From: Candidatus Woesebacteria bacterium
GTDB lineage: Bacteria; Patescibacteriota; Microgenomatia; UBA1400; MFAQ01
NCBI GenBank assembly: GCA_035389185.1
Contig: DAOORK010000001.1
Span: 331,825-395,824, forward strand
DNA length: 64,000 bases
Direction: 5' to 3'
Positions within the stretch are counted from its first letter, which is position 1; each line of letters opens with the position of its first letter. Below the pieces are notes generated by a model. It saw nothing but the letters and a program-made list of their open reading frames with translations, was not told the origin of the DNA and did not search any database. The position numbers were made by a program, and so were the translations under genes. Positions 1 through 64,000 of the stretch are shown here, piece by piece.

Positions 1-476
1 TTGCCTGGATAATACTTGTTAAAACAATTTTTACAACCAAGGAAATAATATTTGAGAGCATTCCCTATCGTGGGGAACTTGTAACATGAAGGTTGGATTT
101 TGCCATCATTGTAAAGAAGTTTGGGAGCAACAGCTCCAAGGACAGGATGTTCTTCGGCAAAATCAAAAAGAAGTTTTAGAGCCGCCCCTTTGATTCTGGT
201 GTCAGGATTTATTTGCAGAATATACTTTCCGTGTGATTCCTTGATAGCCCAGTTCACGGCCTTGGAGAGACCAACGTTTTCAGTATTGACCAAGACTTTT
301 GGCTTTAAAGGATGTTTCCTGGCTAACTCAACACAACGGTCGGCAGGATAGTTGTCGACAACGATTACTTCTTTGTTTAGTCCGTCGCGACTTTTTTGAA
401 TGGAGTCGAGAAAAGGAACAATGGTATCCTCAGATTTGTAACCAACGACGATGATGGAGATATCGATTTCTTTCAT
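1..476 (-). CDS. GT2 family glycosyltransferase (N-terminal part; the 3' end of the gene lies beyond the window start)
   Basis: Manual translation of the minus strand from ATG at 476..474 gives MKEIDISIIVVGYKSEDTIVPFLDSI...VIVVDNYPADRC...ENVGLSKAVNWAIKES, a GT2 Rossmann-like fold with DxD-like motifs. Its start overlaps the stop of the upstream gene (ATGA). The ORF stays open to position 1. Confidence 0.7.
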   Translation of the reverse strand, partial: MKEIDISIIVVGYKSEDTIVPFLDSIQKSRDGLNKEVIVVDNYPADRCVELARKHPLKPKVLVNTENVGLSKAVNWAIKESHGKYILQINPDTRIKGAALKLLFDFAEEHPVLGAVAPKLLYNDGKIQPSCYKFPTIGNALKYYFLGCKNCFNKYYPG

Positions 477-1342
477 ATTGTTTGATTAACTAACGATAGC
501 ACTTCCCTATCTGTTTTAACGAATTTTATTTTTTTATTTTTGATGATAAATCGCCATAGAGCAACCAAAAAAACTTTTAGATAGCCGGGGTGTCTGAGGA
601 TATGGGCAAACAAGAATTGACGATGGGAACGAAGTAAATCCTTGTCAGAGATGTTTACCCAGTTGAAGAGGAGTTCATTTCTTTGTTTTATTAAACTGAG
701 ATATCGAGGGTTTATTTTTTTGGCAGTGGACTCGTGTTCGTGGAAAACGAGAGATTGGTTGTCCCAGATAATTTTGTAACCCATTTTCCAGGCTCGATAA
801 CCAATATCGATGTCTTCCCAATAAAAAGGGGCGTAGATTTCGTTTAGACCGCCGAGTTTGTTCCAGATACTTCGCTTGAAAATAGCGCTACCTCCTGATG
901 CCCAGGCAGAGTAGTATGGCTTTGATTTATCTTCCCCCCTAGTGAACTGGATTTTACCGTCCCATTTTACCTGCGGCCAAGAAGAACTATCTTCATTGAA
1001 AGAAACGGCGAAGACTTTTTCGTCTTTGAAAAAATGAAGAACATCTTTGAGATAACCCTTTTCCGGATGGACATCATTGTTAAGTAGAACTAGATAGTCG
1101 GCAGTTGACACAGCCACACCCTGATTTACCGGTTTGGTGAAACCCAGGTTGGTGTCATTTTTGACTATGACGACTTCGGGATAATTCTCTTTTAGCCAGT
1201 CGATAGTGCCATCGGTGCTACCATTGTCGATAATAATAACTTTATTTAGAAAATCAGAGTTTTTAAATACTTCCGGTAGGTGTTTTTCCAGCAAGTATTT
1301 ACCATTGAAACTGGGAATAATAATATCAATCATTTCGTTCAT
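473..1342 (-). CDS. GT2 family glycosyltransferase
   Basis: 289 aa with IIIPSFNGKYLLEKHL...IIIDNGSTDGT...NLGFTKPVNQG...LLNNDV, typical GT-A/GT2 motifs. Confidence 0.8.
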   Translation of the reverse strand: MNEMIDIIIPSFNGKYLLEKHLPEVFKNSDFLNKVIIIDNGSTDGTIDWLKENYPEVVIVKNDTNLGFTKPVNQGVAVSTADYLVLLNNDVHPEKGYLKDVLHFFKDEKVFAVSFNEDSSSWPQVKWDGKIQFTRGEDKSKPYYSAWASGGSAIFKRSIWNKLGGLNEIYAPFYWEDIDIGYRAWKMGYKIIWDNQSLVFHEHESTAKKINPRYLSLIKQRNELLFNWVNISDKDLLRSHRQFLFAHILRHPGYLKVFLVALWRFIIKNKKIKFVKTDREVLSLVNQTI

Positions 1343-1363
1343 CTTACTTAGTATACCAATGGA

Positions 1364-3163
1364 TTAGTTTTGATTTATGCGAAAGGTTGTTTCCGGAGAA
1401 TATACCTTTTCTTCTTTTATGGAGATACCGGGAAGAGTGTTTCTCTCGATAGTGTCTTTATCGAGTTCCGGATTTAAGTAGCCGACGAATCTCGGGAAAT
1501 CATCAGGAATTGATTCCCGTATAATTCCATCAATTTTGTTGTCGCTCATTTTGGTAAGAGCAGAAAGAGCTGAAGTGTATCTTCCCCAATCGTACATGAG
1601 GCGCGGAATGACATAGACTGCTTGTCGGACTTTCTGAGTAGTATCAATTTTTTCGTTAATTTCAATCTTTTTGTCAGGACTGAACCCCGGTAACAGATAG
1701 TCCCATTTCCAAACTGTCTTCCATTGATTGTGCACTTTAAGGAAATTAATCTCCTGAGTATTAGAAATCTCGCCGTAATCGGTAAAGTATTTCGTATTGA
1801 GTTTTCCTTGATGAGTATTTTGTGTATCTACAACCTCGGTAATGGTGACTTCGATTTTTTTTACTTTTAGGCTGACGTAAAAACTCTCCATCGAAGAAAT
1901 GAATTTTGCTTCCGGAATATTGTTTCTGGTTTCGCTGTCGATACTTCGATACAGTTCGCGATAAGCCCTGGTATTGAGGAAACGACTAACTGCCCCTGCA
2001 TGTCCTGTAAGATCGTTCTTGGTGATTATGGGGAAAAGTAAAAGCAAATTGAGAATAACCAAAAGAAATAGTATGGGAATACGTTTTTTGAAAGCGTAGA
2101 GAATAAAAATGATGAACAAAGGGACGATCGGCATGAGATAACGAGCCCAAAAAGGAATAATCGTATTTATTCCAAGAATGATGAAGGTAAAAATGGTTAA
2201 GTACAGCAAGGAAAAATCTTTCTTTTTCAAAGCAATGACGAAGATGGTAATGGCCAAAATTACACCGAGAGGCAAAATGATCGACCAGTCTCCCAGACCG
2301 GTTCCAGTCGCGCCTACCCAAAAGCCCTTGTACGAATTCAAAAAGATTCCTCGCCACTGGTTTAGGTAGTCTACTTTATCAACCCCGGATTGGAGATAGA
2401 AGTTTAGTGGCTTCTCATGAAGTCTGAGCCATGGTATGGGATTGGGATGCTTGATAAAGTAACAAAAGAAAGAGAGAACGTAACCTCCAAAAACAGATCC
2501 AAGATAAAAAATTGTGTTTAAGATTTTTTTGGAACTTACAATCAAAGACAGAGTTAGCCCCAAAAGAAGAAGCAAGGGTGAATAAACACCAATTTTTGTA
2601 CCTGTGGCAAGGCCAAGAAAGACACCGGCGATAACCAGATCTTTGAGTTTGTGTCTTTTGAGAAACTTAACAAAGAATAGAGCGTTAAATAAAAAGAGAC
2701 TAGTAAGGGGTAAATCGAGCATGGTTTCTCTGATTTGGGTTGCCAGGAAAGGAGTCGTGACACAAAGAAGTAATCCAAAAAGAGCTGTAGTTCTGTTTTT
2801 GAATAGTTCCAAACACAAGAGATATATCGTTAACCCAGTGAGGAAGAAAAAACCCAGACTAATCCAGTATGGATTGCCAACTGTTTTTTCGGCGAGACCA
2901 TAGAGATACTTAGCAAGAGGGGGTACTTCAAAGTTGATGTTGAAAGGATTTTCGCCATTGGCTAACTGGAAACCTACGAACTTGTAGAGCTCACCATCGG
3001 AGATGCCTCTAGTACTTTGAGGAACATTCCATTGGGAGTTGTAGTAGTAGTTCTCAAAATACTCGGCGTCGTAGCGGAAAAAAAAGATCTCTCGGGAAAA
3101 ATAAAGAATTAAGGCGGTTACAAGACCGATGAGAATGAGGAGAATGATATTTATTTTCTTCAC
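1364..3163 (-). CDS. GT-C fold membrane glycosyltransferase (PMT/ArnT-like, GT39/GT83-like) with C-terminal extracytoplasmic domain
   Basis: 599 aa. The N-terminal ~380 aa hold about 10 hydrophobic helices and an early acidic loop (RYDAEYFENYY). A soluble C-terminal domain follows. The gene sits in the glycosyltransferase island. Confidence 0.55.
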   Translation of the reverse strand: MKKINIILLILIGLVTALILYFSREIFFFRYDAEYFENYYYNSQWNVPQSTRGISDGELYKFVGFQLANGENPFNINFEVPPLAKYLYGLAEKTVGNPYWISLGFFFLTGLTIYLLCLELFKNRTTALFGLLLCVTTPFLATQIRETMLDLPLTSLFLFNALFFVKFLKRHKLKDLVIAGVFLGLATGTKIGVYSPLLLLLGLTLSLIVSSKKILNTIFYLGSVFGGYVLSFFCYFIKHPNPIPWLRLHEKPLNFYLQSGVDKVDYLNQWRGIFLNSYKGFWVGATGTGLGDWSIILPLGVILAITIFVIALKKKDFSLLYLTIFTFIILGINTIIPFWARYLMPIVPLFIIFILYAFKKRIPILFLLVILNLLLLFPIITKNDLTGHAGAVSRFLNTRAYRELYRSIDSETRNNIPEAKFISSMESFYVSLKVKKIEVTITEVVDTQNTHQGKLNTKYFTDYGEISNTQEINFLKVHNQWKTVWKWDYLLPGFSPDKKIEINEKIDTTQKVRQAVYVIPRLMYDWGRYTSALSALTKMSDNKIDGIIRESIPDDFPRFVGYLNPELDKDTIERNTLPGISIKEEKVYSPETTFRINQN

Positions 3164-3182
3164 TTGTCTATCTTATCAATTA

Positions 3183-3926
3183 TTACCACTCACGGAAGTT
3201 TCTGGCCAGATAGATCCGGATCCGATTGTATGGGTACTTCAGAACAGTTTTGAAAGCTTTCTTGAGGGGATTCCCTGAACTTGCCTCAATGTTTTTCTCC
3301 CCGAGCTGGAAGTGATTATCGGGAAGTGTTACCATTTGGGAAACGTAGCCATCCATAAAGCCCCATTTTCGACCTAAATCATAAAAAATATCGCCACCGT
3401 TAAAGTTGATTTTTGATTTCATTTTTGGTCCGGCTAGTAAAGAAAAGCCAGTCTTGAAAAGAATATCTTTCATTTGGGATCTGGTCAGGACACTGTAGTG
3501 ATAATGCTCCGTGAGCCACTCTTTGGATGGCATTACCAATACAAGCCAACCATTTTTTACTAAATATTTTCTCCAGTGCATTAAAGCCAAAAAGGGCATA
3601 GTGGAGTGCTCCAAGACATTGCTGGCATAGATAACGTCAAACTTACCTATATCGCCAAGGTCATGCATATCACGAACATAAATCTTGGCACCATATTTGT
3701 CTTTACCTATCTTTGCTTCTTCTTCACTCGCAGTAATACCAACTGCCGTAAATTTGTGTTGATTCAACCAAGCTACCTCATGCCCATCTCCGCAACCGAT
3801 GACGAGAACTTTTTTATTTTTGGGCGGGATTAATTTTAGGAAACAATCCGGCCCTGCCACATTGCTAACAGACAATGGTTCATTTCTTTCTTTTTTGAAC
3901 CATTCATTATATAAAGTACTTTTCAT
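3183..3926 (-). CDS. Class I SAM-dependent methyltransferase
   Basis: 247 aa with a VLVIGCGDGHEVAWL glycine-rich SAM-binding motif and the downstream acidic residue pattern of Methyltransf_11/12. Confidence 0.7.
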   Translation of the reverse strand: MKSTLYNEWFKKERNEPLSVSNVAGPDCFLKLIPPKNKKVLVIGCGDGHEVAWLNQHKFTAVGITASEEEAKIGKDKYGAKIYVRDMHDLGDIGKFDVIYASNVLEHSTMPFLALMHWRKYLVKNGWLVLVMPSKEWLTEHYHYSVLTRSQMKDILFKTGFSLLAGPKMKSKINFNGGDIFYDLGRKWGFMDGYVSQMVTLPDNHFQLGEKNIEASSGNPLKKAFKTVLKYPYNRIRIYLARNFREW

Positions 3927-3930
3927 AGGA

Positions 3931-5463
3931 TTATTTTAGCTTGGGATCAATTTTTTCAATAATGGTGTTCCAGGGTAATGATATTTTTCGAGAAGATGCC
4001 GGAAAATTATTTCTCCAGTTGATTTCACCGCTCATTGTCGTCGGATCGTGTTCGATGATGAGAAAGATCAGATCATGATCCGATTCTTTTTTCTTTGTCC
4101 AAAAAACTGAGTTGTCTTTGATGTATTCCGGAACTCCTGGAAAATATGACATATCACTTGGTTGGTAACCATATTGTTTTGTTCCATACCACCAAAATAA
4201 ATATTGGAATCTTAAATCAAAAACTTGGGGAGTATAGGTATACACTTTGAAAGCACTTCCTGAGGCTTCATGATAAATATTATCAACAACAGTAAGCATG
4301 TTCTTGAGATTGGCCAAATCATTTGAATAACCTTTTTCAACCGACAGATAAGTAACTTTTGTGGAGATTGAGGAGAAAATAGTAAATCCAATAATGAATA
4401 CGGTAAAAAACTTACCCCATGATTTGGCATAAATAATGGTTAGTGCAGAGGCAAAAGCATATATGGAAAATGGTACAAGCCCATATAGATACCAATCTCG
4501 AATGTTAAAGGGAAATATCAGGAAAAATATTAAAAATGCAAAAATAATAAAAAGATTTGTTTTGATAAACTTTGTATTTTCCGAATCACGTTTTCCGAGT
4601 ATTAATGCGAGAGCAATTGTCGCAATAACAAATAACCAAGGAAGTTCGGTGGCTCCGGAAAAAATAGATTTGAAATAGGTAAATCGATTAAGGAGCATGT
4701 CAGATATGGAAAGTTTTTGACCAAGCCAGTCTGTTCCACCAGAGAACTCACCAAGCGTTGATCTGGTCATTAAAAAACCGTGACGAACTTCAAAGACAAT
4801 CTGAGGCAGAAGAGTAACAAAAAAACCTAAAATCAGAGGAATAAGTTGTCTGTCTTTTTTGGATCTTCGGGTATGTAAAAACAAGGAAATGGGGAAAAAT
4901 AAAATTCCGACTGCGGCTTCAACTTGAAGAATAAACCCACATAACAATCCCTCAAGGAATGACGATATTTTTGATTTGTAAAATATAAATAATGGAAGAA
5001 GTGCGGCGAAATAATAGGCTGAATTGGCATTCCAAGAAAATTTTATGGAAAAGGCAGCAATGGGAGAAAATAAAAATAATGAAGCAGAATAAAATGCCAA
5101 AATTTTATTCTTCTTTCTCAAAACAAAATAGATCACAAGAGAAATAATGTGTAAGGTAAGGATCTGGAATCTGACTAGCCATAAAGGATTCCCGCCGGAC
5201 AAGACAAAGGGGATGGAATTAAAATATGCCCAAAAGGGGCCGTAATATAAGCCAATAATATCTGTGGCCGGACCGATGAGGAGAGGTGTTCTGGTGAAGA
5301 TCATACGACGAATTTCGGCCATCTCTCTTGCCTGGTCGTAAGTAAAAGCAATGTCGAAGTCTTTTATTCTCAGGAAACTTAAAACCATCATGGTGATGAA
5401 TAAGACGGCGAAGATCAGGACATCCCAATATTTATTTATGAAATTACGAAACTTTATAAACAT
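3931..5463 (-). CDS. Polytopic membrane protein, putative GT-C-like glycosyltransferase
   Basis: 510 aa with more than 10 predicted TM helices and a C-terminal soluble domain. The glycosyltransferase context supports the call, but no motif was recognised with certainty. Confidence 0.4.
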   Translation of the reverse strand: MFIKFRNFINKYWDVLIFAVLFITMMVLSFLRIKDFDIAFTYDQAREMAEIRRMIFTRTPLLIGPATDIIGLYYGPFWAYFNSIPFVLSGGNPLWLVRFQILTLHIISLVIYFVLRKKNKILAFYSASLFLFSPIAAFSIKFSWNANSAYYFAALLPLFIFYKSKISSFLEGLLCGFILQVEAAVGILFFPISLFLHTRRSKKDRQLIPLILGFFVTLLPQIVFEVRHGFLMTRSTLGEFSGGTDWLGQKLSISDMLLNRFTYFKSIFSGATELPWLFVIATIALALILGKRDSENTKFIKTNLFIIFAFLIFFLIFPFNIRDWYLYGLVPFSIYAFASALTIIYAKSWGKFFTVFIIGFTIFSSISTKVTYLSVEKGYSNDLANLKNMLTVVDNIYHEASGSAFKVYTYTPQVFDLRFQYLFWWYGTKQYGYQPSDMSYFPGVPEYIKDNSVFWTKKKESDHDLIFLIIEHDPTTMSGEINWRNNFPASSRKISLPWNTIIEKIDPKLK

Positions 5464-5464
5464 T

Positions 5465-6547
5465 TCAGAGAAGTTTTTTTAGATTCGAAAAGAAGGATTC
5501 GTGTGAGTACAAGTGTGTTCGTTTTGAGGCAGTTGTTTGCATTTTTCGATACAGCTTTTCATCTTCGATGAGGAGTTTTGTTTTGGTAGCAATTTCTTGG
5601 GCGTTGGAGCAAAGGAATCCTGTACCTTCAGCTAGAATTTCTTTTTGACCACCCTTACCTATGACAATTGGGACACAACCAGAAGCCATACTCTCAACAG
5701 TGGTAATACCAAAATGTTCGACCCTTTCGGGATCAGTTTGTTCATCTATTTCAAAACCTGAAGCATGCCAAAAAAAACGTGATTTGGCATACAGACTCTT
5801 TAATTTATCAAAGCGGGGGTCAACGATAAACTTGATTGGCAACGACTTGGCTTTATCTTTAAGTTTTTCCAGTGTATCTGATTGACCATGACTTCCGCCC
5901 GTAAGAAACAGTTGATAGGCGGGAAAACTCTTATGTAAAATTTTAAAAGCATCAATCAAAACATCTTGGCGTTTAGGATGACTGGGTGAATCAAAACGAG
6001 CTACGGATAAAATTATGTTTTCCTTCTTTCCGGGATTGAAACTTTCAACATCGATTGGTGGATACAAAACAAAGCTTTTTTCTTTTGGAAAATGAGTTTC
6101 ATGAACTGCAGCAGTGAACCGTGAGTTGTAAACAAATTTATGAATAAAAAGAGTTTTAATTTTATTGATTAACGGACTACCGCCGATTGTCTTAAAAGGT
6201 ATCTGGAAATGAACTAGATTGTTTTTCGAAAACAAAAAGGGAAGACTGCCGTCACTGACCCAAAAGATAAGTCCGAAACGGACAGTAAACAGGAGTCTCC
6301 TTAACAAAGATGAGTGACCATGGCAGAGATTGTAGGCATTTTTATTTATTTTTAGTTGCGAAAGATCCAAACCAAAGCGTTCTTGTGCGGCAAGAAGAGT
6401 CTTATTGTCGTTCCAGGCTATTTCAACCGAGTAACCTGCAGATATCAGACCAATGGCAAAAGTAAGACAGTAACGTTCCCCACCTCCAAGAGTATCCAGA
6501 TATGGATCAAAAATTAAGGCTTTTTTCATAGTTTTTCTTCTTGCCAT
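5465..6547 (-). CDS. GT4 (GT-B fold, glycosyltransferase group 1) glycosyltransferase
   Basis: 360 aa. The C-terminal EX7E-type motif GFEIDEQTDPERVEHFGITTVESMASGCVPIV is diagnostic of retaining GT4 enzymes. Confidence 0.8.
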   Translation of the reverse strand: MARRKTMKKALIFDPYLDTLGGGERYCLTFAIGLISAGYSVEIAWNDNKTLLAAQERFGLDLSQLKINKNAYNLCHGHSSLLRRLLFTVRFGLIFWVSDGSLPFLFSKNNLVHFQIPFKTIGGSPLINKIKTLFIHKFVYNSRFTAAVHETHFPKEKSFVLYPPIDVESFNPGKKENIILSVARFDSPSHPKRQDVLIDAFKILHKSFPAYQLFLTGGSHGQSDTLEKLKDKAKSLPIKFIVDPRFDKLKSLYAKSRFFWHASGFEIDEQTDPERVEHFGITTVESMASGCVPIVIGKGGQKEILAEGTGFLCSNAQEIATKTKLLIEDEKLYRKMQTTASKRTHLYSHESFFSNLKKLL

Positions 6548-7335
6548 TCTTTCAATAAATCCTTATCAATTTTTTTGTAGGTATCTGAAAGTGATGGTTT
6601 CCTTTGGGCTTCCCACAATCTTTCATAGGTGAGAAATTTACTAAACATTTGATAAATGATCTCAATCCAACCTTCTGTTCCGTCTCTCCATAAACCCTGT
6701 TTTACCGCTCGGTACCAGAACTCTGTGAGCATGATGCGGACGAAACGCCAACCTTTCATTTGGGGGTGACCCGAGTCTAAAAGCATTCTGGCTTCAGACT
6801 TGGACCAGTTCATAGTGTTGGGTACTTTTTCATCAATATTTTTATGCGACAAGTGAACCATCTGATGCCTCAGTTCACCAATTGAACCTTCGATTTTGGG
6901 TTGCTCGTGAAGCTTTCCTTCCCAACGTTTAAGAGCCGTTTTTTTCATCAAACGAAGAACGAGCGGATCGCCCCAGTGAGTTAAGTGTTTGCCCAAGAAA
7001 ATCTCATAACGACTGATCGTGTATGCCTGATGTTGTGGTGTCTCGATTACAGACCTTATCTCGCGGGCAAGTTTAAGAGGAATTCGTTCATCAGAGTCGA
7101 GATACAAAAGCCAGTCACCTTTGGCCTCTTTTGCACCGTCGTTTCTCCACTTGGAAAAACTATCTCCTGTTGAGTGAACAATTTTGGCACCCAATTTGCG
7201 ACAAACTTCGACGGTGTTGTCGGTTGAACCCGAGTCCACCACAATAACTTCATCAGCAAATAAAGAAGTTTTTATGGCAAGTACTATTTCATCGGGAACA
7301 TTTTTGGCAAGAATGATGATCGATATTTTGGGCAT
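6526..7335 (-). CDS. GT2 family glycosyltransferase
   Basis: The listed 344-aa ORF overlaps the upstream gene. The conserved GT2 N-terminus begins at the internal Met (MPKISIIILAKNVPDE...VVDSGSTDNT), ATG at 7335..7333, directly after the neighbour's stop at 7338. The start was adjusted accordingly. Confidence 0.7.
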   Translation of the reverse strand: MPKISIIILAKNVPDEIVLAIKTSLFADEVIVVDSGSTDNTVEVCRKLGAKIVHSTGDSFSKWRNDGAKEAKGDWLLYLDSDERIPLKLAREIRSVIETPQHQAYTISRYEIFLGKHLTHWGDPLVLRLMKKTALKRWEGKLHEQPKIEGSIGELRHQMVHLSHKNIDEKVPNTMNWSKSEARMLLDSGHPQMKGWRFVRIMLTEFWYRAVKQGLWRDGTEGWIEIIYQMFSKFLTYERLWEAQRKPSLSDTYKKIDKDLLKEWQEEKL

Positions 7336-7337
7336 AG

Positions 7338-8243
7338 TTATTTTATCCAAGATCCTCCTCCTAATTTTCCCACAAAGAAGTCGCGAACAGCTTGTTTTTG
7401 GGCTTTGGTTCCTATAAAAAGCTTTTTGACCGCTTCCCTGAGAAGAGCAATCTTGGTTCGGGGACGGGCATAATCCATACCGAAAAGAAGACGATTGCGA
7501 GTGAGAAAATAATCGTTTAGAGGAGAACCAATACCCGAGCTTTGGGCGACTTTGTGCCAAAGTTTGATGTTTGAATCGACAACAAGTTTATAACCTGCTT
7601 TTTTGATGCGCATACCGAGATCCGAGTCTTCAAAATAGAGACAGTAACGTTCGTCAAAAAGGCCGACTTTTTTGAGAATTTCTGAGCGCACGATAAAAAG
7701 GCAACCGGTGATGAAATCGACCTCTCTCTGACCATCAAATTGACCTTTGTCGACCTCATTGACTCCAAGGTGGTTGGCATAGACGTTGTCCCAGTCGTAC
7801 TGACCTCCAGCGTACCAGATTACCTGCCCAAGTTCGTCTTTTTGATATTTATCTTCAAACTCGAACCCTTTGGCAAAATAAATGAGACCGCCGACAGCAC
7901 CAACATTTTTGTCAGATATTGGTGAGGCCAATATCTTGAGAATCAGGTCTTCCGGAACAACAGTGTCGTTGTTTATCATTACGATGATATCTGTTTCATC
8001 GAGAAGAGCCTTTTTGAACCCTAGATTATTACCGGCAGCAAAACCAACATTGCCGGGACTTTCAACGTATACTGCCTGAGGGTATTTGGAGAGTTTTTCC
8101 CTCAAATCAACCGAGCAGTCGTTGTCCACTACATATACTGTGGAGCTTACCCCCAAGGGTAAGGTGTTTTTTTCAAGCTGCTTCACAACATCGAGAGTGT
8201 CTTGAATACTGTGAAAGCTGACGGTGATAAAACCGATTTTCAT
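7338..8243 (-). CDS. GT2 family glycosyltransferase (rhamnosyltransferase-like)
   Basis: 301 aa with KIGFITVSFHS...VVDNDCS...IVMINNDTVV...CLYFEDSDL motifs of GT2. Confidence 0.75.
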   Translation of the reverse strand: MKIGFITVSFHSIQDTLDVVKQLEKNTLPLGVSSTVYVVDNDCSVDLREKLSKYPQAVYVESPGNVGFAAGNNLGFKKALLDETDIIVMINNDTVVPEDLILKILASPISDKNVGAVGGLIYFAKGFEFEDKYQKDELGQVIWYAGGQYDWDNVYANHLGVNEVDKGQFDGQREVDFITGCLFIVRSEILKKVGLFDERYCLYFEDSDLGMRIKKAGYKLVVDSNIKLWHKVAQSSGIGSPLNDYFLTRNRLLFGMDYARPRTKIALLREAVKKLFIGTKAQKQAVRDFFVGKLGGGSWIK

Positions 8244-8311
8244 TAATTTGATTATAGTGTATTCAAGACAGCTGTTTATTATGAACTGACGCGTTAGAAT
8301 ATATTTAGATT

Positions 8312-9862
8312 ATGAGTAAAAAAAGAACTGGATGGATATTGATACTGTTCGTGGTGCTTTTGGCTCTTATGGTGAGATTTGTCAGACTGGATGCTGTCCC
8401 GGCCAGTTTGTATTATGACGAAATTGATTTGGGTTATCAGATAAGAAGTTTGTTATCCACCGGCAAAGATTATCGAGGAGGATTGAGCCCATTTTATCTT
8501 CGCTCTTTTAATACCGATAAAACACCTTTTCCAATATATTTTTCGGTCTTACCGTCTTTGTTTTTTAGTTCTCCCGAGTATCAGGTTCGTGCTGGAGCGG
8601 CTTTGGCGGGGGTGATTTGTGTTATTTTGGCGATGATTTTGGTGTATCAACTTACAGGTAAAAAGAATGCCAGCATTATTACCGGCCTGGTCTTTGCTTT
8701 CTCCCCATGGCAAATCCAGTTTAGTCGAATGGCTTTTGAGGCCATTTTTATGTTGGTGGTTTTCTTAGCTTCAGTATCAGTATTCCTGTACTGGAAAGAC
8801 AGTAAAAAGAATTGGGCGTTTTATTTGTCGGCCGTATTGTTTGGTCTCAATGTTTATACCTACCGTACAATGAGTTTGTTTGGACCTATTTTGGTTGGGT
8901 TGGTGACTGTGATTTATTTCCGAGATTTTTGGAGACAAGGCTGGTGGCGTTTGGGAGTATGGCTTTCAATAATTGCCATTTTTGTCTTGCCTTTTATTTA
9001 TGCCACGACTATTGGTTCGGCTGACCAAGCCAGAATTAATCAAATTTCGGTTTTCTCCGATCCAATGACTCAAGTTAAAGTGTTACGTAACCGAGAAGTT
9101 GACTCAAATGATTACGGAAATCCTCAGATTGGTAAAAAGGCTGTGTGGTGGTCACCTATTTTCCATAACAAAGTATTAACTCCTTTGGTGAATTTTGGCA
9201 GTAATTATTTGAAAAATTATTCTACAGAGTTTTTGTTTTTGACAGGAGATCCAAATGGAAGACACTCGGTAACAAACATGGGCGAGCTACTATTTATTGA
9301 TTCACTGGGATTGATTGTCGGACTGACGTTTGTGTTTAAAAATATCAAAGATAAAAAATATCAACTGTTACTATGTCTTTTGATCTTCTCTCCAGTTGCT
9401 TCCGACCTGACGATGGATGGGGCGTATCACGCCTCAAGATTGATGATCTTGGCTGGTCCGATGCTTCTGATAGTTGGATTGGGATACTTTAGTTTGTTGG
9501 AAATACTATTTAAAAATAAAAAACTGTGGTTAGGTATACCCCTGATTACCGGCTTGTGGTTGTTATCAACTATTTTTTATCTACATCGTTATTTTGTCCA
9601 CTTTCCGATAGAGAGTTCGCGACAGTTTGGATATGGATACAAACAAGCGATGATAAAAATTGCCGATGTTGAGGATCAATTTAAGGCCATCAGATTAACT
9701 AATCTAAACGATCCGCCGATGCTTTATTATTTTTTCTGGAGAAATGAAGCGCCGATTAACGTACAGGAATACGGAACCGCGTATGGAGAAGATGTTTATC
9801 GAAATATGCCTTTGGACAAGATAAAACAAATAAGCTGGGGGGGCAAAACTGTGCACAGTTGA
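8312..9862 (+). CDS. GT-C fold membrane glycosyltransferase (dolichyl/polyprenyl-phosphate-sugar dependent, PMT/ArnT-like), possibly truncated by frameshift at a G7 tract
   Basis: 516 aa. The N-terminal loop YYDEIDLGY carries the conserved DE motif of GT39/GT83, followed by multiple TM helices. The stop lies 17 nt after a G7 homopolymer (9837..9843). A shifted frame continues coding-like for 73 more codons to 10082. Confidence 0.65.
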   Translation: MSKKRTGWILILFVVLLALMVRFVRLDAVPASLYYDEIDLGYQIRSLLSTGKDYRGGLSPFYLRSFNTDKTPFPIYFSVLPSLFFSSPEYQVRAGAALAGVICVILAMILVYQLTGKKNASIITGLVFAFSPWQIQFSRMAFEAIFMLVVFLASVSVFLYWKDSKKNWAFYLSAVLFGLNVYTYRTMSLFGPILVGLVTVIYFRDFWRQGWWRLGVWLSIIAIFVLPFIYATTIGSADQARINQISVFSDPMTQVKVLRNREVDSNDYGNPQIGKKAVWWSPIFHNKVLTPLVNFGSNYLKNYSTEFLFLTGDPNGRHSVTNMGELLFIDSLGLIVGLTFVFKNIKDKKYQLLLCLLIFSPVASDLTMDGAYHASRLMILAGPMLLIVGLGYFSLLEILFKNKKLWLGIPLITGLWLLSTIFYLHRYFVHFPIESSRQFGYGYKQAMIKIADVEDQFKAIRLTNLNDPPMLYYFFWRNEAPINVQEYGTAYGEDVYRNMPLDKIKQISWGGKTVHS

Positions 9863-10088
9863 CGAGATAAACAAACTTGAGCCAGAGACGCTCTACTTGG
9901 TGGCATTTAATAACCTGCCTTTGGACTTTAGAAGCGCGGAAAGAGATAAAGTACCAACAGGAATTAAACTTGTTGATGTGATTTTGTATCCTGACAATGA
10001 AGTGGCATATTACTTAATAACAAGAAACTCTATAAACGGTAAAGCTGTAATGGCTGACAAGGAAAGTGCTTGCAGAAATTAAACTCAG

Positions 10089-11006
10089 TTACGACGACAG
10101 TTTACGTTTAATTTTGAGTAGGAAACGCTTGGTTTTTTTTGATTCAGATTGAATAAGAACTGTCATAAACCAATAACGAAGTTCTCGATATTTCTCCATG
10201 AATAGTTTTTGCCAGATCGGAGTAAAAACACTCGCTTTCTTTGGTTCATGACCCTCAGCTTGCCAAACTTTGAGATAAATAAGCATAACGGAGAACATTT
10301 GTAAGAAAGCAAGAACAAGTCCATGAAGACCATCCTTGTAGCCTTCTCCAGCAAAGAAACGGCTGATAAACTCACTGATTGGTTTGCCAATAATGTCTTT
10401 GGCGTCGAATTTGTAGCCAGAGTCAACAAGCTCTTTGGCTTGCTGGGTGGAGTAGCGAAGAGCTCTTTCAAAATACTCATCGATTGAGTTGTAATGATGA
10501 TGTTCAAGAGCATACTCTTCCTCCGGATCAAGGTTAATTCCGGTACCGGTGGTAATAGGAATTGAATGAATCTCGTTTTGCCATTCAACAGAGTCTTTTT
10601 TGAAAAAACGGATATTGTAATCTGGCCACCAACGTGAGTGTTGGATCCATTGGCCAAAGATAAGATTTTTTCTGGGAATCCTGACAAAGTCAACTGCTTC
10701 TTTTTGGGCGATCTCGATTAGTTTGGCGGCAAGTGATCTAGGAACTCGTTCGTCGGCATCAACAATAAGAACCCATTTCCCCACGGCTTTACTGATGGCG
10801 AAGTTTCTTGCCGGCTCAACATATCCGATCATCTTATGATCAAAGACTTTGTCGGTAAATCTCTTGGCAATTTCCTTGGTGGCATCCGAAGATTCCATAT
10901 CCACAACAATGATCTCGTCAGCAAAAGCAAGAGCTTTGAGACAGTCGGCGATGTTTCTGCTTTCGTTTCTGGTGTTAACAATAGCTGAAATATTTATCTT
11001 GGACAT
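10089..11006 (-). CDS. GT2 family glycosyltransferase
   Basis: 305 aa with ISAIVNTRNESRNIADCL...IIVVDMESSDAT...LIVDADERVP GT2 motifs. Confidence 0.75.
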   Translation of the reverse strand: MSKINISAIVNTRNESRNIADCLKALAFADEIIVVDMESSDATKEIAKRFTDKVFDHKMIGYVEPARNFAISKAVGKWVLIVDADERVPRSLAAKLIEIAQKEAVDFVRIPRKNLIFGQWIQHSRWWPDYNIRFFKKDSVEWQNEIHSIPITTGTGINLDPEEEYALEHHHYNSIDEYFERALRYSTQQAKELVDSGYKFDAKDIIGKPISEFISRFFAGEGYKDGLHGLVLAFLQMFSVMLIYLKVWQAEGHEPKKASVFTPIWQKLFMEKYRELRYWFMTVLIQSESKKTKRFLLKIKRKLSS

Positions 11007-14000
11007 TATTTTTTTTGATAAACCTTAATTTCTCCCGAGTCGTAGATTTTGGTTAGAGATAAATCGTATGGATTAAGGGTAATTTTTTGTAAAGGTGTCT
11101 CGTAAACATATTTTATGTTATTTTTCTGCAAAAAGTTGTTGGCCCAGACTTTATCTTTGGTGTTGTAAAAACGTTGAATGTCTCTTATTCTCGATTGGTA
11201 CTGGAAACCGGTAATATCCAGGTTGATCGTGTCAGAAAGAAATTCAGGCTGGCCAGAAAGGGCGGAGATATATGCTGAGGAAACATAGGCATACAGAGGT
11301 TTGGGACCAGCAACCCAGTCAGCCTTAACATAAATTGGCGAAAGCACTACCCCTTTTTCTTTTGATTTGAGAGTATCTAAAGCTTTCATTTCCGGATAAC
11401 TGACTCGAGAGGGTGAGGTGTTTCCGAGATAGTCTTTTAGGGTACCGATTGACGTAAAGGTTGCTACTAGAAGAAACAGTGTTATCACAAAGACGGCGAT
11501 TGTTTTTGTTCGGAAACGAGAAAGGAGTCGAGATAGATACTCGGCAGTGAATAATCCCAGGAAAAATAGAGAATAATACATGAACTGTATCGTATTCCAA
11601 GGATTAATTTTTTGAGTGATAAATAGAGGCAAAACAATTCCCAATACGATGATTACAGAAACGATCTTTCGAGAGATGTCTGTGTTTTTGTCTTTGGCGA
11701 TGGAGAAAAAACCAAAAATCCGCATACCTAAGTTTCCAACAAGGAAGGCCAAGACAGAGAAAAGGTTTACTGCAAATAACTTAAGAAAATTCCCAGATGC
11801 CTCATAAGCTTGCCAAGCCTCAACAAACTTTGGCCAGTAAAAACGATCATATGAGGCGAAGAGACTACGAGGAAACCAAAGAGGATCGAAGATAAAAGGC
11901 GAACCTGAGAAGGAGGATAGAGGTAGTGTAATTAAAGCTCCGATAATGCCAACCACAATCAAGATCGAGAGACGTCTGGTAAACAAGAGGGCAAGACAAA
12001 GAAGAACAAAGGCATAGATTTTTGTTTGAGCAAGCAAACCACCCAAAAGAGCGAGTTTAATAAATTGAAGTGCTTTTATTTTCCCTTCTGAAGGAAGATT
12101 AAGTAAAAATAATAAGAGAAAAATAAGCGAAAGAGCATAAGGTGGATTAAGAAAAATTGAGGCAGATTGGTTGGCCCAGAAAGATGATTCTCCTGAGAAA
12201 ACATTTTGGCTGGTCAGTAGTTTGGGTATGAAGCCAAAAGAGCCGGCAAAGAAGACAAGAAGAAAGCCAAAAATCTTGGTGGTTTTTGAATAGTGCCATT
12301 TTTCCATTAAACGGTCTAAGAGGAAAACGAGGGCAAAGCAAAACAAAATGGGTAAAAAACGAAAATAAAGGGTGCTCGCCGGAATATTAAAGAACCATGA
12401 TAAAAGACCGGAAAAATAATCAAAAACAAAGTGATAGTTGGTCAATTTTTCACCGGCATACTGAGGATGAGAAAGGTCTAGCGGATTTTGAGAAAACTTT
12501 TCAATTAGTGAAAGATGAAAAATAGCATCATGGCCGTTGGGTCCAAAATACCCTTGACCAAAGGAAAAATTGAGACCATTACGAAATACAGTCAAACAAA
12601 CAATAAAGGCACAGAGAAAACCGAATAAAAGAGTTGAGGGTATTTTTGGTTTGCCTTTCTTGATAATTTTTTTGATAAGTAGAACCAGAAAAAAGAATAT
12701 TACAACCCAGAATAACCAAGAGTACTGAGCATAGTCTTTAAGTGGCGTGTGGGGACTTGCCTGCCAAGTAGTTTCTTGTTTATTGTTTAGTATTTTTATA
12801 TCAGCGGATTCAATGACAGGAGCCACGATATTGACGAATTTGATCGAGTCCGGTAGAAGATATATTTTTTGATTACCATTTTCCAGAGTTATTTGCCAGA
12901 GATCCCATTGTTTGTCATAGGTAGTTTTGAATTGAGAAAGATCAATATTGAGAGTAAGTTCCGATCCTGGTGTTTTGACCGAATCAATAATGGCTGGTAT
13001 TTCGGAATAAAGATCGGTTGTTTGATTGGGAACAGCAAAATAATCTTCATATATTTCCCGATTGTAGACGCGGAAATCAATTATCTGGGTTTGACCGTTA
13101 GCGGTCTTTAAGCCAATACGATAGCGATAACTTTGGTACCAGAACACCTCACCATTTTCCCTATTGGTGGAGTCTAGGGTTCGATAAAAGTATGTGGGGC
13201 TACTTTCCGGATAATAAGCTTTTACGATGTTCCCCAGCTCGGCTAAACTGACATACTCAAGATTATATTTTTCTCTATTTTTTTCCAGTAAACGATAAGT
13301 GCTGCTAATCTCTTTTTGATACAAATCAAGGCTGTAGTCATTTTCTAATCCCAGATTGATATGAGAAAGTTCATTGAATCCTTTCTGGGTATATTGAGCC
13401 AACAATTTTTCAAAATAGGTTGTATCAAGACCATAAGATAGATAATCATTAACCTGAACAGAGTAAGAAAATGCACCGGCTGTTCCGTAAAAGTTATAAA
13501 GGTCTCTTTGGGCCCATCGAACCATAATTAGGTTAATACGATTCTTAGCACTAGCGGCAGGGATCAATGAGTTATTTTTGTCCGGATAATAAGGACTGCC
13601 TACATAGCCTCCCCAAATGCGATAGTGATCGGTGCTGTATTGGTCATCGCAGTTCATAGCAGTAAGAATTGAGTATCTCGTTTGAAGATACTGAAGGGAA
13701 TAGCTATCAAGATCCCAAGCAGATACAGCAGTCGGATAAAAACCAAAACGATCAAAGAAAGCCTTCATATAAGTATCAATTAGTTTCAAACGATCTTTTT
13801 GGGAATAGCCGGATAAGAAAATACGATTGGGATTGGACATGTATGTTCCAGGTGGATAAACAACACCTGCTTGGGCGGTGAGGGATGGTGTGATTTCCAG
13901 AAAAGCTCCGAGAGATTGATTCTTGTCAGTTTCAAAGAGATCAGCGAAATAGGCTGAGATAGTAGCACTCGAAACTGCATCGAAACGGAGAAGCCAGGTA

Positions 14001-14200
14001 ACGGGATAAGCCGAATGAGTGGACTCTTGATACTGGAATCTAGGTAGATCCAGGGGTGTTTGATTTGGCTCTGACCAACCTTCATAACCTCTCACCGGAT
14101 TGGAAATAGTGACGAAGGCATTCTTTCCGAAAGCTAGTGTTGATTGAGGAAACAACAAAAGGATTAAGGGGACAAGTAGAGGAAGAAGTTTCTTAAACAT
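11006..14200 (-). CDS. Large fused envelope protein: signal peptide, ~500-aa extracytoplasmic domain, ~14-TM core and C-terminal domain (putative GT-C-like glycosyltransferase or polysaccharide polymerase)
   Basis: The ORF of up to 1096 aa probably starts at the internal Met (MFKKLLPLLVPLILLLFPQSTLAFG), which gives a classic signal peptide and avoids a 104-nt overlap with the flippase gene. The central region is very hydrophobic. A soluble C-terminal tail follows. Confidence 0.45.
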   Translation of the reverse strand: MFKKLLPLLVPLILLLFPQSTLAFGKNAFVTISNPVRGYEGWSEPNQTPLDLPRFQYQESTHSAYPVTWLLRFDAVSSATISAYFADLFETDKNQSLGAFLEITPSLTAQAGVVYPPGTYMSNPNRIFLSGYSQKDRLKLIDTYMKAFFDRFGFYPTAVSAWDLDSYSLQYLQTRYSILTAMNCDDQYSTDHYRIWGGYVGSPYYPDKNNSLIPAASAKNRINLIMVRWAQRDLYNFYGTAGAFSYSVQVNDYLSYGLDTTYFEKLLAQYTQKGFNELSHINLGLENDYSLDLYQKEISSTYRLLEKNREKYNLEYVSLAELGNIVKAYYPESSPTYFYRTLDSTNRENGEVFWYQSYRYRIGLKTANGQTQIIDFRVYNREIYEDYFAVPNQTTDLYSEIPAIIDSVKTPGSELTLNIDLSQFKTTYDKQWDLWQITLENGNQKIYLLPDSIKFVNIVAPVIESADIKILNNKQETTWQASPHTPLKDYAQYSWLFWVVIFFFLVLLIKKIIKKGKPKIPSTLLFGFLCAFIVCLTVFRNGLNFSFGQGYFGPNGHDAIFHLSLIEKFSQNPLDLSHPQYAGEKLTNYHFVFDYFSGLLSWFFNIPASTLYFRFLPILFCFALVFLLDRLMEKWHYSKTTKIFGFLLVFFAGSFGFIPKLLTSQNVFSGESSFWANQSASIFLNPPYALSLIFLLLFLLNLPSEGKIKALQFIKLALLGGLLAQTKIYAFVLLCLALLFTRRLSILIVVGIIGALITLPLSSFSGSPFIFDPLWFPRSLFASYDRFYWPKFVEAWQAYEASGNFLKLFAVNLFSVLAFLVGNLGMRIFGFFSIAKDKNTDISRKIVSVIIVLGIVLPLFITQKINPWNTIQFMYYSLFFLGLFTAEYLSRLLSRFRTKTIAVFVITLFLLVATFTSIGTLKDYLGNTSPSRVSYPEMKALDTLKSKEKGVVLSPIYVKADWVAGPKPLYAYVSSAYISALSGQPEFLSDTINLDITGFQYQSRIRDIQRFYNTKDKVWANNFLQKNNIKYVYETPLQKITLNPYDLSLTKIYDSGEIKVYQKK

Positions 14201-15677
14201 GTTTAATTTTAAAGTAGTTGATGGTGTTGGTGATAAAGGTAATGCCTTCAACAAGAATAATGGTACCAAAATAAATGGCCGCGGCAAAAACACCAATTAA
14301 GGTTAAACGTAAAACTGAGGTGCCATAGTGAGAAAGAATAGCCAGAAAACCACTCATAACTAGGGTTCCCAGTAAAGGCGTCTTGAGGATGCGCCAGAGA
14401 TTAAATTGAACATATTTACGAGCCATGAAGATTGTGACTATCGAAGATGTGGCAATAATGGCAACGGCGTAAGCAACACCTATGTAACCGTATTTAAGTG
14501 AGAGGAAGGGCATGGTAATCCAAGTCAAACCGGTCCACATGAGCATTAGTTTGAAAGTTGACTTGATGTGACCAGTGGCATTTAAGAGGTTGGTGAGACT
14601 GGTAGAAATACTGGCCCAGGCGGAGTTGTAGAGATAAATATATAAAGGAATAAGAGCGGGTAACCATTTGGTGTATTTGGGAATAATATCAACAAGAGGC
14701 GCGGCAAAGAAACCGAGACCGGCAAGAATTGGAAAAATAGCCAGACACATATATTTGAGACTAACTTCAACGGCACGAGCTAATTTTTCTTTATCATGCT
14801 GTAAACGAGCAAAGGTGGGAAAGGATACTTTGGTGAGGTTGTCCATGACAATTCTAAGTGGCAGGCCTGCCCACTTGCTGGCCCAACCAATATATCCTAG
14901 GCCGGTTGTGCCGATGATCTTGGTGAGAATAATGGTCATGCCATCATCTTTGAGAACTGACAGAAAAGTGTTTGCCTGATAAGGAACTCCAAACCTAAGT
15001 AATGATTTAAGAGACTGACGGTAAATACCAATGATTGGTTTCCAGGGATAAACAAGGTACATGGCGATTAGGCCAACGACTCCTCGACCCAGTACGGCGT
15101 AAGTAAAAGCGTTGATACCATATCCCTTCCAGGCGAAAAATACAGCAACAAAGTTGAAAACAAGAGTTTCAAGAATTTGAGGCAAAATTAATTTGTTGAA
15201 CTTAATCTCTCTTTCAAGCATGATAGAAGGAATGGTTTTGAGGGAACTTAAAAAGAGCGATATGCCCATGGCATAGAGTAGATATAGACCACTCTGATCC
15301 ATGTGGTAAGTAGTCTTAATAAAAGGACTGACGATAAATAAAACGAGTAAAAGCGACAAAACTAGAATCTGCTGAATTGAAAAAGTGGTAGCGAGATCCT
15401 CTTTGGTAATATTTTCTTTTTTTTGGATAAGAGCGGCGGCAAGACCAACATCAGAAAAGTAACCAAGAAAGTTAACTACGGAACTAACAAGATAATAAAC
15501 ACCATAGATATTGGGGTCGAGAAAAATTGTTAGAGCAAGGGTGGCAATAAAAGAAATAATTTGAATCACAAAAGTGCGAGAAATTAAGGCCAACACTCCC
15601 GATATTGAACGGCGTTTGACTTCTTGATACTCAAGTATTTCCTGATTGTCAGGGATGTCGTCGAGCATAAAGTGCAA
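14193..15677 (-). CDS. Oligosaccharide/polysaccharide flippase (Wzx-like, MOP superfamily)
   Basis: 494 aa with about 12-14 TM helices and the architecture and size of polysaccharide biosynthesis flippase family proteins. Confidence 0.65.
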   Translation of the reverse strand: MHFMLDDIPDNQEILEYQEVKRRSISGVLALISRTFVIQIISFIATLALTIFLDPNIYGVYYLVSSVVNFLGYFSDVGLAAALIQKKENITKEDLATTFSIQQILVLSLLLVLFIVSPFIKTTYHMDQSGLYLLYAMGISLFLSSLKTIPSIMLEREIKFNKLILPQILETLVFNFVAVFFAWKGYGINAFTYAVLGRGVVGLIAMYLVYPWKPIIGIYRQSLKSLLRFGVPYQANTFLSVLKDDGMTIILTKIIGTTGLGYIGWASKWAGLPLRIVMDNLTKVSFPTFARLQHDKEKLARAVEVSLKYMCLAIFPILAGLGFFAAPLVDIIPKYTKWLPALIPLYIYLYNSAWASISTSLTNLLNATGHIKSTFKLMLMWTGLTWITMPFLSLKYGYIGVAYAVAIIATSSIVTIFMARKYVQFNLWRILKTPLLGTLVMSGFLAILSHYGTSVLRLTLIGVFAAAIYFGTIILVEGITFITNTINYFKIKHV

Positions 15678-17361
15678 GTCTTAATAATATGAAGATGGAG
15701 CTAAGGGTAAGTAAATCAGAAAAAAGGCGAATGGGAGTGTAACCTATTTTAGCGTAAAGGGAGTGAGTCCCCTGAGGTACGGTAATGATAACCCGACCCA
15801 GGTCCGGATCGTAGGCAGAAGTCACTTTGTGCCCATCCATCTTAGTTACGAGTCCTGGAAAAGAGAAAAGCGGCAACATAATTTTGGCCGAAGAAGAAGA
15901 TACTTTGGCATCCAGTTTCATCCAGTTGGTACCAGAAACAAAGTTTTCTATACCCCCATAACCTTCAATATATTGAGGAATGGTGAAGGCCGGGTCCCCT
16001 GGAGGTGCAGCGGCGGTACGAGGTAAATAATCAAAAATTCCACTGGTAACTTGAAGTTCCCATTGACGCCCGGCCATTTTTTCGGCGAGAGAGACTCTTG
16101 TATGTCTCTCAACATGAAAGAAGGTTATATTGGTGAGAATAATACCCAGTGAGGCGATGACAAATAATAGAGGTTTTACTATTTTTGGAAGACGAAGCTT
16201 GGTAATATAACCAGCGGCTAAGGAGAAGTAAAAAACAATCAAGGCAACTAATCTCCAGGGAAATTGGGCATATTGTAATAAGGAGAGATGATCCCAGATA
16301 AAGAAAGAGCGACTATGAGTGAGAAAAGCATAAACAAAACCAAGGGCTGTGGCCATAAGAACCATCAGGGAGACTGTCTTGTCTTTTTTGAAACGAAAAA
16401 GAGCTATCAACGAAGCAATAAGGACAGCCGCAAGCTGTATTTGACCGACAGAAAAAGACATACCATCTTCGGGACCATAAGTTGAACCGCCATACCCCCA
16501 GAACCGAGAGAAAAAAAGCTGATTAATATCGGCATAGTGGGCCATAAAGTTGAAGTATCCGGAAATCATGGAATCGACATGGACATATTTTTGTTCGAGA
16601 ACTTCGGGAATAAAGAAAAAAGCAGATAAGCCAACTCCCAGAAGGCCAGAAAGAATGATCGGCTTTATCGTCGAGTATTTTTTTGTCCGCCATATCCAGA
16701 AAATTGCCCAAAGTAGAGCACTAGGTGCAAAAACCATGGTCATAACATTGTGAGACGTTAGCTGACCGGCAAGACAGACAGCAAAGAGAAGGAAATTTTT
16801 CCAAGAGAATTTTTTGACGATAAGGTTGTAAAGAAAAAGGAGTACAAAAGGAAACCAAACCATCCCCCAGGCTTCGTTTTGGGCTCCTCGGACATAGACA
16901 TCAACTGAGTGATATGGGGCATAAACATACAAAAGAGACGAAATAATACCTCCCCACTTGCCAAAAAATTCTTTGGCAAGGAGATACATTCCCCAACCAG
17001 ACATAAGAATAGAAAGAACAAACATAATTTTTACCGGCCAAAAGTAGCCAAGCCCCAGTAGAGTAAGCAGTTCCATAGGATAGTAAGGCATAGGAGGGTA
17101 AAACTGCATCAAAGGGTAACCATAACCATATCCCCCATCAGGAACCCAACGGCAGGGTATCTGACCGTCATGGATACACTTATCAAGTTCGTAGAGACGA
17201 AAAACCTGCATGTCATCATGCATCGTGAAGTAGCCAGGAGTGAGAAGGTCCTTAACAGCAGGTAGGAGAAGAATAAATAATAAAAGACCTACCCGATAAC
17301 GCCAGATTATTTTCCATAAGGAGGACAACTTGCCAGTAAAAGTAAACTTCATTGAGTTCAT
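15649..17361 (-). CDS. Polytopic membrane protein, putative GT-C-like glycosyltransferase (YfhO/PMT-like)
   Basis: 570 aa with an N-terminal TM helix, then an FTMHDDMQVF acidic loop, many TM helices and a C-terminal soluble domain. Confidence 0.4.
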   Translation of the reverse strand: MNSMKFTFTGKLSSLWKIIWRYRVGLLLFILLLPAVKDLLTPGYFTMHDDMQVFRLYELDKCIHDGQIPCRWVPDGGYGYGYPLMQFYPPMPYYPMELLTLLGLGYFWPVKIMFVLSILMSGWGMYLLAKEFFGKWGGIISSLLYVYAPYHSVDVYVRGAQNEAWGMVWFPFVLLFLYNLIVKKFSWKNFLLFAVCLAGQLTSHNVMTMVFAPSALLWAIFWIWRTKKYSTIKPIILSGLLGVGLSAFFFIPEVLEQKYVHVDSMISGYFNFMAHYADINQLFFSRFWGYGGSTYGPEDGMSFSVGQIQLAAVLIASLIALFRFKKDKTVSLMVLMATALGFVYAFLTHSRSFFIWDHLSLLQYAQFPWRLVALIVFYFSLAAGYITKLRLPKIVKPLLFVIASLGIILTNITFFHVERHTRVSLAEKMAGRQWELQVTSGIFDYLPRTAAAPPGDPAFTIPQYIEGYGGIENFVSGTNWMKLDAKVSSSSAKIMLPLFSFPGLVTKMDGHKVTSAYDPDLGRVIITVPQGTHSLYAKIGYTPIRLFSDLLTLSSIFILLRLALYARRHP

Positions 17362-18875
17362 TATAAAGAGTTTGGCAGGTAGAGGTAAAGTTGAAGTACC
17401 TCCTGAGAACCATCGGTGCGTGCTGGTTTGGGATATTCTTTAACAAGTTGTAAAGCATCCAAAGCTCCAGCGTTAAGATGATTCCGAGATTTATTGACAA
17501 TTAAAAAGCGTTCGTTTTCCGGAGAAGTATTGGCTAGGCCTTCAGGAATGGACCCAACGTAGGGACTTGAACCAACAACGGTGATGTTTTTGTGTCCGTT
17601 GGTGTAAATCTGAATACCGTCGGGAAGAGAACCAAAAAATCCTTCAGTAAAAGCAACTACCTTTTTACCTTGGCTTTCGAGATCGAGGAAATAGATGGCG
17701 ATTTCTTTCTGGCCCCAACCGGCAGTCCATTCTTCGAGATAACCGTTGCGCATGTCGAACGAAAGAGGGGCCCTTTCGGGATTAAATACACAAAAATAAG
17801 AAATGATCACCGGGACGACTAAAAGAATTATTGGGGACAATTTGATAAGAATCCCCTTGCGGCTGATGAGCCAGGACAAACCAAGCCCACAAAGAGGAAT
17901 TAGAGGATAAACAGCAAATAGGGCATATCTGCTTGTATAAACTTTGGCAATGGCGGCTTGACCGATTAGAGGAATCAAGGCAACCAAACAAAGAAAAAGA
18001 CCGGGCAAACGAGTTTTTTTGGGGAAGAAACTGAGAATTATGGCAACTAGGATAGAAGGAGTAAAAAGCAGCCAAAGCCAGTTAGCAGTGGTCTTTAAGT
18101 TACCGATGAGAGGACTAAGGGGATGACCCAGAACCTCTTTCCAGGTGAACAGATAATCTTGATTACGGGCACCAATCATTTCGAAAGCGGGTCCTAAACG
18201 AAGAATGGCATACATTGCTTGAGAGATAATTATGGCGGCCAGAAGACCGAGGGTTAAACTACCAAGATCACGAAGTTTGAGTTGCTTGAAAGGTGTAAAG
18301 CACAAGATGGAGACAACCAACCAGACATAGAAAAAGATGGCTGGTGACTTGGTGAGCATTCCACCCCCAAGTGCAAATCCAAGTAGCATAGCGTAATCCA
18401 ACCGACGGGTTTTGGCAAAGAAAATGGAGAAAACGAGAGACCAGACTCCAAACATGGCCAGAAGAGAGTCGGCAAGGGCCATCCGATCAAAAAAGACAGT
18501 ATAAGGCAAGGCTGAGTAAACAAGAGCTGTCAAAGCGGCAACAAGAACGTTACCAAAAAGTAGAAAGGCCAGAAGGGCAATACCTACAAGTGATCCAAAG
18601 CCGGCAACAACAGAAACCAAACGTCCGGCAACCAATGGATCAGAACTTATCTTAAAGAAAGGAACTGTGGCCCACATAAAAAACGGCTGTTTGCCATCAG
18701 TTTGGGGAATAAAACGAAGATTTGGTTCATTTTTGATGATTTGAGACCAGCGAACATAAATTGCTTCATCGACAAAAACGGGAATTTTGTTGAGTTGGGA
18801 GAGACGAAAGAAAAAGAAAGCAAAGATGGCAAGAAGAAAAATAGCGATTGTCAGTAATTTCTTATTTTTGGTCAT
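17361..18875 (-). CDS. GT-C fold membrane glycosyltransferase (GT39/GT83, PMT/ArnT-like)
   Basis: 504 aa. The motif FFFRLSQLNKIPVFVDEAIYVRW holds the DE motif in the first extracytoplasmic loop. Multiple TM helices follow. Confidence 0.65.
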   Translation of the reverse strand: MTKNKKLLTIAIFLLAIFAFFFFRLSQLNKIPVFVDEAIYVRWSQIIKNEPNLRFIPQTDGKQPFFMWATVPFFKISSDPLVAGRLVSVVAGFGSLVGIALLAFLLFGNVLVAALTALVYSALPYTVFFDRMALADSLLAMFGVWSLVFSIFFAKTRRLDYAMLLGFALGGGMLTKSPAIFFYVWLVVSILCFTPFKQLKLRDLGSLTLGLLAAIIISQAMYAILRLGPAFEMIGARNQDYLFTWKEVLGHPLSPLIGNLKTTANWLWLLFTPSILVAIILSFFPKKTRLPGLFLCLVALIPLIGQAAIAKVYTSRYALFAVYPLIPLCGLGLSWLISRKGILIKLSPIILLVVPVIISYFCVFNPERAPLSFDMRNGYLEEWTAGWGQKEIAIYFLDLESQGKKVVAFTEGFFGSLPDGIQIYTNGHKNITVVGSSPYVGSIPEGLANTSPENERFLIVNKSRNHLNAGALDALQLVKEYPKPARTDGSQEVLQLYLYLPNSL

Positions 18876-19623
18876 ACAATCCTTTGATGTCGTTTAATTT
18901 TACCTGGAGGATCTGCTTTAACATGTCCGTTGATTCCTTGATGAAGCGTTTATTCTTGTTGGTGGAGATATCTTCATCTTTCCAGGAAACATCGACCTCT
19001 TTTAGCTTGTAGCCATATTTTTCAGCAAGGAAGAGCAGTTCAACATCAAAAGCGGAGACGGTCCAACCCTTTGATTCTTTTTCTTCCTTTAAAACGGACA
19101 GTTTGGGGAAAATTTCTTTGGCCACTTTGGTTTTGAAAGACTTAAAACCACATTGAGTATCAGTGACATCACGAAGAAGGAAAAAACCTCTAATAAAACG
19201 GAAGCCCCAGGAGGTCAACTGGCGGTACCAAGGGAAGTTTTTTCTGGCTCGGCCACGAGAACCAAAAACGACATCAAAGCCTTCATCAAACCAAGGAAGA
19301 AGTTTTTCGACCTCTTTTAGGGGTGTGGATTGATCCATGTCTGCAAAAAGAACAATGTCGCCTTTGGCGGCCTTAATACCAGCCCAGACAGCTTTAGCTT
19401 TCCCCCCATGAAGGTTGGGCAGAACACGAAATCCCGAGTGACTGCGAGCATATTTTTCGGCATCTTCTCGACTACCATCGGTGGAACCGTCATCGCTGAT
19501 AAGCACTTCCCAAGCGTAGTCGGTTTTGTGGAGATAATGATTAACCTGATCCAGAACTCCCCTATCTAGGTTTTCTTTTTCGTTGAAGTTGGGAATAACG
19601 ATTGATAGTTTTGGATTGGCCAT
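18862..19623 (-). CDS. Polyprenol-phosphate glycosyltransferase (GT2; Dpm1/GtrB/ArnC-like)
   Basis: 253 aa with LSIVIPNFNEKENL...LISDDGSTDGS...LFADMDQSTP, typical of dolichol/undecaprenol-phosphate mannose or glucose synthases. Confidence 0.75.
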   Translation of the reverse strand: MANPKLSIVIPNFNEKENLDRGVLDQVNHYLHKTDYAWEVLISDDGSTDGSREDAEKYARSHSGFRVLPNLHGGKAKAVWAGIKAAKGDIVLFADMDQSTPLKEVEKLLPWFDEGFDVVFGSRGRARKNFPWYRQLTSWGFRFIRGFFLLRDVTDTQCGFKSFKTKVAKEIFPKLSVLKEEKESKGWTVSAFDVELLFLAEKYGYKLKEVDVSWKDEDISTNKNKRFIKESTDMLKQILQVKLNDIKGLYDQK

Positions 19624-19626
19624 AGT

Positions 19627-20163
19627 TTATTTGAAGACGGTGTCTCTGTAATATTTTAACTCATCGATTGATTCCAAAATATCATCGTGAGCCCGATGAG
19701 GTTCAACTTTAGAAAAAGGTTTGTTGTGAGGATACCAACGACCAGCAAGCTCTTTAATGGTAGAGACGTCAATAATACGATAGTGAACAAAATCAGCCAG
19801 CTTGGGCATCTGAATCCTAAGGAATTCCCGATCGATGTGGATAGAGTTGCCGGCAAAAAGAGCCGTGTTTTTGGGACAGTGTTTTTTGAGAAAAGAAAGA
19901 GTTTTTTCTTCTGCTTCGTCTGTGGATATTTTTGATTCATGAATTTCATTGAGAAGACCCGACTCGGCAAAATGTTCCTGGCACCAATCGTTAATTTTGT
20001 TCATCACTGAAGCCGGATGATGAATAACGATGTCTGGACCTTCGGCAACAACGTTTAGTTCGGCGTCGGAAATAATAGTCGCAATTTCAACAATTTTATC
20101 TTTTTCTGGATCAAGACCGGTCATCTCTAGATCAAGCCAGATGAGTTTACCGTTGGTAATCAT
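19627..20163 (-). CDS. orn: Oligoribonuclease (3'-5' exoribonuclease, DEDDh family)
   Basis: LIWLDLEMTGLDPEKDKIVEIA...HRAHDDILESIDELKYYR matches the Orn N-terminus and the DEDDh catalytic motifs. The start was moved to the internal Met (MITNGKLIW), consistent with Orn N-termini and with the upstream gene's stop at 20160. Confidence 0.85.
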   Translation of the reverse strand: MITNGKLIWLDLEMTGLDPEKDKIVEIATIISDAELNVVAEGPDIVIHHPASVMNKINDWCQEHFAESGLLNEIHESKISTDEAEEKTLSFLKKHCPKNTALFAGNSIHIDREFLRIQMPKLADFVHYRIIDVSTIKELAGRWYPHNKPFSKVEPHRAHDDILESIDELKYYRDTVFK

Positions 20164-21644
20164 TTGGAGTGAGCTAGTTGGTAGATTTTTAGATAATCGA
20201 TACTCCACTCGGAAACAATGTGTGATGGACCAAAGACCGCAATTTGCCATCCGGGGTTACCTTCAGGTTGGCATTTATCCCCATCTTCGCAGATTACAAA
20301 AAGCCAGTCGGTAATTCTCTCTTCCCCCCTAATGAGGTTGGCTTTTTTGTTTTCTAAGAAGTAACGATACGACTCGTCATAGTTTTGTTTGGCAATAAGA
20401 CCAAAATTGAAGGGCTCCCCTTTTGATTCTTTGATAATCAAGTCCGCAGCGGCTTCTGTACGTTGAAGCTGTCGATTGGGTTGGCCAAAGGTAGGACTAT
20501 ATCTTAAATTGACAAATAATAGGGCCAAAACAGTAAGAAGGGCTACGACTTTTAAGACAAAGCCTTTTCTGGAAAGGAAATAGCCGATTAGGGCACCGAG
20601 CAAAAGATACACTGCCGGGTAGATAAAGCCAAGGTAGTGAACATAAACATGCTGTTTGTAGATACTTAACCCAAAAATTCCGAAAGCAAGCCAGATATAA
20701 AGAAGCTTTAACTGGGGGCGCCATTTTGACTTGAAAAATATAAAAACGGACAATAAAAGAATTGCCACTGAGATAAGGGGAACACTAATATTCTGACGAG
20801 CCAGAACGAGATCGGTAACGGTGGTAATAATGACCGGAACAAAACGATCTGACTTGGTGGGATTGAGATTAACAGTGGTTTGACGATCGGTGAAGAATTT
20901 TTCGAAAGCGTGGAAATTCATACCTTGATGTTTGATATCAAAAAGAACAAGCGGTGACATAAGTACTAAAAACAAAGCAATGGCTAATAGGGTATTCTTG
21001 ACGAAATGTGAACGAAGAGTTTTGTCTTTTCTTATCCGGAGGAGAGAAATGAGCCAGAAAAAACCTAAAGTGGGAGCTAAAAGCAGACCGAGATAATGCA
21101 TTTGCAAAGCAAAGGCAAAAGAAACACCAACAATAGGCAACCAAAAATATTTTTTATTTTGCCAGACCTGATAGACTCCCCAAATACAAAGAAGGGCAAA
21201 AAGAGGCATAGGGTTGGGATTCCAAGAAGAGCGTGAATAAATTATGGCAACCGGAGAAACGGAGAATAAAGCCGCCGCAACCAAACCGGCACTTTTGTTG
21301 AACCAAGATCTACCAACAAACCAGGTAAGGCCGACGGTAAGAACTCCCAGTAGGGCAACCATAATAGCCGGACCGACTGGATTAAGATTAGACAAAAATA
21401 ACGCCGGGGCCATCATGTAGTAATAAAGCGGACCCAAGTACATGTTGCCAATACTAGTTTGAGGTCCGATGAAAACTAAGTTGCCTCTGGTAATAAGGTC
21501 ACGAACAATACGAACGTCGCGCCCTTCATCTCCCAAGAAAGTCATGAACTCACCAATGCGATATAGGCGCAAAAATAAGGCTAGACCAAGAATACCAATT
21601 AATATAAAGAACTCTAGACGATTTTTTTTGATCCAGTTGATCAT
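20160..21644 (-). CDS. GT-C fold membrane glycosyltransferase (GT39/GT83-like)
   Basis: 494 aa with the N-terminal loop FMTFLGDEGRDVRIVRDL (DE motif) and more than 10 TM helices. Confidence 0.65.
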   Translation of the reverse strand: MINWIKKNRLEFFILIGILGLALFLRLYRIGEFMTFLGDEGRDVRIVRDLITRGNLVFIGPQTSIGNMYLGPLYYYMMAPALFLSNLNPVGPAIMVALLGVLTVGLTWFVGRSWFNKSAGLVAAALFSVSPVAIIYSRSSWNPNPMPLFALLCIWGVYQVWQNKKYFWLPIVGVSFAFALQMHYLGLLLAPTLGFFWLISLLRIRKDKTLRSHFVKNTLLAIALFLVLMSPLVLFDIKHQGMNFHAFEKFFTDRQTTVNLNPTKSDRFVPVIITTVTDLVLARQNISVPLISVAILLLSVFIFFKSKWRPQLKLLYIWLAFGIFGLSIYKQHVYVHYLGFIYPAVYLLLGALIGYFLSRKGFVLKVVALLTVLALLFVNLRYSPTFGQPNRQLQRTEAAADLIIKESKGEPFNFGLIAKQNYDESYRYFLENKKANLIRGEERITDWLFVICEDGDKCQPEGNPGWQIAVFGPSHIVSEWSIDYLKIYQLAHSK

Positions 21645-22357
21645 TTGATTTTTAACCTGAGTCGGCCAAGGTCAATGAAACTTTGGATAATAACGTTTAG
21701 TTTGGCCCCAGTGGCCTCACCAAATTTACGAGGATAGTGATGAACTCCAATTTCAACAATCTTAAAACCTGCTTTTTTGGCTTTTATCAGAAACTCGGAA
21801 CTGATGAAAGCACCTCGCTCACTTTCCAAGTGAGGGATGGTGTCGACAACTTTTTTGGAAATTAGTTTGAAACCGCAGTCGATGTCCCGAACATTAAGAC
21901 CAAAAAGCAACCAGACAAAAAACTGCCAAATCTTTGAGTTCATTTTGCGAGTGAGATGTACTTTGCGGTCAAGGTAAAAACCAATAACCATGTCCGCACC
22001 GGTCTTTTTCTGGGTGTTTAGAAAATCAGTAATGTCTTTAAAGTTGAACTGACCGTCGGAGTCAATAAAAGAAATCCAGGGATATTTACAACCATAAAGA
22101 CCGCTTTTGAATGCGCCCCCATATCCCCGATTGGGATGGTGATGAATTACAGAGATACGTTTGTCTGCCTTGGCTAGTTTGTTGGCAATTTTGCCAGTGT
22201 TATCTTTGGAACCATCGTCGACAATAACGACTTCCCAAGTAGAGATATTTTTTTGGAGATTTTCAACTACGTTTTTGACCGTCCGCTCGAGATTGGCCTC
22301 CTCGTTGTATGCCGGCAAAAATACGGAGAGTTTATCTATTTGTCTCGCCATAATCAC
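21641..22357 (-). CDS. Polyprenol-phosphate glycosyltransferase (GT2; Dpm1/GtrB-like)
   Basis: 238 aa with LSVFLPAYNEEANL...VVIVDDGSKDNT...SFIDSDGQF motifs. Confidence 0.75.
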   Translation of the reverse strand: MIMARQIDKLSVFLPAYNEEANLERTVKNVVENLQKNISTWEVVIVDDGSKDNTGKIANKLAKADKRISVIHHHPNRGYGGAFKSGLYGCKYPWISFIDSDGQFNFKDITDFLNTQKKTGADMVIGFYLDRKVHLTRKMNSKIWQFFVWLLFGLNVRDIDCGFKLISKKVVDTIPHLESERGAFISSEFLIKAKKAGFKIVEIGVHHYPRKFGEATGAKLNVIIQSFIDLGRLRLKIK

Positions 22358-22377
22358 AAGTATATACTAAGAAGAAG

Positions 22378-23493
22378 ATGAAACGAGTTTATTTAGGCAT
22401 TGCCGTATTACTATTTTCCTTACTGGTTTGGTTACCTTTTGTTCTTAAGGTCAAATTGCCAGCCTGGGGTTTGGATTTTTCCGAAGGCACGAAAATTTTG
22501 TGGCAAAACTATGACGGACCAAATTATCTAATTGTGGCAAAAACTTGGTACAACAAAGCAGATATTCTTAACAAATTTTCAAATCCTCTGCCAGCGGAGT
22601 ATTATCCAGCTCACTTTCCTTTGTATCCGGCGATTATCTCGGTTTTTGATCAGTTCTTAAAAGGCCCAACGGCAATGTTGCTAAGCAGTCTTTTAGGTAC
22701 AGTCCTTTTGTATATCGTATTTTTCCGATATCTAACCCATTTTAAATTGAGTAAAAATCCACTTTGGGCATGTTTGGTCTTTTTGATATTACCTGCCAGA
22801 TGGATTGCTGTTCGTAGTGTTGGTTCTCCTGAACCATGGTTTTTACTTTTTGTAGTCACCAGTATCTTTTTTTTCCGTAAGGAAAAATACTGGATGGCAG
22901 GACTGTTTGGGTTGCTTGCTCAACTGACAAAAAGTCCGGCAATTATTTTATTGGGTGCGTACGGCATTTATGCCTTGGTGGAGTCGATCAAAAGCAAAAA
23001 AATTCAGTTTAAATACTGGCCATTGTTGATCCAAGCATTAGCCATTCCAGCCTTGTTCTGGTTTTATGGGATGCAGACCGGGGATTTTTGGGCATATTTC
23101 CACAGTGGTGACAATATTCATCTTTTTTGGCCTCCCTTTTCCGTGTTTACACCTTTGGGACAGCATTGGGTAAATAGTTTTTGGCTTGAAGATGTGATTT
23201 GGACTTGGTTAATTTTTGGCTTAGGAATATTAAAGCTTTGGGGGAAAAAGGCCAAAGTGGAGACATATTTTGCCGGATTATTTTTTCTATCCACTCTCTT
23301 TGTAGCTCATAGAGACATCAGTCGTTATATTCTTCCCATTGCCCCTTTTGTTTTGATTGGTTGGGACAACCTTATCCAAAAGAAAGAGTTCAAAATTATG
23401 TTGGGAATTCTTCTTATTCCAGTTATCTTGTATAGCTGGAACTTCATATTAAACAATATGGCTCCGGTAGCTGACTGGACACCGTACCTCTAA
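22378..23493 (+). CDS. Polytopic membrane protein (putative GtrC/GT-C-like glycan transferase)
   Basis: 371 aa with about 10 TM helices and no soluble domain. It is convergent with, and adjacent to, the GtrA-GtrB fusion gene. Confidence 0.35.
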   Translation: MKRVYLGIAVLLFSLLVWLPFVLKVKLPAWGLDFSEGTKILWQNYDGPNYLIVAKTWYNKADILNKFSNPLPAEYYPAHFPLYPAIISVFDQFLKGPTAMLLSSLLGTVLLYIVFFRYLTHFKLSKNPLWACLVFLILPARWIAVRSVGSPEPWFLLFVVTSIFFFRKEKYWMAGLFGLLAQLTKSPAIILLGAYGIYALVESIKSKKIQFKYWPLLIQALAIPALFWFYGMQTGDFWAYFHSGDNIHLFWPPFSVFTPLGQHWVNSFWLEDVIWTWLIFGLGILKLWGKKAKVETYFAGLFFLSTLFVAHRDISRYILPIAPFVLIGWDNLIQKKEFKIMLGILLIPVILYSWNFILNNMAPVADWTPYL

Positions 23494-23494
23494 T

Positions 23495-24649
23495 TTATTT
23501 TTTCTTTTTCCAGATGATGAGGTTGTACATCAACCAGTTGTAAGGCAGAACCAAGAAAACGATGATAAAGGGGAGCAACAGTTGACGATTGAGATGGGTG
23601 AGAGAGACAAGACCGGCGCCGGAAATTGTTTGGATAAGTAAGGCTCCGACAGAAGTAAGGTTGAACTGAAGAAATTTATTGATAGTAGCAATGACTCCGT
23701 GAATCTTGTCTGATTTGAAAGTCCAGAGATTGTTCCAGGTAAAGTTACTGATGATGGCCAGCTCGGTGCTTAAGAGCCAACTGAGCCATTCATTGTGTGT
23801 AAGATTGCTAAAAACGGCTAAGCCGATGGCATTAACAAGGTAACCGATAAAACCAACAGTACCAAACTTAACGAACTTTTGGGTACCTGGATCGTTCCAA
23901 CGAAGAAGGAAAACTGAACGAAAAATATCTTTGGCTGTTTTGGATTCGATTTTGGACTCACCTTTGGTACGAAGACCAAACTGTAGAGGAATTTCTTTGA
24001 CTTTGGCTCCAAGAGTAACCATTTTATAGAGGAACTCAAGTTTGTAACCAAAACTTCGGGAATAAAGATGGTCCATGTCCATGGTGTCCACAAAGCCCTT
24101 AACACGAGAGGCCTTGAGACCGGTTGTGGGATCTGTAATTTTGAAGAACATTTTTGTCGGAAAGAAAAGAACAAAACGGGCGACTAAACCACCAACTTCA
24201 CTAAAAAAGATGCGTTTGAAACCCCAACCCTTGGGGTTTGATCCCCCATCGATTTTTCGAGAACCCAAAACATAGTCATACCCTTTGGAGATTTCTTTTA
24301 ACAATACCGGTATGTCTTTGGGGGGATGTTGAAAGTCGGCATCAAATTCAATGATGACATCTGCCCCGAGAACTTTCATGGCGTGACGGAAACCTTTTAC
24401 ATAAGCACCACCGATACCGGCTTTGGTAGGATTAAGATAAAGATTGAGGTTTGGATACTCTTTTTGTTTTTTCTGAACAATTTTGTAGGTACCGTCGGGG
24501 GAGGTGTCATCAACAACAAGAAGTTTGCACTGCCAGTCGATTATCTTGGGAAATATTTTTCCACATAGAGTGTCGATCATCTTGCCAATGGTACCGGCTT
24601 CGTTGTAGGTCGGGATGACAACAACGGCAACAGGGAGTTTCTTCATCAT
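23495..24649 (-). CDS. Polyprenol-phosphate glycosyltransferase fused to a C-terminal GtrA-like membrane domain
   Basis: 384 aa. The N-terminal GT2 domain (VVVIPTYNEAGTI...LVVDDTSPDGT) is followed by four TM helices (KFVKFGTVGFIGYLVNAIGLAVF...), typical of the GtrA family. Confidence 0.7.
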   Translation of the reverse strand: MMKKLPVAVVVIPTYNEAGTIGKMIDTLCGKIFPKIIDWQCKLLVVDDTSPDGTYKIVQKKQKEYPNLNLYLNPTKAGIGGAYVKGFRHAMKVLGADVIIEFDADFQHPPKDIPVLLKEISKGYDYVLGSRKIDGGSNPKGWGFKRIFFSEVGGLVARFVLFFPTKMFFKITDPTTGLKASRVKGFVDTMDMDHLYSRSFGYKLEFLYKMVTLGAKVKEIPLQFGLRTKGESKIESKTAKDIFRSVFLLRWNDPGTQKFVKFGTVGFIGYLVNAIGLAVFSNLTHNEWLSWLLSTELAIISNFTWNNLWTFKSDKIHGVIATINKFLQFNLTSVGALLIQTISGAGLVSLTHLNRQLLLPFIIVFLVLPYNWLMYNLIIWKKKK

Positions 24650-24897
24650 ACTTTAGATTTTTTGTTATCTTGGCAATGACAGTTATCACACTCTCCGCAA
24701 CATTCATCGGCTTCGGTGGTGATTTCTTCTCGATTTTGCTTTTCATCGTACCAATAAAGTTTCTTTTCGTCTTCGTCAAGAGTTTTAATATGGGAACCAT
24801 CACAAAAGGGTTGTTTTTTGCTTAGTCCGCACATACAGATAAATTGATCCCCTACTTGCTGTGGACCGTGGGCGGTTTTTTGAACGAGTCTTGGCAT
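24646..24897 (-). CDS. CDGSH iron-sulfur domain protein
   Basis: 83 aa with CMCGLSKKQPFCDGSH (CDGSH signature) and a second Cys-rich stretch CCGECDNCHC. Confidence 0.7.
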   Translation of the reverse strand: MPRLVQKTAHGPQQVGDQFICMCGLSKKQPFCDGSHIKTLDEDEKKLYWYDEKQNREEITTEADECCGECDNCHCQDNKKSKV

Positions 24898-25106
24898 GAA
24901 GATATTATATATCTATCTTTGACAGACTATTTTTCTCACTAGACCTGCCGTCTACACGCCTTTTCAGGGCAGACGAAATATTTTCGCCAGCGCGAAAATT
25001 TTCTGATACGCAGGGCGTTTTTTCTTGGAGTACCAAGAATCCTGGCAAAACGCACTTTACGTAATCCTGCCGAAAAGGGAATAGACTACGGTCTATATCG
25101 TTCGAA

Positions 25107-25115
25107 AAATGAATA
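25107..25115 (+). promoter_or_regulatory. Extended -10 element (TGTATAAT) upstream of trmD
   Basis: tgtataat lies about 10 nt upstream of the trmD start region. Assignment is by position only. Confidence 0.35.
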
Positions 25116-25125
25116 GATTGTATAA

Positions 25126-25767
25126 TTGGGCTTGATGAAAATAGATATTTTGACTATATTTCCGGAAATGTTTGAGGGGGTTTTGGGGACTTCGATAATT
25201 GGTAGAGCTACGGGAACAGGTGTCGTGGAGATAAAGATTCATAACCTGCGAGACTGGAGCGATGATAATTATAAGAGTGTTGACGATAGACCTTTTGGCG
25301 GGGGTGCTGGCATGGTGATGAGAGTTGATGTAGTAGATAAAGCACTTAAAGACCTAAAAACTCCAGAGACAAAAGTGATACTTTTGGACACTAAGGGAGA
25401 AATGTATAACCAAAAAGCTGCCGAGACTCTTAAAAACGAGAAGCACCTGATTCTTATTTCTCCTCATTTTGAAGGAATTGACCACCGAGTCCATGAACAT
25501 CTAGCGGACAAAGTTTACTCGATTGGACCTTATGTTTTATCGGGAGGAGAGTTACCATCGATGGTCTTGGTTGACTCGATAGTGCGACTTTTACCGGGTG
25601 CTTTGGGAAACCCTCAATCACTTGCCGAGGAGTCGTATTCCGAAGAGTTTGAAACAGAGTACCCACAGTACACAAGGCCGGCTGAGTACAAAGATTGGAA
25701 AGTTCCGGAGATTCTACTTTCGGGTGATCACAAAAAAATCGCTGATTGGAGAAAAGGAAAGAAGTAA
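25126..25767 (+). CDS. trmD: tRNA (guanine37-N1)-methyltransferase
   Basis: 213 aa. MKIDILTIFPEMFEGVLGTSIIGRA... is the characteristic TrmD N-terminus and SPOUT fold. Confidence 0.85.
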   Translation: MGLMKIDILTIFPEMFEGVLGTSIIGRATGTGVVEIKIHNLRDWSDDNYKSVDDRPFGGGAGMVMRVDVVDKALKDLKTPETKVILLDTKGEMYNQKAAETLKNEKHLILISPHFEGIDHRVHEHLADKVYSIGPYVLSGGELPSMVLVDSIVRLLPGALGNPQSLAEESYSEEFETEYPQYTRPAEYKDWKVPEILLSGDHKKIADWRKGKK

Positions 25768-26571
25768 TTACCTGGGATAGCCGACCGGCATAAGATAAAT
25801 GATGGTATCGGTGTCAGCAACAGTAACTAATTCTTTTAACTTTAATTCATCAAAGTTTGTGTTGACGACCGTCCCCAGTTTAAGACTTTCTGCTTGTAGG
25901 GCGAGGTTTTCGGCGGCAAAACCAGCTTCAAGATACACTTCTTTGTCGTGAGGAATTCCCCCATAGGCGTCGGCCATTTTATTTAGGTTTCCGGTGACTA
26001 CGAAAATCGCCGGAACATCTTTAAATGAACTTTGATTAAGTAAATCATAGATTGATTCTCCCAGTTCAACTTTTTTGATTGGCTTTAGCTGATTAAGAGG
26101 TGTCCTATCTCCAGGAAGATATTGATACTCACCGGCATCTAAACCATCTACCTTGTTGGCGATAAGATAAACAGTGAGAGGATAAGTAGATTTCATCGAA
26201 GGTGAAGTGCGGTCACCCCAGTCGGTGTTGATACCCTGAGCCGCCCAAAGTAGTTGAGCAATTTGCTTGAGAGAAAGTGAGCTATCATTGAAATCAAGCT
26301 TTATACGCCTGTTTTTTAGGACTGCCTCGATGGAGTTGCTACTTTTGACATCGGTTTGAGGTAAGACAATGTTATCCGTAGACTGGATAACTTCTATCGA
26401 TGTTCCGGAAGGAGTATTTTGATCTTTCTGTTTGTGACTGGCGACAATCAGAGAAACGATAGCCAGGACGAGAACAATGACAGCGGTTAAGATGGGAGTA
26501 AGCCACTTTTTGACAAACTCCCTAATCTCAACTAATTTTGGTATCTTAAGTTCAAGAGCAGCTTTCTTCAC
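25768..26571 (-). CDS. Membrane-anchored nitroreductase-family (SagB-type dehydrogenase-like) protein
   Basis: 267 aa with an N-terminal TM helix. VLKNRRIKLDF...LSLKQIAQLLWAAQGI resembles the nitroreductase N-terminal signature. Confidence 0.5.
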   Translation of the reverse strand: MKKAALELKIPKLVEIREFVKKWLTPILTAVIVLVLAIVSLIVASHKQKDQNTPSGTSIEVIQSTDNIVLPQTDVKSSNSIEAVLKNRRIKLDFNDSSLSLKQIAQLLWAAQGINTDWGDRTSPSMKSTYPLTVYLIANKVDGLDAGEYQYLPGDRTPLNQLKPIKKVELGESIYDLLNQSSFKDVPAIFVVTGNLNKMADAYGGIPHDKEVYLEAGFAAENLALQAESLKLGTVVNTNFDELKLKELVTVADTDTIIYLMPVGYPR

Positions 26572-26580
26572 AAATACAGT

Positions 26581-27300
26581 TTAGAGATAACTGTTGACTT
26601 TAGCTTCATTTCTAACTTGGGTATACCATTCTTGAGATCTGGTATAGATTTCCTGTTGGTATAGACTGTCTTTTATTTCGGCCGATACTTGATCTAGAGT
26701 TTTACCGGTAAAAGAAGTTTTGTTTTCTTCAAAATAGGTTTTTACCTGTTCATCGGTTATCTCAATCTTGTTCTGAGACTCAATTAATTTTTTTAGACCA
26801 AGACTCTGTTTTATTGATTCTTCTGCTTGTTCTTCGGTCATAGCGTATTGCTCGATCGCAGCAAGGAACTGCTCCTCACCACCATATTGCTCTTTAATAC
26901 TAGCAAGCTCATCGGCGACTTCTTTGTCGGTAATGACTATCTTGTATTTTTTAAGATTTTCCTCCAAGATGCGCTCGGAAATTATTTCTTCGAGAGTGGT
27001 TTGACCATATTTATCAGACATCTTCTGGTTTAATTCCCAACGATAGATGGGTGATTTGTTTACTGTTCCGACCAGAATTAGATTACGATTTTTTTGTAGA
27101 AGCAAAAAGACGACGATACCGATAGAAACGATCAATAGAATCTTAACCAGGAGAATGGGGTTGAACTTTAGGTTGGCAATCAGGGATGGGGTTTTTCTCA
27201 TAGGTTTAATTACTTTTACGGCCTTCTTTCCTTTTGTGTTTGTTTTTGGCATATCGGTTGATATTTTTTTAATAGTTTTTTTAATTATTGCTTTAGCCAT
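26581..27300 (-). CDS. SurA N-terminal domain protein (PpiD/PrsA-like chaperone lacking a PPIase domain)
   Basis: 239 aa with a basic N-terminus, a TM anchor, then a helical chaperone domain. Confidence 0.5.
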   Translation of the reverse strand: MAKAIIKKTIKKISTDMPKTNTKGKKAVKVIKPMRKTPSLIANLKFNPILLVKILLIVSIGIVVFLLLQKNRNLILVGTVNKSPIYRWELNQKMSDKYGQTTLEEIISERILEENLKKYKIVITDKEVADELASIKEQYGGEEQFLAAIEQYAMTEEQAEESIKQSLGLKKLIESQNKIEITDEQVKTYFEENKTSFTGKTLDQVSAEIKDSLYQQEIYTRSQEWYTQVRNEAKVNSYL

Positions 27301-27308
27301 GACTTTTA

Positions 27309-27674
27309 TTATATAGCAGGTTCTTCTAGATCGATGTTGTTGTCAAATACAGGTATAAATGGATCCGGAAGATCGGTGCTGAGATCTTGTATTTCAGTTT
27401 TTAAGCCGGAAAAATCGGATTTGATTGTTGTTCCTTGCGTGGGAGTAATGGATTCAATATCCGAAGGAGAATAGACGGGGATTTGGGAAGATTGAAATAT
27501 TTTTTTACCAAGTAGAATGGCAATAATTAGAACCGTAATAATGGCAAGAGTAAAGAAATACCAACGGTTTCTTTTGAACCAAGCAATTAATGGATGAAAC
27601 AGTTCACCGGATTTAAATCTGTTTATAAACTCTATCGCTTGGGGATTGGTGATTTCTAATTTAGGAATGAGCAT
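27309..27674 (-). CDS. Hypothetical membrane-anchored protein
   Basis: 121 aa with one TM helix and an acidic C-terminus. It overlaps its neighbours in operon-like fashion. Confidence 0.35.
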   Translation of the reverse strand: MLIPKLEITNPQAIEFINRFKSGELFHPLIAWFKRNRWYFFTLAIITVLIIAILLGKKIFQSSQIPVYSPSDIESITPTQGTTIKSDFSGLKTEIQDLSTDLPDPFIPVFDNNIDLEEPAI

Positions 27675-28437
27675 AATTTAAATCAATATCTATCAGTGAG
27701 TCCATCCACTTTAACTGTTGGGACTTAATTTTTTGGGCTGCTTCGGATTTTTCTGAAAAATAGTTCTCGCTTTCAATGTTGGCTAAATCCTCTTCAGAAA
27801 GAAGGGTGTTGGCCAGTTCGTCTATTGAAGCGTTGATACTTTTCCCAAGTTTTTGCAGATCCTCAATTTTTGTCTTTAAAGGAGTTGATATTGGTGTGGC
27901 AAGTTTTGGCAAAATAATATTAAGGGCGTTATCCATTTCTTGCTGGAAATGAACCAGTAAGGATAGTTTGTAAGCCACGACTCCAGCACGGGAACTGTGA
28001 TCGTGTTCGATAACGTTGGTGTTGTATTCTTGGGTAAAGTTTTTAAGATCGGCTGGGGTAGCAATTGATTGTGACTTTAGAGCTTCATTACTAAAAAAAT
28101 TCTTGGCCTTGGTGAGGGAGAAAATAATAGGGTCGATGTTTTTGTAATTTGCTTTAGTATTTTTTATCAGAGAAAGCAGGTACTCCGCGTAGTTTGATTT
28201 TGCCAGATCTCTGGCGGAAAGAGTTTCTTTGGCTGCCAAAATTGCTTTTTGCTGATTATCTAGTGTGGGGTTACTTATGTAATCGCTTTTAAGTAATTTG
28301 TATTCGATATATTTTCCTCGATAGAGACTATATTGATATTCGTAATCTGATTTGGCATCTGCCAAAACAGTCGTTGTCCCAAAACAAAAAAAGATAGATG
28401 GTAGTATAAGCAAAAGCAGCTTTGAAAAAAGCTTCAT
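27661..28437 (-). CDS. Hypothetical secreted protein
   Basis: 258 aa with a signal peptide (MKLFSKLLLLILPSIFFCFGTTTVLA) and helical composition. Confidence 0.4.
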   Translation of the reverse strand: MKLFSKLLLLILPSIFFCFGTTTVLADAKSDYEYQYSLYRGKYIEYKLLKSDYISNPTLDNQQKAILAAKETLSARDLAKSNYAEYLLSLIKNTKANYKNIDPIIFSLTKAKNFFSNEALKSQSIATPADLKNFTQEYNTNVIEHDHSSRAGVVAYKLSLLVHFQQEMDNALNIILPKLATPISTPLKTKIEDLQKLGKSINASIDELANTLLSEEDLANIESENYFSEKSEAAQKIKSQQLKWMDSLIDIDLNYAHS

Positions 28438-29333
28438 TACTTTAAGGATAACCCCTGACCGATAAGTATTTCAACCACAGTCTGCCAAGCAGAAAAATGA
28501 AGACCCAATTTTTTCTCGGTAGCAACTGTTTTTAGACCGCCAAAAACCGGGTAACGGCTTTTGTTGGTTTGGGTTGCTAGAAAGGTATGGATCGAAGAAG
28601 ATTTGATGACTGAAGGATCACCCCCAAGCTGATCGACCACGTAGGTAATTAATTCAAAGGGAGTTGTGGTATCGGAGCAACAGTGGAAGATACCAGTTTT
28701 TTCTGTATCGATAATTTTTTCCAGTGTCTGGGCAACTTCATCGATGAAGGCAATACAGATTTGCTGGTCATTGAACAGAGGATACATAGTTCCATCGACA
28801 TATTTTTTGACTGCGCCACGAATATAGTCTAGCTTGGCGTCAAACTGGGCACGGACGGGATAAATGATGCGAAGAATTGTACCTCCGTGGTTGAGGACCA
28901 CTTTTTCGGCACGATTTTTGGTCCAACCATACCAAGTGAGATTTTCGGGCGAGTCGGGAGTTTTATCGGTTTCAGAATAAGGACCGGGGTGTTCAACACT
29001 GCCAGGGAAAACCATGTCGGTACTGATGTGAATAATTTTTTTGGAAGGAAAAGCATTGACGAGATTTTCGGTACCTTCAACATTAATTTTCCAAGCGGGG
29101 CCAGTGTTATCCCCTGTTTGAGTTTCTGCGGCATTGACGTCGGTAAAAGCGGCAAAGTTTACAATCCATTCGGGATTAAACTTGTCAATGGCATTTTTAA
29201 CTGAGCTCGGGTCGGTAAGGTCAAATTCCGGATATTCGGGAGTGAAAAAATCGTATTTATTCTGGGCAAGTTCGATAAAGCGAGAACCAACAAGTCCTGA
29301 GGCTCCGGTGACTAAAACTTTTATTTTGTTCAT
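28437..29333 (-). CDS. rfbD: dTDP-4-dehydrorhamnose reductase
   Basis: 298 aa with KVLVTGASGLVGSRF, an NAD(P)-binding Rossmann fold and an HISTDMVF motif. It sits in an rfbABCD cluster. Confidence 0.75.
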   Translation of the reverse strand: MNKIKVLVTGASGLVGSRFIELAQNKYDFFTPEYPEFDLTDPSSVKNAIDKFNPEWIVNFAAFTDVNAAETQTGDNTGPAWKINVEGTENLVNAFPSKKIIHISTDMVFPGSVEHPGPYSETDKTPDSPENLTWYGWTKNRAEKVVLNHGGTILRIIYPVRAQFDAKLDYIRGAVKKYVDGTMYPLFNDQQICIAFIDEVAQTLEKIIDTEKTGIFHCCSDTTTPFELITYVVDQLGGDPSVIKSSSIHTFLATQTNKSRYPVFGGLKTVATEKKLGLHFSAWQTVVEILIGQGLSLK

Positions 29334-29336
29334 AGA

Positions 29337-29900
29337 TTACATCGTTTCCGGTTTGACAAAATCAAAGGAGACTTTTGCCGGATCGATTCGGCATTCTTGA
29401 GTGTCTTCGGTAGCTACAAAGAATTTATCGGTGAAGTAATTGAGAGTGACAGGAGTTGTTGAGGGATTGATAAAGCCGTGGGCTAAGCCGGCAGGAATGT
29501 AAACAAGTTTTTCGGAAGATAGAACGATTTTCATCTGTTTGCCGTAGGTTGGAGAACCGGTACGAAAATCAATTAGACCGAGAAGGATAGTGCCGTTGGT
29601 CGTCCAGATCTCATTCTGGACTGGATGAATATGCCAAAACCGTTGGGTGTAGGGAGCAAGATAAGACATATTACCCTGAACCGGCTTGAACTCAATACCA
29701 AGTTCTTTGAGAGCAAGATTGTTACCTTTTTCGTCGAGTCTGAGGGTTTCTTTGAACCAACCGCCAAAATCATCAGCGAAGGTGTTTAGTTTAAGAATTT
29801 GAACGCCATCAATCATGTCAGCTTTTTCGTAAGTCTGGCAAAAAAGATTGCTGTCTTGAGGAAGAGTAATGTTTTGATATTTTATTGGTTTAAATCCCAT
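29337..29900 (-). CDS. rfbC: dTDP-4-dehydrorhamnose 3,5-epimerase
   Basis: 187 aa with a cupin fold and DDFGGWFKETLR-type RmlC motifs, in the rfb operon. Confidence 0.75.
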   Translation of the reverse strand: MGFKPIKYQNITLPQDSNLFCQTYEKADMIDGVQILKLNTFADDFGGWFKETLRLDEKGNNLALKELGIEFKPVQGNMSYLAPYTQRFWHIHPVQNEIWTTNGTILLGLIDFRTGSPTYGKQMKIVLSSEKLVYIPAGLAHGFINPSTTPVTLNYFTDKFFVATEDTQECRIDPAKVSFDFVKPETM

Positions 29901-29909
29901 TTTGTTTAA

Positions 29910-30908
29910 TTATTTTTTATAAATAGATTCCGATTTTTCTTTAAGAGGCTTCCACCATGCCTCATTTTCTTTATACCACTCGACTGTCTTCTGAAGCCAT
30001 GTGTCGAAGTCGTATTGGGGAGCCCAACCGAGGTCCTTATTAATCTTGGTCCAGTCGACGGCGTAACGGCGGTCGTGACCGGGACGGTCGGTGACAAATT
30101 CGATTTTTTCATCGGGATTCATGCCAAGAAGTGAGATAACCTTCTGAGCGATTTCAAGATTATTTATATCTTCGGTCATACCACCAACACAGTAGGTTGA
30201 ACCGGGTGCGGCGTTGTGAAATACCATATCAATAGCACGGCAATGATCGAGGACATGAAGCCAGTCACGAACATATTTTCCATCACCGTATACTTTGACC
30301 TTTTCACCTGTTAACAAATTGGTGATCATACGAGGCATAAACTTTTCAGGATCTTGGAATGGGCCAAAGTTATTACTGCAGTTAGTGATCGTTACAGGGA
30401 CCCCAAAAGTATCGAAATAAGACCTCACGAGATGGTCTGAAGCGGCTTTGGATGCTGAGTAAGGGCTGTGAGGTTCATAACGAGTTTCTTCGTTGAATTT
30501 ATCTTGGCTATCTAGCGGTAAAGCTCCAAAAACCTCGTCGGTTGAAACATGATGAAACTTTTTGATGCCGTATTTCTTGGCTGCCTCGAGAAGAATTTGG
30601 GTACCGATAATGTTGGTTTTGGTAAAAACAAGGGGATCAAGAATTGAACGGTCAACGTGAGACTCGGCGGCAAAATGGATAATAGCCTCTACTTGAGAGA
30701 CAACTTTGTCGACAGCTACAACATCGGTAATATCCCCTTTCACAAAAGTGTAATGAGGATTATTTTCAACACTTTTGAGAGATTCGAGGTGACCGGCATA
30801 GGTTAGGAGATCAAAGTTTATGATTTCATCTTCAGGATATTTTGCCAGCCAGTATTGGACAAAGTTGGATCCGATAAAACCTGCTCCTCCAGTGACGAGT
30901 ATCTTCAT
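29910..30908 (-). CDS. rfbB: dTDP-glucose 4,6-dehydratase
   Basis: 332 aa with MKILVTGGAGFIGSNFV and a YxxxK catalytic motif (YSASKAASDHLVRSY). Confidence 0.85.
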   Translation of the reverse strand: MKILVTGGAGFIGSNFVQYWLAKYPEDEIINFDLLTYAGHLESLKSVENNPHYTFVKGDITDVVAVDKVVSQVEAIIHFAAESHVDRSILDPLVFTKTNIIGTQILLEAAKKYGIKKFHHVSTDEVFGALPLDSQDKFNEETRYEPHSPYSASKAASDHLVRSYFDTFGVPVTITNCSNNFGPFQDPEKFMPRMITNLLTGEKVKVYGDGKYVRDWLHVLDHCRAIDMVFHNAAPGSTYCVGGMTEDINNLEIAQKVISLLGMNPDEKIEFVTDRPGHDRRYAVDWTKINKDLGWAPQYDFDTWLQKTVEWYKENEAWWKPLKEKSESIYKK

Positions 30909-31991
30909 TTAGAATGTTATTTTACTTAATTCACCGACTAAGACTTCGACCTTGTTCTCAGAACGGGGGTTTTGAGATAGATGAGTACTGGGGCCGATGA
31001 TACTGTCATCGATGTTCTTCTTTATCTTATCAATAATAACGCCTTCCATCAGAACTGAGTCGGTAATGGTTGAGCCGATGACGGTACAGTTGTGATAAAT
31101 AGAGGTAAAAGGACCGATATTGGCGTCGTTGATGATACAGTTGTCACCAATATTGACCGGACCTTTGATAACAGTGTTTTTGATCTCACAGTTCTTGCCG
31201 ACAACGACACGACCGTGAATTTTGACGGTGTCGTCAAGCTTGGAATCGATATTGGTTTTGGTGTTGGCGTCCAAAAGGAACATATTGGCTTCCAACCAGT
31301 CATCAACTTTGCCCGGGTCAAGCCATTCGCCTTTGATTTCGAGAGTGTCGACGCGTTCACCATGGTCAATTAACCACTGAAAGGCTGCGGCAATCTCTAG
31401 TTCTCCTCTTTCCGAAGGTACTATTTTGTCTTTGCCTTTGAAACAATCAAAGATCATATTGTCGAAGAAGTAGACACCAGGGATGGCATAGTCGTGGGGA
31501 GGGTTGGCTGGCTTCTCAACATATTTGATCAATCTGCCTTTTTCATCAAAATAAGGGACACCCAAACGAGTGTTTTCGGGGTGATGGACAATACCGACCA
31601 AACCCTTGGGGCGATGAGTGTTGAAGTGATCGACTAAATTTTCTATTCCTCCATTAAAAATGTTATCTCCGAGGTGAAGAATGAAAGAATCTCCATCAAT
31701 GAAGTCTTCACAGACTTGAAAAATGTTGGCTAAACCTCCAACTGGATTTTCCTGAAGAACATAAGTAAATTTGGCTCCCCATTTTGAGCCATCTCCTAAA
31801 ACAGATTGAACTAACTCTAAACCTCCTGGGTTATAAGTAAAGGCAATTTCTTTTACTCCAGCCTCAAGAACAGCTTCGATGGGATAAAAGATAAGAGGTT
31901 TGTTCCCCACGGGAATCAAGTGCTTATTAGCAGAAAAAGTTAGAGGTCTCATTCTGGTGCCTCTTCCACCGGTTGGGATAATTGCTTTCAT
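30909..31991 (-). CDS. rfbA: Glucose-1-phosphate thymidylyltransferase (long form with C-terminal left-handed beta-helix)
   Basis: 360 aa. MKAIIPTGGRGTRMRPLT is the nucleotidyltransferase signature. The C-terminal hexapeptide-repeat region resembles the ~355-aa RmlA long forms. Confidence 0.75.
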   Translation of the reverse strand: MKAIIPTGGRGTRMRPLTFSANKHLIPVGNKPLIFYPIEAVLEAGVKEIAFTYNPGGLELVQSVLGDGSKWGAKFTYVLQENPVGGLANIFQVCEDFIDGDSFILHLGDNIFNGGIENLVDHFNTHRPKGLVGIVHHPENTRLGVPYFDEKGRLIKYVEKPANPPHDYAIPGVYFFDNMIFDCFKGKDKIVPSERGELEIAAAFQWLIDHGERVDTLEIKGEWLDPGKVDDWLEANMFLLDANTKTNIDSKLDDTVKIHGRVVVGKNCEIKNTVIKGPVNIGDNCIINDANIGPFTSIYHNCTVIGSTITDSVLMEGVIIDKIKKNIDDSIIGPSTHLSQNPRSENKVEVLVGELSKITF

Positions 31992-32022
31992 ATTCCGTTA
32001 TTATAACAATTGATAATAATGG

Positions 32023-32277
32023 TTACTTTAATAAACCTATAGTTATTATACACCCTAAAAGGGCAAATAGCACGTATTCTAAGACTATTCGTGCATGAAG
32101 TGACTTTTCTTTTGAGTGATGAATGATGGCCCATACTATATATAGTATGGAGTAGCCGATGATGGTAATTTCCTGGTAAAACTTATTTCCATTGAAGTAA
32201 AGAACTGCAATAATGGCAATTGAAGTAAGGATTGCAAGTAAAAGATAGTCTAGGATACTTCTGATCGGTTTTTTCAT
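32023..32277 (-). CDS. Small membrane protein (2 TM)
   Basis: 84 aa, hydrophobic, overlaps the upstream gene's stop. Confidence 0.35.
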   Translation of the reverse strand: MKKPIRSILDYLLLAILTSIAIIAVLYFNGNKFYQEITIIGYSILYIVWAIIHHSKEKSLHARIVLEYVLFALLGCIITIGLLK

Positions 32278-33152
32278 AAGACAATTCCCTGACGGATAAT
32301 AAGAATGATGATGGCAATGCCGGCGAAGTAGGTTAGATGGGCCCAGTTTTTGCCAGAAATACGAATGATGTTGTAGCGAAGAACAAAGAGCCAGTCAAGA
32401 CTGAGAGCAAAGAGAATCAGAATCACAAAGGCCAAAGACCAGGCACGAGAAAGATCCAAAGGAGACAAAACAGACTGTTCGGTGATTGAAGCCGTTTGTA
32501 GCGTGGTATCTGCGATGGTTTGAGTGGTGACAGTATCTTCGGCATAGGCAGTATTAGTTATTTTGGACGAGGCAATTTGGGAGACTGAAGTTTGGGTTGA
32601 ACCAAACATTTGAACTACAAGAGTGGTTTCGACTCCATTAATGGTCCCGTCGACAACGGCAACGCCAATATCTTGGTAACGACCATCAAGAAGATTTTGC
32701 TTGTGGGTTGGCGAAGCCATCCAAGCCCTGACAACATCGGTAGGATTACTAAAATCACGAGCCAGATTTTCCCCGGCGTGTTGGTAACTATAGCCTGAGC
32801 TGTTGATAAAGTACCATGGCTCTGTACCTGTAGGTGAGATGTGAGCCCAGTAATCATGCTCAAACATATCCATGGCTTTGGCGAGGGCGGCTTGGTCCAG
32901 CTGGGCATTTTCTTTTAGGATAGAAAGTCCTGCATTAAGACGTTCGCTATTGGTCAGCTCGATGATTTTGTCCGGATCGATTTGAGAAGCGTAGCCTAAA
33001 ACTCCAGGTTGTAACCCGACAGTAATGTCGATGATAGAACGGCCCATGATAAAAAGACCGATCAAAACAACAATTGATTTTGGCCAAAGAACTTTGGCTT
33101 TATGGTTGTTGTGAGGATGAGGTGCGAAAAGGCTTATGAAGGCGTTGGCCAT
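32274..33152 (-). CDS. CAP/SCP (PR-1-like, YkwD-like) domain protein with C-terminal membrane anchor
   Basis: 292 aa. ELTNSERLNAGL...HDYWAHISPTG...HAGENLARDF...RAWMASPTHKQNLLDGRYQDIGVAV matches CAP-domain motifs. A C-terminal hydrophobic segment follows. Confidence 0.6.
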   Translation of the reverse strand: MANAFISLFAPHPHNNHKAKVLWPKSIVVLIGLFIMGRSIIDITVGLQPGVLGYASQIDPDKIIELTNSERLNAGLSILKENAQLDQAALAKAMDMFEHDYWAHISPTGTEPWYFINSSGYSYQHAGENLARDFSNPTDVVRAWMASPTHKQNLLDGRYQDIGVAVVDGTINGVETTLVVQMFGSTQTSVSQIASSKITNTAYAEDTVTTQTIADTTLQTASITEQSVLSPLDLSRAWSLAFVILILFALSLDWLFVLRYNIIRISGKNWAHLTYFAGIAIIILIIRQGIVL

Positions 33153-33186
33153 AACTCATTTCATTATAAGAGCTTGCTCGCCTTCT

Positions 33187-33762
33187 TTACAATAACCCTG
33201 TTGCGGTGATAACCAAACGCTTGATATCCGTGCCGGGAGGATAACAGGTCATAAGAGTAAGAGTTTTCCCCTGTTTGCTGTTTGCCAAAGACGAGAGATT
33301 CTGAGGGTCAACAATCTCTTTTTTGACGGTCTGGTAGGTATATTTCTGGCCGTGGTAATAAAGAATTACTTCGTCTCCCATTTCGAGCTTGGTGAGCAGA
33401 TAAAAGATGGAGTTGTAACGAGTAGCCAAAAAGAAATCCTCTGATGAGTGAGAAAAAATAAACACATTCCCCTCTTCATCGGGAAGGGCTGAACCTTGCG
33501 CATGGGCAACTCCTTGGGTAAGAGCTTTTTGATAGACTTGAGCGTTGAAGGGATCAACATTGGCAATGACTTTAGCATTGATACCCAACTTGGGAATAAT
33601 AATGCCAAAGTCGGTACTTAGGGGTAGGATTTCTTTTGTCTCAGGTGGTTTGGTCTGGTGGAGTTGATAGATAACCTCGTTTTGGGCAATAGGGAAAAAA
33701 GTCATCACAACAACGGAAATAGCACCCAATACCAATAAAAAACCAAGTATTTTTTTTATCAC
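33187..33762 (-). CDS. Sortase family transpeptidase
   Basis: 191 aa with an N-terminal TM anchor, His in GNVFIFSHSS, catalytic Cys in TLTLMTCYP (TLxTC) and conserved Arg in IKRLVITA. Confidence 0.75.
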   Translation of the reverse strand: MIKKILGFLLVLGAISVVVMTFFPIAQNEVIYQLHQTKPPETKEILPLSTDFGIIIPKLGINAKVIANVDPFNAQVYQKALTQGVAHAQGSALPDEEGNVFIFSHSSEDFFLATRYNSIFYLLTKLEMGDEVILYYHGQKYTYQTVKKEIVDPQNLSSLANSKQGKTLTLMTCYPPGTDIKRLVITATGLL

Positions 33763-33769
33763 AAGACTA

Positions 33770-34699
33770 TTATGAACGTTTTCTGGCTTTTCTGAAGAAA
33801 TAGGCCGAAAGAAGAAGCAGAGGAATGGCTAGCCATTTTAGATTCTTCAATTTATCGGTGCTGATACCGAGGACTGCAGAAGATGAAGCGGACTGAGATT
33901 CGCTGGGGGAAACTGAAACATTAGCTGTCGGTTCTTCTGCTGTGCTGACACCAGCGGCTACTTGAGATCCTGATGTGACAGGAATGGCTGTCTGAGAATT
34001 AATTGTCGTGGTAGTTCCGGTAGTAATTACTGTGGTGAAACTGTCGCCGACAATTCCGGAAACGTTTCCATAGTTATCAACAGCTCTTATCGCGTAAAAG
34101 TACTCTTTACCGCAAGTGGGAATACTGTTAGTGATTTCACCGGTTGTGTCTGGAACAATTGACTGGGAAGAAATAAAATGATCCGAATTAATACTGATGG
34201 AATTTGTGTCAGACCTATAAAGCTCAATTTTAGTTGTTCTTCCGTCGTTGGCTGTTTTGAATTTTATTTTGTAATCACAGTCATTAATTTTTTCTTTCGA
34301 GTAGGAAACAGGAGCACTTGGACCGGAGGTATTAAAATCAATGGAGACAATATTACTTTCTTTGACGCCATTGGCAACCACCTTAAAAGAATAAGCACCG
34401 ATTGTATTTAAAATGGTGTTATCGACGCTGCAGTAGTCGGTATTTCCACCAGGAATCAAGGAAATATCTTGGAACTTAACATAGTCACTGTCTGAAGGAG
34501 ACTTTTTGAAACAACTGACGGCGATATTGTCTGTTCCGCCAATTTCGAGAGCCACAAAAGTAAGCTTTAAATTACTTTGATTGGTAGGTGTCTTGGGCTG
34601 ACCCAATCTAACCGTAAGTGCGTTGGCTGCTTGGGAAGTGATCGGGAAACTCAAAGCGATAGCGCAGAAACTAGCGAGAACAAATATTTTTAATTTCAT
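33770..34699 (-). CDS. Secreted Ig/FN3-like surface protein with C-terminal TM anchor and basic tail (no canonical LPXTG)
   Basis: 309 aa with a signal peptide and beta-rich repeats. The C-terminus ...LKNLKWLAIPLLLLSAYFFRKARKRS resembles a sorting-signal architecture. It lies immediately downstream of the sortase. Confidence 0.45.
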   Translation of the reverse strand: MKLKIFVLASFCAIALSFPITSQAANALTVRLGQPKTPTNQSNLKLTFVALEIGGTDNIAVSCFKKSPSDSDYVKFQDISLIPGGNTDYCSVDNTILNTIGAYSFKVVANGVKESNIVSIDFNTSGPSAPVSYSKEKINDCDYKIKFKTANDGRTTKIELYRSDTNSISINSDHFISSQSIVPDTTGEITNSIPTCGKEYFYAIRAVDNYGNVSGIVGDSFTTVITTGTTTTINSQTAIPVTSGSQVAAGVSTAEEPTANVSVSPSESQSASSSAVLGISTDKLKNLKWLAIPLLLLSAYFFRKARKRS

Positions 34700-37293
34700 T
34701 TACTTTTGGATGATCTTAGTAATTTAATACCCATCGTGAGACCAATCATGGCGAGAATTATCCAGTAAGTGGAAGCACCTGTAGCGGGTAGAGTTGTCGT
34801 TGCGCCGAGGACTTCTCCAATTTTAGTTTCTTTCTTTTCAACGTCGTAGGTATCATCTTTTGTCTGCGATTTGACGACGTTGACTTCTGTACCAACGAAG
34901 TTTTCGGCAATGAATTTTGAATCAACACCTGAAGCATAGATGTCTTCATTAGCAACGGCCCAAGCAAGGTCGGTATAAAGACCAGGGTCTTGGGATGAAC
35001 TGATGTCGGCGGTATAGGTAAGAATTACATCAGCGCCTTCCGGGACATCACCAAGGCTCCAAGTTCCTGGTGAGTGATATGTTGGTTCAGAAATAGTGAC
35101 TGGAAGACCATTTACTGTGGCATGATATGAACCTATACGGTAGACAAAGCCTGAAGGCAATAAATCTTCGACTGTCAAACTATTGGCTTGGGCAGACGAG
35201 ACGTGGAGTTTGATAATGAAGTTTACAGAACTACCAGGAGTTTTGTCAGTTGAGGCATCGTTGGACTTACTAATAGTGAGTGTGGGGTTGTATTCACACG
35301 CTTCTTCATCACTGTAGGTAGTTGATGTCACCTCTTCATAATTATTGGCTGTTTCATCAGTACACACCGGAGTTTTGTCGTGACACTCGTTGTCGTTGCC
35401 AAGGTACTGTATCTCTGTACAATCTGGGGTAGGTTCAACACAGTGATTATTTAGAGTCGGTTGATCACCGTAGGCAGAGATTGCATCACCATTTTTGGCA
35501 GTGAAAGCCGGCCAGATGTCGTCCGAGTGACCGCCATGGCCACTAAGCCAATCTATGGCTGAAGCGACTGAGTTTATGGAAACGTCCTGTTCATTGTAGT
35601 CGTGACTGGAGTTTTCACTGGTGGCATGACAGATTGTGACTTTGCTTTCAGTTTGACAACTTGAATCACAGCCGTCGCCATCAATTACGTTTCCGTCGTC
35701 ACAGTATTCCTCTGATTGAATATAGCCGTCGCCAGATGAAGCAATTTCGCAGGCATTTGTACATGAATCAGTGTTTACAGTATTACCGTCATCACATGAC
35801 TCATCACCTTGAGCAAAACCATCACCACAGACTATGGCGTCACAAGCATTGCCGATACCATCGCCATCATCGTCTTGCTGGTTTGAGTTGGCAACGCTGG
35901 CACAGTTGTCACAAACATTGCCTAACATATCGTTGTCGGAATCACTCTGATCTGGATTGGCGGTTGAACGACAGTTATCACACACATCGCCGATACCGTC
36001 AGAATCAGAGTCTGATTGATCTGAGTTGGCAACGCTGGCACAGTTGTCATCACTGTCACAGATACCATCCTCATCGCGATCATTACAAGGAGGAGTGTAA
36101 GTATTGGTGAAAGTACAAACAACCGATTCGTTGGCCTTGAGAACAATGGAGATATTGGGGGAAGCGTTTTTATTCCAACTGGAACTGGAGTTTGCTCCAG
36201 TACAGGAGACACCGGTGAGAGCCCAACCAGAAGCAGGGGCGTCTTCAGTGAAGGTATAAGTACCTGTAGCTATATCACTGAATGTTTGTGAACCGGTATT
36301 GCTTGAAGTTGTGATCGTAAAAGGGGAGATACCGCCGGTTGCGGTAATTCCGAAAGAACCATCGGAATCGACAGTGTTTTTAATTATTTTTATTGAACCT
36401 TTTGGAGATGAAATGGTAATGGTATCTGAACAAGTATTATTTGATTCGTCTCCTTCGATTATGTTGTTTCCTGAATCAACGTTACAGACGCCGCCGGTTT
36501 TGGGGTTTGTATACATGCCTGAGGCGGTAGCTGTGACATTGAAAGATACCGTGAGATAACTCGATGGATTGAAGACCACATGTTTGTCGTTTTTGACCTT
36601 ACAGGTAAGGACTTTTGAACTAATGGAGCAAATCAAATCATTTTCGTGATCGATGTTGTTGTGGACAGAAATATATGGTGTTCCATATGTGAGACCACTG
36701 ATTGGTAGTTCATCGGTAATAACGACTTCATTCTCGTTAAAACGGGCGTCTGCTGATCCAATATTAGTTACTTTTAGACTCCAGATAAAGGTTTGATTAA
36801 TAGAACCTGTTGAACTTACTAGATTATTTGTTTTTTCAATCTTTAGGTCGCTTGGAGCTTTGCATCCGTTTGCCAAGAAAGCCTGATTGTAAGTTGTGTC
36901 GTAATTTTTACCAGGATATGAACAAGAACCATAAGTGTAGCTTGGAATAATGTCATCATCATGAGTTCCATGACCATTGACACTTTCACATTTTGAAATC
37001 GAGTTAATACTTACTGGGTTTTCTGTATATTTTCCACCTTGCCCTTCGTCCCAGTGGCAGATAGTGATATTTGTATTGGGAATTGATGGAGTATCAGTAA
37101 AAGTAGTGGAGGCAACAGTGGTATCTGTGGAATCAGTAACAACGATAGCATAGTCTGGGCGGTATTCTCCAAGAAGAGGAAGGAAGTACATGAATGAACC
37201 AGCTTCGTCAGTAACCACATTTTCGGCATTGGAATAGTTATCGGTTTCGGAAGTTACTGTGGAAGTGTAAGGGGTGTTGGCAAGAAAAAACAT
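34696..37293 (-). CDS. LPXTG-anchored cell-surface protein with thrombospondin type 3-like Ca-binding Cys/Asp repeats (main ORF; the N-terminus is separated by a frameshift)
   Basis: 865 aa. The C-terminal LPATGASTYWIILAMIGLTMGIKLLRSSKSK is an LPXTG motif followed by a TM helix and a basic tail. Internal repeats DSDDNCASVANSDQSDSDSDGIGDVCDNC... and CDDGN Cys-rich repeats are present. There is no signal peptide at the listed Met. The frame stays open upstream to 37575. Confidence 0.75.
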   Translation of the reverse strand: MFFLANTPYTSTVTSETDNYSNAENVVTDEAGSFMYFLPLLGEYRPDYAIVVTDSTDTTVASTTFTDTPSIPNTNITICHWDEGQGGKYTENPVSINSISKCESVNGHGTHDDDIIPSYTYGSCSYPGKNYDTTYNQAFLANGCKAPSDLKIEKTNNLVSSTGSINQTFIWSLKVTNIGSADARFNENEVVITDELPISGLTYGTPYISVHNNIDHENDLICSISSKVLTCKVKNDKHVVFNPSSYLTVSFNVTATASGMYTNPKTGGVCNVDSGNNIIEGDESNNTCSDTITISSPKGSIKIIKNTVDSDGSFGITATGGISPFTITTSSNTGSQTFSDIATGTYTFTEDAPASGWALTGVSCTGANSSSSWNKNASPNISIVLKANESVVCTFTNTYTPPCNDRDEDGICDSDDNCASVANSDQSDSDSDGIGDVCDNCRSTANPDQSDSDNDMLGNVCDNCASVANSNQQDDDGDGIGNACDAIVCGDGFAQGDESCDDGNTVNTDSCTNACEIASSGDGYIQSEEYCDDGNVIDGDGCDSSCQTESKVTICHATSENSSHDYNEQDVSINSVASAIDWLSGHGGHSDDIWPAFTAKNGDAISAYGDQPTLNNHCVEPTPDCTEIQYLGNDNECHDKTPVCTDETANNYEEVTSTTYSDEEACEYNPTLTISKSNDASTDKTPGSSVNFIIKLHVSSAQANSLTVEDLLPSGFVYRIGSYHATVNGLPVTISEPTYHSPGTWSLGDVPEGADVILTYTADISSSQDPGLYTDLAWAVANEDIYASGVDSKFIAENFVGTEVNVVKSQTKDDTYDVEKKETKIGEVLGATTTLPATGASTYWIILAMIGLTMGIKLLRSSKSK

Positions 37294-37400
37294 ACCGGCT
37301 ATCTGAACCGTGTCGGTCGGAGCATAGTCGGCTTTGTCTGTGGTGACAGTTGGCTCGTTGGATGTATTTTCTGCGGGAGGAGAGTTGTTTTTAACTTCTT

Positions 37401-37636
37401 CCGGAGTTGGTTCTACTGTTGGGGTAGCTTCGGGGGTTATCTCGGGAGTAATTTCCGGAGTTATCTCAGGTGTTACTTCGGGAGTTGGAGAAACCTCGGG
37501 AGTTGGATCAATTGTAGGAGTAGCTTCCGGAGTTATTTCCGGAGTTGGTTCTACTGTTGGGGTAGCTTCGGGGGGTTATCTCGGGAGTAATTTCCGGAGT
37601 TATCTCAGGTGTCACTTCGGGAGTTGGAGAAACCTC
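37401..37636. repeat. Imperfect tandem direct repeat (two ~97-bp copies, period ~138 bp) encoding a TPE[IV]TPE repeat; copy 2 carries G6 where copy 1 has G5
   Basis: Copy 1 (37401..37497) and copy 2 (37539..37636) are identical by direct comparison except for one extra G (37570..37575 versus 37432..37436) and a T/C change. Confidence 0.8.
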
Positions 37637-37765
37637 AACTACAGCCGCAGGTGTGGCGTCTTCGGCATACACCGGTAGTGCAACAAAAAATGGGGTAAAA
37701 GATTGAAAGAGAAGACTAAAAGAAGAAATAAACGAAAATATTTTCCTTACTTTATGGTGCTTCAT
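37508..37765 (-). CDS. Signal-peptide-bearing N-terminal fragment of the LPXTG surface protein (out of frame with the main ORF)
   Basis: 85 aa. MKHHKVRKIFSFISSFSLLFQSFTPFFVALPVYA is a signal peptide, followed by TPEVTPEITPEITPEITP. The frame leaves the repeat exactly at the G6 tract; removing one G fuses it in-frame to the 865-aa ORF. Confidence 0.65.
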   Translation of the reverse strand: MKHHKVRKIFSFISSFSLLFQSFTPFFVALPVYAEDATPAAVVEVSPTPEVTPEITPEITPEITPRSYPNSRTNSGNNSGSYSYN

Positions 37766-37841
37766 TTGTTTTTTGGCATTAATACCTATTCAGCTTATAT
37801 TAAGCTATCTGAGGCGTATTGTACTGTTTAATACAGTTTTG

Positions 37842-38165
37842 TCAACAGGGTCTTTTTGTGATAGATGGAGGTGAAGAATAGATGGGTTCGACAGGGGTGG
37901 CAGAACCGTTTACATCGATATCCAGAGCGAGACTTAAAGCATTTGCTATTGAGACACCGACACGAGTACCGGTAAAAGATCCGGGGCCAGGATTGACTTC
38001 AATATCGGTGATGTCTTCCGGCTTTTTGTTTTCTTTTTCGAGACAACCGACCAGAAAACCAAAAACGTCTTGATCTCGTGGTGAGTCGACTTTTCTCACG
38101 TACTCTCGATCGTTTATACGGATAATTGTTTGAGTATTTTGGGTTGAGTCAATATAGAGTTTCAT
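37842..38165 (-). CDS. tsaB: tRNA threonylcarbamoyladenosine biosynthesis protein TsaB (short form)
   Basis: 107 aa. A conserved GPGSFTGTRVGVSIANALS motif (YeaZ/TsaB N-domain) is present. It lies adjacent to tsaE. Confidence 0.6.
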   Translation of the reverse strand: MKLYIDSTQNTQTIIRINDREYVRKVDSPRDQDVFGFLVGCLEKENKKPEDITDIEVNPGPGSFTGTRVGVSIANALSLALDIDVNGSATPVEPIYSSPPSITKRPC

Positions 38166-38599
38166 TTGTGTTCGATGATTTTTATCACTCTTTCATTTTC
38201 GCCGTTGGCTTTGAAAAAGATGTCGAAACGTTTTTGGGGAAGAATATCGGCCAGCTTTTCCGGCCACTCAATGATCAGAATGTTTGATGGATCTGACCAA
38301 ATTTCTTCGATATCAAAGGCTCTGATTTCTTCTACAGAGTTTAGACGATACAGATCGAGATGGTAGAAGGTCTTTATTGTCGGATGATTAGCAACAGGGT
38401 ATTGGCGCATGATGATGAAAGTAGGAGATACGACCCTATCGATACCAAAATACTTTCCGATTCCTTGTGAAAAAGTGGTTTTGCCGGCAGCCAAGTCACC
38501 ATAAAGACAGATGGTTGTTCCCCTTTCCAAAATCGAGGCGATTTTTTCAGCTATTTCTCTTGTTTCTTCGTAAGAAGTGGAGATGTAAGTCTCTTCCAT
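38162..38599 (-). CDS. tsaE: tRNA threonylcarbamoyladenosine biosynthesis ATPase TsaE
   Basis: 145 aa with the Walker A motif YGDLAAGKTTFSQGI, typical of YjeE/TsaE. Confidence 0.75.
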   Translation of the reverse strand: MEETYISTSYEETREIAEKIASILERGTTICLYGDLAAGKTTFSQGIGKYFGIDRVVSPTFIIMRQYPVANHPTIKTFYHLDLYRLNSVEEIRAFDIEEIWSDPSNILIIEWPEKLADILPQKRFDIFFKANGENERVIKIIEHK

Positions 38600-38940
38600 A
38601 GTTTGAATTTTACAATTAAATAAGAAAGAAAAATCATACCGAGGGAGTCGATGGCCACATCACGAAGAAGACCGGTGCGTCCGGGAACAAATAGTTGATG
38701 AGCTTCATCTGTAAAGGCATAGGCCAAGGAAAGCATAAAAGCATAGGCTGGGGATTTTTTGTCTAAAGCACGATACCAAAGTAAGAATAAAATCGAGTAC
38801 TCAAGAACATGAGCTGTTTTTTTGATAAGAAAATCTAGAACATAGACCTCGTTTGAAGGAAGGTCGGGAAAAGAAGAGATAATAAAGATTGCAGCCATCC
38901 ATAGGAGAGCAGGGATAAATTTTGAGATTTTTTGGAGCAT
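38551..38940 (-). CDS. VanZ family membrane protein
   Basis: 129 aa with four TM helices. The KTAHVLEYSILFLL...DEAHQLFVPGRTGLLRDVAID motifs match the VanZ-like family. Confidence 0.6.
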   Translation of the reverse strand: MLQKISKFIPALLWMAAIFIISSFPDLPSNEVYVLDFLIKKTAHVLEYSILFLLWYRALDKKSPAYAFMLSLAYAFTDEAHQLFVPGRTGLLRDVAIDSLGMIFLSYLIVKFKLWKRLTSPLLTKKQEK

Positions 38941-38949
38941 TAGGATATT

Positions 38950-39783
38950 TTAATCATTTCGGTGACGAAAATATAGCCAAGATCCGGAAGTGAGTAGTAA
39001 GAACACCCCAAAGAAAAAGAAATATTTACTATTTACAGGGTTGTTTTTTCTGACCGCTGGGGAAGTAGCTTCAACAAAAATTGATGGAGATGTATCCACA
39101 ACGACTGACTCGGTGGCAATCCCTAAGACATCCGGTGTCAAAGAGGATGAAACCGACGAGATTTTTGGGGTGCTGGTTGGGGCAGGAGTAATCTTAATAG
39201 TAGCTTTTGTGGGTGTTTTTATGGGTGTAGGAGTGTTGGTAGGAGTGGGTGTCGGAGACGATGTGGGGGTCGCCGTAGGAGTGTTGGTTGAAGTTGGAGT
39301 AGGAGTTGGAGTATCAGTCGGAGTAACAACAACTTCTGAGATTTCAACTGAAAGGGTGTTGTCTGACTCTCCCGCCGAAGAAGTGCTATTGCCGGTGTAA
39401 CGTTTTAGTTTGAGAATGTATGTTCCCGGACCAAGATAATCTGAGTCGTCCGGATCGTTTGTAAAAAGAATTTTTATTTTTTGGTCGTTTTCCAGTTTAA
39501 TAAAGTTTTCAGTAATAAATTCTTTTTCCGGTGAAGAAATGTAGTTTATCCACTCCCCTTTTTGACTCCACATTTTCCCGAAATAGTGAGGATCTCCTGG
39601 AGCGGTGAGAACCGTTTGGACAAAACATGAAGAGGAAGAGGCAAGCCCACTAACAAGAGCTTCGACAGAATAGAAGCTATCACTTTTTTCGACATTGGAA
39701 ATGGTGAGAGAAATGGCGGCTGATGCCACCTTTGGAAAGACGCAAAAACACAGTAGAAACAGCACGGGCAGGATTTGTTTCAC
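38950..39783 (-). CDS. Secreted Thr/Pro-rich surface protein with C-terminal membrane anchor
   Basis: 277 aa with a signal peptide, a folded N-domain, a ~60-aa TPTxTP linker (TPTDTPTPTPTSTNTPTATPTSSPTPTPTNTPTP...) and a C-terminal hydrophobic segment with an RHRND tail. Confidence 0.55.
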   Translation of the reverse strand: MKQILPVLFLLCFCVFPKVASAAISLTISNVEKSDSFYSVEALVSGLASSSSCFVQTVLTAPGDPHYFGKMWSQKGEWINYISSPEKEFITENFIKLENDQKIKILFTNDPDDSDYLGPGTYILKLKRYTGNSTSSAGESDNTLSVEISEVVVTPTDTPTPTPTSTNTPTATPTSSPTPTPTNTPTPIKTPTKATIKITPAPTSTPKISSVSSSLTPDVLGIATESVVVDTSPSIFVEATSPAVRKNNPVNSKYFFFFGVFLLLTSGSWLYFRHRND

Positions 39784-39873
39784 TGTAATTTAATATACAG
39801 TATGTGATATAAAAAATGAGTTATATCTGCTAAATGATATAATATAGGTCTGAACTTTAAAAAGGAGGAATGA

Positions 39874-40959
39874 GTGACAAATAGATTCGATTTTTCTGTT
39901 CTTAAAAGACCAGCTGTCCCTCACAACGTGATTATCATCGGAGATTTTCTCAAAGATCTAGATGATGAACATTCGTTATGTGGAGTCGCCGGGCTAATCA
40001 AACTGGGGTTCGTGTCTTTGAAAGCAGTGGTTGCTAACTTGGCTCCTGCGGAACTAAGAGCAAGAGGAGCTAAGGGGACATTGAATACTCTCGGGTTGAC
40101 GTCGATCCCTGTTGGGGTAGGTTTACCGATAATTGAGGGAGATGTTGACCCTTATGAAGCTAATCTACCCTACCTAGCTTCTCCTGACGAAGTGATTCAT
40201 TATGGCACTATGCTGGTAAAAACTCTTAGGGAGTGTCCTGATAATTCCGTTATTCTCGTGTTGCAGTCCGCAATGACCGACGCAACTGTGTTGCTTTCTA
40301 TGTACAGGAATCTGGTGATGGATAAGGTCAAAACAGTGGCAATTATGGGAGGTGTCGAAACTGATAGAGAGAAAGTCATACTTTGCGATGACGGTATGAT
40401 GATCCCAAACAACGCCAATAATAACAGTTTTGATATGCAGTCCGCGATCTGGCTTTATAGACAGTTGCAGAGGAAAAATATACCCTTGGTGATCACTACA
40501 AGAGAAGCTGCTTATGCAGCACAAGTACCATTTAAGGCATACGATGAGTTTGAAGAAACCGGCAACCCGATTGGCGCTTGCCTTAAAAACCGTCAGTTGC
40601 CTTCGATGCAACATCTCTGGGTAGCGGCTTGTTCGCCTGCCGGATCAGAAATACGCGGAACATTGCCTGACGACAGGAATCGAGAATGGTTTGTCAGAGT
40701 GTACTGCGATGGAGTTGACCCTGAGATTGGATCTACCGACAGTATCTGGCCGTACGTCCGCTGTTTTAATCTCTACGACCCGACGAACCTGTATGCGGCG
40801 ATTCCGGAACTTAGGGAGTACTTTCTGAAACCACATATCGTTCATGTTGGCGAGACGGACCATATGATAGTAGGTCTTTCCAAACAAAATAATGGTGTCG
40901 TCAATCCTGAACAATTTTCCAAGTTTATGGTGGATATTGAGTTACTTGGATTGCAGTAG
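39874..40959 (+). CDS. Hypothetical cytoplasmic protein, weakly nucleoside-hydrolase-like (IUNH fold?), compositionally distinct
   Basis: 361 aa with a GTG start 5 nt after an AAGGAGG RBS. The N-terminal IIIGDFLKDLDDE acidic motif, a central VAIMGGVETD and NNSFDMQSAIW loosely resemble inosine-uridine nucleoside hydrolase motifs. GC content and codon choice are visibly higher than in the flanking genes. Confidence 0.3.
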   Translation: MTNRFDFSVLKRPAVPHNVIIIGDFLKDLDDEHSLCGVAGLIKLGFVSLKAVVANLAPAELRARGAKGTLNTLGLTSIPVGVGLPIIEGDVDPYEANLPYLASPDEVIHYGTMLVKTLRECPDNSVILVLQSAMTDATVLLSMYRNLVMDKVKTVAIMGGVETDREKVILCDDGMMIPNNANNNSFDMQSAIWLYRQLQRKNIPLVITTREAAYAAQVPFKAYDEFEETGNPIGACLKNRQLPSMQHLWVAACSPAGSEIRGTLPDDRNREWFVRVYCDGVDPEIGSTDSIWPYVRCFNLYDPTNLYAAIPELREYFLKPHIVHVGETDHMIVGLSKQNNGVVNPEQFSKFMVDIELLGLQ

Positions 40960-40964
40960 ATTTT

Positions 40965-40990
40965 ACCCAGCCGAAAGGCTGGGTTTTTTG
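40965..40990 (+). terminator. Rho-independent terminator (likely bidirectional, between convergent genes)
   Basis: Stem acccagcc, loop gaaa, stem ggctgggt, followed by a T6 run immediately after the stop at 40959. An A-rich stretch on the other side can serve the minus-strand gene ending at 40996. Confidence 0.75.
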
Positions 40991-40995
40991 TGATT

Positions 40996-42201
40996 TTAAT
41001 TAACCGTAACCTTATCGAAACGGAAAATTTGAGAGGTACTATATGTATCTGAAAACTTTTTATCGTAACCGTTTTCCATATAAGGATCGTTCATTATGTA
41101 GCCATCACCATTCTTTCCTTTGATGACTATAAAGTGGGTACCATAGCCAGTATTGAGTCCGGCAATAATCGGCCGGCCGGCATTGAGTTCGTTATCAACG
41201 GCATCGCTGGACATTCCTTGCTGTCTGTTTACTGTTACGCCGTTTACAGTCCAGCTGCCAGCATTCATATAAGCAGTGGAAGGGAAAAATGGATTTGTAC
41301 TTGCAGCAATATCAGATGGTTTAATATTTTTTCCATAATGAGAAGCAATCATGGCAGTTGAAGTAATTAAACAACCGACTCTTCCCACAGTTTCGCGAGA
41401 GTTACCAATAATTTGAGAGAACCATATTGAGTCTCTTTGACTGTAATAACATCCCCAACCATCACAGTGAGTCTGATTGCTTAAAGGAGTTGCTCCTGAC
41501 GTAAAACCTCTCATAGCGGCAACCAAAGCACTGGCTTGAGCTAACAATGTCTGGTATCTCTTTTCATCATTTTGGGTGAGAATTAGAACCTTTTGTTTCT
41601 CGGCTTGCTGGGCGTTAAGAGTGTTCTTCTGGGCAACAAGTTTTGCTTTTAATGCCTCAACTTCTTTTTGTTTGGCAACTTTATCTGTTTTTCTTTGATC
41701 ATAATCAAGTCTGGATTTTTCCAGCTCGGCCAGTATTAGCTGGTCTTTTGTTTTGATGGTATTTAGATACTTTACTTTATTGAAGTAGTCCCCGATTGAG
41801 TCGGAAGAAAAAATTAAATCGAATGAAGTCACACGTGTCTGTTTGTAACTCTCACGAACACGGGCTAAATAAATTTTTTCTAACTGATCCATGGAGTCAG
41901 TAACGGTTTCGAGTACCCCATCAAGAACATCAACTTCTTTTTCGAGTGTTTTTATCTGAGCTTGAGTTCGATTTATCTGAGCTTGGGCGAGGTTAATTTT
42001 GGAATTTAAAGTAGTTATTGTTTGTTTGAGAGTGGCCTGACTTGATTGATTGGCTGAGATACTCGATTCACAAGCTTTTATAAAATCATCTAGCTGGTCT
42101 GAAGAAATACTTTGGGGGTCGGCGTCACAAGTTGTGGCAAAAACATTCTTTGGGATCAAAAAAATGATGCATACCAGAAGTAGGGTGACTTTCCATTTCA
42201 T
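40996..42201 (-). CDS. Secreted coiled-coil protein with C-terminal papain-like cysteine peptidase domain (C39-like/CHAP-like); putative FtsEX-regulated peptidoglycan hydrolase (PcsB/CwlO analogue)
   Basis: 401 aa with a signal peptide, ~220 aa of Q/K/E-rich heptad-like coiled coil, then a domain with candidate catalytic Cys (VGCLITSTAMIASHYG) and His (GTHFIVIKG). It lies directly downstream of ftsX-ftsE. Confidence 0.6.
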   Translation of the reverse strand: MKWKVTLLLVCIIFLIPKNVFATTCDADPQSISSDQLDDFIKACESSISANQSSQATLKQTITTLNSKINLAQAQINRTQAQIKTLEKEVDVLDGVLETVTDSMDQLEKIYLARVRESYKQTRVTSFDLIFSSDSIGDYFNKVKYLNTIKTKDQLILAELEKSRLDYDQRKTDKVAKQKEVEALKAKLVAQKNTLNAQQAEKQKVLILTQNDEKRYQTLLAQASALVAAMRGFTSGATPLSNQTHCDGWGCYYSQRDSIWFSQIIGNSRETVGRVGCLITSTAMIASHYGKNIKPSDIAASTNPFFPSTAYMNAGSWTVNGVTVNRQQGMSSDAVDNELNAGRPIIAGLNTGYGTHFIVIKGKNGDGYIMNDPYMENGYDKKFSDTYSTSQIFRFDKVTVN

Positions 42202-43109
42202 TTTGAACGATTTACAAACCTGGTGGCTGCGAAGAGACTAGATAAGAAAGAGATTAGCAAGCCAAAGACAAGCATACCTCCAAATAAAATCAGGATGTAA
42301 GTGAAGGGTATGGGAAATGAAATTATGGAACCAATCCTGGGGGCCAAAAATGGGGTTGAGTAAAGAACAATAATAAAACACCCTAGCCAGCCTACGATGG
42401 AACCAATAAGACCATAAACGATCGACTCCTGAAGATAGGGTTTGATAATGTACATATTTTTTGCACCCATTAGCTTGAAGGTACTGATTTCAAATCTTCT
42501 TGAAGATATCTTCATGGAAATAGTCGCCATAATAGTGAGAATCGCAACGAGAGTGAGAGCAATGACTAAAGCAAGACCGCCAATTCGAATTGCATTGGTC
42601 CACTTTGTGAGCTCGGTGATAACGTCTTGGGGGTAATCGATTTCTTTATTCCCTTGGGGTGTGACGCTGACAATATCGCTTTTTTCCAAAGTGACAGCAA
42701 TCGACTTGAAGGCATCGGGATTGGTAGCGGTAATCTCGACACTAGCAGGCAAAATGTCGGCGGTAACAATACCCCAATCGGTGACTGTACCTAGTAAAAC
42801 CGGATCATTACCAACACTTTCTTTGTAGAGTTTGAGTGCGTCTTCTTTACTTATGTAAACCGCTTTTTTGACACCTTCGGTGGTGTTTAGAGAACTTATT
42901 AATCCGCCAACCTGCTCAGTTGTGTGTCCGTCTTTGAGATAAGCGATTATTTGGGGACGGGTTTCAAAGTTGTTGAGTATCTGCTGGGAAGCAACCGTGA
43001 CCAGAGAAAATATGCCGACAATAAAAATGGTAAGACTAACAATAAAAATGGCAGATAAGGCCTGATATGGAGAACGGCGAATGTTTCTGATGGCAGTTTT
43101 CATGATCAT
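42198..43109 (-). CDS. ftsX: Cell division ABC transporter permease FtsX
   Basis: 303 aa with TM1, a large extracytoplasmic loop and three C-terminal TM helices. It is coupled to ftsE. Confidence 0.8.
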   Translation of the reverse strand: MIMKTAIRNIRRSPYQALSAIFIVSLTIFIVGIFSLVTVASQQILNNFETRPQIIAYLKDGHTTEQVGGLISSLNTTEGVKKAVYISKEDALKLYKESVGNDPVLLGTVTDWGIVTADILPASVEITATNPDAFKSIAVTLEKSDIVSVTPQGNKEIDYPQDVITELTKWTNAIRIGGLALVIALTLVAILTIMATISMKISSRRFEISTFKLMGAKNMYIIKPYLQESIVYGLIGSIVGWLGCFIIVLYSTPFLAPRIGSIISFPIPFTYILILFGGMLVFGLLISFLSSLFAATRFVNRSK

Positions 43110-43110
43110 A

Positions 43111-43803
43111 TTAGTCTTTTACCTCTTTTTTATCGAGAGGATGGTCTTCCTCTTTAACTATCTTACCTTTTTGCAAATGGATATGGCGTCCTTGGTTGAG
43201 GTTGATCAAAGTGACATCGTGTGTGGCCATAATGACCGTGGTACCAGCCGAGTTTATTTTTTTGAGAAGATCAAAAATGTCTAGTGAGGTTTCTTTATCT
43301 AGGTTGCCTGTAGGTTCATCAGCAAATAAAATTTTGGGATCTCCAGCAATAGCACGAGCAATCGAAGCTCTTTGTATTTCTCCGCCGGAAAGCTGTCCCG
43401 GAAAAAGATTTTCTTTTCCTGAAAGACCAACTAATTCCAGTATGTGTTTTACTTTTTCAGGGATTTTTTCGGCTTCGTAACCAGAAATTTCAAGAGACAC
43501 AATAATATTCTCACCAACAGTTTTGTCGGGAATCATTCTGAAATCTTGGAAGGCAAAACCGATTTTGCGACGAAGTAGGGGAATATTTTGGGGTTTGATT
43601 TTGGTGAGATCTTCGCCATCAACGACAATTTTGCCTTTATCAGGTATAAGGTCATGTATAAGGAGACGACCGATCGTAGTTTTTCCTGCTCCAGATTTGC
43701 CGGTGATAATGACGAATTCTCCTGGAGACACAGAAAAATCGATGTCGTCTAGAACTACATCTCCGTTGGGATATGATTTGGTGACATGGATATAGTCGAT
43801 CAA
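43111..43803 (-). CDS. ftsE: Cell division ATP-binding protein FtsE
   Basis: 230 aa with Walker A GKSGAGKTT, ABC signature LSGGEIQR and Walker B ILFADEPTGNLD. Confidence 0.85.
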   Translation of the reverse strand: MIDYIHVTKSYPNGDVVLDDIDFSVSPGEFVIITGKSGAGKTTIGRLLIHDLIPDKGKIVVDGEDLTKIKPQNIPLLRRKIGFAFQDFRMIPDKTVGENIIVSLEISGYEAEKIPEKVKHILELVGLSGKENLFPGQLSGGEIQRASIARAIAGDPKILFADEPTGNLDKETSLDIFDLLKKINSAGTTVIMATHDVTLINLNQGRHIHLQKGKIVKEEDHPLDKKEVKD

Positions 43804-43827
43804 AATAGTTATTGTTTTGCTAACAAG

Positions 43828-44373
43828 TTACTCTGGTGCTGAGGCATTTAAAGCTTCAACTTTGGCACGGCCAACGTCCATTAGCCAACCAACTTTTTGG
43901 CCTTTGAAAGTTTCTCCCCAGATGGAAACCTGATCACCAACGAGTTGATCAAGGTCGATTGTGGAACTGGTGAGATATACGGTTTGAGATACTCCACCCG
44001 AACGAAGAAGCTTGTGAGTCCCCTCTCCGTTGTACCCACCCTTTTCCAAAACTCCAGTGGCGGAGTCTTTGAAGATTTTTTCGTCCGCCGAGCCATAAAT
44101 GTCTCCAACTTTGGCTCCAGTTGAAGGAACTTCGGCTTGAATCCCTGATAATTCGGCAGAGACGATTTTGCCTGAATTTTTGGCTTTTAGCCAAGATCCG
44201 GAATAAAAACCTACTGCAGCAATGACCAAAAAGAGAACAATTTTCAAGGGGAATTTTTTCTTGTTAGTTTTGGCAAGTGGTGCTTCCGCAGCAAAAGATG
44301 GGGTTTCGGGAGTTGAGTTGGTAACAGGAGTGGTTGATTCACCCTTGTCGAGGTCGATCATTTTTATATCCAT
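43828..44373 (-). CDS. Hypothetical membrane-anchored protein
   Basis: 181 aa with an acidic N-terminus, one TM helix and an extracytoplasmic beta-rich domain. Confidence 0.35.
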   Translation of the reverse strand: MDIKMIDLDKGESTTPVTNSTPETPSFAAEAPLAKTNKKKFPLKIVLFLVIAAVGFYSGSWLKAKNSGKIVSAELSGIQAEVPSTGAKVGDIYGSADEKIFKDSATGVLEKGGYNGEGTHKLLRSGGVSQTVYLTSSTIDLDQLVGDQVSIWGETFKGQKVGWLMDVGRAKVEALNASAPE

Positions 44374-44385
44374 GAAATTAGTTTA

Positions 44386-45495
44386 TCAAATTTGCCGCGT
44401 CGGTGCGAAGAACTTCAACTCTGCCTCGATAAATTCATCCAGATTGCCATCAAGGACCGACTCTGGATTGCCGGATTCATAGTCCGTACGTAGATCTTTA
44501 ACTAGTTTGTAGGGATGCAGAACATAAGAACGGATCTGGGTTCCCCAACTAGCTTGAGTTTGTTCTCCCTTGATTTGGTTTAACTCACTTTGACGTTTGG
44601 CTTCCTGAATTTCCCAGAGTTTGGAGCGGAGCATATCCATAGCAATTTTGCGATTTTGGACTTGATATCGCTGAGTCTGACACTCGACAACAATACCTGT
44701 GGGGAGATGTTTGATACGAACAGCAGTACTAACCTTGTTGACGTTTTGCCCACCTGCACCGCCTGAACGACTAGCTTCAAACTCGATATCTTCATCACGA
44801 ATTTCAATATCAGTATTCTCCGGAAGAATCGGGGTCACCTCAACACCAGCAAAAGAAGTCTGACGAAGTTTATCGGCATTGAAAGGTGACTGGCGAACTA
44901 AGCGGTGAGTTCCTTTTTCGTTTTTGAGGAAACCAAAAGCGAAACGCCCATGAACCATGTAAGTGACGGATTTGATACCGGCTTCGTCACCAGGCGAGTA
45001 CTCAACGGTTTCGTAGTTCCAGCCTCTTTTTTCAAAAAATCTGGTGTACATTCGAGAAAGCATACTGGCCCAGTCCATAGCTTCGGTACCCCCTTGGCCA
45101 GCTCTGATCGTCAGAATTGCCTCTGAAGGGTCGTATTTCTCGGAAAGAAAGGTGACTAGCTCGACTTTTTCGATGTGTTTTTCTAAGGTCTCTTTCAAAA
45201 TAAGAATATCGGTGTCCATAGAGTCATCTGACTGAGCTACAGCCATCTCAAAAAGCTCTACCAAGTTTTTGTATTCTGAGGTCAGCCCTTCAATCGAAGC
45301 AATCAGATCTCGAACCTCGGCAAGGCTAGACATTATTTTTTTGGCATTATCTTCGTCCTGCCAAAGTTCAGGCTTCCCCGACTCGATTTCAAGTTTTTGT
45401 TTTTCTTGTTCGAGAGAGGCAAAGTCTATCTTTTTTTGGAGATCTTCTATACGTCTTTGAAGATCGTTTAAATTAAGTTGGGTTTCGGATAGCAT
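44386..45495 (-). CDS. prfB: Peptide chain release factor 2 (single uninterrupted ORF)
   Basis: 369 aa. The SPF tripeptide (LVRQSPF) is diagnostic for RF2 as opposed to the RF1 PxT motif. A GGQ motif is present ([10 protein letters not shown]). Confidence 0.85.
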
Positions 45496-45568
45496 TCTTG
45501 TATTTTACAGCTTTAGAAAGCGATATACTGAAGGTATATAATCTGAGGGTTGGTATTTTTTATGTAAT

Positions 45569-46612
45569 ATGAAACTTCTAAAAATTGTAAAAAGATTCTG
45601 GCTTTTATTTCTCATCGGTTTTTTGATCGGTGGGGGTATTGTGTGGTTTTCTAGTTCTGCCAAAGCAAAAAGTAACGAAGCAAATAAGTTCACTGTTAAG
45701 AGAGAGACTTTGACTGAAGTAGTGTCTCTTTCCGGTGAGATTGACGCTGAGGAAAAAGCTTCCCTGCGTTTTCAGACGTCCGGACACTTGACTTGGGTTG
45801 GGGTAAAAGAAGGTGATTTTGTGAAAAAATACCAGTCTTTGGCATCTCTCGACAAAAAAGAACTCCAAAATAGTATGAGTAAACTTTTGAATACTTACTC
45901 GAAGTCTAGATGGGATTTTGAACAAGCCCAAGCAGACAACAAAGATTGGCAAACCGATGGTATGACAGATGAAGCTCGTGACACCGTAAAGAGAACTTTA
46001 GACAAATATCAATTTGACTTAAACAACTCAGTATTGTCGGTGGAATCCCAATCCTTGGCGATGAAGTACGCTACTTTATGGACTCCGATCGAAGGAATTG
46101 TAACCAGTGTTGAGTCTCCTTTGGCCGGACAAAATATCACTCCAGCTACCGCCACATTTGAGGTGGTAAATCCTAAAACAATATTTTTCTCTGCAACTGC
46201 AGATCAGACAGAAGTTGTTTCTTTTTCTGTTGGCATGAAGGGAAAACTCTCGCTTGACTCCTTTCCTGATACAGAACTTGTCGGCGAGATCGTTAGTGTT
46301 GGATTTGTACCCAAAACTGGAGAGTCATCGACGGTTTATGAAATAAAAATCGCCGTAGATACAACACCTATTGGAGACAAAATTAAAATGGGAATGACAG
46401 GTGACGCCGAGTTTGTTTTGAAAGAGATTAAAGACGTGTTGGTAGTTCCAGAAAGTTATATTAAAAAAGAAAATGGTAAATATTACGTGACGGTATACGA
46501 GGGGAAAATAAAGACCAAAAAAGAAATTACTATTGGGGAAACCGTCGAGGGTTTGGTAGAAATTACAGGAGGACTAAATGAAAAAGACGTCATCTATTAT
46601 CAGCCTAAGTAA
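45569..46612 (+). CDS. Efflux transporter periplasmic adaptor subunit (MacA/HlyD family membrane fusion protein)
   Basis: 347 aa with an N-terminal TM helix and a coiled-coil region plus beta-barrel domain pattern. It lies upstream of MacB-like ATPase and permease genes. Confidence 0.7.
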   Translation: MKLLKIVKRFWLLFLIGFLIGGGIVWFSSSAKAKSNEANKFTVKRETLTEVVSLSGEIDAEEKASLRFQTSGHLTWVGVKEGDFVKKYQSLASLDKKELQNSMSKLLNTYSKSRWDFEQAQADNKDWQTDGMTDEARDTVKRTLDKYQFDLNNSVLSVESQSLAMKYATLWTPIEGIVTSVESPLAGQNITPATATFEVVNPKTIFFSATADQTEVVSFSVGMKGKLSLDSFPDTELVGEIVSVGFVPKTGESSTVYEIKIAVDTTPIGDKIKMGMTGDAEFVLKEIKDVLVVPESYIKKENGKYYVTVYEGKIKTKKEITIGETVEGLVEITGGLNEKDVIYYQPK

Positions 46613-47276
46613 TATCTCTAAGGAATATGTGATGGGTGATGAATCGGTTTTTTCGGCATTGTCGGATGTTAGTTTAGAAATTCATAAAGGTGAGTATTCT
46701 GCCATTGTGGGACAGTCCGGATCCGGAAAATCAACTTTGATGCATATTATTGGACTTCTGGATAAACCAACTCGAGGGAAAATTATCATCAATGGAAAAG
46801 ACACGGCTAAATTAAGCGATGACGAAACAAGTAAAGTAAGAAATCGATTTGTGGGATTTGTTTTTCAACAGTTTAATTTATTAAACAAACAAACTATTCT
46901 CGAGAATGTTTTACTGCCGGTAATGTATTCGAGAGAAAAGCTGGATTTTGATCCAGAAAAAAGAGCTCTTGAGTTACTTGAAAAATTTGGCATTTTGTCT
47001 AAAAAAGATTCGTATCCAAATAAAATCTCTGGGGGTCAGCAACAAAGAGTCGCGATAGCGAGAGCACTAATAATGAGTCCACAGTTACTTTTGGCTGATG
47101 AACCAACGGGTAATTTGGATACAAAAACCGGTAATGAAATACTGAGACTATTTGAAGACCTCAATAAGGAAGGAATTACTGTTTTGCTCGTGACTCACGA
47201 GCCGGATATTGCAGCTAGAACAAATAGACAAATTCGAGTGATGGACGGAAAAATTGTGGAGGATAACAAAAAATGA
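46578..47276 (+). CDS. ABC transporter ATP-binding protein (MacB/LolD-like)
   Basis: 232 aa with Walker A GQSGSGKST, signature ISGGQQQRVAIARAL and Walker B LLLADEPTGNLD. Confidence 0.85.
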   Translation: MKKTSSIISLSNISKEYVMGDESVFSALSDVSLEIHKGEYSAIVGQSGSGKSTLMHIIGLLDKPTRGKIIINGKDTAKLSDDETSKVRNRFVGFVFQQFNLLNKQTILENVLLPVMYSREKLDFDPEKRALELLEKFGILSKKDSYPNKISGGQQQRVAIARALIMSPQLLLADEPTGNLDTKTGNEILRLFEDLNKEGITVLLVTHEPDIAARTNRQIRVMDGKIVEDNKK

Positions 47277-48475
47277 GTAACATCGCCAACATCAAACAGT
47301 TATTTAAATCTGCTTTCGCCGATTTCCGACGCGATAAAGTACGCACGGGACTTACTTCTCTCGGTATCACGATTGGTGTTCTCTCTGTTGTGCTACTGAT
47401 TGCTTTGGGCTTGGGTCTGAAAAACTATATCCAGGATCAGTTTGAGAGTATGGGAGCAAATCTTGTTATGATCATGCCCGGTTCCGGATTTAGCAGTGGG
47501 AACATGGGCCCGGGAATGATGACGGGGACCGTGAAGTTTGATGAAAAAGATGTAAAAAACCTAAAGAAAATTGAGGAGCTGAAGTATGTGGTGCCAATAT
47601 TTATGTCTTCCACGACAATAAGTTCGGCTAACAAGGAAAAAATTGGCACGGTTATGGCAGTTAATGAGGAGGCTTTTCCTTTGTTAAATATAAAAATGCA
47701 GGTCGGTGAGACTTGGGGAAAAACTGAACTTAACAAGAAATCTAAAGTAGCAGTGATTGGATACACAATGACTGAAGATTTGTTTGAAAACATAAATGAT
47801 GCAATTGGAAAATCTATTACGGTTGAAGGAATGAGAATCAAGGTAATTGGAGTTTCTCAAAAGACCGGAGACCCAGACCAAGACGCGGCTATCTATATTC
47901 CATACACAACGTCTTTTGGATCAATTAATCCGGATAAAACTTTTTGGGGAATATATCTCGGAGTAATCGATAAAGACGATGTAACTGCGGTGACGGAAAA
48001 AGCAAAGGAAATCTTGTTGGAAAGATATGATAAAGATAAGTTCTCGGTAACGGAACAATCAGAGATCCTCTCAACGATTGATCAGATTTTTGGTATTATC
48101 AATATCGTTTTGGTCGCCATTGGCTCAATTTCTCTTCTTGTCGGAGGAATTGGGATTATGAATATCATGTATGCAACAGTAACAGAAAGAACTCGTGAAG
48201 TGGGTATTCGACGCGCTCTAGGGGCGACAAAAAGAGATATTCTCTTACAGTTTTTATCTGAGTCTACTTTATTGTCTGTTTTTGGAGGACTGATGGGATT
48301 AGTTCTTGCTACAGTAATTGTAATGTTGGTTAGGATTTGGTTCCCTGTAGCCTTGAATTTGGTAGCTGTTCTGGTTGCTATCGGCGTATCTAGCGCGATT
48401 GGAATTTTCTTTGGGGTATCCCCTGCCAAAAAAGCGGCCAATCTGTCCCCGATCGATGCTATCAGATATGAGTAG
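47273..48475 (+). CDS. ABC transporter permease (MacB-like, FtsX-fold with large periplasmic domain)
   Basis: 400 aa with an N-terminal TM helix, a ~220-aa periplasmic domain and three C-terminal TM helices (MacB_PCD/FtsX family architecture). Confidence 0.8.
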   Translation: MSNIANIKQLFKSAFADFRRDKVRTGLTSLGITIGVLSVVLLIALGLGLKNYIQDQFESMGANLVMIMPGSGFSSGNMGPGMMTGTVKFDEKDVKNLKKIEELKYVVPIFMSSTTISSANKEKIGTVMAVNEEAFPLLNIKMQVGETWGKTELNKKSKVAVIGYTMTEDLFENINDAIGKSITVEGMRIKVIGVSQKTGDPDQDAAIYIPYTTSFGSINPDKTFWGIYLGVIDKDDVTAVTEKAKEILLERYDKDKFSVTEQSEILSTIDQIFGIINIVLVAIGSISLLVGGIGIMNIMYATVTERTREVGIRRALGATKRDILLQFLSESTLLSVFGGLMGLVLATVIVMLVRIWFPVALNLVAVLVAIGVSSAIGIFFGVSPAKKAANLSPIDAIRYE

Positions 48476-48491
48476 GATATAATCCTCGGTA

Positions 48492-49046
48492 ATGAAATCT
48501 GAGTTTATTCAAGTTTCTCCTGTGGAGACATTTTTGTATCCGAAATATTTTAAGGAAAGGATCCCTTATGTAAGCGATGAATGTAAATTTGTTCCATGCG
48601 GATGGGCAAAAATTGAAGGAGAGTTTTTCCCTTTGGGATATAAAGTGGTGACTATGGATTTGAAATCTTTGGGATTGCGGAAAAACCCAAATATTATGAC
48701 TTTCCCGATTGGCGAGTGGGTTACGCTAGCTGAAGAAGAGGTACTTGTCGGCAATAGTGATGAGGGAGGAATATGGTCGGCTTTAAACAAGGGTAGTATA
48801 AAAACATTAAAAAACTACATGATGAGTGAGTATGGGGTGGATACAAGAGCGTTTTTAACTGCGATGCGTCGACCAGTGTATGCCAATAGTTATCGCATAA
48901 AATCACAAGGAGTGATGCTTATAGAAGAATATTTAGTGAACCAAATCTTTTGCCAAGGTAATGTTTTGAATATCGGAACCGGTGCGATCAAACCCCGGAA
49001 CTTCCAGAATGAGAGGCAGAGAGCTGAAGGTAGGATGATTAATTAA
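48492..49046 (+). CDS. Hypothetical protein (doubtful 3' region; overlaps convergent nfo by ~114 nt)
   Basis: A 184-aa ORF. The first ~150 codons lie in otherwise unassigned space after the permease gene. No recognisable domain. Confidence 0.3.
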   Translation: MKSEFIQVSPVETFLYPKYFKERIPYVSDECKFVPCGWAKIEGEFFPLGYKVVTMDLKSLGLRKNPNIMTFPIGEWVTLAEEEVLVGNSDEGGIWSALNKGSIKTLKNYMMSEYGVDTRAFLTAMRRPVYANSYRIKSQGVMLIEEYLVNQIFCQGNVLNIGTGAIKPRNFQNERQRAEGRMIN

Positions 49047-49769
49047 ATTTCTCAAACCAACAAGACCAATCTCCCCTTCTCCGATGTTGGCGTGCATATC
49101 ACGATGGGAGTCAAAGACAGTGGCAGAGTCATTTAAATGCAGACAGACCAGTTTGTCGGCCAGACCGAGACTAGTTAGCTGTTGAGAAAATTTCTCGACC
49201 GATGAGACATCTTGAATATTCACACCAGATTCAAACAAATGGGCAGAGTCGAGACACATCTTGAGGCGAGGGTTGTTGATCTTATTGATAAGGTAACTGA
49301 TTTCTTCCGGAGAGCCAATTTTGCCATTTTGACCAGCGTCATTTTCCAAAATTAGATCGCAGTCTGCGGTAGAAGAAAGAATTCTTTGAATAACAGAGAC
49401 TATTTGATCCTTGACTGTATCAAAACCTGCTCCTAGGTGAGACCCGATATGAACAATGACTCCGGATGCTCGAATGCGGGCGCCATTTTGCATGTCGATT
49501 ATGAGAGAGTTGATCGATTTTTCTAAGATGTCTTGGTTTTGTGAGGCAAGGTTAACTAAGTAAAGAGCGTGAATAAAAGTGGGGTGAATGTCCAGTTCTT
49601 TTGCCAAGTGAAGATATTCTGAAACATCTTTTTCGGGAAAAGGTTTTCTAAACCAAAGTCGAGGAGAGCCGGCGAACATCTGTAAACAATTTCCGCCGAT
49701 TTTATTCGTCGTTTTTAAAGCGTTGGTGATGTTTCCGGCCATAGAGACATGGCCGCCGATTCTTCTCAT
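48933..49769 (-). CDS. nfo: Deoxyribonuclease IV (AP endonuclease family 2, endonuclease IV)
   Basis: 278 aa with HIGSHLG and LILENDAG motifs and the overall TIM-barrel Nfo pattern. Confidence 0.8.
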   Translation of the reverse strand: MRRIGGHVSMAGNITNALKTTNKIGGNCLQMFAGSPRLWFRKPFPEKDVSEYLHLAKELDIHPTFIHALYLVNLASQNQDILEKSINSLIIDMQNGARIRASGVIVHIGSHLGAGFDTVKDQIVSVIQRILSSTADCDLILENDAGQNGKIGSPEEISYLINKINNPRLKMCLDSAHLFESGVNIQDVSSVEKFSQQLTSLGLADKLVCLHLNDSATVFDSHRDMHANIGEGEIGLVGLRNLINHPTFSSLPLILEVPGFDRTGSDIQNITLAKDLVH

Positions 49770-50431
49770 TTTTCTTCAATAGTGATCGAGCTGATGACCA
49801 CTTGTGTTAGAGGTGCATCATTGGCATCTGTCTGAACACTGGCTATTGCATCAAGTGTTTTTAAGCTGGCAGAGTCTGAAGCGTCTATACGGCCAAAAAT
49901 GGTGTAGTTTTTGGGGAGAGCCATGTCTTTGTGCATAATAAAGAACTGGGAACCGTTGGTATTTGGGCCGGAGTTGGCCATGGCAAGCGTACCACGAGTA
50001 TAGTTTTCGGTAACTGGCTCGTCGGCAAACTTATAGCCCGGACCTCCAGTACCGATGCCGTTCGGATCACCGCCTTGGATCATAAAATCGGAGATGACGC
50101 GATGGAAAATAAGACCGTCATAAAAAGGTTTCTCGGACACTTTTTTCCCCGTATTAGGATTAATTTTGACGCCTTTGGCCAGTTCAACGAAGTTGCGGAC
50201 GGTGTTGGGAGCTATCTTGGGAAAAAGGATGACTTTGATAGTTCCTTTGCTGGTGTTGATTACGGCGGTAATGTTTTCGGCTAAGGGGGCTTGGGTTGGT
50301 GTTGGGTTTTCCATATTGGTTGGATTGACTTTAATATCTGTTAATTGGTAATCATGAACACTTGGTGTTTGGGTAAGGGTGCAGGCTGAGAAAAGTATAG
50401 CCGAGACAGCAATATATAGAAGATTTTTCAT
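49766..50431 (-). CDS. Cyclophilin-type peptidyl-prolyl cis-trans isomerase, lipoprotein
   Basis: 221 aa. The signal sequence with lipobox LFSAC is followed by GLIFHRVISDFMIQGGDP...GSQFFI cyclophilin motifs. Confidence 0.85.
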   Translation of the reverse strand: MKNLLYIAVSAILFSACTLTQTPSVHDYQLTDIKVNPTNMENPTPTQAPLAENITAVINTSKGTIKVILFPKIAPNTVRNFVELAKGVKINPNTGKKVSEKPFYDGLIFHRVISDFMIQGGDPNGIGTGGPGYKFADEPVTENYTRGTLAMANSGPNTNGSQFFIMHKDMALPKNYTIFGRIDASDSASLKTLDAIASVQTDANDAPLTQVVISSITIEEK

Positions 50432-50440
50432 AAAACTATA

Positions 50441-51151
50441 TTATATTGAAAAATCAGTGTTGCCAAAAGTAAGTTTGGATATTATTTCTTCGACTTCACG
50501 TTTCCTTATAGATAAGTTGTTTGCTGTAGATATCTGTAACGACTCGGAGGCTAGTTTTTGTGCATCTTCCAGATTACCTTCTTTTGCTAATACTTTGACT
50601 AAGGTATTAAGAGCACCAGTTTCCCAGACGCGAACAGAATAATCGGTAAGGTCTCCGGTCCTGATATCTTGAAGAGATTCTTTGATAAGGGCAATTCCCT
50701 CTTCTTTGGAACCGAGAACATATTTTGCTTCACCAATATGGGTTTTTATTCTGCCCTTTTCCGGAATCGAACTAGTGGAAACGTCCAAAGCGGCCTCAAA
50801 AACCGGGAGAGACTCTGCAGTTTTCCCGTCCATAAATAAAGCGTCGGCATAGGCCATATAGGCTACGGAAAGTGTAGCTCCTTCAAGACTGTCTTTGTTT
50901 GCTTCACCAATTGCATAAGCTTCTTTGCCAAAAGCAGTGGTGAGATTTCGATAGACATGACTATCTTCTTTTCGTGAAAGAATTTTGTAAATGAGACTAT
51001 GGCCTGCGAGACAGTGAACTAGCTGCTGTGGATCGCCGGATGGAATTAATTCAAGCAAGCATTCGGTAAATAGTTTGGCAGATTCGGAGTATTGTTCTTG
51101 TTCGCGAAGTGTGTTTGCTTGGCCAAGTTTTTGCTCTATTTGTTCATTCAT
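50441..51151 (-). CDS. Tetratricopeptide repeat protein
   Basis: 236 aa with helical repeats of TPR-like periodicity (A/Y/L-rich pairs of helices). Confidence 0.5.
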   Translation of the reverse strand: MNEQIEQKLGQANTLREQEQYSESAKLFTECLLELIPSGDPQQLVHCLAGHSLIYKILSRKEDSHVYRNLTTAFGKEAYAIGEANKDSLEGATLSVAYMAYADALFMDGKTAESLPVFEAALDVSTSSIPEKGRIKTHIGEAKYVLGSKEEGIALIKESLQDIRTGDLTDYSVRVWETGALNTLVKVLAKEGNLEDAQKLASESLQISTANNLSIRKREVEEIISKLTFGNTDFSI

Positions 51152-51173
51152 AAGTTCATGATAACATGGGAGT

Positions 51174-51509
51174 ATGCAAATGCCGGTAATCGTTGGTTTA
51201 GTGGTGGCTGTAATATTCTTAGTGGCTTTTTCCGGATGGTTTTATCATCTGGTAACCGGGTGGAAAGCATACGTGCTTGATGATGTTCTTTTCCGTTATC
51301 GAATAGTGGGCGTTTCACTGTTGTCTTTTTTGGTTATGGGAGGAACATTTTACGGAATTGCTCTAATAAATGAGTGTCCAAACGAGGAAAGAGTAGGCTT
51401 TTTTGCCGGACTAAAATGCAAGGAATACAACAAGATAAAAGTTAATGCAGAAAGATTATTTCTTTCCCAAGACAAGTCTCTCGAGCCAAACAACGAAACG
51501 ATAGATTAG
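51174..51509 (+). CDS. Hypothetical membrane protein (2-3 TM)
   Basis: 111 aa, hydrophobic. It overlaps the 3' end of the convergent DUF4258 gene by 54 nt. Confidence 0.35.
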   Translation: MQMPVIVGLVVAVIFLVAFSGWFYHLVTGWKAYVLDDVLFRYRIVGVSLLSFLVMGGTFYGIALINECPNEERVGFFAGLKCKEYNKIKVNAERLFLSQDKSLEPNNETID

Positions 51510-51782
51510 CCTCTCTGGGAATGAACGTTTGACTGTTTCTTTTTGCTGTTTTCCATATACTGGATTCCACCAAGAGCTGGTGACAACCCAGTCATCTCCC
51601 TGACGTTTTACGGCGGCAACAATCTTGTATCCATTTATTACTTTGATGTGTTTTCTGGAATTGGTTGTCGTACTATCTTGGACTTCATCAGGAAAACGAA
51701 TGGCGGTATCAACCCATTGAGGATCAAGTCCTCGCTGTTTGATTCTTTCTCTGAGATGTTTGGTCCAGATTACCTTACCCAT
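51456..51782 (-). CDS. DUF4258 domain protein (RelE/ParE-superfamily toxin-like)
   Basis: 108 aa. WTKHLRERIKQRGLDPQWV matches the DUF4258 H-x3-R-x3-(E/Q)RGI core. Confidence 0.45.
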   Translation of the reverse strand: MGKVIWTKHLRERIKQRGLDPQWVDTAIRFPDEVQDSTTTNSRKHIKVINGYKIVAAVKRQGDDWVVTSSWWNPVYGKQQKETVKRSFPERLIYRFVVWLERLVLGKK

Positions 51783-52906
51783 TATTTTGTAGGTTTAACC
51801 AAATCCGGATCCTCATAAAGAGGGTTTGTTGACACAGGTGTTTCGGGAATGGGAGTTGGCTCGGGAGACATCAAGGGTTCACTCATGACTTGGGGTTGAG
51901 GAATTGGGGAAGAAACGACTGGAGTGGAAGTGATTGCTGGTGAGGCAACCGGAGGTTCTATTGCAGGTGATGGCGTGGTTGTGTCTGGAGCGGCAACAGG
52001 TTCGGGTTCTGGTTGGGGAAGAAGGTCAGAGAGATGGTTGTTGAGGGGAGTGCTGGCTGGCTCTGGACTTACAGATTGATTCCCCGGAGTAATGTCAATT
52101 GGAGCAGAACTAGTTGGCTGATTGGCAGGAACAGCTTGAGGTGAACCATCCTGAGGAGAAATCATATTAGGATCCATATTGAGATCAATAACGGGAGAGT
52201 TGGTGTCGTCCATATTTTGTGTTGGAGTTGTTTTATTTTTAATAGTGATTTCAGGAATGTGTATAGTCTGACTTAAGTTTATAACATATTGGACAACCGA
52301 AGCGACCTCTGTAGGATCGAGTGCCTGAGAAAGATCTCGAGAGGCGTTACTTTTTTGGAAAAGGGAAGTTTTAATAAGGCCGGGATATACAGCTGTAACT
52401 TTGATATTCTCTTCTTCGAGGTCATCTTGTAGACACTTTGTAAATCCGGTGATGGCCCACTTTGAGGCATGGTAGACAGAACGATCTTTCTTGGCACAAA
52501 GACCATCTTGGGAAATGATGTTTACTATCTGACCACTTTTTTGGGTGCGCATTTGAGGGAGAACAAGCTTGGAAAGGAGAATTGTACCGGTGGTGTTGAT
52601 ATCGATCACTTCTTTGATTTTGATTGGGTCGTTTTGATCCAACTGGCCTTCGATCCAAATACCAGCGTTATTGACTAAGACGTCAATTTTTTGATATTTG
52701 GAGACAACTTGATCAACGGCGATTTTAAGAGAGGCATAATCAGTCATTTCCGCCTCGACATAATCACAGCCGACTTCCTTGGCTGCGGTCTCAAGTTTGG
52801 TTTTATTGTGAGCAAGAATAATGACTTGATTGCCATTAACTAGTTTTTGGGCAATGGCTTTTCCTAAGCCATCACTTCCTCCGGAAATTAGAATTACTTT
52901 GGGCAT
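51782..52906 (-). CDS. SDR family oxidoreductase with ~140-aa Pro/Ser/Thr-rich disordered C-terminal extension
   Basis: 374 aa. The N-terminus VILISGGSDGLGKAIAQKL (TGxxxGxG), NNAG and YHASKWAI (YxxxK) mark a classic SDR. The tail PQPEPEPVAAPDTTTPSPAIEPPVASPAITSTPVVSSPIPQPQ... is low complexity. Confidence 0.75.
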   Translation of the reverse strand: MPKVILISGGSDGLGKAIAQKLVNGNQVIILAHNKTKLETAAKEVGCDYVEAEMTDYASLKIAVDQVVSKYQKIDVLVNNAGIWIEGQLDQNDPIKIKEVIDINTTGTILLSKLVLPQMRTQKSGQIVNIISQDGLCAKKDRSVYHASKWAITGFTKCLQDDLEEENIKVTAVYPGLIKTSLFQKSNASRDLSQALDPTEVASVVQYVINLSQTIHIPEITIKNKTTPTQNMDDTNSPVIDLNMDPNMISPQDGSPQAVPANQPTSSAPIDITPGNQSVSPEPASTPLNNHLSDLLPQPEPEPVAAPDTTTPSPAIEPPVASPAITSTPVVSSPIPQPQVMSEPLMSPEPTPIPETPVSTNPLYEDPDLVKPTK

Positions 52907-52915
52907 TAATTCATT

Positions 52916-55564
<2,649 letters not shown>

Positions 55565-55582
55565 GTCAGTTAATTATACCCG

Positions 55583-56209
55583 TTAGACAAGAGAGATGAC
55601 GATGTTGGAAATGGTGTGTGCTTTAACAAAAAATAGCCGAGATCGTATCGAGCGAAAAAACCGAATAGAGGCATCCTTCCCTTCTCTCCACCAAAGACGA
55701 TTAATCAAGACAAAACGAGAGTGTTTTTTGATTTTTTTCAAAAAGACAATATTTTCCAATTTTTTGGGAATTTCTTTACCCACAAAACAATCAATCATTA
55801 CCAGATCGAATGTTTGAGATGGCCTAAGATTCTTTACGTAGTGAACAGCGTCGTCGACGATGATGTGTAAATTTTTTAGTCTATCTAGATGGAAGTACTG
55901 ACGACCAATATTGACCATAACCGGATCAATCTCCACGGCAGTAATTTTGGCCTGAGGGTAGTACTTATTAATCAACCGAGCGTTGCTTCCTCCGGCAAGA
56001 CCCAGAAGTAACACCTTTTGGGGTTTAAATTTGGGAGGAAGAAAAGAATTGATACCTTTTTGCCAAACTGTAGTCATGATATCTCCTGATTCAATTAGGC
56101 CATCAACTGTTAAAGTGGTGGTATTTAGGAAACGGATCAAACGAATATTTTTATTGATTTTTGAGTCGGGAAGTCGAATTGTTTGAGGGAAAAATAGATG
56201 AATACACAT
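55583..56209 (-). CDS. Spermidine synthase-like (PABS fold) SAM-dependent methyltransferase family protein
   Basis: 208 aa with VLLLGLAGGS (glycine-rich), AVEIDPVMV and IVDDAVHYV motifs resembling PABS/MTase fold. Confidence 0.45.
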   Translation of the reverse strand: MCIHLFFPQTIRLPDSKINKNIRLIRFLNTTTLTVDGLIESGDIMTTVWQKGINSFLPPKFKPQKVLLLGLAGGSNARLINKYYPQAKITAVEIDPVMVNIGRQYFHLDRLKNLHIIVDDAVHYVKNLRPSQTFDLVMIDCFVGKEIPKKLENIVFLKKIKKHSRFVLINRLWWREGKDASIRFFRSIRSRLFFVKAHTISNIVISLV

Positions 56210-57258
56210 TAAATTTTAGTTTCGGCGGCCTTTATCTCAGCCTGAATTTGTCTGGCCAGGTCTCCCCATTCACGATAATGCGTATTGAGAGCGGCTTTAG
56301 TGATATTTTTTGGAGCCAAACCCTCTGCTAAAAATCCTGCATCAAGCAATGCTGCCGCGGCCATATCCCGTTCGAGATAAGAATCAGCACCAGAGACTAT
56401 AGCCACCATTGAAAAACCGTCTCTTTCGGCTGTTACGATGGTGGAGTAACCAGCTTCTTCGGTGTAGGCAATTTTTAGACCAGTTACTCCTGGGTAGACA
56501 CCCAAAAGTCCATTCCAGTTGGGTAAATAGTATTTTCCATGCGTATCTGTTTTTTCAATATCCTGACGGTCAGATTTTGCCGCTGCAAGTATTTCTGGGT
56601 AATTTTTTTGAACATTATTAATTAGTTTGGCTATATCGAGTATTGTTGAGTACTGATTTTGTTCATCTAGACCATCCGGATTAGTAAAATGACTGTTTTT
56701 TAGCCCAAGAAGAGTTGCTTTGGCATTCATATAGTAAAGAAATTCTTGTTTACTAATACCGACAGCCATGGCTGATCCATCGGCGAGTGTTTGGGCGGCA
56801 TCATTGGCACTGGTGGCAATGGCTCCCCGAAGTAGGTCCTCAACAGACAGTTTTTCACCTGCTTTGAGTTCGAGGATCGTAGGTACTTTGTCAACTGATT
56901 CTTTGGTGGCAGTGATCATATACTCTAAAGGGACTAGATCAAGGGCCACTTGGCTGGAAAGAAGTTTTGTAAATGAGGCTGGGGAAAGACGAACATCTGG
57001 ATTTTTGGCGTAATAAACTTTCTGAGTTTTACTGTTGTAAACAATGTATCGAGGAAGATTTTCTAGACTGGAGAGGGTTTTTGCCCTTGTAGCGTCAAGA
57101 TTAAAAGAAGAAACAACTTTCTGAGAGATTTTTGCTGTTTGATCTGGGCCTTGAAAGAACGGAGAGATTAAGTTTTTTGATAATATTCTGGGCAAAAAAT
57201 ACGTTAGTGACAAAGCAAAAATACCGAAAATTAGAATTAGTACTTTACGTTTACGCAC
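56209..57258 (-). CDS. D-alanyl-D-alanine carboxypeptidase (peptidase S11, PBP5/DacA-like)
   Basis: 349 aa with a signal/TM N-terminus, an SxxK active-site motif SPASFTK, and downstream SxN (SAND) and KTG-like motifs. Confidence 0.75.
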   Translation of the reverse strand: MRKRKVLILIFGIFALSLTYFLPRILSKNLISPFFQGPDQTAKISQKVVSSFNLDATRAKTLSSLENLPRYIVYNSKTQKVYYAKNPDVRLSPASFTKLLSSQVALDLVPLEYMITATKESVDKVPTILELKAGEKLSVEDLLRGAIATSANDAAQTLADGSAMAVGISKQEFLYYMNAKATLLGLKNSHFTNPDGLDEQNQYSTILDIAKLINNVQKNYPEILAAAKSDRQDIEKTDTHGKYYLPNWNGLLGVYPGVTGLKIAYTEEAGYSTIVTAERDGFSMVAIVSGADSYLERDMAAAALLDAGFLAEGLAPKNITKAALNTHYREWGDLARQIQAEIKAAETKI

Positions 57259-58525
57259 GACTGATCTTGGTTTTGCCCATTATGGGAACTAAAACTTCAG
57301 GAATATTGATTGAACCATCGGCTTGCTGATAATTCTCCAGAATAGCCACCAACCAACGGGGAGAGTTTGAAGCAGTGTTGTTTAGCATGTGGACATAACG
57401 CATCTCATTGTTGGCATCTCGATATCGGATGTTGGCACGGCGTGATTGGAAATCTAGAAGAATCGAGTCTGAAGCGAGTTCTCCATAACCATTTCGACTA
57501 GGTATCCAGGCTTCGAGATCGTACTTTTTGGCTTGGGGTTCTCCCATATCACCTGTGCACATGCGAAGGATTCGATATGGAAGTTTTAGATCTTGGGCGA
57601 TTTCTTCGGTTAGTGACAGCATCTCGTCGTGCAGGCGACGAGATTCTTCAACGTCGTTCTTGCAGATAACAACTTGCTCTGTTTTGACAAACTCGTGAAC
57701 TCGGTAGATACCCTTGGTGTCTTTTCCGTAGTTGCCGGCTTCCTTGCGATAGCAGGGAGAAAAACCAATCAAACGAATAGGAAGATCTTTCTCATTTAGA
57801 ACCTCGTCTTGGTAGAGAGAGACTAGAGGAACTTCTGCAGTTCCAGCAAGATATGTTTCCTCTTCACCTTCTTCTGTTTGGAATTTGTATGTTTCTTTTT
57901 CTCCCCAGGGAAAGTGACCGGTATTTACGAAAGCTCGTTTTTTGAGAATTACAGGGGGGACAACGGGAGTATAGCCTTTGGAAATAAATTTCTGCAATGT
58001 ATATTGCATCAAGGCAAACTGAAGCATAACGGCTTCGTTTTTGAGGAAGTAGCCACGGAAACCGGCAACTTTTGAACCACGAACAATGTCTATTAGATCA
58101 AGAGATTCTCCGAGCTCGATATGAGTTTTGGGAATAAAGTCAAGCTGGGGGATATCTCCCCAAGTGCGGATAACCACATTTCCGGTGTCGTCTTTACCAA
58201 CCGGAACTTCTTCAAGGGGAATGCCGGGAACTTGGAGCATGAGAGAGTTGAGTTCTTCTTCAACTTGAATCAGTTGAGGCTCAAGATCTTGAAGTTTTTG
58301 TTTGAGCTCCCCGGACTGCTGAATTAACTCGGGAGTTCGAGCGACTTTTAGCTGTTCGTTGAGTTTGTTTCTATCAGCGCGAATAGTTTCGGTCTGTTGA
58401 ATAAGTTCGCGACGCTTTGAATCTAACTTCAGAACGGCATCAATGATGTCCGGATTTAAGTTTTTGTTTTTGATCCCCTCTTTGACTTTGTCGGGGTTTT
58501 CGCGAATAAAAGCTATATCAAGCAT
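57251..58525 (-). CDS. serS: Seryl-tRNA synthetase
   Basis: 424 aa with an N-terminal coiled-coil arm and class II aaRS motifs (FRGYFLKNE, SPCYRKEAG, ELASDS). Confidence 0.9.
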   Translation of the reverse strand: MLDIAFIRENPDKVKEGIKNKNLNPDIIDAVLKLDSKRRELIQQTETIRADRNKLNEQLKVARTPELIQQSGELKQKLQDLEPQLIQVEEELNSLMLQVPGIPLEEVPVGKDDTGNVVIRTWGDIPQLDFIPKTHIELGESLDLIDIVRGSKVAGFRGYFLKNEAVMLQFALMQYTLQKFISKGYTPVVPPVILKKRAFVNTGHFPWGEKETYKFQTEEGEEETYLAGTAEVPLVSLYQDEVLNEKDLPIRLIGFSPCYRKEAGNYGKDTKGIYRVHEFVKTEQVVICKNDVEESRRLHDEMLSLTEEIAQDLKLPYRILRMCTGDMGEPQAKKYDLEAWIPSRNGYGELASDSILLDFQSRRANIRYRDANNEMRYVHMLNNTASNSPRWLVAILENYQQADGSINIPEVLVPIMGKTKISRA

Positions 58526-58543
58526 GAGTTGATTATATCCTGT

Positions 58544-59131
58544 TTAAAGACCGAGCTTGTCGGCGATTCCCCGCATGGCAGTAAGACAGATTTCGGAAAG
58601 AGTTTCCAGACTTAAATTTAAACCATCTTCTTTTTCGCAAAGAATTATTTCCTCGCGTCGAGTGCCGGCGGCAAAACGAGGTTCTTTATGGAAACGTTTC
58701 AAAATTGAACTAACTTTTACGTCGGCTAACTTTCGACTTGGGTAAACATAACCAACAGCGGTGATGAGGCCGGTAAGAGAGTCACAACAAAAAATGGACC
58801 ACTCTGCTTTATTTTTTGGTTCGATACCGGAAATTTTGGGGGCATGAGCTTTGACAATACGAAGAACAGTATCTGACACAGACAATCCATATTTTGCAAG
58901 CGCTTCGGATGTATGGTTTGGATGCTCGTCCTTATAAGGATCGGCATAATCAATATCGTGAATAAGGCCAGCCAAAAGCCAGTCTTCTTTGGAGGGTTCA
59001 TTGGGTTCGAGAAGACCTTCTTTTGAGAAGTAGTCGTAGAGAGCTCCCATACATGCTTCAAGAGCTAAAGAGTGTTTGTAGATTTTTTCGTCACGGTTCT
59101 GTTTTACCGCCTCTTCATATTGTTCAAACAT
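58544..59131 (-). CDS. HD domain phosphohydrolase
   Basis: 195 aa with the H...HDIDY metal-binding signature. Confidence 0.65.
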   Translation of the reverse strand: MFEQYEEAVKQNRDEKIYKHSLALEACMGALYDYFSKEGLLEPNEPSKEDWLLAGLIHDIDYADPYKDEHPNHTSEALAKYGLSVSDTVLRIVKAHAPKISGIEPKNKAEWSIFCCDSLTGLITAVGYVYPSRKLADVKVSSILKRFHKEPRFAAGTRREEIILCEKEDGLNLSLETLSEICLTAMRGIADKLGL

Positions 59132-59177
59132 ATGAGAGTATTTTAATCCACTTGAGGAATTTTGGAAAAGAAAAAAC

Positions 59178-59651
59178 TTAGTTTACCTTTTTGATGGAAT
59201 AGGTTATGGTTCCAGATGGAGCATCAACCAGCACTTCCTCACCTACCTTTTTGCCCATAAGAGCTTTTCCCAAAGGAGATTCGTGGCTGATTTTTTTAGC
59301 CGCCGGATCTGCTTCCCATTCACCTACGATAGTGAATTCATGGAGAGAACCATTGACTTCGATATGAACAATACTTCCAAGACCAACAGATCCCTCACTC
59401 TTTTTGGCAGTGTCGACAACAACTGCCCGAGCAATAATATCTTTAAGCTCTTCAATTCGACCTTCGAGTTCTGAAAGATCATCCTTGGCAGAGTGATACT
59501 CGGCATTTTCTGAAAGATCGCCAAAATCACGCGCCTTTGCAAGGCGTTCAATAGCCTCAGGGCGTTTTGTTTTTTCGAGTTGTTCGAGCTCATCAGCCAG
59601 TTGACGATAGCCAAGAGGTGTCATTTGAACTCTTTGATTTAGTCGATTCAT
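59178..59651 (-). CDS. greA: Transcription elongation factor GreA
   Basis: 157 aa with an N-terminal coiled-coil (acidic tip region) and a C-terminal FKBP-like domain. Confidence 0.85.
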   Translation of the reverse strand: MNRLNQRVQMTPLGYRQLADELEQLEKTKRPEAIERLAKARDFGDLSENAEYHSAKDDLSELEGRIEELKDIIARAVVVDTAKKSEGSVGLGSIVHIEVNGSLHEFTIVGEWEADPAAKKISHESPLGKALMGKKVGEEVLVDAPSGTITYSIKKVN

Positions 59652-59805
59652 AATTCTTGTTTATTTACAAAATATAAATATAAGGCCTGATTTCCCTGTG
59701 TCAAGTAAGAGATTGGCCACAATTTGGCCACAAAAGAAGGAGTTTTGACTGGGGAGTATTAATTAAGGAAAATCAAAGCGATAACGTGTAATATTTTACG
59801 TTTTT

Positions 59806-59839
59806 TGAGCATAGAAGTCAAATCTGGTAAAATATGGAG
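59806..59839 (+). promoter_or_regulatory. Sigma-70-like promoter for tRNA-Glu (TTGAGC, 17 nt, TAAAAT)
   Basis: ttgagc-atagaagtcaaatctgg-taaaat reads directly in the sequence. The 3' end of the -10 lies ~12 nt upstream of the tRNA 5' end. Confidence 0.55.
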
Positions 59840-59850
59840 GTTTGTTAGAA

Positions 59851-59924
59851 GGTCCCGTCGTCTAGTGGTCTAGGACATTTGGTTCTCATCCAAAAGATCG
59901 TGGGTTCGATTCCCACCGGGATCA
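59851..59924 (+). tRNA. tRNA-Glu (anticodon CUC)
   Basis: Hand-folded cloverleaf: acceptor GGTCCCG/CGGGATC, D-arm TCGTCTAGTGGTCTAGGACA (tRNA-Glu-like), anticodon stem TTTGG/CCAAA with loop TTCTCAT (CTC), T-arm GTGGG-TTCGATT-CCCAC, discriminator A. CCA is not encoded. Confidence 0.85.
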
Positions 59925-59927
59925 CAA

Positions 59928-60677
59928 CTAGAGGAAACTCAAACTTAAGGCCATAATAAGCATTCCAATGATGATTCCGAAGATTGCCGTGTGTCCTTCA
60001 CTGTGTTTGAAACAAGTAGGTAGAAGTTCGTCAAAGCTAATGTAAACCATGACTCCGGCGACAAAGGCAAAAATGTAAGAAAGAAAAGTTGAATTAAAAT
60101 ATTGTTGGAAGATTAGATATGCAAAGAAGGCTCCTATTGGTTCTGCTATTCCTGCCAGAAACGAGTACCCAAAAGCTTTCCTTTTACTATTTGTGGCGAA
60201 GTATATTGGAGTTGCAACAGCCATACCTTCAGGAATGTTATGTAGGGCTGTTGCAAAAGCAATCAAGAAACCCAATCTTACACCCCCAAGAGAACTCATA
60301 AAAACGGTGATTCCTTCCGGAAAATTATGGATTGTTAGTCCAACAGCAACCATAAAACCTGTAATCATGAGTTTGTTACATTCTTTTCTCCTTTTTGAAT
60401 AATAGTTTATATAGTGATGAGGAATTATTTTGTCTACAAGCCCAATTAGCAAAATACCGATGAAAAAAGTGATGTTTGCTTGTCGGAAACTAATACTCTC
60501 AACCGCTAGAGGTAGTAGTTCCATAAAAGAGAGATAGACCATGGTGCCGGCCGACATCCCAAGAAAGAAGCTGAGATAGCTTTTTTTAAAATCTTTTAAA
60601 AAGAAAACTACAAATGCTCCCAGCACTGTGGAAATACCAGCAAGAAAAGTAAGAAGAAGCGGTAGTCTAATGTCCAT
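59928..60677 (-). CDS. zupT: ZIP family metal (zinc) transporter
   Basis: 249 aa with 8 TM helices and HNFPEGITVF / HNIPEGMAVA metal-binding motifs. Confidence 0.8.
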   Translation of the reverse strand: MDIRLPLLLTFLAGISTVLGAFVVFFLKDFKKSYLSFFLGMSAGTMVYLSFMELLPLAVESISFRQANITFFIGILLIGLVDKIIPHHYINYYSKRRKECNKLMITGFMVAVGLTIHNFPEGITVFMSSLGGVRLGFLIAFATALHNIPEGMAVATPIYFATNSKRKAFGYSFLAGIAEPIGAFFAYLIFQQYFNSTFLSYIFAFVAGVMVYISFDELLPTCFKHSEGHTAIFGIIIGMLIMALSLSFL

Positions 60678-60740
60678 AATTTGTAGTGGAAAATTCCTTT
60701 TCCATTGTATCAGCTAAACCCCTCTTGAGATTATTGCCGA

Positions 60741-61700
60741 CTACTGGCACATAATACTATCAATGACGTCACCTGTTGTTTCGTCTTCTATCCCGGAAAT
60801 GGGTGCGTAGTCCTCCATGGGTTTTGCAGGGTTCGGAGCAACATACTTAACTTCTTTGTTTAAATGAATTTTTGCATTAGTAAGTGAGATCATTTTTTGA
60901 CCCTTTAGCCAGTTATCAAAACCAGTCCAAGATAGATCTTTTGAACAAAGTACCTTCTCGTACTCTTGCCACCATTCAAGACGAGTACCTCCAAGATATG
61001 CATGAGAAACAATGATCATATTGTCAGGCTTTTTTGCGATACTTTGAGCAAGGATCTTGCCAAACTCCTTGGCATCCGCTCCTCTAGCCCAGAGACTGTA
61101 ATCACAAAGAGAGCCTCTTCCCATTGGCTCTCCAACATCAACATTGGTGACAGATATAACTTTTGTCTTGTATTCAAGTGGTTGGTAGACAACAGCTTCG
61201 ACATCTTGAGTGCCGCGACCGAGGATGTATTGAATACCTAAAGCGTCGGCTGCTTTTAATGTTGTTTCGTCATAGGCAAAATAACGACTGCCAAAGACTC
61301 TCATTTCTTTGCCCGTAATACTTTCTACTGTTTCTTTGGCTTCTTTTAAATATTTGTATTGGTCGTCGTAAGACATATCCCAGAATGGGGCTACATCATA
61401 ACCACCAGCAATCTCGTAACCTTTGTTTGCTAGGCGTTTGAATACTTCAGGATTCTCTTTGAGGACATTATCTTGAACTTTGACAAGGGCAGTAAGATTG
61501 CGTGAATCTAACTGTTTTTCCCACTGAAGAACCCCATCTATGCTTTCAAACTCAATGAGCATAAGCATAGTATTAATTGGTCGATTGATAATTTTCTTGT
61601 TGATTTTTGAATTGAAGAAAATAAGAGAAGCTATTAATGAAAAGAGTAATATGAGCAAAAGAATGGCACACTTTTTTAATAGGTAGGACTTCTTTTTCAT
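60741..61700 (-). CDS. Hypothetical membrane-anchored extracytoplasmic protein (possibly polysaccharide deacetylase-like)
   Basis: 319 aa with an N-terminal TM helix and an alpha/beta-like domain. No confident motif. Confidence 0.3.
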   Translation of the reverse strand: MKKKSYLLKKCAILLLILLFSLIASLIFFNSKINKKIINRPINTMLMLIEFESIDGVLQWEKQLDSRNLTALVKVQDNVLKENPEVFKRLANKGYEIAGGYDVAPFWDMSYDDQYKYLKEAKETVESITGKEMRVFGSRYFAYDETTLKAADALGIQYILGRGTQDVEAVVYQPLEYKTKVISVTNVDVGEPMGRGSLCDYSLWARGADAKEFGKILAQSIAKKPDNMIIVSHAYLGGTRLEWWQEYEKVLCSKDLSWTGFDNWLKGQKMISLTNAKIHLNKEVKYVAPNPAKPMEDYAPISGIEDETTGDVIDSIMCQ

Positions 61701-62857
61701 TTTTTTTGATAATTGTTAAAGATATATGAAGCAATAAACGTGGTTATAGGAACTGCCAAAACGAGACCAATGCTACCAACCATTGTCCTGACAACTTCGT
61801 CGGCAATTATTTCATAGTTTATTAATTCAGAAAAAGGTCTTGGGTTATCTACAAACAAAAGAAGTAATGGAAGTGCTGCTCCCGCATAAACCAGTATTAG
61901 AGTATTTACCATAGATGCGATATGGTCTTTACCAACAGACATGGCCTTTAAATATAGATCTTTGGATTTTAATTGTGAATTAGCGAGTTTTAGTTCTTGA
62001 ACAATGGCTGACTGTGAGATGGTAATGTCGTCGAGCACTCCAAGAACTCCAATAATTATGCCTGCCAGAAGAAGTCCTTTGATGTTTATGGTCCCTTCTT
62101 TGAAAACATTTAAAAACCCAGCTTCTTCAGATGCAAAACCCGTGAGTTTTGTCGCTTCTACAAAAAGAGAGGCGAGAATCCCGGTAACTACGAGAGAGAT
62201 TAGAGTGCTGACGATGGCGATAAGAGTTTTTCTATTAAAGCCATGCGACAAGAAAAAAGTAACGGGAATTATGGCAAATGAACCAAGTATGGCAATTGTG
62301 ACTGGATCGCTTCCGCTATATATACTAGGAAGAATGAACTTAAGAATCACCAGAAAAGAAATAGCCATACCCAGAATTGAACTCAGACCTTTCCACTTTC
62401 CGATAATGACGGTAGTCACAACAAACAAAAGAAACAACATTAAAAGAGGAGTTCTGCGAACGTAATCGGTAATGAGATATGTTTCACTTCCAGTAGAATC
62501 TTTCGCATAGACAATGACTACTTCATCCCCAACCATATACAAAGTATTACTTCCCTGATATGCGTCGCCGCTTTCTATGTTTATTGTTTCCCCTTTTTGG
62601 GATCCTTTGGTAACTTGTATTTCTAGTTGCTGATATAACTGTTCTTTGGAGTTTCCTGAAGGAGAAATTCGTCTCTGGCCTGTAATTTTGATGATTTTCC
62701 CTTCAAGTGTTTCTTCTTGATAGTCAGTTACCGCTTTCTGTTCGCTAGTTATTAAAATTGCTTCGTCTGTTGCTGTCTTGGCATATACAATTGGGGTTGA
62801 AAATAATGAATATACGAATAGCGAAAAACAGACAAAAACTGTGGAAGTATTTTTCAT
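61697..62857 (-). CDS. YibE/F family membrane protein
   Basis: 386 aa with a signal peptide, a ~120-aa extracytoplasmic domain, then an 8-TM core (DPVTIAILGSFAIIPVTFFL...) typical of the YibE/F family. Confidence 0.65.
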   Translation of the reverse strand: MKNTSTVFVCFSLFVYSLFSTPIVYAKTATDEAILITSEQKAVTDYQEETLEGKIIKITGQRRISPSGNSKEQLYQQLEIQVTKGSQKGETINIESGDAYQGSNTLYMVGDEVVIVYAKDSTGSETYLITDYVRRTPLLMLFLLFVVTTVIIGKWKGLSSILGMAISFLVILKFILPSIYSGSDPVTIAILGSFAIIPVTFFLSHGFNRKTLIAIVSTLISLVVTGILASLFVEATKLTGFASEEAGFLNVFKEGTINIKGLLLAGIIIGVLGVLDDITISQSAIVQELKLANSQLKSKDLYLKAMSVGKDHIASMVNTLILVYAGAALPLLLLFVDNPRPFSELINYEIIADEVVRTMVGSIGLVLAVPITTFIASYIFNNYQKK

Positions 62858-62860
62858 AAA

Positions 62861-63139
62861 TTACTGTCTCTCAAGCCTAATTGCCTTTCCATTGATCAAA
62901 GCGTCGGCAATTTTCTGATTGGCACTATCTAATATTCTAGCGAAGGTTGGCTGAGAAATTTTCATTTTTTCGGCAGCTTCTGTTTGTGAGACATTATCTA
63001 CTTCATAAAGTTTAAGGGCTTCGAGCTCATCAGCTCCCAAACTAACCTCTTCAAGCAAACGAAGAGGAATGCCTTGAGGCTTGAAGTACGACACTTTCGG
63101 ACTAAACCGAACACATCGGGGAATTTTTCGTCTTGTCAT
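62861..63139 (-). CDS. DUF134 (UPF0251) sigma-70 region-4-like DNA-binding protein
   Basis: 92 aa. The N-terminus MTRRKIPRCVRFSPKVSYFKPQGIPL and the HTH LYEVDNVSQTEAAEKMKISQPTFARIL match DUF134. Confidence 0.7.
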   Translation of the reverse strand: MTRRKIPRCVRFSPKVSYFKPQGIPLRLLEEVSLGADELEALKLYEVDNVSQTEAAEKMKISQPTFARILDSANQKIADALINGKAIRLERQ

Positions 63140-63152
63140 ACTAATTTTGTTA

Positions 63153-63347
63153 CTATTTACTGTCGGAAACTAACTTCTTTGATTTTATTTGTTTTCCAAG
63201 ACCTAAACCTAACCCCTTACTCCATCTACATCCTCGTCCACGGCCTTGAACAATACCACTTCTATCTGCCTCAGGAACACACACACCACGACCTCTTCCC
63301 GTCTTTGATCCTTCTCCTCGAGGACCTGTTTTGTCTAAATTTGGCAT
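63153..63347 (-). CDS. DUF5320 family small Gly/Arg-rich protein
   Basis: 64 aa. MPNLDKTGPRGEGSKTGRGRGVC...GRGRG matches the M-P-x-x-D-x-T-G-P-x-G-x-G-x-x-T-G-R-G pattern of DUF5320, which is usually encoded next to DUF134. Confidence 0.55.
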   Translation of the reverse strand: MPNLDKTGPRGEGSKTGRGRGVCVPEADRSGIVQGRGRGCRWSKGLGLGLGKQIKSKKLVSDSK

Positions 63348-63533
63348 TTTTTTGATAATTATTAATGAATACTTATTCAGTATATCATAAATGTATTTTT
63401 TGTGCTCAATAAAAAACGTGGCTTATTTACTATCTCGTTAGTCCTAATTATCCTCAAAAATGATACTGTTATATCGATATGCGAATGTTAATCCCAGATG
63501 ACTGACAGATAAATATTGTTTGAAAAACCGCAT

Positions 63534-64000
63534 CTAACGAGCGCCGGTTTTGAAAGCCCGCTTTGTGAGTTGACTCATTTGGTAAAGATCATCAAGGGTG
63601 AGATCAATCTCATTATTAACTAAATACCAATCAATAGCTCCAAGAATGTCGGCAAGTTCGCAGAGAACTAATAATTTTTGCTTTTCAAAAACTGCATCTT
63701 GAAGTTCGTAGACTTCTTCAAATATTTTTAAAATTGAACCGATTTTTGTTTTGGGAATATCCAGATTTTTATGATAACCAGTTTTCTTTTCCAGACTGAT
63801 AACCTGAGAAAGCCTTGGTAGAGCACAACCGGTTGCGTAGATATATTTAATACTTTTATTATTTAAAGTGAACTCTCTGATTCCATATGAACCCAATTCG
63901 ATGTCGGTATTTTCGGAATAAATGTCGTATGAACCATTAGCTAGGGCAATTTCTTTGACGGGAATAAACTGAACAAAAAAGTCTTTGGCAATATTGATTA
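63534..64000 (-). CDS. Hypothetical protein (5' end outside the window)
   Basis: The listed 120-aa ORF starts at a TTG. The frame stays open upstream to the window edge, so the true start lies beyond 64000. No recognised domain. Confidence 0.4.
   Translation of the reverse strand, partial: INIAKDFFVQFIPVKEIALANGSYDIYSENTDIELGSYGIREFTLNNKSIKYIYATGCALPRLSQVISLEKKTGYHKNLDIPKTKIGSILKIFEEVYELQDAVFEKQKLLVLCELADILGAIDWYLVNNEIDLTLDDLYQMSQLTKRAFKTGAR

Follow-up and report, generated by a model that had tools for sequence, protein, structure and literature searches.

A GT-C-rich glycosylation island and its probable role in cell-surface glycan synthesis in a Candidatus Woesebacteria genome

Introduction

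In the described three-component systems, GtrA/GtrB/GtrC of Shigella and Salmonella, CsbB/GtcA/YfhO and GacI-L of Gram-positives, and the GT136 pentofuranose systems, one polyprenyl-phosphate-sugar synthase, one flippase and one GT-C glycosyltransferase add a single side-chain sugar, and an analogy with mycobacteria has been drawn (PMC11127046). The assembly of mycobacterial arabinogalactan and lipoarabinomannan (Emb, Aft, Mpt, PimE) employs many GT-Cs and very few polyprenyl-monophosphate donors, decaprenyl-P-arabinose or polyprenyl-P-mannose, and its product is a branched envelope glycan outside the membrane. Here we describe an island of such genes in a metagenome-assembled genome of Candidatus Woesebacteria, an ultra-small uncultivated bacterium (Microgenomates, Patescibacteria/CPR) known from metagenomes only. 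One cluster of at least 16 extracytoplasmic sugar transferases takes up about 5% of the roughly 0.9 Mb genome; related species keep the cluster, and it probably makes a complex cell-surface glycan.

Results

We analyzed positions 1-24649 of the window, the whole stretch of 64,000 nucleotides, by ORF listing and by Pfam and NCBIfam profile searches (Table 1). An earlier note on this DNA had described a glycosylation island beginning at position 1. Its observation of the locus stands but covers about half of it: in the same genome the island carries on for at least 20 kb beyond the left window edge, which cuts it, and 1-24649 is its right-hand half. The part left of the window holds eight further GT-C genes, a second Wzx-like gene, a fourth Dpm1-like GT2, one GT4, two GT2s and a B12-radical SAM gene. 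As lower bounds, the whole island spans at least 44.7 kb and contains at least 16 GT-C, at least 11 GT2, 2 GT4 and 2 Wzx-like genes. Such a density of GT-C genes is unusual compared with bacteria in general, as the note had remarked; within Microgenomates it is the rule: 47 loci from other species carry a median of 7 GT-C-like genes per ∼22 kb.

Table 1. Genes of positions 1-24649 and their right-hand neighbors, with profile matches (bits) and sequence features.
Position	Strand	Product	Length (aa)	Evidence and remarks
1..476	-	soluble GT2	272	cut by window start, N-terminal 158 aa inside (frame translation); complete gene L003 10867-11685; Pfam Glycos_transf_2
473..1342	-	soluble GT2	289	PF00535 69; weak sub-threshold match to rhamnosyltransferase TIGR01556
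1364..3163	-	GT-C (PMT_2), MecA_N/NTF2-like domain at C-terminus	599	PF13231 47.3 (cutoff 26.1); PF05223 22.0, aa 396-497; about 9 TM segments
3183..3926	-	SAM-dependent methyltransferase	247	Methyltransf_23/11/12/25
3931..5463	-	GT-C-like polytopic protein	510	no match in Pfam search; about 9 TM segments; YDQ replaces DE
5465..6547	-	GT4 (GT-B fold) glycosyltransferase	360	PF00534 78
6526..7335	-	soluble GT2	269	PF00535 66.6; length from public gene call; 82-85% identity to orthologues
7338..8243	-	soluble GT2, rhamnosyltransferase-like	301	PF13641, PF00535; TIGR01556 63, sub-threshold
8312..9862	+	GT-C (PMT_2/PMT), member of 8-copy ArnT-like array family	516	PF13231 35.2; PF02366 29.4; motif YYDEID
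10089..11006	-	GT2, helical extension at C-terminus	305	PF00535 64.7
11006..14200	-	fusion protein	1064	signal anchor
14193..15668	-	Wzx/MOP-family flippase	491	PF13440 (Polysacc_synt_3) 176; NF007773 MOP flippase 127, sub-threshold
15649..17361	-	GT-C (PMT_2)	570	PF13231 33.5; about 10 TM segments; HDD after TM1
17361..18875	-	GT-C (PMT_2/PMT)	504	PF13231 50.9; PF02366 26.9; motif VDEAIY
18862..19623	-	Dpm1/GtrB/ArnC-like GT2, putative polyprenyl-phosphate sugar synthase	253	PF00535 104; best NCBIfam matches ArnC, PgfS, dolichyl-P-hexose transferase, all sub-threshold
19627..20163	-	oligoribonuclease (Orn)	178	NF003765 239.6 (cutoff 106); RNase_T
20160..21644	-	GT-C (PMT_2/PMT)	494	PF13231 49.8; PF02366 32.3; motif LGDEGRD
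21641..22351	-	Dpm1/GtrB/ArnC-like GT2	236	PF00535 122; ArnC, dolichyl-P-hexose transferase, PpgS, AglJ, all sub-threshold
22378..23493	+	small GT-C, Gpi18/PIG-V/PimE-like	371	no match in Pfam search; NF046093 'cell surface glycopolymer formation' 51, sub-threshold
23495..24649	-	Dpm1/GtrB-like GT2 fused to GtrA-type membrane domain	384	PF00535 89.9; PF04138 GtrA_DPMS_TM 55.6 (cutoff 26.1)
24646..24897	-	zf-CDGSH protein	83	precomputed PF09360; first gene, right-hand edge of minus-strand run
28437..31991	-	rmlD, rmlC, rmlB, rmlA (dTDP-L-rhamnose synthesis)		3.5 kb from island; rmlA_long TIGR01208 342.7 (cutoff 320.25); dTDP_sugar_isom, Epimerase/GDP_Man_Dehyd, RmlD_sub_bind

All island genes in 1-24649 are intact, and their packing is operon-like, with same-strand neighbors overlapping or separated by fewer than 25 nt. 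Pseudogenes and chance reading frames were ruled out, as orthologues of equal length occur in the same order in other species at 60-85% identity; the GT2 genes in particular are conserved and not degraded. The long ORF starts at 7560, 14296, 15677, 20250 and 22357 were over-called, the public gene calls being 7335 (for the 269-aa GT2), 14200, 15668, 20163 and 22351.

Besides Wzx, eight polytopic proteins are encoded in 1-24649, each with 4-12 hydrophobic segments in a crude Kyte-Doolittle scan. All eight are GT-C-type glycosyltransferases, in agreement with the approximate number given before. Five of them (599, 516, 570, 504 and 494 aa) exceed the gathering threshold of PMT_2. The 510-aa protein joins them by homology to the PMT_2 region of its 494-aa paralogue (BLASTP E 5e-12, 218 aa), its hhalign match to the array family being weak (probability 13%), and the 1064-aa and 371-aa proteins join by AlphaFold and Foldseek. 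Profile and structure searches do not place the polytopic proteins among transporters or unrelated families. The first outer loop contains acidic residues in each of the eight. The exact DE motif after TM1, previously ascribed to four ORFs, is found in the 516-, 504- and 494-aa proteins, while the 599-aa protein has D-A-E / D-G-E instead. The 516-aa enzyme shares 26-32% identity with seven paralogues left of the window, and the profile of this array family matches ArnT (5ezm) at E 7e-4, the only solved structure matched by sequence. The AlphaFold model of the 371-aa protein (pLDDT 85.8) is a GT-C fold: the 34 best Foldseek matches have this fold without exception and include STT3 (4e-4), ArnT (6.5e-4, TMq 0.58), PglB, ALG12, GPI-MT-I and PimE, and also PIG-U, a non-catalytic subunit of GPI transamidase. 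Residues N44, D46 and G47 are invariant.

The three Dpm1/GtrB-like GT2s, one of them fused to GtrA, were recovered as described. Against models of polyprenyl-P-sugar synthases they score only below the curated cutoffs, and the hydrophobic-segment scan shows no TM helix in two of the three. The 253-aa gene runs 14 nt into the 504-aa GT-C gene that follows it, and the 236-aa gene runs 4 nt into the 494-aa one. Of 65 Dpm1-like genes, 59 are followed directly (within 60 nt) by a GT-C gene. Sixteen GT-C enzymes stand against one recognizable GtrA domain in the island.

The Wzx-like flippase, also recognized by the note, is encoded by a gene that runs 8 nt into the 1064-aa gene, and in every one of the 47 loci from other species the gene directly after Wzx is a homologue of the 1064-aa gene. 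The 1064-aa protein is unannotated, with no match in Pfam and NCBIfam searches, and its sequence does not match STT3 models. In its AlphaFold model (pLDDT 88.7), residues ∼25-480 form a DUF3863-like (beta/alpha)7 glycoside hydrolase/deacetylase-fold domain with a beta-sandwich, residues ∼495-925 a GT-C membrane domain, and residues ∼930-1064 an AglB-like globular domain at the C-terminus. Foldseek matches include 3lm3 (5e-13), STT3 (1e-7), DPY19 (2e-7), AglB (4e-7) and AftA (6e-6); the membrane parts of this and the 371-aa model find structural matches to GT-C enzymes only. G553, H557, D558 and H562 are among the invariant residues, and the motifs WWDYG and DXD of true oligosaccharyltransferases were looked for and are absent. 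As modeled, the protein is a hydrolase/deacetylase-like domain fused to an STT3/AglB-like GT-C without WWDYG.

The soluble GT2s number five rather than the six counted before, next to the one GT4 and the SAM methyltransferase that had been expected; 24 of 31 related loci have the 305-aa GT2, the fifth of the soluble ones, after a full-length 1064-aa gene. The gene at 19627-20163 was rejected as a glycosylation gene on its oligoribonuclease match: it is a housekeeping gene inside the operon, outside the glycosylation chemistry, and has the same position in relatives. The rmlABCD genes adjoin the island and likely supply it with sugar; the Wzx-dependent oligosaccharide therefore probably contains rhamnose. 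No phosphoglycosyltransferase (Bac_transf or MraY/WecA-type) was seen in the ∼108 kb annotated neighborhood, nor any Wzy/WaaL-type polymerase or ligase, LCP ligase or chain-length regulator, and the Wzx export route is therefore incomplete as encoded here.

Comparative genomics, proposed in the note, revealed that the core gene order is kept in Collier-, Woese-, Shapiro- and Daviesbacteria at 30-85% identity. Across distant Microgenomates, the Wzx-1064-GT2-GT2-GT2-GT4 block and the Dpm1-GT-C pairs stay adjacent and co-oriented, which argues for one pathway. The tight coupling of Dpm1/GtrB-like genes to GT-C genes, and of Wzx to the 1064-aa gene, strengthens the earlier suggestion of elaborate extracytoplasmic glycosylation.

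Discussion

We think it probable that the locus is an envelope-glycan island with two routes, in which a Wzx-exported lipid-linked oligosaccharide is elaborated by GT-Cs using polyprenyl-phosphate sugars. In the first route, the soluble GT2s and the GT4 would assemble the oligosaccharide, possibly methylated, at the cytoplasmic face with polyprenyl diphosphate as its carrier, and Wzx would flip it to the outer face. There the 1064-aa enzyme may use it by en bloc transfer or polymerization, its hydrolase/deacetylase-like domain perhaps binding or trimming glycan or acceptor. In the second, the three Dpm1/GtrB-like GT2s (four in the whole island) would produce polyprenyl-monophosphate sugars, and the GtrA-type domain, perhaps with other small membrane proteins, would carry them across the membrane. 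The ArnT/PMT-like and PIG-V/PimE-like GT-Cs would then each attach one sugar to a specific site on the exported glycan or acceptor, with a small set of donors feeding many transferases, as when mycobacteria make arabinan and mannan. The enzyme families and folds, the intact genes, their operon-like packing and their conserved order and coupling are direct observations; we infer the donors, the sequence of reactions, what the 1064-aa protein does and the acceptor, which may be a secondary wall polymer, a lipoglycan or a surface protein. Several observations speak against this reading: no initiating phosphoglycosyltransferase, polymerase or ligase was seen in the ∼108 kb of neighborhood, the Dpm1-like GT2s stay below the synthase cutoffs, a single GtrA domain accompanies 16 GT-C enzymes, and the 1064-aa protein is without WWDYG and DXD.

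It is unlikely that the island serves mainly protein O-glycosylation, with each PMT/ArnT-like GT-C adding single sugars from polyprenyl-P-sugars to Ser/Thr of secreted or sortase-anchored proteins (pilins, S-layer, adhesins), as in actinobacterial Ppm1/Pmt, and the STT3-like 1064-aa enzyme placing the Wzx-flipped oligosaccharide on protein. The Pfam PMT and PMT_2 matches would fit such a role, but a Pfam search found no MIR/TPR acceptor-binding domains of true protein O-mannosyltransferases, and the only solved-structure match of the array family by sequence, ArnT, is a lipid-modifying enzyme. Likewise, the 1064-aa protein is closest in structure to protein oligosaccharyltransferases (STT3B, PglB and AglB, the last also in its C-terminal domain), yet it lacks the WWDYG Ser/Thr pocket motif. 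We know of no precedent for sixteen different transferases devoted to single-sugar protein modification. Candidate acceptors lie about 9-12 kb off, where a sortase, an LPATG-ending 865-aa surface protein and a 309-aa protein are encoded, the latter two with 23-24% Ser+Thr, but these genes are outside the conserved island. Sortase itself, a further point in favor of this role, is near-ubiquitous in Microgenomates (PMC6744442).

Least probable, and in our view quite doubtful, is that the Wzx module and the GT-C array are independent pathways that only share a location, the array acting not on the Wzx-exported unit but on a membrane glycolipid or lipoglycan (LM/LAM-like or lipoteichoic-acid-like) or on peptidoglycan itself. 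In favor of this, the 371-aa and a 355-aa protein are similar to the glycolipid-modifying PimE and GPI mannosyltransferases, the solved structure nearest to the array family is that of ArnT, the 599-aa GT-C has a PBP2a-type NTF2 domain, and the PGT, polymerase and ligase of a classical Wzx/Wzy route were not found nearby. The conserved adjacency of Wzx block and Dpm1-GT-C pairs speaks against separate pathways, and the island showed no genes for lipid-anchor synthesis.

Returning to the two-route reading, the pairing of a Dpm1/ArnC-like synthase with a PMT_2-type GT-C bearing the loop-1 DE motif recalls actinobacterial Ppm1/Pmt and ArnC/ArnT. The island differs from both in its massive paralogue expansion and from Ppm1/Pmt in that its GT-Cs have no MIR domain; unlike the target of ArnC/ArnT, the CPR envelope is Gram-positive-like and without lipid A (PMC6744442). 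The 1064-aa protein shares with STT3/AglB/PglB a multi-TM GT-C domain, a C-terminal globular unit and genetic coupling to a lipid-linked oligosaccharide flippase. Because it departs from them in motifs, in sequence match and in its extra N-terminal DUF3863-type domain, its acceptor is probably not an N-X-S/T sequon. As in the three-component systems, a GT2 synthase, a small flippase (here the GtrA domain) and a GT-C are encoded together, with the GT-C gene directly after the synthase gene; here, however, 3-4 synthases would serve at least 16 GT-Cs.

The mycobacterial system is likewise comparable in its many GT-Cs and few donors, and AftA, EmbC and PimE are among the structural matches of island proteins. 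DPPR synthase and DprE-type genes were not seen in the island, and its array enzymes are ArnT/PMT_2-like by sequence, unlike Emb/Aft. The genome of Mycobacterium tuberculosis has about 16 GT-C genes, a number similar to that of the island. The mycobacterial genes are scattered over a 4.4 Mb genome, whereas those described here are co-oriented at one site of a ∼0.9 Mb genome, with a Wzx module integrated among them.

Gene content of the island

Open reading frame listing and Pfam searches confirmed a glycosylation island at window positions 1-24649, with nearly every gene named in the earlier note recovered and minor corrections to the counts. The one GT4, the Wzx-like flippase and the SAM methyltransferase claimed for these 24.6 kb are all detected by Pfam, as are the three polyprenol-phosphate sugar synthase-like GT2s, one of them fused to GtrA, whose NCBIfam matches are sub-threshold; of six soluble GT2s announced, five were found. 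The genes are packed with overlaps or gaps of less than 25 nt, and the minus strand carries all but two of those in the window part of the island. At its right-hand edge the minus-strand run opens with the zf-CDGSH gene, beyond which lies a divergent trmD. Intact reading frames with the lengths of their orthologues rule out pseudogenes.

An oligoribonuclease (Orn) gene, which is not a glycosylation gene, sits within the operon between a GT-C gene and a Dpm1-like GT2 gene, and its position is kept in Collierbacteria and Woesebacteria relatives.

The GC content stays at ∼40% along the window, the island being neither set off by a compositional break nor marked by an anomaly pointing to recent horizontal transfer. 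The Rfam search recovered one tRNA, located outside the island, and no other family, and the region contains no tandem repeats, so that there is no sign of a mobile element or riboswitch. Promoter-like sites (44 vs 37.6 expected from shuffled sequence) and terminator-like sites (27 vs 17.1) were near expectation and were left unused. The GC skew is positive over the first 60 kb and falls to about zero and then slightly below it at 60000-64000, which may mark a replication-related switch or merely a change in gene orientation.

Features of the island and of the neighbouring genes in the window
Feature	Position	Strand	Motif after TM1	Remarks
Soluble GT2	1-476	-		cut by window start
Soluble GT2	473-1342	-		Pfam
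GT-C, 599 aa	1364-3163		D-A-E / D-G-E	
SAM methyltransferase	3183-3926	-		Pfam
GT-C-like, 510 aa	3931-5463		DQ	
GT4	5465-6547	-		Pfam
Soluble GT2	6526-7335	-		Pfam
Soluble GT2	7338-8243	-		Pfam
GT-C, 516 aa	8312-9862		DE (exact)	array family
Soluble GT2, 305 aa	10089-11006	-		Pfam
GT-C-like, 1064 aa	11006-14200		GHDAIFH	N-terminal outside domain
Wzx/MOP flippase	14193-15668	-		Polysacc_synt_3 (PF13440), 176 bits
GT-C, 570 aa	15649-17361		DD	
GT-C, 504 aa	17361-18875		DE (exact)	
Dpm1/GtrB-like GT2	18862-19623	-		Pfam GT2, 90-122 bits across the three
Oligoribonuclease (Orn)	19627-20163	-		above NCBIfam cutoff
GT-C, 494 aa	20160-21644		DE (exact)	
Dpm1/GtrB-like GT2	21641-22351	-		Pfam GT2
GT-C-like, 371 aa	22378-23493		YDG	
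Dpm1/GtrB-like GT2, 384 aa	23495-24649	-		Pfam GT2; fused GtrA domain (PF04138), 55.6 bits vs 26.1 cutoff
zf-CDGSH (iron-sulfur) protein, 83 aa	24646-24897	-		4-nt overlap with start of GtrA-fused GT2
dTDP-L-rhamnose operon	28437-31991	-		rmlD, rmlC, rmlB, long-form rmlA; 3.5 kb from island
Sortase	33187-33762	-		next to two surface proteins
S/T-rich protein, 309 aa	33770-34699	-		Ser-rich stalk
SpaA-like (SpaA_4) protein, 865 aa	34696-37293	-		LPATG, TM helix and basic tail at end
FtsE, FtsX and PcsB-like coiled-coil protein	40996-43803	-		Peptidase_C39_2 domain in the PcsB-like protein

GT-C assignment of the polytopic proteins

All eight polytopic proteins, described earlier as GT-C-like, proved to be GT-C or GT-C-like by Pfam, BLASTP, or AlphaFold and Foldseek. 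A hydropathy scan detects 7-12 segments in seven of them and four or more for the 371-aa protein, and every one carries an acidic residue after TM1. The loop DE motif reported for four proteins is exact in three and takes the form D-x-E in the fourth, of 599 aa. Residues D36/E37, D46 and D558 are invariant, each within its own family alignment. Five proteins (599, 516, 570, 504 and 494 aa) exceed the Pfam PMT_2 gathering score, and in the 516-, 504- and 494-aa proteins PF02366, PF13231 and DE all occur, as in the PMT/PMT_2 N-terminal module. Pfam finds no MIR (beta-trefoil) domain in any of the eight, and for this reason they are not filed as eukaryote-type PMTs. NCBI names some members of these families 'glycosyltransferase family 39 protein'.

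Searches against the PDB with single sequences (phmmer; 1064-, 371- and 494-aa proteins) returned noise only, and searches with profiles were informative for two families, not for that of the 371-aa protein. The profile of the array family, a subfamily comprising the 516-aa protein and seven copies left of the window, matches ArnT (5ezm) as the only solved structure (E 7e-4, ∼160 residues). The 510-aa protein has no Pfam match and aligns by BLASTP over 218 residues (E 5e-12) to the PMT_2 region of the 494-aa paralogue; as its hhalign match to the array family is weak (probability 13%), its GT-C assignment rests on one homology plus topology. The family of the 371-aa protein reaches an hhalign probability of 0.8% against the array family, and neither comparison is strong enough to connect the subfamilies by sequence. 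The AlphaFold model of the 371-aa protein, built from 36 homologues, has ∼11 long helices (pLDDT 85.8, pTM 0.88), and its best 34 Foldseek matches are all of the GT-C fold (TMq 0.5-0.58), among them ArnT (TMq 0.58), STT3, PglB, ALG12, GPI mannosyltransferase I, ALG9, PimE and PIG-U, a non-catalytic GPI-transamidase subunit. A transporter identity is ruled out: in Foldseek searches with the 1064- and 371-aa models transporters appear at probability <0.25 and TM-score <0.2, and for the 371-aa model at probability ≤0.1 only.

At its C-terminus the 599-aa protein carries an NTF2-like domain (residues 396-497; PF05223, 22.0 bits, at the cutoff). Domains of this type form the N-terminus of PBP2a/MecA, a possible pointer to peptidoglycan-associated acceptors.

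Extent of the island beyond the window

The island continues left of window position 1, as seen in the same DNA in GCA_029561095.1 (contig JAKQJP010000175.1). The co-oriented run proceeds from the rest of a 272-aa GT2 to GT-C proteins of 497, 569, 553, 544, 567, 553 and 547 aa, all with the DE motif. Further left, a GT2 (292 aa) and another GT4 (342 aa) precede a 355-aa protein paralogous to the 371-aa GT-C. Next come a second, weaker Wzx-like protein (425 aa, Polysacc_synt_3), the fourth Dpm1-like GT2 of the island (265 aa), one more GT2 (334 aa) and a B12-binding radical SAM gene. From window position 24897 (record 181,304) to record 225,983 the island measures at least 44.7 kb, a lower bound since the DNA covered ends within the radical SAM gene, and corresponds to ∼4.9% of a 905,580-bp contig, the longest on which the 1064-aa protein is seen. 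It holds at least 16 GT-C, 11 GT2, 2 GT4 and 2 Wzx-like genes. Pairwise identities within the array family are 21-34%, which points to an old tandem expansion and not to recent duplication.

Within the tandem GT-C array, two short ORFs encode polytopic proteins of 228 and 180 aa (13209-13895 and 17245-17787 of L003, a stretch of the same genome left of the window). They overlap their neighbours, have no Pfam match, and may serve as accessory subunits or flip the lipid-linked donors. The radical SAM gene (21091-21704 of L106, another such stretch), located after the last GT2, may serve in sugar modification, such as C-methylation.

Conservation across Microgenomates

In a relative of 65% identity, gene order is the same from the 371-aa gene to the 305-aa GT2 and differs further on, for example by a YfhO gene. 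For a broader comparison we used 47 loci from other species, each ≥20 kb long and taken around a homologue of the 1064-aa gene. Each of the 47 has one Wzx gene, and a GT4, 3-5 GT2s and 1-3 Dpm1-like GT2s occur in nearly all; GT-C-like ORFs number 2-10 per locus (median 7). The conserved order is 371 < Dpm1-like > 494 > (Orn) > Dpm1-like > 504 > 570 > Wzx > 1064 > GT2 > GT2 > GT2 > GT4, and the counterpart of window positions 1-10000 and beyond varies more than this core. The homologue of the 1064-aa gene directly follows Wzx in all 47 loci, mostly with an overlap of 4-8 nt. A GT-C gene lies within 60 nt after a Dpm1-like gene in 59 of 65 cases in the related loci, and the pairs in the window overlap. 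ORFs of these loci with no match among the window proteins include further GT-C families (YfhO, GT87/PIG-U-like, ALG6/8-like and PMT_2). The high density of GT-C genes, which the earlier note had called unusual, is thus real, but its recurrence in other species makes it a trait of the lineage rather than something particular to one genome. The proposed elaborate surface glycosylation system gains support, and is extended both in size and in phylogenetic breadth.

Two other genes were seen among the glycosylation genes of related islands: one for a SIR2_2-domain protein, a type often linked to defence (6414-7508 of locus L097), and one for a DHH/DHHA1 phosphoesterase (13981-15033 of locus L046).

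The 1064-aa protein

The 1096-codon ORF at 11006-14296 yields a protein of 1064 aa when the start is set at M33. The ORF product is 100% identical to PLI45_01980, a hypothetical protein of a Candidatus Woesebacteria bacterium, which places the source among uncultivated Microgenomates (Patescibacteria/CPR). It has no match in Pfam or NCBIfam. Its AlphaFold model, based on 38 homologues (pLDDT 88.7, pTM 0.85), consists of four parts, which include a signal anchor and an outside-facing domain (aa ∼25-480), and a multi-TM region is combined with a C-terminal globular unit as in STT3/AglB/PglB. The structure nearest to the outside domain is the uncharacterised 3lm3, followed more distantly by NodB deacetylases, ArnD and GH57/GH38 barrels. 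We find no invariant histidine in residues 1-480 of the family alignment, which makes a classical metal-dependent CE4 site improbable. A reading of the domain as a CE4 deacetylase is unsupported on both counts.

STT3 oligosaccharyltransferases combine an N-terminal multi-TM region, bearing two DXD motifs, with a C-terminal globular CC unit and the WWDYG motif (PMC3703281). After residue 480 the 1064-aa protein contains no WW, W-x-D or WD-x-G and no D-x-D. In place of WWDYG, the family of this protein conserves the block PKPLYAYxSTAYISALSGQ...INLDITG, and its invariant acidic residues are single (D558, D594, E671 and D785). True membership of STT3/PglB is therefore rejected; the protein is STT3/AglB-like by architecture and stands outside that family.

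The family comprises 2,535 clusters at 50% identity (E ≤ 1e-3, counting matches to a single half) and 1,333 at E ≤ 1e-30. The two halves of the protein also occur as separate proteins, and every named member among the matches listed is 'hypothetical'. Relatives were found in 413 stretches of a species-level genome collection, and among the best 80 of these records the credible lineages are Collier-, Woese-, Shapiro- and Daviesbacteria or 'Microgenomates/Patescibacteria'. Many public MAG records titled 'uncultured Pseudomonadales' or 'uncultured Gammaproteobacteria' (loci L028, L032, L033, L037-L042 and others) carry a Microgenomates-type locus at ≤65% identity, as do single 'Spirochaetia' and 'Clostridia' records; such titles look like placeholders or misclassifications.

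A model of the pathway

The families and folds of the enzymes, the integrity and close packing of the genes and their conserved coupling are observed; the function of the island we infer from sequence and modelled structures, taking as pathway model the three-component GtrB/flippase/GT-C systems and mycobacterial arabinan synthesis (PMC11127046). By analogy, the Dpm1-like enzymes would make polyprenyl-phosphate sugars; in NCBIfam they come closest to ArnC, PgfS, PpgS, AglJ and dolichyl-P-hexose transferase, all with scores far under the curated cutoffs. GtrA, perhaps together with the small membrane ORFs, would flip these donors. The GT-C enzymes would then use them at the outer face of the membrane, each adding one sugar, a step that the placing of GT-C genes directly after Dpm1-like genes supports by context. 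With 3-4 synthases against at least 16 GT-C proteins, most of the transferases must differ by acceptor or linkage and not by donor. The complete rml operon, together with two GT2s resembling rhamnosyltransferases below threshold, suggests that the glycan contains rhamnose.

The block Wzx-1064-GT2-GT2-GT2-GT4 resembles a small unit that depends on Wzx. Neither a Wzy polymerase nor a WaaL-type ligase (Wzy_C) was detected in the window or in the island beyond it, and the 1064-aa GT-C would be the one conserved candidate for this step. The ∼108 kb annotated neighbourhood holds no initiating phosphoglycosyltransferase of the Bac_transf or Glycos_transf_4 families, and no LCP ligase or chain-length regulator, which counts against the model. 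Since no Wzy/WaaL/PglL-type enzyme is found, the 1064-aa protein, with its invariable translational coupling to Wzx and its oligosaccharyltransferase-like architecture, is the best candidate user of the Wzx-flipped lipid-linked oligosaccharide, a role we consider almost as probable as not.

Possible acceptors are two sortase-adjacent surface proteins, the LPATG-anchored SpaA-like protein and the 309-aa protein, both with a Ser+Thr content of 23-24%. These putative targets are encoded outside the conserved island. The neighbourhood also contains FtsE and FtsX genes adjoining the PcsB-like gene, a division hydrolase module of the Gram-positive type.

Discussion

CPR/Patescibacteria, whose genomes are minimal, are believed to live attached to other cells. 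To our knowledge, their surface chemistry is almost wholly undescribed. The island is a striking lead for this surface biology, resting wholly on sequence and predicted structure. The Dpm1-GT-C pairs and the 1064-aa STT3-like fusion family provide concrete genes, the latter as a candidate new class of lipid-linked-oligosaccharide transferase.

[quoted passage not shown] Glycans go unmentioned in a 2024 review of the biology of Patescibacteria. We found no description of the island in the open-access literature searched, although absence there is no proof of being unknown. What appears undescribed is the size of the GT-C super-island together with its conservation in Microgenomates, the coupling of synthase with GT-C and of Wzx with the 1064-aa gene, and the STT3-like fusion family; all component enzyme families are already known.

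A more far-reaching joint reading, though rather unlikely, runs as follows. The 1064-aa protein would found a new Microgenomates-wide STT3/AglB-like GT-C family and stand in for Wzy/WaaL/PglB as user of the Wzx-flipped lipid-linked oligosaccharide, its fused hydrolase/deacetylase-like domain coupling transfer to glycan or wall processing, and with ∼15 further GT-C enzymes it would build the main wall-associated heteropolysaccharide entirely outside the membrane.

Mycobacterium tuberculosis has about as many GT-C enzymes as this island. Such a number, gathered in one conserved island that occupies ∼5% of the genome, suggests that an elaborate extracytoplasmic glycan is probably central to the biology of these bacteria, through roles such as maintaining the envelope, attaching to hosts or evading phages and predators. 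Should the joint reading be true, a mycobacterium-style pathway would operate in a 0.9 Mb genome, likely mediating host attachment and phage recognition.

Follow-up and report, generated by a model that had tools for sequence, protein, structure and literature searches.

Does a run of seven G's near the 3' end of a membrane glycosyltransferase gene in a Candidatus Woesebacteria genome represent a switch, a mutation or an error in the assembly? We addressed this question in a window of 64,000 nucleotides (NCBI GenBank assembly GCA_035389185.1, contig DAOORK010000001.1, positions 331,825 to 395,824 of the forward strand) with a G+C content of 40.9%; all coordinates given below are those of the window. 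A sequence-only reading had pointed out the run, likened it to the classic slipped-strand switch of surface-glycosylation genes and named an assembly or sequencing indel as the alternative. That glycosyltransferase genes suffer frameshifts at homopolymers is well known.

The run lies at 9837-9843 (+), in the context AAG CTG GGG GGG CAA, inside an ORF at 8312-9862 (+), just as had been described. This ORF encodes 516 amino acids, ends in ...KIKQISWGGKTVHS and is identical to the public protein P0001. The stop that closes it shortly after the run is a TGA at 9860-9862; the distance between the two is 16 nt rather than the 17 originally counted. In codon phase the run reads TGG GGG GGC, which corresponds to the ancestral in-frame TGG GGG GCA (Trp-Gly-Ala) plus one G. 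With one G fewer or two more, the frame remains open for 73 further codons to 10082 and a TAA at 10083-10085, as predicted, giving 589 aa for G6 and 590 aa for G9, whereas G5 or G8 would lead to a stop after 518 or 519 aa. When the 589-aa G6 version, hereafter the repaired protein, is compared with the window using tblastn, the match leaves frame 2 and resumes in frame 3 where the tract lies, at codon 511 of 589 and 87% of the gene length. On the basis of homologues, synteny and the structural model, the interrupted gene extends over 8312-10085 (+). Its shifted-frame continuation, residues 511-589 of the repaired protein, occupies 9844-10085 (+), and the first codon of this tail, GCA, starts at 9843. 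The continuation stops just before the next gene, as had also been noticed: a convergent GT2 glycosyltransferase of 305 aa (10089-11006, -; Pfam Glycos_transf_2), the stop codon of which starts at 10089 and which forms a conserved boundary at the 3' end of the GT-C gene.

In this window, as a null scan of its ORFs revealed, a shifted frame often stays open beyond a stop codon because operon genes overlap. The resulting null distribution was uninformative, and we used a scan for homopolymer-linked frame breaks in its place. The observation exceeds chance because the shifted frame is, by homology, the conserved C-terminus of the family. A protein search returned about 110 homologues of 560-600 aa covering 98-100% of the repaired protein, in agreement with the expectation that orthologues would be about 590 aa long, and the sole 100% match to this query is the 516-aa P0001, named 'glycosyltransferase family 39 protein, Candidatus Woesebacteria'. 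Aligned with 59 homologues, the shifted frame carries the motifs C-x-x-x-E-I, LPLDFRS, VPxGIKL and YPDNEVAYYLITRD as well as the C-terminal Cys. Identity to the 14 closest homologues amounts to 62-77% over residues 511-575, compared with 63-72% over residues 1-510. In three syntenic contigs (L009-L011), complete gene calls of 588-599 aa stop 0-10 nt before a convergent GT2 gene, tail to tail; in a fourth (L012) the called GT-C and GT2 genes are 116 nt apart. These comparisons identify the coding-like continuation as a real, conserved C-terminus, corresponding to the second half of a predicted C-terminal alpha/beta domain. A further search with the C-terminal 185 aa found four distant fragments only and no further alleles of this species. 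A search for the repaired-protein locus in metagenome and genome contig collections recovered only orthologues of 51-67% identity, none of the same species.

The assignment of the enzyme to GT-C was upheld by profile, predicted fold and sequence motif, which together identify a GT39/PMT_2-like glycosyltransferase. The gene product scores 34.8 bits against Pfam PMT_2 (curated cut-off 26.1) and 28.3 bits against PMT (cut-off 22.7). An AlphaFold model of the repaired protein, with 71 homologues as input, has a pLDDT of 94 and a pTM of 0.92; it consists of a long helical membrane core followed by the C-terminal alpha/beta domain, with helices at residues 443-456, 469-476, 481-487, 500-503 and 516-520 and sheet strands at 459-463, 504-507, 526-531, 551-558 and 564-571. 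Foldseek matches this model to AglB, ArnT, PglB, STT3, ALG12 and Pmt4 in the PDB with a probability of 1.0 (7e9s, 5ezm and 5f15 are among the matches). The protein resembles ArnT, PMT and the oligosaccharyltransferases AglB, PglB and STT3 in its multi-helix membrane core and in an acidic motif after the first transmembrane helix, and ArnT also in having a C-terminal soluble alpha/beta domain, but it is set apart from these solved GT-C structures by a sequence identity of only 9-15% and TM-scores of about 0.3-0.5. Residues D36, E37 and D39 are invariant in the 71 sequences and lie directly past TM1 in the first extracytoplasmic loop, which suggests a catalytic role for D36-E37-x-D39. Judging from the names of the homologues found here, members of this family occur only in CPR genomes of the Microgenomates type. 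Two contigs with orthologues 67% and 51% identical, L007 (CAZUFH010000001.1) and L008 (CAZQDQ010000001.1), are titled 'uncultured Pseudomonadales bacterium'; this label looks doubtful, as the other family members that carry an organism name are from Woesebacteria or Daviesbacteria.

The gene is part of a surface-polysaccharide or glycosylation cluster of this Candidatus Woesebacteria lineage (Microgenomates, CPR). Other members of the cluster are a GT1-family gene (5465-6547), two GT2 genes (about 6526-8243), a 1064-aa membrane protein (11006-14200, -) and, at the far end, a gene of the Polysacc_synt_3 family of Wzx-like flippases (14193-15680, -). The neighbouring genes are intact, and their lengths agree with those of orthologues. 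As in Gtr-type glycosylation (GtrA, GtrB and a GT-C enzyme), the GT-C gene adjoins GT2 genes and a flippase-family gene, and by analogy this arrangement would be compatible with an enzyme that takes its sugar, outside the membrane, from a polyprenyl-phosphate-linked donor; unlike in the three-component Gtr systems, no GtrA homologue was identified here. Phase variation of Salmonella gtr is epigenetic (Dam/OxyR) and not SSR-based. A tblastn search with the repaired protein found a single copy of the GT-C gene in the window, ruling out compensation by a paralogue within it. The 1064-aa protein has a soluble N-terminal half, a multi-TM C-terminal half and no Pfam match at E <= 0.01, and is kept in synteny (1063-1064 aa) beside GT-C and GT2 genes in L001 and L010. 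At the edge of the glycosyltransferase cluster, a 515-aa ORF (3931-5478, -) also lacks a Pfam match and corresponds to a 510-aa gene call in L001 and L002. The only Rfam match in the window is a single tRNA gene (59851-59924, +).

Homopolymers are error-prone sequence, and the simplest challenge to any biological reading is that G7 is a sequencing or assembly artefact and that the true genome has G6 and an intact 589-aa gene. The perfectly preserved downstream frame would be expected under this explanation, and the public assemblies are 100% identical over 7.5 kb and might share reads. The recurrence of the run speaks against it. At consensus level, at least five contigs that come from different assemblies carry G7 with identical flanks, which makes an assembly error unlikely. 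These contigs differ in length and pipeline and include a 538-kb contig of GCA_029561095.1 (L001), an NCBI TPA assembly and a 443-kb contig of JGI 3300010355 (L002); proteins from two contigs of about 905 kb (P0121 and P0122) end in ...SWGGKTVHS. The same G7 and flanks occur in JGI 3300009782 (L003), a distinguishable strain with three SNPs in 7 kb, whose protein (P0123) has two amino-acid changes. Moreover, a JGI assembly resolved the G6 of a sister strain, described below, without trouble.

The wider window points in the same direction. It contains 47 A/T runs of at least seven, none of them linked to an intragenic frame break, which speaks against a systematic error at homopolymers. No homopolymer in the window other than G7 breaks a long frame inside a gene; two other candidates for such a break proved to be ordinary gene junctions. 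Taken together, we consider an artefact very unlikely, and the indel alternative of the sequence-only reading is weakened. On the forward strand, homopolymers of T outnumber those of A (T6/T7/T8 = 103/27/9 against A6/A7/A8 = 56/9/2), an asymmetry that probably reflects mostly minus-strand genes with A-rich (Lys) codons.

The closest orthologues have ISWGAK(I/V)C at the tract position. In the closest of all (L009, 73% amino-acid identity) the codons are AGT TGG GGG GCA, a G6 in frame, whereas in L010, L011 and L012 (about 70% identity) the tract is interrupted by GGA in TGG GGA GCx. More distantly, L005 keeps the Trp-Gly with a G4 run only (TGG GGA AAG), and L004 and L006-L008 have neither Trp-Gly nor such a G run. 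Across these orthologues (L004-L012), the tract is not maintained as a repeat.

An intact allele of the same species came from a protein cluster containing the 60-aa 'hypothetical protein' that is annotated downstream of the break. The same cluster holds P0128, a 298-aa partial protein from a 965-bp contig of JGI 3300029959, which reads through ...KIKQISWGAKLCTVDE...ACRN without a break. Compared with the window, the DNA of this contig (L013) has 18 mismatches over its 965 nt (about 98% identity), and it has AGT TGG GGG GCA, that is, G6. As judged from these sequences, intact G6 and truncated G7 alleles coexist within the species at about 2% nucleotide divergence. Among close relatives only these two tract-length states were seen, in two lineages. 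Upstream of the tract, the two strains share 219 codons with six synonymous and four non-synonymous differences; downstream, 79 codons have four synonymous differences, one non-synonymous, and no stops or indels.

The disruption expected of a decaying pseudogene is present, with 516 aa against 560-600 aa in the full-length orthologues. Decay beyond the frame break is absent, in that there are no stops, indels or loss of identity, although with only 79 codons this comparison has low power. Within that low power, the pattern suggests either that the frame was shifted recently compared with the time since the strains diverged or that the tail is still under selection.

We assign a probability of roughly 0.6 to the reading that G7 is a genuine, recent +1 G slippage allele, an ordinary SSR frameshift in a gene that either is on its way to becoming a pseudogene or has lost its function under selection. 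A single G would have been inserted into TGG GGG GCA, most likely by replication slippage, converting G6 to G7, shifting the frame at codon 511 and yielding the 516-aa product. According to the model, this product keeps the whole transmembrane catalytic core up to the truncation at residue 510, and lacks helix 516-520 as well as three beta-strands (526-531, 551-558 and 564-571) out of the five in the C-terminal domain; these elements are all carried by the shifted tail. By analogy with ArnT, the C-terminal domain would be extracytoplasmic. The 516-aa product is probably inactive or crippled, and perhaps unstable; with an inactive enzyme, its glycan step would be lost in the G7 lineage. As the out-of-frame tail is undecayed, the mutation should be young. 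The G7 allele would thus be polymorphic within the species and stable, at consensus level, in its own lineage.

Several points weigh against this reading of a recent slippage allele. The G7 assemblies may partly re-use the same reads, for example through TPA re-assembly of a JGI sample. The truncated protein keeps D36, E37 and D39 with the rest of the catalytic core and could retain or change its activity. Finally, a G6/G7 polymorphism in a surface-glycosylation gene within one species is also what phase variation predicts.

The run could accordingly be a poly-G contingency locus, frequently switching the GT-C gene between an on state (G6, G9) and an off state (G7, G8) and thereby varying a surface glycan, for instance in phage escape or host-cell attachment. 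The tract does toggle the frame of a surface-glycosylation gene from within the ORF, the on and off alleles are separated by about 2% nucleotide divergence, and the tail beyond the break has stayed intact, most of its changes being synonymous. In the PhasomeIt scheme, G7 reaches the cut-off of at least seven for G/C tracts, set for Campylobacter, and the on state, G6, falls below it (PMC6321876). According to the same paper, validation of switching exists for tracts of at least eight, and tracts at the cut-off length may mutate at <1e-5 (PMC6321876).

Other observations count against frequent switching. The contigs of the G7 lineage, at least five in number, all show G7, with no variation in length at consensus level, and a search of about 15 billion proteins found this strain's protein in no full-length version corresponding to G5, G6, G8 or G9. 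A scan of the metagenome contigs for the tract, with its flanks fixed and the G count left free, gave zero matches; this collection evidently does not contain the species, so the zero there says nothing about tract variants. The GGA interruptions in L010, L011 and L012 and the absence of the tract from more distant orthologues are difficult to reconcile with a maintained repeat, and the tract is placed far from the 5' end of the gene. There is also no sign of a set of switch genes: G7 is the lone G/C run of at least seven in the 64 kb. Dinucleotide-preserving shuffles of the window give 4.6 +/- 2.9 such runs, which are thus rarer in the real sequence, and the one G7 by itself is not over-represented. 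On balance, we regard a high-frequency contingency locus as unlikely.

The comparison with known systems leads to a similar assessment. The locus is like the poly-G/C systems of Campylobacter jejuni, Neisseria and Helicobacter pylori (wlaN/cgtA, lgtA/lgtC and futA/futB) in that a G run lies inside the ORF of a surface-glycan glycosyltransferase, a change of one G separates full-length from truncated protein, and both lengths are present among close relatives. The tracts in those organisms are usually at least 8-14 nt long, conserved between strains, often near the 5' end and numerous in each genome, and their length varies within single strains. Here, by contrast, we see a G6/G7 tract that is unconserved and does not vary within its lineage, that lies 87% of the way along the gene and that is the only one in the 64 kb, a combination that fits poorly with the 'classic' switch that had been proposed. 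The phase-variable enzymes of Campylobacter, Neisseria and Helicobacter are mostly soluble GT-A or GT-B proteins, whereas this one is GT-C. Any homopolymer indel can revert, and a short, unconserved tract would not amount to a demonstrated, evolved high-frequency switch.

A second point of comparison is provided by homopolymer frameshifts in small genomes such as Buchnera, in which a conserved gene is likewise split, its downstream part remains intact and two ORFs are annotated. In the Buchnera-type cases the runs are long, consist of A/T and occur in genomes very rich in AT, and poly-A frameshifts in Buchnera are partly rescued by transcriptional slippage. The run described here is short and made of G, and nothing points to a mechanism of rescue.

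Nevertheless, the G7 allele might still yield full-length protein through +1 slippage of the ribosome or of RNA polymerase: a glycine tRNA would slip from one GGG to the overlapping GGG, or the polymerase would slip on the G run, restoring ...SWGAKLC.... A +1 shift on U-GGG-GGG-C would give perfect re-pairing in the P site and reproduce the ancestral peptide, GGG is the rarest Gly codon (7.4 per 1000), and an undecayed tail would be consistent with continued translation. Set against this, GGC, which would occupy the A site, is not a rare codon (13 per 1000), there is no stop or starved codon at the site, and the RNA structure around it is unremarkable (z = 0.42). Of the hallmarks of a prfB-type +1 frameshift, P-site re-pairing is present, and a slow A site or stimulator and conservation are missing. 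To our knowledge, known programmed frameshifts are conserved; this one is not, with all orthologues and the sister strain in frame. We therefore consider recoding at this tract highly improbable.

Having considered these alternatives, we return to the recent slippage allele and its treatment in public annotation. The fragment downstream of the break appears there as an 'ORF' of 60 or 61 aa (9897-10082, +), recorded as a 60-aa 'hypothetical protein' (P0124-P0127, including HOX96122.1) and as a gene call in L002 and L003. The locus of this call is not flagged as a pseudogene. We also looked at whether the 516-aa product and the 60-aa fragment could form a split protein, and rejected this: there is no convincing ribosome-binding site upstream of 9897/9900, and the fragment has neither a signal peptide for the extracytoplasmic side nor helix 516-520. 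HOX96121.1 (the 516-aa GT39-family protein) and HOX96122.1 are parts of one frameshifted gene of about 589 aa and should be flagged as such.

Within a single Woesebacteria species, the two alleles provide natural intact and truncated versions of a conserved enzyme of surface glycosylation. It seems to us quite unlikely that the G6/G7 tract works as a switch by which an episymbiotic member of the CPR/Patescibacteria controls a surface-glycan GT-C enzyme, and we found no report of phase variation in CPR/Patescibacteria in the literature searched. If true, it would be, as far as that literature goes, the first SSR contingency locus in the CPR radiation, and it would mean that surface glycans vary stochastically in these ultra-small bacteria, either as a response to phage or for attachment to host cells. 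If switching is real, it would be new for the CPR radiation; if it is not, the locus would represent a commonplace slippage mutation or a pseudogene at an early stage.

Follow-up and report, generated by a model that had tools for sequence, protein, structure and literature searches.

What does the product of a long gene wedged between a flippase gene and a glycosyltransferase gene do in a Candidatus Woesebacteria genome? The gene lies in a 64,000-nucleotide stretch of contig DAOORK010000001.1 (the window) and is read from the reverse strand, as are both neighbours. Its open reading frame spans 11006..14296 and would encode 1096 amino acids if a TTG start codon were used. The first-pass annotation had moved the start to an internal methionine, and three observations agree with this choice: the ATG at 14200 corresponds to the Met where the homologue consensus (MxKK...) begins, it shares bases with the stop codon of the upstream Wzx gene (cATGTTTAA), and it is directly followed by a signal peptide (MFKK-LLPLLVPLILLLF-PQSTLA, then FG). 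The coding sequence thus covers 11006..14200, that is, 1064 amino acids and a stop codon, which in turn shares bases with the start codon of the GT2 gene that follows (TAATG).

Pfam identifies both neighbours, in line with the location originally reported. The upstream gene (14193..15677) specifies a Wzx/MOP-family flippase (Polysacc_synt_3, PF13440, E 1.4e-51). It also matches, at scores below the curated cut-offs, the NCBIfam models for MOP flippase (E 8e-37) and for O-glycosylation flippase (E 2e-31). The downstream gene (10089..11006) specifies a GT2 glycosyltransferase of GT-A fold (PF00535, E 1.3e-17); among solved structures, GmaR, SunS and TarS come closest to it.

The protein comprises a signal peptide, an outward domain of ~465 residues, ~12 membrane helices and a C-terminal domain of ~138 residues, which confirms the four-part layout (signal peptide, large extracytoplasmic domain, polytopic core, C-terminal soluble domain) perceived on first reading. 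Topology was derived from DSSP assignments on the predicted model, hydropathy and the positive-inside rule (the sequence being read by eye), and places both soluble domains, as modelled, outside the cell. The signal peptide, likewise anticipated, is a typical one; it occupies residues 1-24 (14129..14200; MFKKLLPLLVPLILLLFPQSTLA followed by FG), with a hydropathy peak at residues 5-23. A hydrophobic leader also opens relatives that consist of the N-domain only.

In the N-domain (residues 25-492), F, W and Y account for 15.6% of the sequence and Tyr alone for 9.2%, so that its early description as aromatic-rich is apt. The idea that it looks carbohydrate-active is borne out by the fold: residues ~25-330 (13211..14128) form a DUF3863-like extracytoplasmic (β/α)-barrel that belongs, as a distant member, to the glycoside hydrolase/deacetylase superfamily. 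The barrel is followed by a DUF3864-like β-sandwich (residues ~331-485; 12746..13210), with DSSP strands in the N-model from residue ~313 on. No region varies more among homologues than the distal part of this sandwich, and BLAST alignments with distant homologues break at residues ~415-495. The same two-domain fold is found in BDI_3119 of Parabacteroides distasonis (PDB 3lm3; DUF3863 plus DUF3864), with which 368 residues align at only 16% identity. Unlike the target, 3lm3 is a 449-residue chain without a fused membrane enzyme. Its deposition title reads "putative glycoside hydrolase/deacetylase"; no paper on it was found. The PF12979 model recognizes a 3lm3 fragment with an E-value of 7e-136 and relative P0229 with an E-value of 0.061; the N-domain from the window gives no match even at E ≤ 10 and does not reach the gathering score of PF12979 or PF12980. 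A few homologues bear precomputed PF12979 matches.

Conserved residues of the barrel include R37, D74, E102, R137, D142, D165, Q187, D233 and E286. No His occurs in N-domain columns that are invariant or at least 90% conserved, nor at the positions checked in N-only relatives. Membership in the CE4 deacetylases (PF01522, Polysacc_deac_1) was rejected, as there is no match to this model and, with no conserved His, the Asp-His-His metal site is missing; Glyco_hydro_57, the model of the GH57 amylases, gave no Pfam match either. The N-domain faces outward, unlike ArnD, which works on the cytoplasmic side. The conserved D74, E102, D165, D233 and E286, together with the lack of a His metal site, argue for hydrolase or transglycosylase chemistry over CE4 deacetylation.

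A transmembrane linker helix (residues ~493-515; 12656..12724), apparent in the hydropathy profile and as helix 8-28 of the C-half model, is directly followed by KKIIKKGKPK and is predicted to bring the chain back to the cytoplasm. The helix is fusion-specific, preceding the GT-C core in fused proteins; in most stand-alone proteins made of membrane region and C-terminal domain, the start lies within ~5-20 residues of the core, and a different N-terminal extension, of ~50-100 residues, is present in some. The core (residues ~520-926; 11423..12643) has a GT-C fold that matches solved GT-C enzymes in fold searches with the model. Its polytopic nature stands as first proposed, and the 14 transmembrane helices then counted are reduced, by model and hydropathy, to about 12: the linker (here residues 495-515) plus about 11 in the core (residues 522-925).

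Invariant or near-invariant in the core are GPNGH-D558, H562, Y589-H590, E671 (GES.FW), N685, K727, D785, G822-N823, R827, Q863, N869 and Q872, and the invariant polar residues all fall on predicted external loops. The motif of the first such loop, which follows the first core helix, is G-P-N-G-H-D-A-I-F-H (residues 553-562; 12515..12544) and contains D558, present without exception in 87 fused and 59 mainly stand-alone sequences. This acidic residue of modified DXD type, placed outside by the inferred topology, is our candidate for the catalytic Asp.

The chain ends in an extracytoplasmic α/β domain (residues ~927-1064; 11009..11422; DSSP on the model) that resembles the C-terminal globular domain of AglB. 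The motif WWD[YWF]G is found nowhere in the target sequence; the segment at that place reads PKPLYAYVSSAYISALSG and is conserved as P966..Y972..AY977ISALSG..D990. The C-terminal profile matches no other ORF in the window.

The first-pass annotation had compared this layout to GT-C enzymes such as AftD and EmbC. The likeness to GT-C enzymes holds; however, those of OST type (STT3/AglB/PglB) and PMT/ArnT type are as close or closer. Mycobacterial AftA, AftB, AftD and EmbA/B/C combine, as the target does, a GT-C core with a C-terminal periplasmic domain, and AftA gives both the most aligned residues (433) and the best Foldseek TM-score (0.56). AftD and the Emb proteins also have large extracytoplasmic carbohydrate-related domains, like the target, but the extra domains of these arabinofuranosyltransferases are carbohydrate-binding modules rather than a barrel of GH/CE type. 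The target has no Pfam match to Arabinose_trans or DUF3367, and Emb/AftD membership (GT53; DUF3367) was rejected, the combination of a family-model match and closest fold similarity not being found. Direct support is also wanting for the "polymerase-export fusion" first suggested.

The protein goes undetected by the models of Pfam (to E 0.1) and of NCBIfam. The PMT_2/ArnT-like model PF13231, for one, leaves it unmatched at E ≤ 0.1 while matching five neighbours. These five flanking PMT_2/PTPS_related/ArnT-type copies (PF13231, PF10131) have a different C-terminal domain, and the invariant motifs of the target, GPNGHD, NYH and NPWNTIQF, are distinct from theirs. When the target was compared with the adjacent PTPS_related/PMT_2-type family by hhalign, a probability of 72% (E 3e-5) was obtained, with HD558 and E671 paired with the MHDD and E..W motifs; as a yardstick, two accepted PMT_2 families reach only 47% in the same comparison. 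The alignment hints at a relationship, and a remote one only.

Searches returned 156 homologues at E ≤ 0.001 and, in a library of 50%-identity representatives, 2548 clusters at the same threshold. Both halves are kept in all full-length homologues examined, and the named relatives are all Microgenomates. A chance reading frame can therefore be discounted. We are thus dealing with a previously unnamed family, so far from Microgenomates. The Wzx gene directly precedes the GT-C gene in 70 of 71 assessable loci, and the GT2 gene directly follows it in 68 of 81, an order that persists down to ~31-35% identity. The N-domain is fused in 45 of the 81 loci and not fused in the other 36, which means that the core reaction does not require it; in locus L076, it is encoded by a separate gene between the Wzx and GT-C genes. 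Existence of the fused, unfused and separate forms indicates that the N-domain is functionally tied to the GT-C enzyme yet accessory. Wzx - GT-C - GT2 ranks among the most strictly conserved gene orders observed across Microgenomates.

The ~24 kb around the target contain seven GT2, one GT4 and five PMT_2 GT-C genes, with a dTDP-rhamnose operon near the cluster. Three of the GT2 proteins are ArnC/PgfS/PpgS-like, that is, similar to polyprenyl-phosphate sugar synthases, and are encoded 5-10 kb away in the same cluster. The genome that devotes about 24 kb to this cluster measures ~0.9 Mb.

We regard architecture, folds, invariant residues and synteny as established. The explanation that we consider likely is that the protein is an integral-membrane GT-C glycosyltransferase that serves as extracytoplasmic transferase in a multicomponent glycosylation system coupled to Wzx. 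The GT-C fold, the position after the flippase gene and the outward enzyme-like domain together suggest that it probably carries out the last, extracellular step in the assembly of a surface sugar coat. Precedents are GacL with GacK in Streptococcus pyogenes and WpsJ and WpsI with WpsG in Lactococcus lactis, where Wzx-family flippases and GT-C enzymes use C55-P-sugar or C55-P-oligosaccharide donors (PMC9574508). In GacK/GacL and WpsG/WpsJ, as at the target, a polytopic GT-C enzyme is found beside a 12-helix Wzx-family flippase and a GT-A (GT2) enzyme, in a cell-wall glycan cluster with nearby dTDP-rhamnose genes; the co-encoding of flippase, GT-C and GT-A enzymes that marks the GacIJKL / WpsABGJ type is thus found here too. 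The GT-C components of such systems show no sequence conservation and are recognized by fold alone (PMC9574508); accordingly, we liken the target to GacL and WpsJ by fold and gene context, not by sequence. There are also differences. The coupled GT2, being GmaR/SunS/TarS-like, is unlike the polyprenyl-phosphate sugar synthases of GtrB, DPMS or GacI type, so that the classic "three-component" scheme does not map one-to-one. A GacJ-like small activator did not come to notice. Also, the target carries the ~465-residue DUF3863/3864-like domain and the AglB-like C-terminal domain, neither being mentioned for the Gac and Wps GT-C enzymes in the review (PMC9574508).

A plausible pathway would run as follows. 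In the cytoplasm, GT-A enzymes would build a sugar or short oligosaccharide on polyprenyl phosphate, the translationally coupled GT2 being one of them; a donor of this kind would fit the gene context, namely the coupled Wzx and the nearby polyprenyl-phosphate sugar synthase-like GT2s. The flippase, also translationally coupled, would carry the lipid-linked glycan to the outer leaflet, where the GT-C core would take it up, with D558 of the first external loop as catalytic Asp and E671, K727, D785 and R827 as candidates for binding phosphate or metal. The glycan would then be passed to a cell-envelope acceptor, most likely wall polysaccharide or another surface glycoconjugate. The AglB-like domain may cap the active site and aid acceptor choice, and the fused N-domain may trim, remodel or hold the glycan outside the cell.

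An OST-like activity is an unlikely alternative: the protein would transfer a whole Wzx-flipped, undecaprenyl-diphosphate-linked oligosaccharide onto protein (S-layer protein, pilin or sortase substrate), using an acceptor motif other than that of AglB/PglB/STT3. As in these GT66 enzymes, a conserved Asp occupies the first external loop, and the invariant acidic residues D558, E671 and D785 each sit on an external loop of their own, an arrangement presumably reminiscent of the PglB metal-binding triad. The tight coupling to Wzx points the same way, the best NCBIfam matches of the flippase being to flippases of diphosphate-linked glycans, including the O-glycosylation flippase. Against this, the core appears in the model to have about 11 helices as opposed to 13 in OSTs; ALG12, AftA and Pmt4 score nearly as well by fold; and the sole sequence-level link is to the PMT_2/PTPS_related-type family. 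OST membership by sequence was rejected: WWDYG is missing, STT3 (PF02516) is unmatched at E ≤ 0.1, and sequence searches of the PDB, whether started from the single sequence or from the family profile, bring up no OST at E ≤ 10. OSTs are also not known to carry an N-terminal hydrolase-like domain. Moreover, no priming phosphoglycosyltransferase, as a diphosphate-linked glycan would call for, matched among the Pfam-scanned ORFs of at least 150 residues in the 64-kb window, although its gene may lie elsewhere. Similarly doubtful is the variant in which core and AglB-like domain represent a bacterial OST offshoot, minus WWDYG, that ligates the Wzx-flipped oligosaccharide to a non-sequon acceptor while the DUF3863/3864 domain edits the glycan. 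The acceptor in that case could be a surface protein or the cell wall.

A role as GT-C-type polymerase seems quite improbable; the protein would then join flipped repeat units into a polymer, functionally like Wzy or WpsI, and the N-domain would set chain length or release. The gene does sit directly after wzx, a slot that often holds polymerase genes, and many polysaccharide synthases are accompanied by glycoside hydrolases, a pairing that the hydrolase-like N-domain would fit. WpsI provides a precedent, as a GT-C polymerase using C55-P-oligosaccharide (PMC9574508). The protein also matches TIGR04370 (oligosaccharide repeat-unit polymerase; E 0.0057), but weakly, at 15.7 bits against a cut-off of 40 and over only ~100 residues. 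On the other side, Wzy, WaaL and SEDS-type proteins are absent among the fold matches listed; the cassette showed no gene for a chain-length regulator; and nothing tells polymerization apart from single transfer.

There is very little to recommend the N-domain as sole enzyme, a membrane-anchored extracellular polysaccharide hydrolase or esterase with the GT-C-like part as a non-catalytic anchor or scaffold of PIG-U/GAB1 kind: the N-domain does occur with a two-helix hairpin and a Ct-like domain in the absence of a GT-C core, but what stays constant in the Wzx - X - GT2 cassette is the core, not the N-domain, and about a dozen invariant or near-invariant polar core residues on external loops are kept in 58 stand-alone proteins that lack the N-domain. 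A transporter or exporter unconnected to glycan synthesis can be dismissed. The protein is polytopic, and MFS, NHE and ABC proteins appear in the tail of the Foldseek results, but the transporter matches have probabilities ≤ 0.25; no transporter family fits, and the fold searches effectively refute the idea. The outcome named at first reading as one that would overturn the proposal, confident placement of the whole protein in an unrelated transporter family, thus did not arise.

The preferred reading, a GT-C transferase acting after Wzx, joins a known fold and a known system logic in an unnamed family, and is in this sense mostly incremental. Bacteria of the Candidate Phyla Radiation, to which Woesebacteria belong, either have not been cultured or resist culture, and little is understood of their envelope chemistry. 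The orphan DUF3863/DUF3864 fold has had a structure since 2010; the fused and split forms described here link it to lipid-linked glycan transfer. An AglB-like C-terminal domain devoid of WWDYG raises the question of how OSTs are related to other GT-C families. Should the OST-offshoot reading be true, the protein would represent a new "ligase-plus-editor" class of enzyme and give the DUF3863 fold its first functional setting, in bacteria with tiny genomes. Definition of the family offers annotators a handle, and experimenters a three-gene unit to reconstitute.

The gene for the GT-C-type membrane protein lies in a minus-strand ORF (11006..14296) that comprises 1096 codons when read from a TTG. 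The TTG at 14296 was rejected as the start because homologues begin at an internal ATG and because the resulting overlap with the upstream flippase gene, wzx (14193-15677), would be approximately 100 nt. Initiation at the internal ATG at position 14200, as the first-pass annotation had proposed, yields a protein of 1064 aa and agrees with three observations. The Met is the first residue of the consensus of 86 homologues (MxKK...); its codon overlaps the wzx stop (cATGTTTAA); and the signal peptide suspected from the start reads, in classical form, directly after it (MFKK / LLPLLVPLILLLF / PQSTLA|FG). At the other end, the stop codon overlaps the ATG of a GT2 gene (10089-11006; TAATG). Thus, the location between a GT2 and a flippase noted earlier extends to shared codons on both sides, and wzx, the GT-C-type gene and the GT2 gene are laid out as if translationally coupled. 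A Candidatus Woesebacteria MAG contains a protein with 100% identity to it, annotated as hypothetical.

Residues 25-492 form an N-terminal domain whose aromatic content (15.6%) bears out the earlier description. A linker helix (495-515) is followed by approximately 11 helices between residues 522 and 925, as judged from hydropathy, DSSP of the predicted model and the positive-inside rule. This puts the predicted total at about 12 membrane helices, rather than the 14-TM core initially claimed, with both soluble domains predicted to be outside the cell. The C-terminal soluble domain already recognized at first reading appears in the predicted model as an α/β domain (residues ~927-1064).

Neither the whole protein, nor its halves, nor any of nine diverse homologues gave a significant hit in searches of Pfam, NCBIfam and PDB sequences. 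Two weak matches were dismissed, one to TIGR04370 (E 0.0057), well short of that model's cut-off, and the other to UPF0158 (E 0.09). In particular, the protein has no match to the PMT_2 family model and fails the DUF3863 Pfam model at the sequence level. The single solved protein matched by the family profile is BDI_3119 (PDB 3lm3; DUF3863 + DUF3864), on the N-terminal domain (E 0.002). Exact-sequence lookup of ten stand-alone relatives gave uninformative names, and no relevant literature was found on DUF3863, 3LM3 or BDI_3119, on GT-C enzymes in the Candidate Phyla Radiation or on oligosaccharyltransferase in Patescibacteria. Profiles of the core and of the C-terminal domain detected no paralogue in the rest of the 64-kb window.

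Structures of the two halves were predicted separately, each from an 87-sequence alignment (pLDDT 93.6 for the C-terminal half, 95.2 for the N-terminal domain). In fold comparison, the C-terminal half scored 17.6 with STT3B, 16.9 with ALG12, 16.8 with AglB, 16.3 with AftA (433 residues aligned), 15.7 with both Pmt4 and PglB, 14.7 with ArnT, 12.3 with AftD and 7.8 with EmbA. Foldseek agreed, giving a probability of 1.00 for STT3A, DPY19, AglB, AftA, PglB and AftD, with AftA having the top TM-score (0.56). Together, these scores and matches assign the core, as modelled, to the GT-C glycosyltransferase fold, capped by an AglB-like domain. The GT-C likeness perceived in the first-pass annotation is therefore upheld, with oligosaccharyltransferase-type and PMT/ArnT-type enzymes as close as the AftD/Emb type or closer; the protein lacks what defines the Emb/AftD arabinosyltransferases. 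Assignment to an unrelated transporter family, the outcome named at first reading as incompatible with the proposal, is rejected, as transporters gave Foldseek probabilities of 0.25 or less.

Residues invariant or nearly so in the core are D558 and H562 (motif GPNGHDAIFH), Y589-H590, E671, F674 and W675 (GES.FW), N685, K727, D785, G822-N823, R827, and Q863, N869 and Q872 (NPWNTIQF). All are on loops placed outside by the predicted topology, and most are common to the fused proteins and 58 stand-alone proteins. Alignment with hhalign to the PTPS_related/PMT_2-type GT-C family encoded by adjacent genes (probability 72%, E 3e-5) pairs HD558 with MHDD and E671..W with E..W. For scale, the same comparison between two accepted PMT_2 families reaches only 47%. 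D558, in the first external loop, is therefore the likely catalytic Asp.

An alternative is that the protein transfers a glycan en bloc, like an oligosaccharyltransferase. The fold scores fail to separate oligosaccharyltransferase-type from monosaccharide-type GT-Cs. The WWDYG motif is absent from the sequence, the corresponding stretch of the C-terminal domain being PKPLYAYVSSAYISALSG...D990. Membership in GT66 was rejected on this ground and for want of a sequence match, and we consider en bloc transfer unlikely. A polymerase function for this GT-C-fold protein seems more doubtful still.

In the N-terminal domain, the conserved residues are R37, D74, E102, R137, D142, D165, Q187, D233 and E286, and the same set is retained in stand-alone N-terminal domain proteins. 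A CE4 deacetylase reading was rejected: no His is conserved among the homologues, which excludes the CE4 metal site. The conserved acids would fit a glycosidase-like acid pair. The motif W-x-L-D165-S-Y-S may resemble the GH38 and GH57 nucleophile motifs, which we take as a lead only. The genome also has a canonical deacetylase, encoded by a separate and conventional CE4 gene (Polysacc_deac_1, E 4.4e-9) at 60741-61700 (minus strand).

When 1.84 billion representatives were searched, 2548 clusters scored E <= 0.001, and 1340 of these reached E <= 1e-30. Among 144 newly fetched proteins from the best 150 of the representative search, about 30 are fusions of the N-terminal domain, membrane core and C-terminal domain, 63 consist of the membrane core and C-terminal domain alone (520-700 aa), and 35 contain the N-terminal domain either alone or with a two-helix hairpin and a C-terminal-like domain. 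This last architecture (P0243, P0229 and about 20 more) comprises a signal peptide, a DUF3863/3864-like domain, the hairpin and a tail of ~120 aa, and has no GT-C core; in five such proteins the tail is recognized by the C-terminal domain profile. In the species genomes of GTDB, a scan confirmed 390 stretches encoding a relative. The best 80 of these loci all belong to Microgenomates lineages (Collier-, Woese-, Shapiro- and Blackburnbacteria), save for record titles that look mislabelled. Under titles such as "uncultured Pseudomonadales", "Gammaproteobacteria", "Spirochaetia bacterium" or "Clostridia bacterium", many loci (including L005, L007, L009, L017, L037 and L052) contain this Microgenomates cassette, and identity to the C-terminal half encoded in the window is as high as 66%. 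These MAG records probably bear incorrect taxonomic labels.

Synteny was tabulated for 81 distinct loci. The wzx gene is directly upstream in 70 of the 71 assessable loci, usually preceded by two PMT_2/PTPS_related GT-C genes, and a related GT2 gene is directly downstream in 68 of the 81. The N-terminal domain is fused in 45 loci and not fused in 36. The sole exception to wzx adjacency, a Blackburnbacteria locus (L076, 3878-7629), has wzx, a gene for the N-terminal domain and a gene for core plus C-terminal domain, and is a split form of the fusion. Another locus (L003) contains a second, stand-alone core-plus-C-terminal paralogue (11522-13540) in tandem after the fusion. These arrangements and the adjacency counts define a constant unit, Wzx, GT-C (core plus C-terminal domain) and GT2, to which the N-terminal domain is tied as an accessory module. 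In a Collierbacteria UBA12020 locus (L041, 4512-7402) the gene is broken up into three ORFs that overlap one another, suggestive of frameshifts or errors in the assembly.

The surrounding cluster (1-24650) encodes, besides the protein under study, seven GT2 enzymes, one GT4, a methyltransferase, five PMT_2 GT-Cs (1364-3163, 8312-9862, 15649-17361, 17361-18875 and 20160-21644) and two polytopic proteins without firm family. Given a genome size of about 0.9 Mb, this cluster is very large. The first PMT_2 protein (599 aa, minus strand) has a C-terminal MecA_N / NTF2-like domain (E 2e-4, a score equal to the Pfam cut-off) and is a further GT-C bearing an unusual extracytoplasmic add-on. One polytopic protein (3931-5463, minus strand; 510 aa), unmatched in Pfam and NCBIfam, could be another GT-C-like enzyme given its ~9-10 hydrophobic segments and soluble tail of ~130 aa; the other (22378-23493, plus strand; 371 aa) weakly matches the AZOBR_p60025 "cell surface glycopolymer formation" family (E 8.6e-14, under cut-off). 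The closest solved relatives of the coupled GT2 are GmaR, SunS and TarS, not GtrB or DPMS. Three GT2s of the cluster resemble ArnC, PgfS, PpgS or dolichyl-phosphate hexose transferases. One, at 23495-24649 (minus strand), joins a polyprenyl-phosphate sugar synthase to a small flippase-type module (GtrA/DPMS transmembrane domain) and could supply the PMT_2-type GT-Cs independently of Wzx. No priming phosphoglycosyltransferase (Bac_transf, Glycos_transf_4) was found among Pfam-scanned ORFs of at least 150 aa in the 64-kb window.

Elsewhere on the minus strand, a complete-looking dTDP-rhamnose operon (28437-31991; RmlD-like gene, RmlC-like epimerase, 4,6-dehydratase and nucleotidyltransferase) suggests a rhamnose-containing surface polymer. 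The same strand has adjacent genes for a sortase and an 865-aa surface protein (33187-37293). The latter combines a SpaA-type prealbumin-like domain with thrombospondin type 3 and DUF4215 repeats and has a membrane anchor at its C terminus. It may be an adhesin or pilin attached by the sortase, and is conceivably a glycosylation target. A tRNA-Glu (CTC) at 59851-59925 (plus strand) is the sole RNA gene detected in the window; elsewhere no Rfam family reaches its gathering score.

By analogy with known systems, the protein probably acts in a Wzx-coupled multicomponent glycosylation system. In rhamnose-rich wall polysaccharide pathways, a Wzx-family flippase (GacK or WpsG) delivers C55-P-sugar or C55-P-oligosaccharide to GT-C enzymes (GacL, WpsJ, WpsI) recognizable only by fold, with no sequence conservation (PMC9574508); the same flippase-to-GT-C logic is proposed here. 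Cytoplasmic glycosyltransferases would assemble a lipid-linked glycan, Wzx would flip it and the GT-C core would transfer it to an envelope acceptor through D558; the AglB-like domain may shape acceptor choice, and the N-terminal domain may trim, remodel or hold the glycan. Within this model, the failure to find a priming phosphotransferase among the scanned ORFs, together with the presence of ArnC-like GT2s, mildly favours a donor linked through a monophosphate. The protein, which passes as a GT-C superfamily member by fold and resembles a GT-C transferase in its working, is best regarded as representing a GT-C family that is new and unnamed, with a new domain combination, within a known type of system. 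Neither its fold nor its pathway logic is surprising. The family is useful for annotation, gives DUF3863/3864 a first functional association and provides an entry point to the envelope biology of these bacteria.

Follow-up and report, generated by a model that had tools for sequence, protein, structure and literature searches.

Results

The 64-kb window analysed here (64,000 nucleotides) comes from a genome of Candidatus Woesebacteria, a member of the candidate phyla radiation, and contains 7 GT2 genes and at least 7 GT-C genes (at least seven GT-Cs within 24 kb). An initial annotation had proposed that in three places a donor synthase, here GT2a, GT2b and GT2c, directly adjoins a polytopic membrane protein, here MEMa, MEMb and MEMc. 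All open reading frames named there were confirmed at their coordinates, and the threefold adjacency was borne out by Pfam GT2 matches in all three synthases and by its conservation (see below). The closest solved relatives of the three GT2s are all polyprenyl-phosphate sugar synthases. PgfS was among the best NCBIfam matches of each, and none of the three reached an NCBIfam equivalog cutoff.

GT2c (23495–24649, minus strand, 384 aa) has the architecture of a type-III DPMS polyprenyl-phosphate sugar synthase, in which a GT-A catalytic domain (Pfam GT2, E 2e-25) is followed by a four-helix GtrA-like TM domain (GtrA_DPMS_TM, E 7e-15). When GT2c was compared with the P. furiosus DPMS 5mlz, E was 7e-44 for the single sequence and 4.7e-58 for the ortholog profile, with profile positions 7–379 aligned to residues 26–372 of the 374-residue chain; the match to GtrB 5ekp was weak (E 3e-4 and 1.4e-9, respectively). 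GT2c orthologs keep DADFQHPP, S130-R131, R146 and S150, which PMC12992685 defines as ligands of the metal/diphosphate and of the Dol-P phosphate. Moreover, N273 (61/62 orthologs) and N302 (62/62), the counterparts of the DPMS polar-pocket residues Asn248 and Asn277, are kept. The description of this protein as GtrB fused to GtrA thus holds at the level of Pfam domains, but judged by sequence GT2c is far closer to the archaeal type-III DPMS than to GtrB (about 5e-58 versus 1e-9).

GT2a (18862–19623, minus strand, 253 aa; Pfam Glycos_transf_2, E 9e-30) and GT2b (21641–22357, minus strand, 238 aa; Pfam GT2, E 3e-35) are polyprenyl-phosphate glycosyltransferase-like GT2s. In the NCBI gene call, GT2b begins at an ATG at 22351, the probable start, giving 236 aa. 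The best PDB matches of GT2a were DPMS 5mlz (1.3e-16), ArnC (2.6e-15) and GtrB 5ekp (2.9e-12), and that of GT2b was ArnC 9bhc (E 6e-17, residues 4–221); the matches of both to polyprenyl-P synthases span the whole soluble domain. GT2b also matched ArnC, dolichyl-P hexose transferase and PpgS in NCBIfam, all under their cutoffs (ArnC score 72 versus 529). GT2a keeps D95xD97 and R123, and GT2b keeps D99xD101. A TM segment was searched for in each and none was found, and neither gene has a small membrane partner of the GacJ/DPM3 kind encoded beside it. For these reasons, we infer a lipid-phosphate acceptor for GT2a and GT2b from homology and context only.

The membrane partners were then considered as GT-C glycosyltransferases. 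MEMa (17361–18875, minus strand, 504 aa) is an ArnT-like GT-C with a C-terminal extracytoplasmic alpha/beta domain; its best structural match is ArnT, and it scores above the Pfam gathering thresholds for PMT_2 and PMT. MEMb (20160–21644, minus strand, 494 aa) is an ArnT/PMT_2-type GT-C that matched PMT_2 at 49.8 bits (cutoff 26.1) and PMT at 32.3 bits (cutoff 22.7), and it aligned with MEMa in profile-profile comparison (hhalign probability 97.8%, E 1e-12, 375 columns). MEMc (22378–23493, plus strand, 371 aa) is a small GT-C-fold glycosyltransferase of an uncharacterised family. It had no match in Pfam; its homologues carry the JGI label 'Gpi18-like mannosyltransferase', and some members of its family have a PA14 carbohydrate-binding domain. 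Its structural neighbours are mostly Dol-P-Man/PPM-dependent mannosyltransferases (ALG12, GPI-MT-I, ALG3, ALG9 and PimE), at 8–15% sequence identity.

A fourth GT-C, PMT2_570 (15649–17361, minus strand, 570 aa; PMT_2 33.5 bits, cutoff 26.1), lies directly downstream of MEMa, is coupled to it via a 1-nt overlap, and aligned with MEMb at an hhalign probability of 97.6%. PMT_2/PMT matches were found in three of the four GT-C partners of the block, and profile comparison gave links among the four; AftA, AftB, AftD, PimE and Emb are among the structural matches. On the predicted outer face just past TM1, a conserved D/E is present: D36-E37 in MEMa, D39 and D43 (with R42) in MEMb and D46 in MEMc, the acidic residues being kept in at least 95% of orthologs, and H48-D49-D50 in the fourth GT-C. 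The earlier interpretation is supported overall: the partners were examined for a missing GT-C-like fold, a missing acidic loop and homology to permeases, and none of these was seen.

GT2a and MEMa overlap by 14 nt, and GT2b and MEMb by 4 nt; MEMb is translationally coupled to GT2b. By contrast with its neighbours, all of which lie on the other strand, MEMc is convergent with GT2c (1 nt apart) and divergent from GT2b (spacing 20–26 nt). GT2c and MEMc do adjoin, as proposed for a module, but they lie convergently on opposite strands and therefore do not form one transcription unit. In many relatives, moreover, other genes lie between them (the median gap is 481 nt), so that it is the conserved neighbourhood only that pairs them.

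Between the modules, as had been noted, sits orn (oligoribonuclease; 19627–20163, minus strand, most likely 178 aa; NF003765, 239 bits versus a cutoff of 106), which overlaps the stop of MEMb by 4 nt. It was found in all 19 loci whose MEMc is at least 64% identical and was missing from all 18 at 59% or less; orn is a later, lineage-specific insertion into the operon, confined to closer relatives. Directly upstream of GT2c, a CDGSH iron-sulfur protein gene (24646–24897, minus strand; zf-CDGSH, E 1e-8) overlaps it by 4 nt, and this neighbourhood is conserved, the two being adjacent in 21 loci. Downstream, the fourth GT-C gene is overlapped by that of a Wzx/MOP-family flippase (14193–15677, minus strand; Polysacc_synt_3, E 1.4e-51; MOP flippase NF007773, E 8e-37, under cutoff), with a modal overlap across loci of -23 nt; Wzx was found in 22/37 complete blocks and is a candidate translocase for lipid-linked glycan or for lipid-P-sugars. 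The next gene of the operon encodes a 1096-aa polytopic membrane protein (11006–14296, minus strand) with ~12 hydrophobic segments in its C-terminal half, which gave no match in Pfam, NCBIfam or PDB and did not resemble the GT-C partners in profile comparison. Upstream, the window also contains at least three more GT-C paralogs (1364–3163, 3931–5463 and 8312–9862). The initial annotation had mentioned neither these paralogs nor the fourth GT-C and Wzx.

The block is flanked by genes of the dTDP-rhamnose pathway, encoding RmlD, RmlC, RmlB and a long-form RmlA (28437–31991, minus strand; Pfam RmlD_sub_bind, dTDP_sugar_isom, GDP_Man_Dehyd/Epimerase and NTP_transferase; TIGR01208 rmlA_long, 342.7 bits versus a cutoff of 320), and the locus also holds rhamnosyltransferase-like GT2s and one GT1. 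Genes for a sortase and for a SpaA-like surface protein of 865 aa lie at a distance of 10 kb.

Conservation was assessed in 43 Microgenomates loci, each from a species-representative genome and with sufficient flanking sequence. The six genes (three GT2s and three membrane partners) were kept in order and orientation in 37/43, at MEMc identities as low as ~43%, and also where Rml genes were not adjacent; the fourth GT-C was likewise present in 37/37 complete blocks. In 5/43 genomes a solitary MEMc homologue was found in an unrelated context. Start/stop overlaps recurred across loci for GT2a-MEMa, GT2b-MEMb, MEMa-PMT2_570 and PMT2_570-Wzx. The three GT2s are 25–31% identical; identity between their orthogroups was 23–27%, against 57–63% inside each. 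The GT2/GT-C pairs are ancient, arising neither from recent duplication nor from recent acquisition. The block is more than chance adjacency, and it belongs to a larger conserved unit of four GT-Cs, the Wzx flippase and the 1096-aa protein within a rhamnose-glycan locus. Three synthases do have partners, as the description of three modules implied, but this is a simplification: GT-Cs exceed the three synthases (four in the block, at least seven in the window), and one-to-one modules are therefore an idealisation. Taken together, these data established the family and fold of each component and the conservation of catalytic-type motifs, gene order and coupling.

Discussion

We consider it likely that the three lipid-P-sugar synthases and the GT-Cs glycosylate extracytoplasmic acceptors, following the synthase/flippase/GT-C scheme reviewed in PMC8035078, which covers TM-less synthases and Wzx-type flippases. 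GT2a, GT2b and GT2c (GT-A fold) would each use a nucleotide sugar to load a single sugar onto polyprenyl phosphate at the cytoplasmic face. The TM-less GT2a and GT2b are probably docked on the membrane or on their GT-C partners, because they have no TM helix and are translationally coupled to those partners. The lipid-P-sugars would then be flipped to the outer face by a presumed route for which the GtrA-like TM domain of GT2c (for its own product) and Wzx of the same operon are candidate translocases. There, MEMc, MEMb, MEMa and PMT2_570 would transfer the sugars to extracytoplasmic acceptors by using the conserved acidic residue past TM1. The likeliest acceptor would be the rhamnose-containing surface glycopolymer of the surrounding locus, with surface proteins as the alternative. 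We infer the donor-GT-C pairing, the sugars and the final acceptors. The modules may, as the initial annotation proposed, serve three different sugars or acceptors.

It is possible, if on the whole doubtful, that the GT-Cs are instead protein O-glycosyltransferases with the same donor chemistry (compare actinobacterial Ppm1/Pmt and streptococcal PgfS/PgfM), acting on secreted, S-layer, pilin or sortase-anchored proteins and not on a wall glycopolymer. The PMT and PMT_2 matches of MEMa and MEMb, the PgfS matches of all three GT2s, the sortase and SpaA-like protein, and the retention of the block without adjacent Rml genes are consistent with this. However, the best structural match of MEMa, ArnT, is a lipid-acceptor enzyme and not a PMT, the loop-5 MIR domain of eukaryotic PMTs is missing, the operon runs on into Wzx within the rhamnose-glycan locus, and fold similarity does not separate acceptor classes. 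An extracytoplasmic assembly line seems unlikely; here the GT-Cs would assemble a glycan or lipoglycan step by step from three lipid-P-sugar donors, as in mycobacterial LM/LAM and arabinogalactan synthesis (PimE, MptA/B, Aft, Emb; PPM, DPA), and would not add single side-chain decorations. The excess of GT-Cs over synthases, the structural matches to AftA, AftB, AftD, PimE and Emb, the PA14 domain of some MEMc-family members, and a deep conservation like that of an essential envelope component point this way, but there is no known polymer, the cytoplasmic GT2/GT1 enzymes and Wzx suit a conventional lipid-PP-linked repeat unit, and polymerising and decorating GT-Cs look alike in sequence.

That GT2a and GT2b extend a lipid-PP-oligosaccharide in the cytoplasm, which adjacent GT-Cs of ligase or oligosaccharyltransferase type transfer en bloc, leaving lipid-P-monosaccharide synthesis to GT2c only, is quite improbable. 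Both enzymes do lack a TM segment and fall under every NCBIfam cutoff, and the operon does encode Wzx, but their best solved relatives are all polyprenyl-P synthases aligned over the whole soluble domain, and TM-less synthases exist, one example being GacI, which has GacJ as membrane partner (PMC8035078). Moreover, the window's other four GT2s, which look like rhamnosyl/EPS transferases, are distant from GT2a, GT2b and GT2c, and MEMa is most ArnT-like, without the large C-terminal domain with a WWDXG motif of OSTs. With so many GT2 and GT-C genes crowded into one glycosylation island, some adjacency would be expected in the absence of specific functional pairing, but of the GT2s it is just the three DPMS/ArnC-like ones that lie next to GT-Cs in this manner, and the persistence of order, orientation and codon overlaps in divergent genomes makes incidental adjacency highly improbable.

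Our preferred reading, lipid-P-sugar synthases supplying GT-Cs, has several known counterparts. ArnC and ArnT are the Und-P-L-Ara4FN synthase and the lipid A Ara4N transferase (GT83), respectively. ArnC is the best solved relative of GT2b, and MEMa, like ArnT, has a small C-terminal extracytoplasmic domain past the TM region; unlike that system, the locus has no arnA/B/D or arnE/F genes, and GT2b lacks the two TM helices of ArnC. The logic of phage/Shigella GtrA-GtrB-GtrC is also the same, with GT2c joining a GtrB-type GT2 to a GtrA domain at the Pfam level, but here the block lies on the chromosome, is conserved vertically and is not carried by a phage, MEMc is not co-transcribed, and it is DPMS, not GtrB, that strongly matches GT2c. 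MEMc resembles actinobacterial Ppm1/Pmt and PPM-dependent GT-Cs (PimE, MptA/B) and eukaryotic Dol-P-Man-dependent ones (ALG3/9/12, PIG-M/PIG-V) in its structural neighbours, the JGI name of its homologues and its adjoining DPMS-like synthase, but not in its low identity and lack of Pfam membership.

GT2c shares the whole architecture of type-III DPMS in an end-to-end alignment (5mlz; PMC5526996, PMC12992685). Like the P. furiosus enzyme, it has DADFQHPP, the Ser-Arg of SRY, equivalents of Arg131 and Ser135, and both polar-pocket asparagines; unlike it, GT2c has SRK in place of SRY. DPMS Phe338 aligns to Leu366, with F365 beside it, and the equivalent of Lys178 is ambiguous. Type III DPMS was reported in 2026 only in (hyperthermophilic) archaea (PMC12992685), whereas GT2c is bacterial; in place of dolichol it would use a bacterial polyprenol as its lipid, and its sugar is putative.

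Gram-positive multi-component systems include CsbB/GtcA/YfhO, GtlA/GtlB, L. lactis CsdAB/CsdCD/CsdEF with CflA, and S. pyogenes GacI-GacJ/GacK/GacL, and several pairs often occur per genome, with three each in L. lactis and B. subtilis (PMC8035078). Like these, the present system combines a GT2 (GT-A) lipid-P-sugar synthase, a polytopic GT-C with an acidic outer-loop motif and a flippase of GtrA or Wzx type, and it shares with GacIJKL a rhamnose-polysaccharide locus, a TM-less synthase and Wzx (PMC8035078). It differs from them in that three synthases and four GT-Cs, in place of dispersed pairs, lie in one conserved block, mostly one operon; GT2a and GT2b have neither a TM segment nor a small membrane partner beside them; the 64-kb window has no stand-alone GtrA; one of the synthases belongs to the archaeal DPMS type; and the organism itself is an uncultured CPR bacterium. 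The type of machinery is already known, and its clustering in one block is what is unusual here. Multi-component systems for transmembrane glycosylation are known, and the block is a further case of them.

Gene organization of the block and its surroundings

All seven ORFs listed in the initial annotation are present in the window. Three encode glycosyltransferases resembling lipid-sugar donor synthases, namely GT2a (18862-19623, minus strand, 253 aa) and GT2b (21641-22357, minus strand, 238 aa), both matching Pfam Glycos_transf_2, and GT2c (23495-24649, minus strand, 384 aa), which joins a GT2 domain to a C-terminal GtrA_DPMS_TM domain. Their respective polytopic membrane partners are MEMa (17361-18875, minus strand, 504 aa) and MEMb (20160-21644, minus strand, 494 aa), both above the PMT_2 and PMT gathering scores, and MEMc (22378-23493, plus strand, 371 aa), which gave no Pfam match and scored below threshold against the NCBIfam 'cell surface glycopolymer formation' family. 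The seventh ORF is the oligoribonuclease gene orn (maximal ORF 19627-20250, 207 aa; NF003765, 239 bits versus a cutoff of 106), for which the public gene call is 178 aa (19627-20163), with a 4-nt overlap at the stop of MEMb.

Only MEMc is on the plus strand; the other genes of the block are read from the minus strand. The overlap is 14 nt between GT2a and MEMa and 4 nt between GT2b and MEMb. Moreover, MEMa overlaps by 1 nt a 570-aa PMT_2 protein (15649-17361, minus strand), a fourth GT-C; the three pairs described initially were confirmed, but the unit to which they belong is larger. As had been proposed, GT2c and MEMc adjoin (they are convergent and 1 nt apart), but they are not co-transcribed, MEMc being on the opposite strand from its neighbours in every case (the window and loci L003-L066). 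In the window, MEMc and GT2b are divergent and 20-26 nt apart, and across the window and loci L003-L066 just 19-25 nt separate their starts (window 22352-22377). Because this gap is so short, promoters for both directions must sit within coding sequence; when the surroundings of the inverted MEMc gene were scanned for promoters and terminators, a consensus promoter gave 10 promoter-like sites versus 7.6 expected, which was uninformative.

The wider locus spans 473-31991. A Wzx/MOP flippase gene (14193-15677, minus strand) overlaps the fourth GT-C gene, and is followed by genes for a 1096-aa membrane protein of no detectable family (11006-14296, minus strand) and a further GT2 (10089-11006, minus strand). 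Additional GT-C paralogs are encoded at 1364-3163 (minus strand, PMT_2-type), 3931-5463 (a MEMb paralog, profile E 6e-24) and 8312-9862, the first of which carries a C-terminal MecA_N/NTF2-like domain of the PBP2a N-terminal type, an unusual combination. The locus also holds four generic or rhamnosyltransferase-like GT2s, one GT1, one methyltransferase and dTDP-rhamnose genes, among which a long-form RmlA exceeds its NCBIfam cutoff. GC content is flat across the region (about 0.40-0.43), and the window sequence is identical to a contig of the Candidatus Woesebacteria MAG GCA_029561095.1. A CDGSH iron-sulfur protein gene (24646-24897, minus strand) overlaps the GT2c start by 4 nt and occupies the same place in about 21 related loci; nothing obvious connects it with glycosylation. 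Farther along (40996-43803, minus strand), FtsE and FtsX are paired ahead of a PcsB-like coiled-coil plus C39-like peptidase, an arrangement that looks like a cell-division hydrolase module.

Conservation of the block across Microgenomates

Scanning one genome per species yielded 80 Microgenomates loci, labelled as Collier-, Woese- and Shapirobacteria and relatives, 43 of which had sufficient flank to be used for block counts. MEMa, GT2a, MEMb, GT2b, MEMc (plus strand) and GT2c were found in the same order and orientation in 37 of these 43 loci, at MEMc identities as low as about 43%. The fourth GT-C was present in all 37 complete blocks, an adjoining trmD in 29, and Wzx in 22. The overlaps between GT2 and GT-C genes also recurred across loci, the GT2a/MEMa junction having a mode of -14 nt and the GT2b/MEMb junction modes of -19 or -4 nt.

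GT2a, GT2b and GT2c are mutually only 25-31% identical, and their orthogroups separate cleanly (57-63% identity within, 23-27% between); BLASTP among MEMa, MEMb and MEMc detected no alignment. These comparisons exclude recent tandem duplication. A horizontally acquired island was not supported, the GC content being flat and the synteny with trmD and Rml genes conserved. Given the conserved order and overlaps together with the divergence of the orthogroups, the modules split before these lineages diverged and are not recent imports. Modules a and b, alike in gene order, coupling and family, could stem from a very old duplication, and module c is unlike both in family, architecture and orientation.

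Some parts of the block are more variable. All 19 blocks in which MEMc identity is at least 64% contain orn, and all 18 at 59% or below lack it; a single late insertion is the simplest explanation. The interval between MEMc and GT2c (median 481 nt) sometimes contains a methyltransferase or another GT-C gene, and in five genomes a MEMc homologue stands alone in an unrelated context. In Shapirobacteria-type loci (L060, 11058-13851), a methyltransferase gene lies between MEMc and GT2c, and a GDP-mannose-4,6-dehydratase-like SDR (gmd, 193 bits, under cutoff) is encoded just upstream of GT2c, possibly a hint to the donor sugar. Microgenomates-type blocks at 45-80% identity were also found in MAGs titled Pseudomonadales, Gammaproteobacteria, Spirochaetia and Bathyarchaeia (loci L003, L004, L010-L012, L046 and others); the labels of these records look wrong, or the bins contaminated.

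GT2a and GT2b

GT2a and GT2b each have a GT-A domain with a conserved DxD motif (D95xD97 and D99xD101, respectively), and their nearest homology is to characterised polyprenyl-phosphate synthases, with dolichyl-phosphate mannose synthase (DPMS), ArnC and GtrB as best PDB matches. GT2a also keeps G-S-R123, the counterpart of the phosphate-binding SRY motif of DPMS. No hydrophobic or transmembrane segment was found in either protein. Because the neighbouring genes abut or overlap, there is also no adjoining ORF for a small membrane partner of the DPM3, GacJ or Rv3632 type, and GT2a and GT2b may instead dock on the GT-C partners to which they are coupled. Judged from their sequences, all three GT2 proteins are polyprenyl-phosphate sugar synthase-like. 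None reached an NCBIfam equivalog cutoff (best scores for GT2a and GT2b, 59-72 bits versus cutoffs of 370-529), and therefore no sugar was assigned to them.

GT2c and type-III DPMS

GT2c matched the Pyrococcus furiosus DPMS structure 5mlz with E 7e-44 as a single sequence, and with E 4.7e-58 as a profile of 22 orthologs, aligning end to end including the transmembrane domain. It is far nearer to DPMS than to GtrB. The GtrABC-like character initially attributed to module c was therefore revised to DPMS-like. A GtrABC module comprises a separate GtrA flippase, a GtrB with two C-terminal transmembrane helices, and a co-transcribed, serotype-specific GtrC, and is usually prophage-borne. In the window, a search with a profile of the GT2c transmembrane domain revealed no stand-alone GtrA, which is present solely as the fused domain. 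Moreover, the block is kept vertically, adjoins trmD in 29 of 37 genomes and has flat GC. The fused GtrA, the likeness to DPMS, the opposite-strand MEMc and the vertical conservation do not fit a serotype-conversion module of this type.

We compared GT2c with type-III DPMS as a 2026 paper defines it (PMC12992685), a type reported there only from hyperthermophilic archaea. That definition includes the motif DADxQHPP (x = L/F/Y); Arg117 (SRY), Arg131, Ser135 and Lys178 (KIL) as ligands of the Dol-P phosphate; and, in the transmembrane domain, a polar pocket of Asn248 and Asn277 with a gating Phe338 in TMH4, together with GDP-mannose as donor and a mannosyl-phospho-lipid as product (PMC12992685). 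In the window, GT2c reads D103-A-D-F-Q-H-P-P110; D103, D105, Q107 and P110 do not vary among 62 orthologs, F106 is found in 61 of them, and the middle residue is variously G, A, S or V. S130-R131 pairs with S116-R117 of DPMS (SRK instead of SRY), R146 with Arg131 and S150 with Ser135. Both pocket asparagines have counterparts, N273 for Asn248 (61/62 orthologs) and N302 for Asn277 (62/62). All of these counterparts are kept in 54 to 62 of the 62 orthologs. The remaining positions fall in gapped regions of the alignment: Lys178 has an ambiguous equivalent (HMMER pairs it with G201, two residues upstream of a conserved K203-L204 in 55/62 orthologs), and the locally gapped profile alignment places L366 at the gating Phe338, beside F365 (45/62), which is a weak negative, and P369 at Arg341, beside the invariant N371. 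Taken together, most of the type-III DPMS definition is satisfied by the predicted sequence of a bacterial protein, GT2c.

The GT-C membrane partners

PDB sequence searches with MEMa, MEMb and MEMc gave zero matches, also with a MEMa profile, and fold comparison was therefore required. In profile-profile comparisons, hhalign linked MEMa to MEMb with a probability of 97.8% over 375 columns, the 570-aa protein to MEMb with 97.6%, and MEMa to MEMc with 89.6%. MEMb scored over the cutoff for both PMT_2 (49.8 bits) and PMT (32.3 bits), and a GT-C fold was found for the polytopic MEMa as well as for MEMc.

In each of the four GT-Cs, TM1 is directly followed by a conserved acidic motif, which is predicted to lie on the outer face. 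In MEMa this is D36-E37, invariant in 40 homologues and kept in at least 95% of 45 orthologs, which in the model would lie directly past TM1 (residues 2-25); because the MEMa N terminus is Lys-rich, the loop bearing it is predicted to be outside. In the loop 1 of MEMb, D39, R42 and D43 are kept in at least 95% of 58 orthologs. The MEMc motif N[FY]DGPNY, between TM1 (2-23) and the following helix, contains N44 and D46, invariant in 41 homologues and kept in at least 95% of 79 orthologs. The corresponding motif of the 570-aa protein is H48-D49-D50. The partners thus neither lacked a GT-C fold or an acidic loop nor showed homology to permeases, and the relatives of the GT2s, the GT-C links, the acidic motifs and the synteny support the initial reading of donor synthases paired with GT-Cs. 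By their fold, motif and neighbourhood, MEMa, MEMb and MEMc may use a lipid-phosphate-linked sugar donor and transfer the sugar outside the membrane.

The MEMc family is small, with 143 members at E <=1e-30 among 1.84 billion cluster representatives. A Rosetta-stone fusion of MEMc to a GT2 was rejected, as the long family members (674-706 aa) bear an N-terminal membrane/extracellular extension instead. In some distant family members this extension is about 300 aa long and has a transmembrane segment, and two others carry a C-terminal PA14 carbohydrate-binding domain (representatives P0309, P0343, P0328, P0348). The polytopic 1096-aa protein gained no support as a fifth GT-C: Pfam, NCBIfam and PDB searches gave no match, and its profile was not similar to those of the GT-C partners. 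Besides an extensive extracytoplasmic region at the N terminus it contains about 12 hydrophobic segments, and it is encoded downstream of Wzx in the same operon.

Discussion

In the proposed pathway, polyprenyl-phosphate sugars would be made by GT-A enzymes at the cytoplasmic face, translocated by a GtrA- or Wzx-type protein, and the sugar then passed by GT-C enzymes to an extracytoplasmic acceptor. The analysis shows to which families the components belong, their folds and motifs, the coupling of the genes and their synteny; what we infer concerns the lipid acceptor of GT2a and GT2b, the pairing of donors with GT-Cs, the flipping route, and the sugars and acceptors, of which the initial reading had suggested three different ones.

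All components fall into known families and the overall logic is known, so that machinery of this well-known kind should be no great surprise to a specialist. Transmembrane-less synthases (GacI with GacJ) and Wzx-type flippases (GacK) have been reviewed, as have genomes with three GT-A/GT-C pairs, namely CsdAB/CD/EF of L. lactis and CsbB-YfhO, YkcBC and YkoST of B. subtilis (PMC8035078). What is unusual is that a single, deeply conserved block of a candidate phyla radiation (CPR) lineage brings together three synthases with four GT-Cs, that two of the synthases have neither a transmembrane anchor nor a visible small partner, and that GT2c, a protein from a bacterium, fits most of the type-III DPMS definition. 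Our literature search on GT-C or mannosyltransferase systems in CPR/Patescibacteria found nothing relevant, and one on the NCBIfam family AZOBR_p60025 found nothing.

The most likely acceptor is the glycan with rhamnose whose genes surround the block. An alternative to be taken seriously is that surface proteins accept the sugars, given that a sortase is encoded close by, beside an 865-aa protein that bears DUF4215 and a prealbumin-fold domain of the SpaA-like kind (33187-37293, minus strand); this may represent a surface-protein or pilin system of the Gram-positive type within a CPR genome, and could be a target for glycosylation. Another alternative is the stepwise assembly of an extracytoplasmic polymer, as in mycobacteria, which would fit the excess of GT-Cs over synthases. 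A far-reaching version combines a near-essential, Microgenomates-wide extracytoplasmic glycan assembly line with GT2c as a self-flipping bacterial type-III DPMS, a conjunction that we regard as unlikely. In its first part, three lipid-phosphate-sugar donors would feed at least four GT-Cs that construct a surface glycoconjugate and do more than decorate one. As to its second part, flipping of the product by the transmembrane domain has been proposed for type-III DPMS (PMC12992685), and GT2c could possibly make and flip its own lipid-phosphate-sugar via the conserved Asn-lined pocket.

The conservation of the block across Collier-, Woese- and Shapirobacteria-type genomes provides a testable gene set for surface glycans, which probably mediate host attachment and phage recognition. 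To our knowledge, CPR bacteria are uncultured, and hardly anything has been learned about the chemistry of their envelope. With three donor synthases and four GT-Cs in one unit, the block also offers a system for studying GT-C donor and acceptor specificity. Moreover, both asparagines that have been suggested to bind the flipped product are retained in GT2c, so that the 'self-flipping synthase' idea can be tested on it independently. If true, the type-III reading of GT2c would extend this class of DPMS from hyperthermophilic archaea to mesophilic CPR bacteria, and would hint that some of the envelope machinery of CPR bacteria came from archaea.
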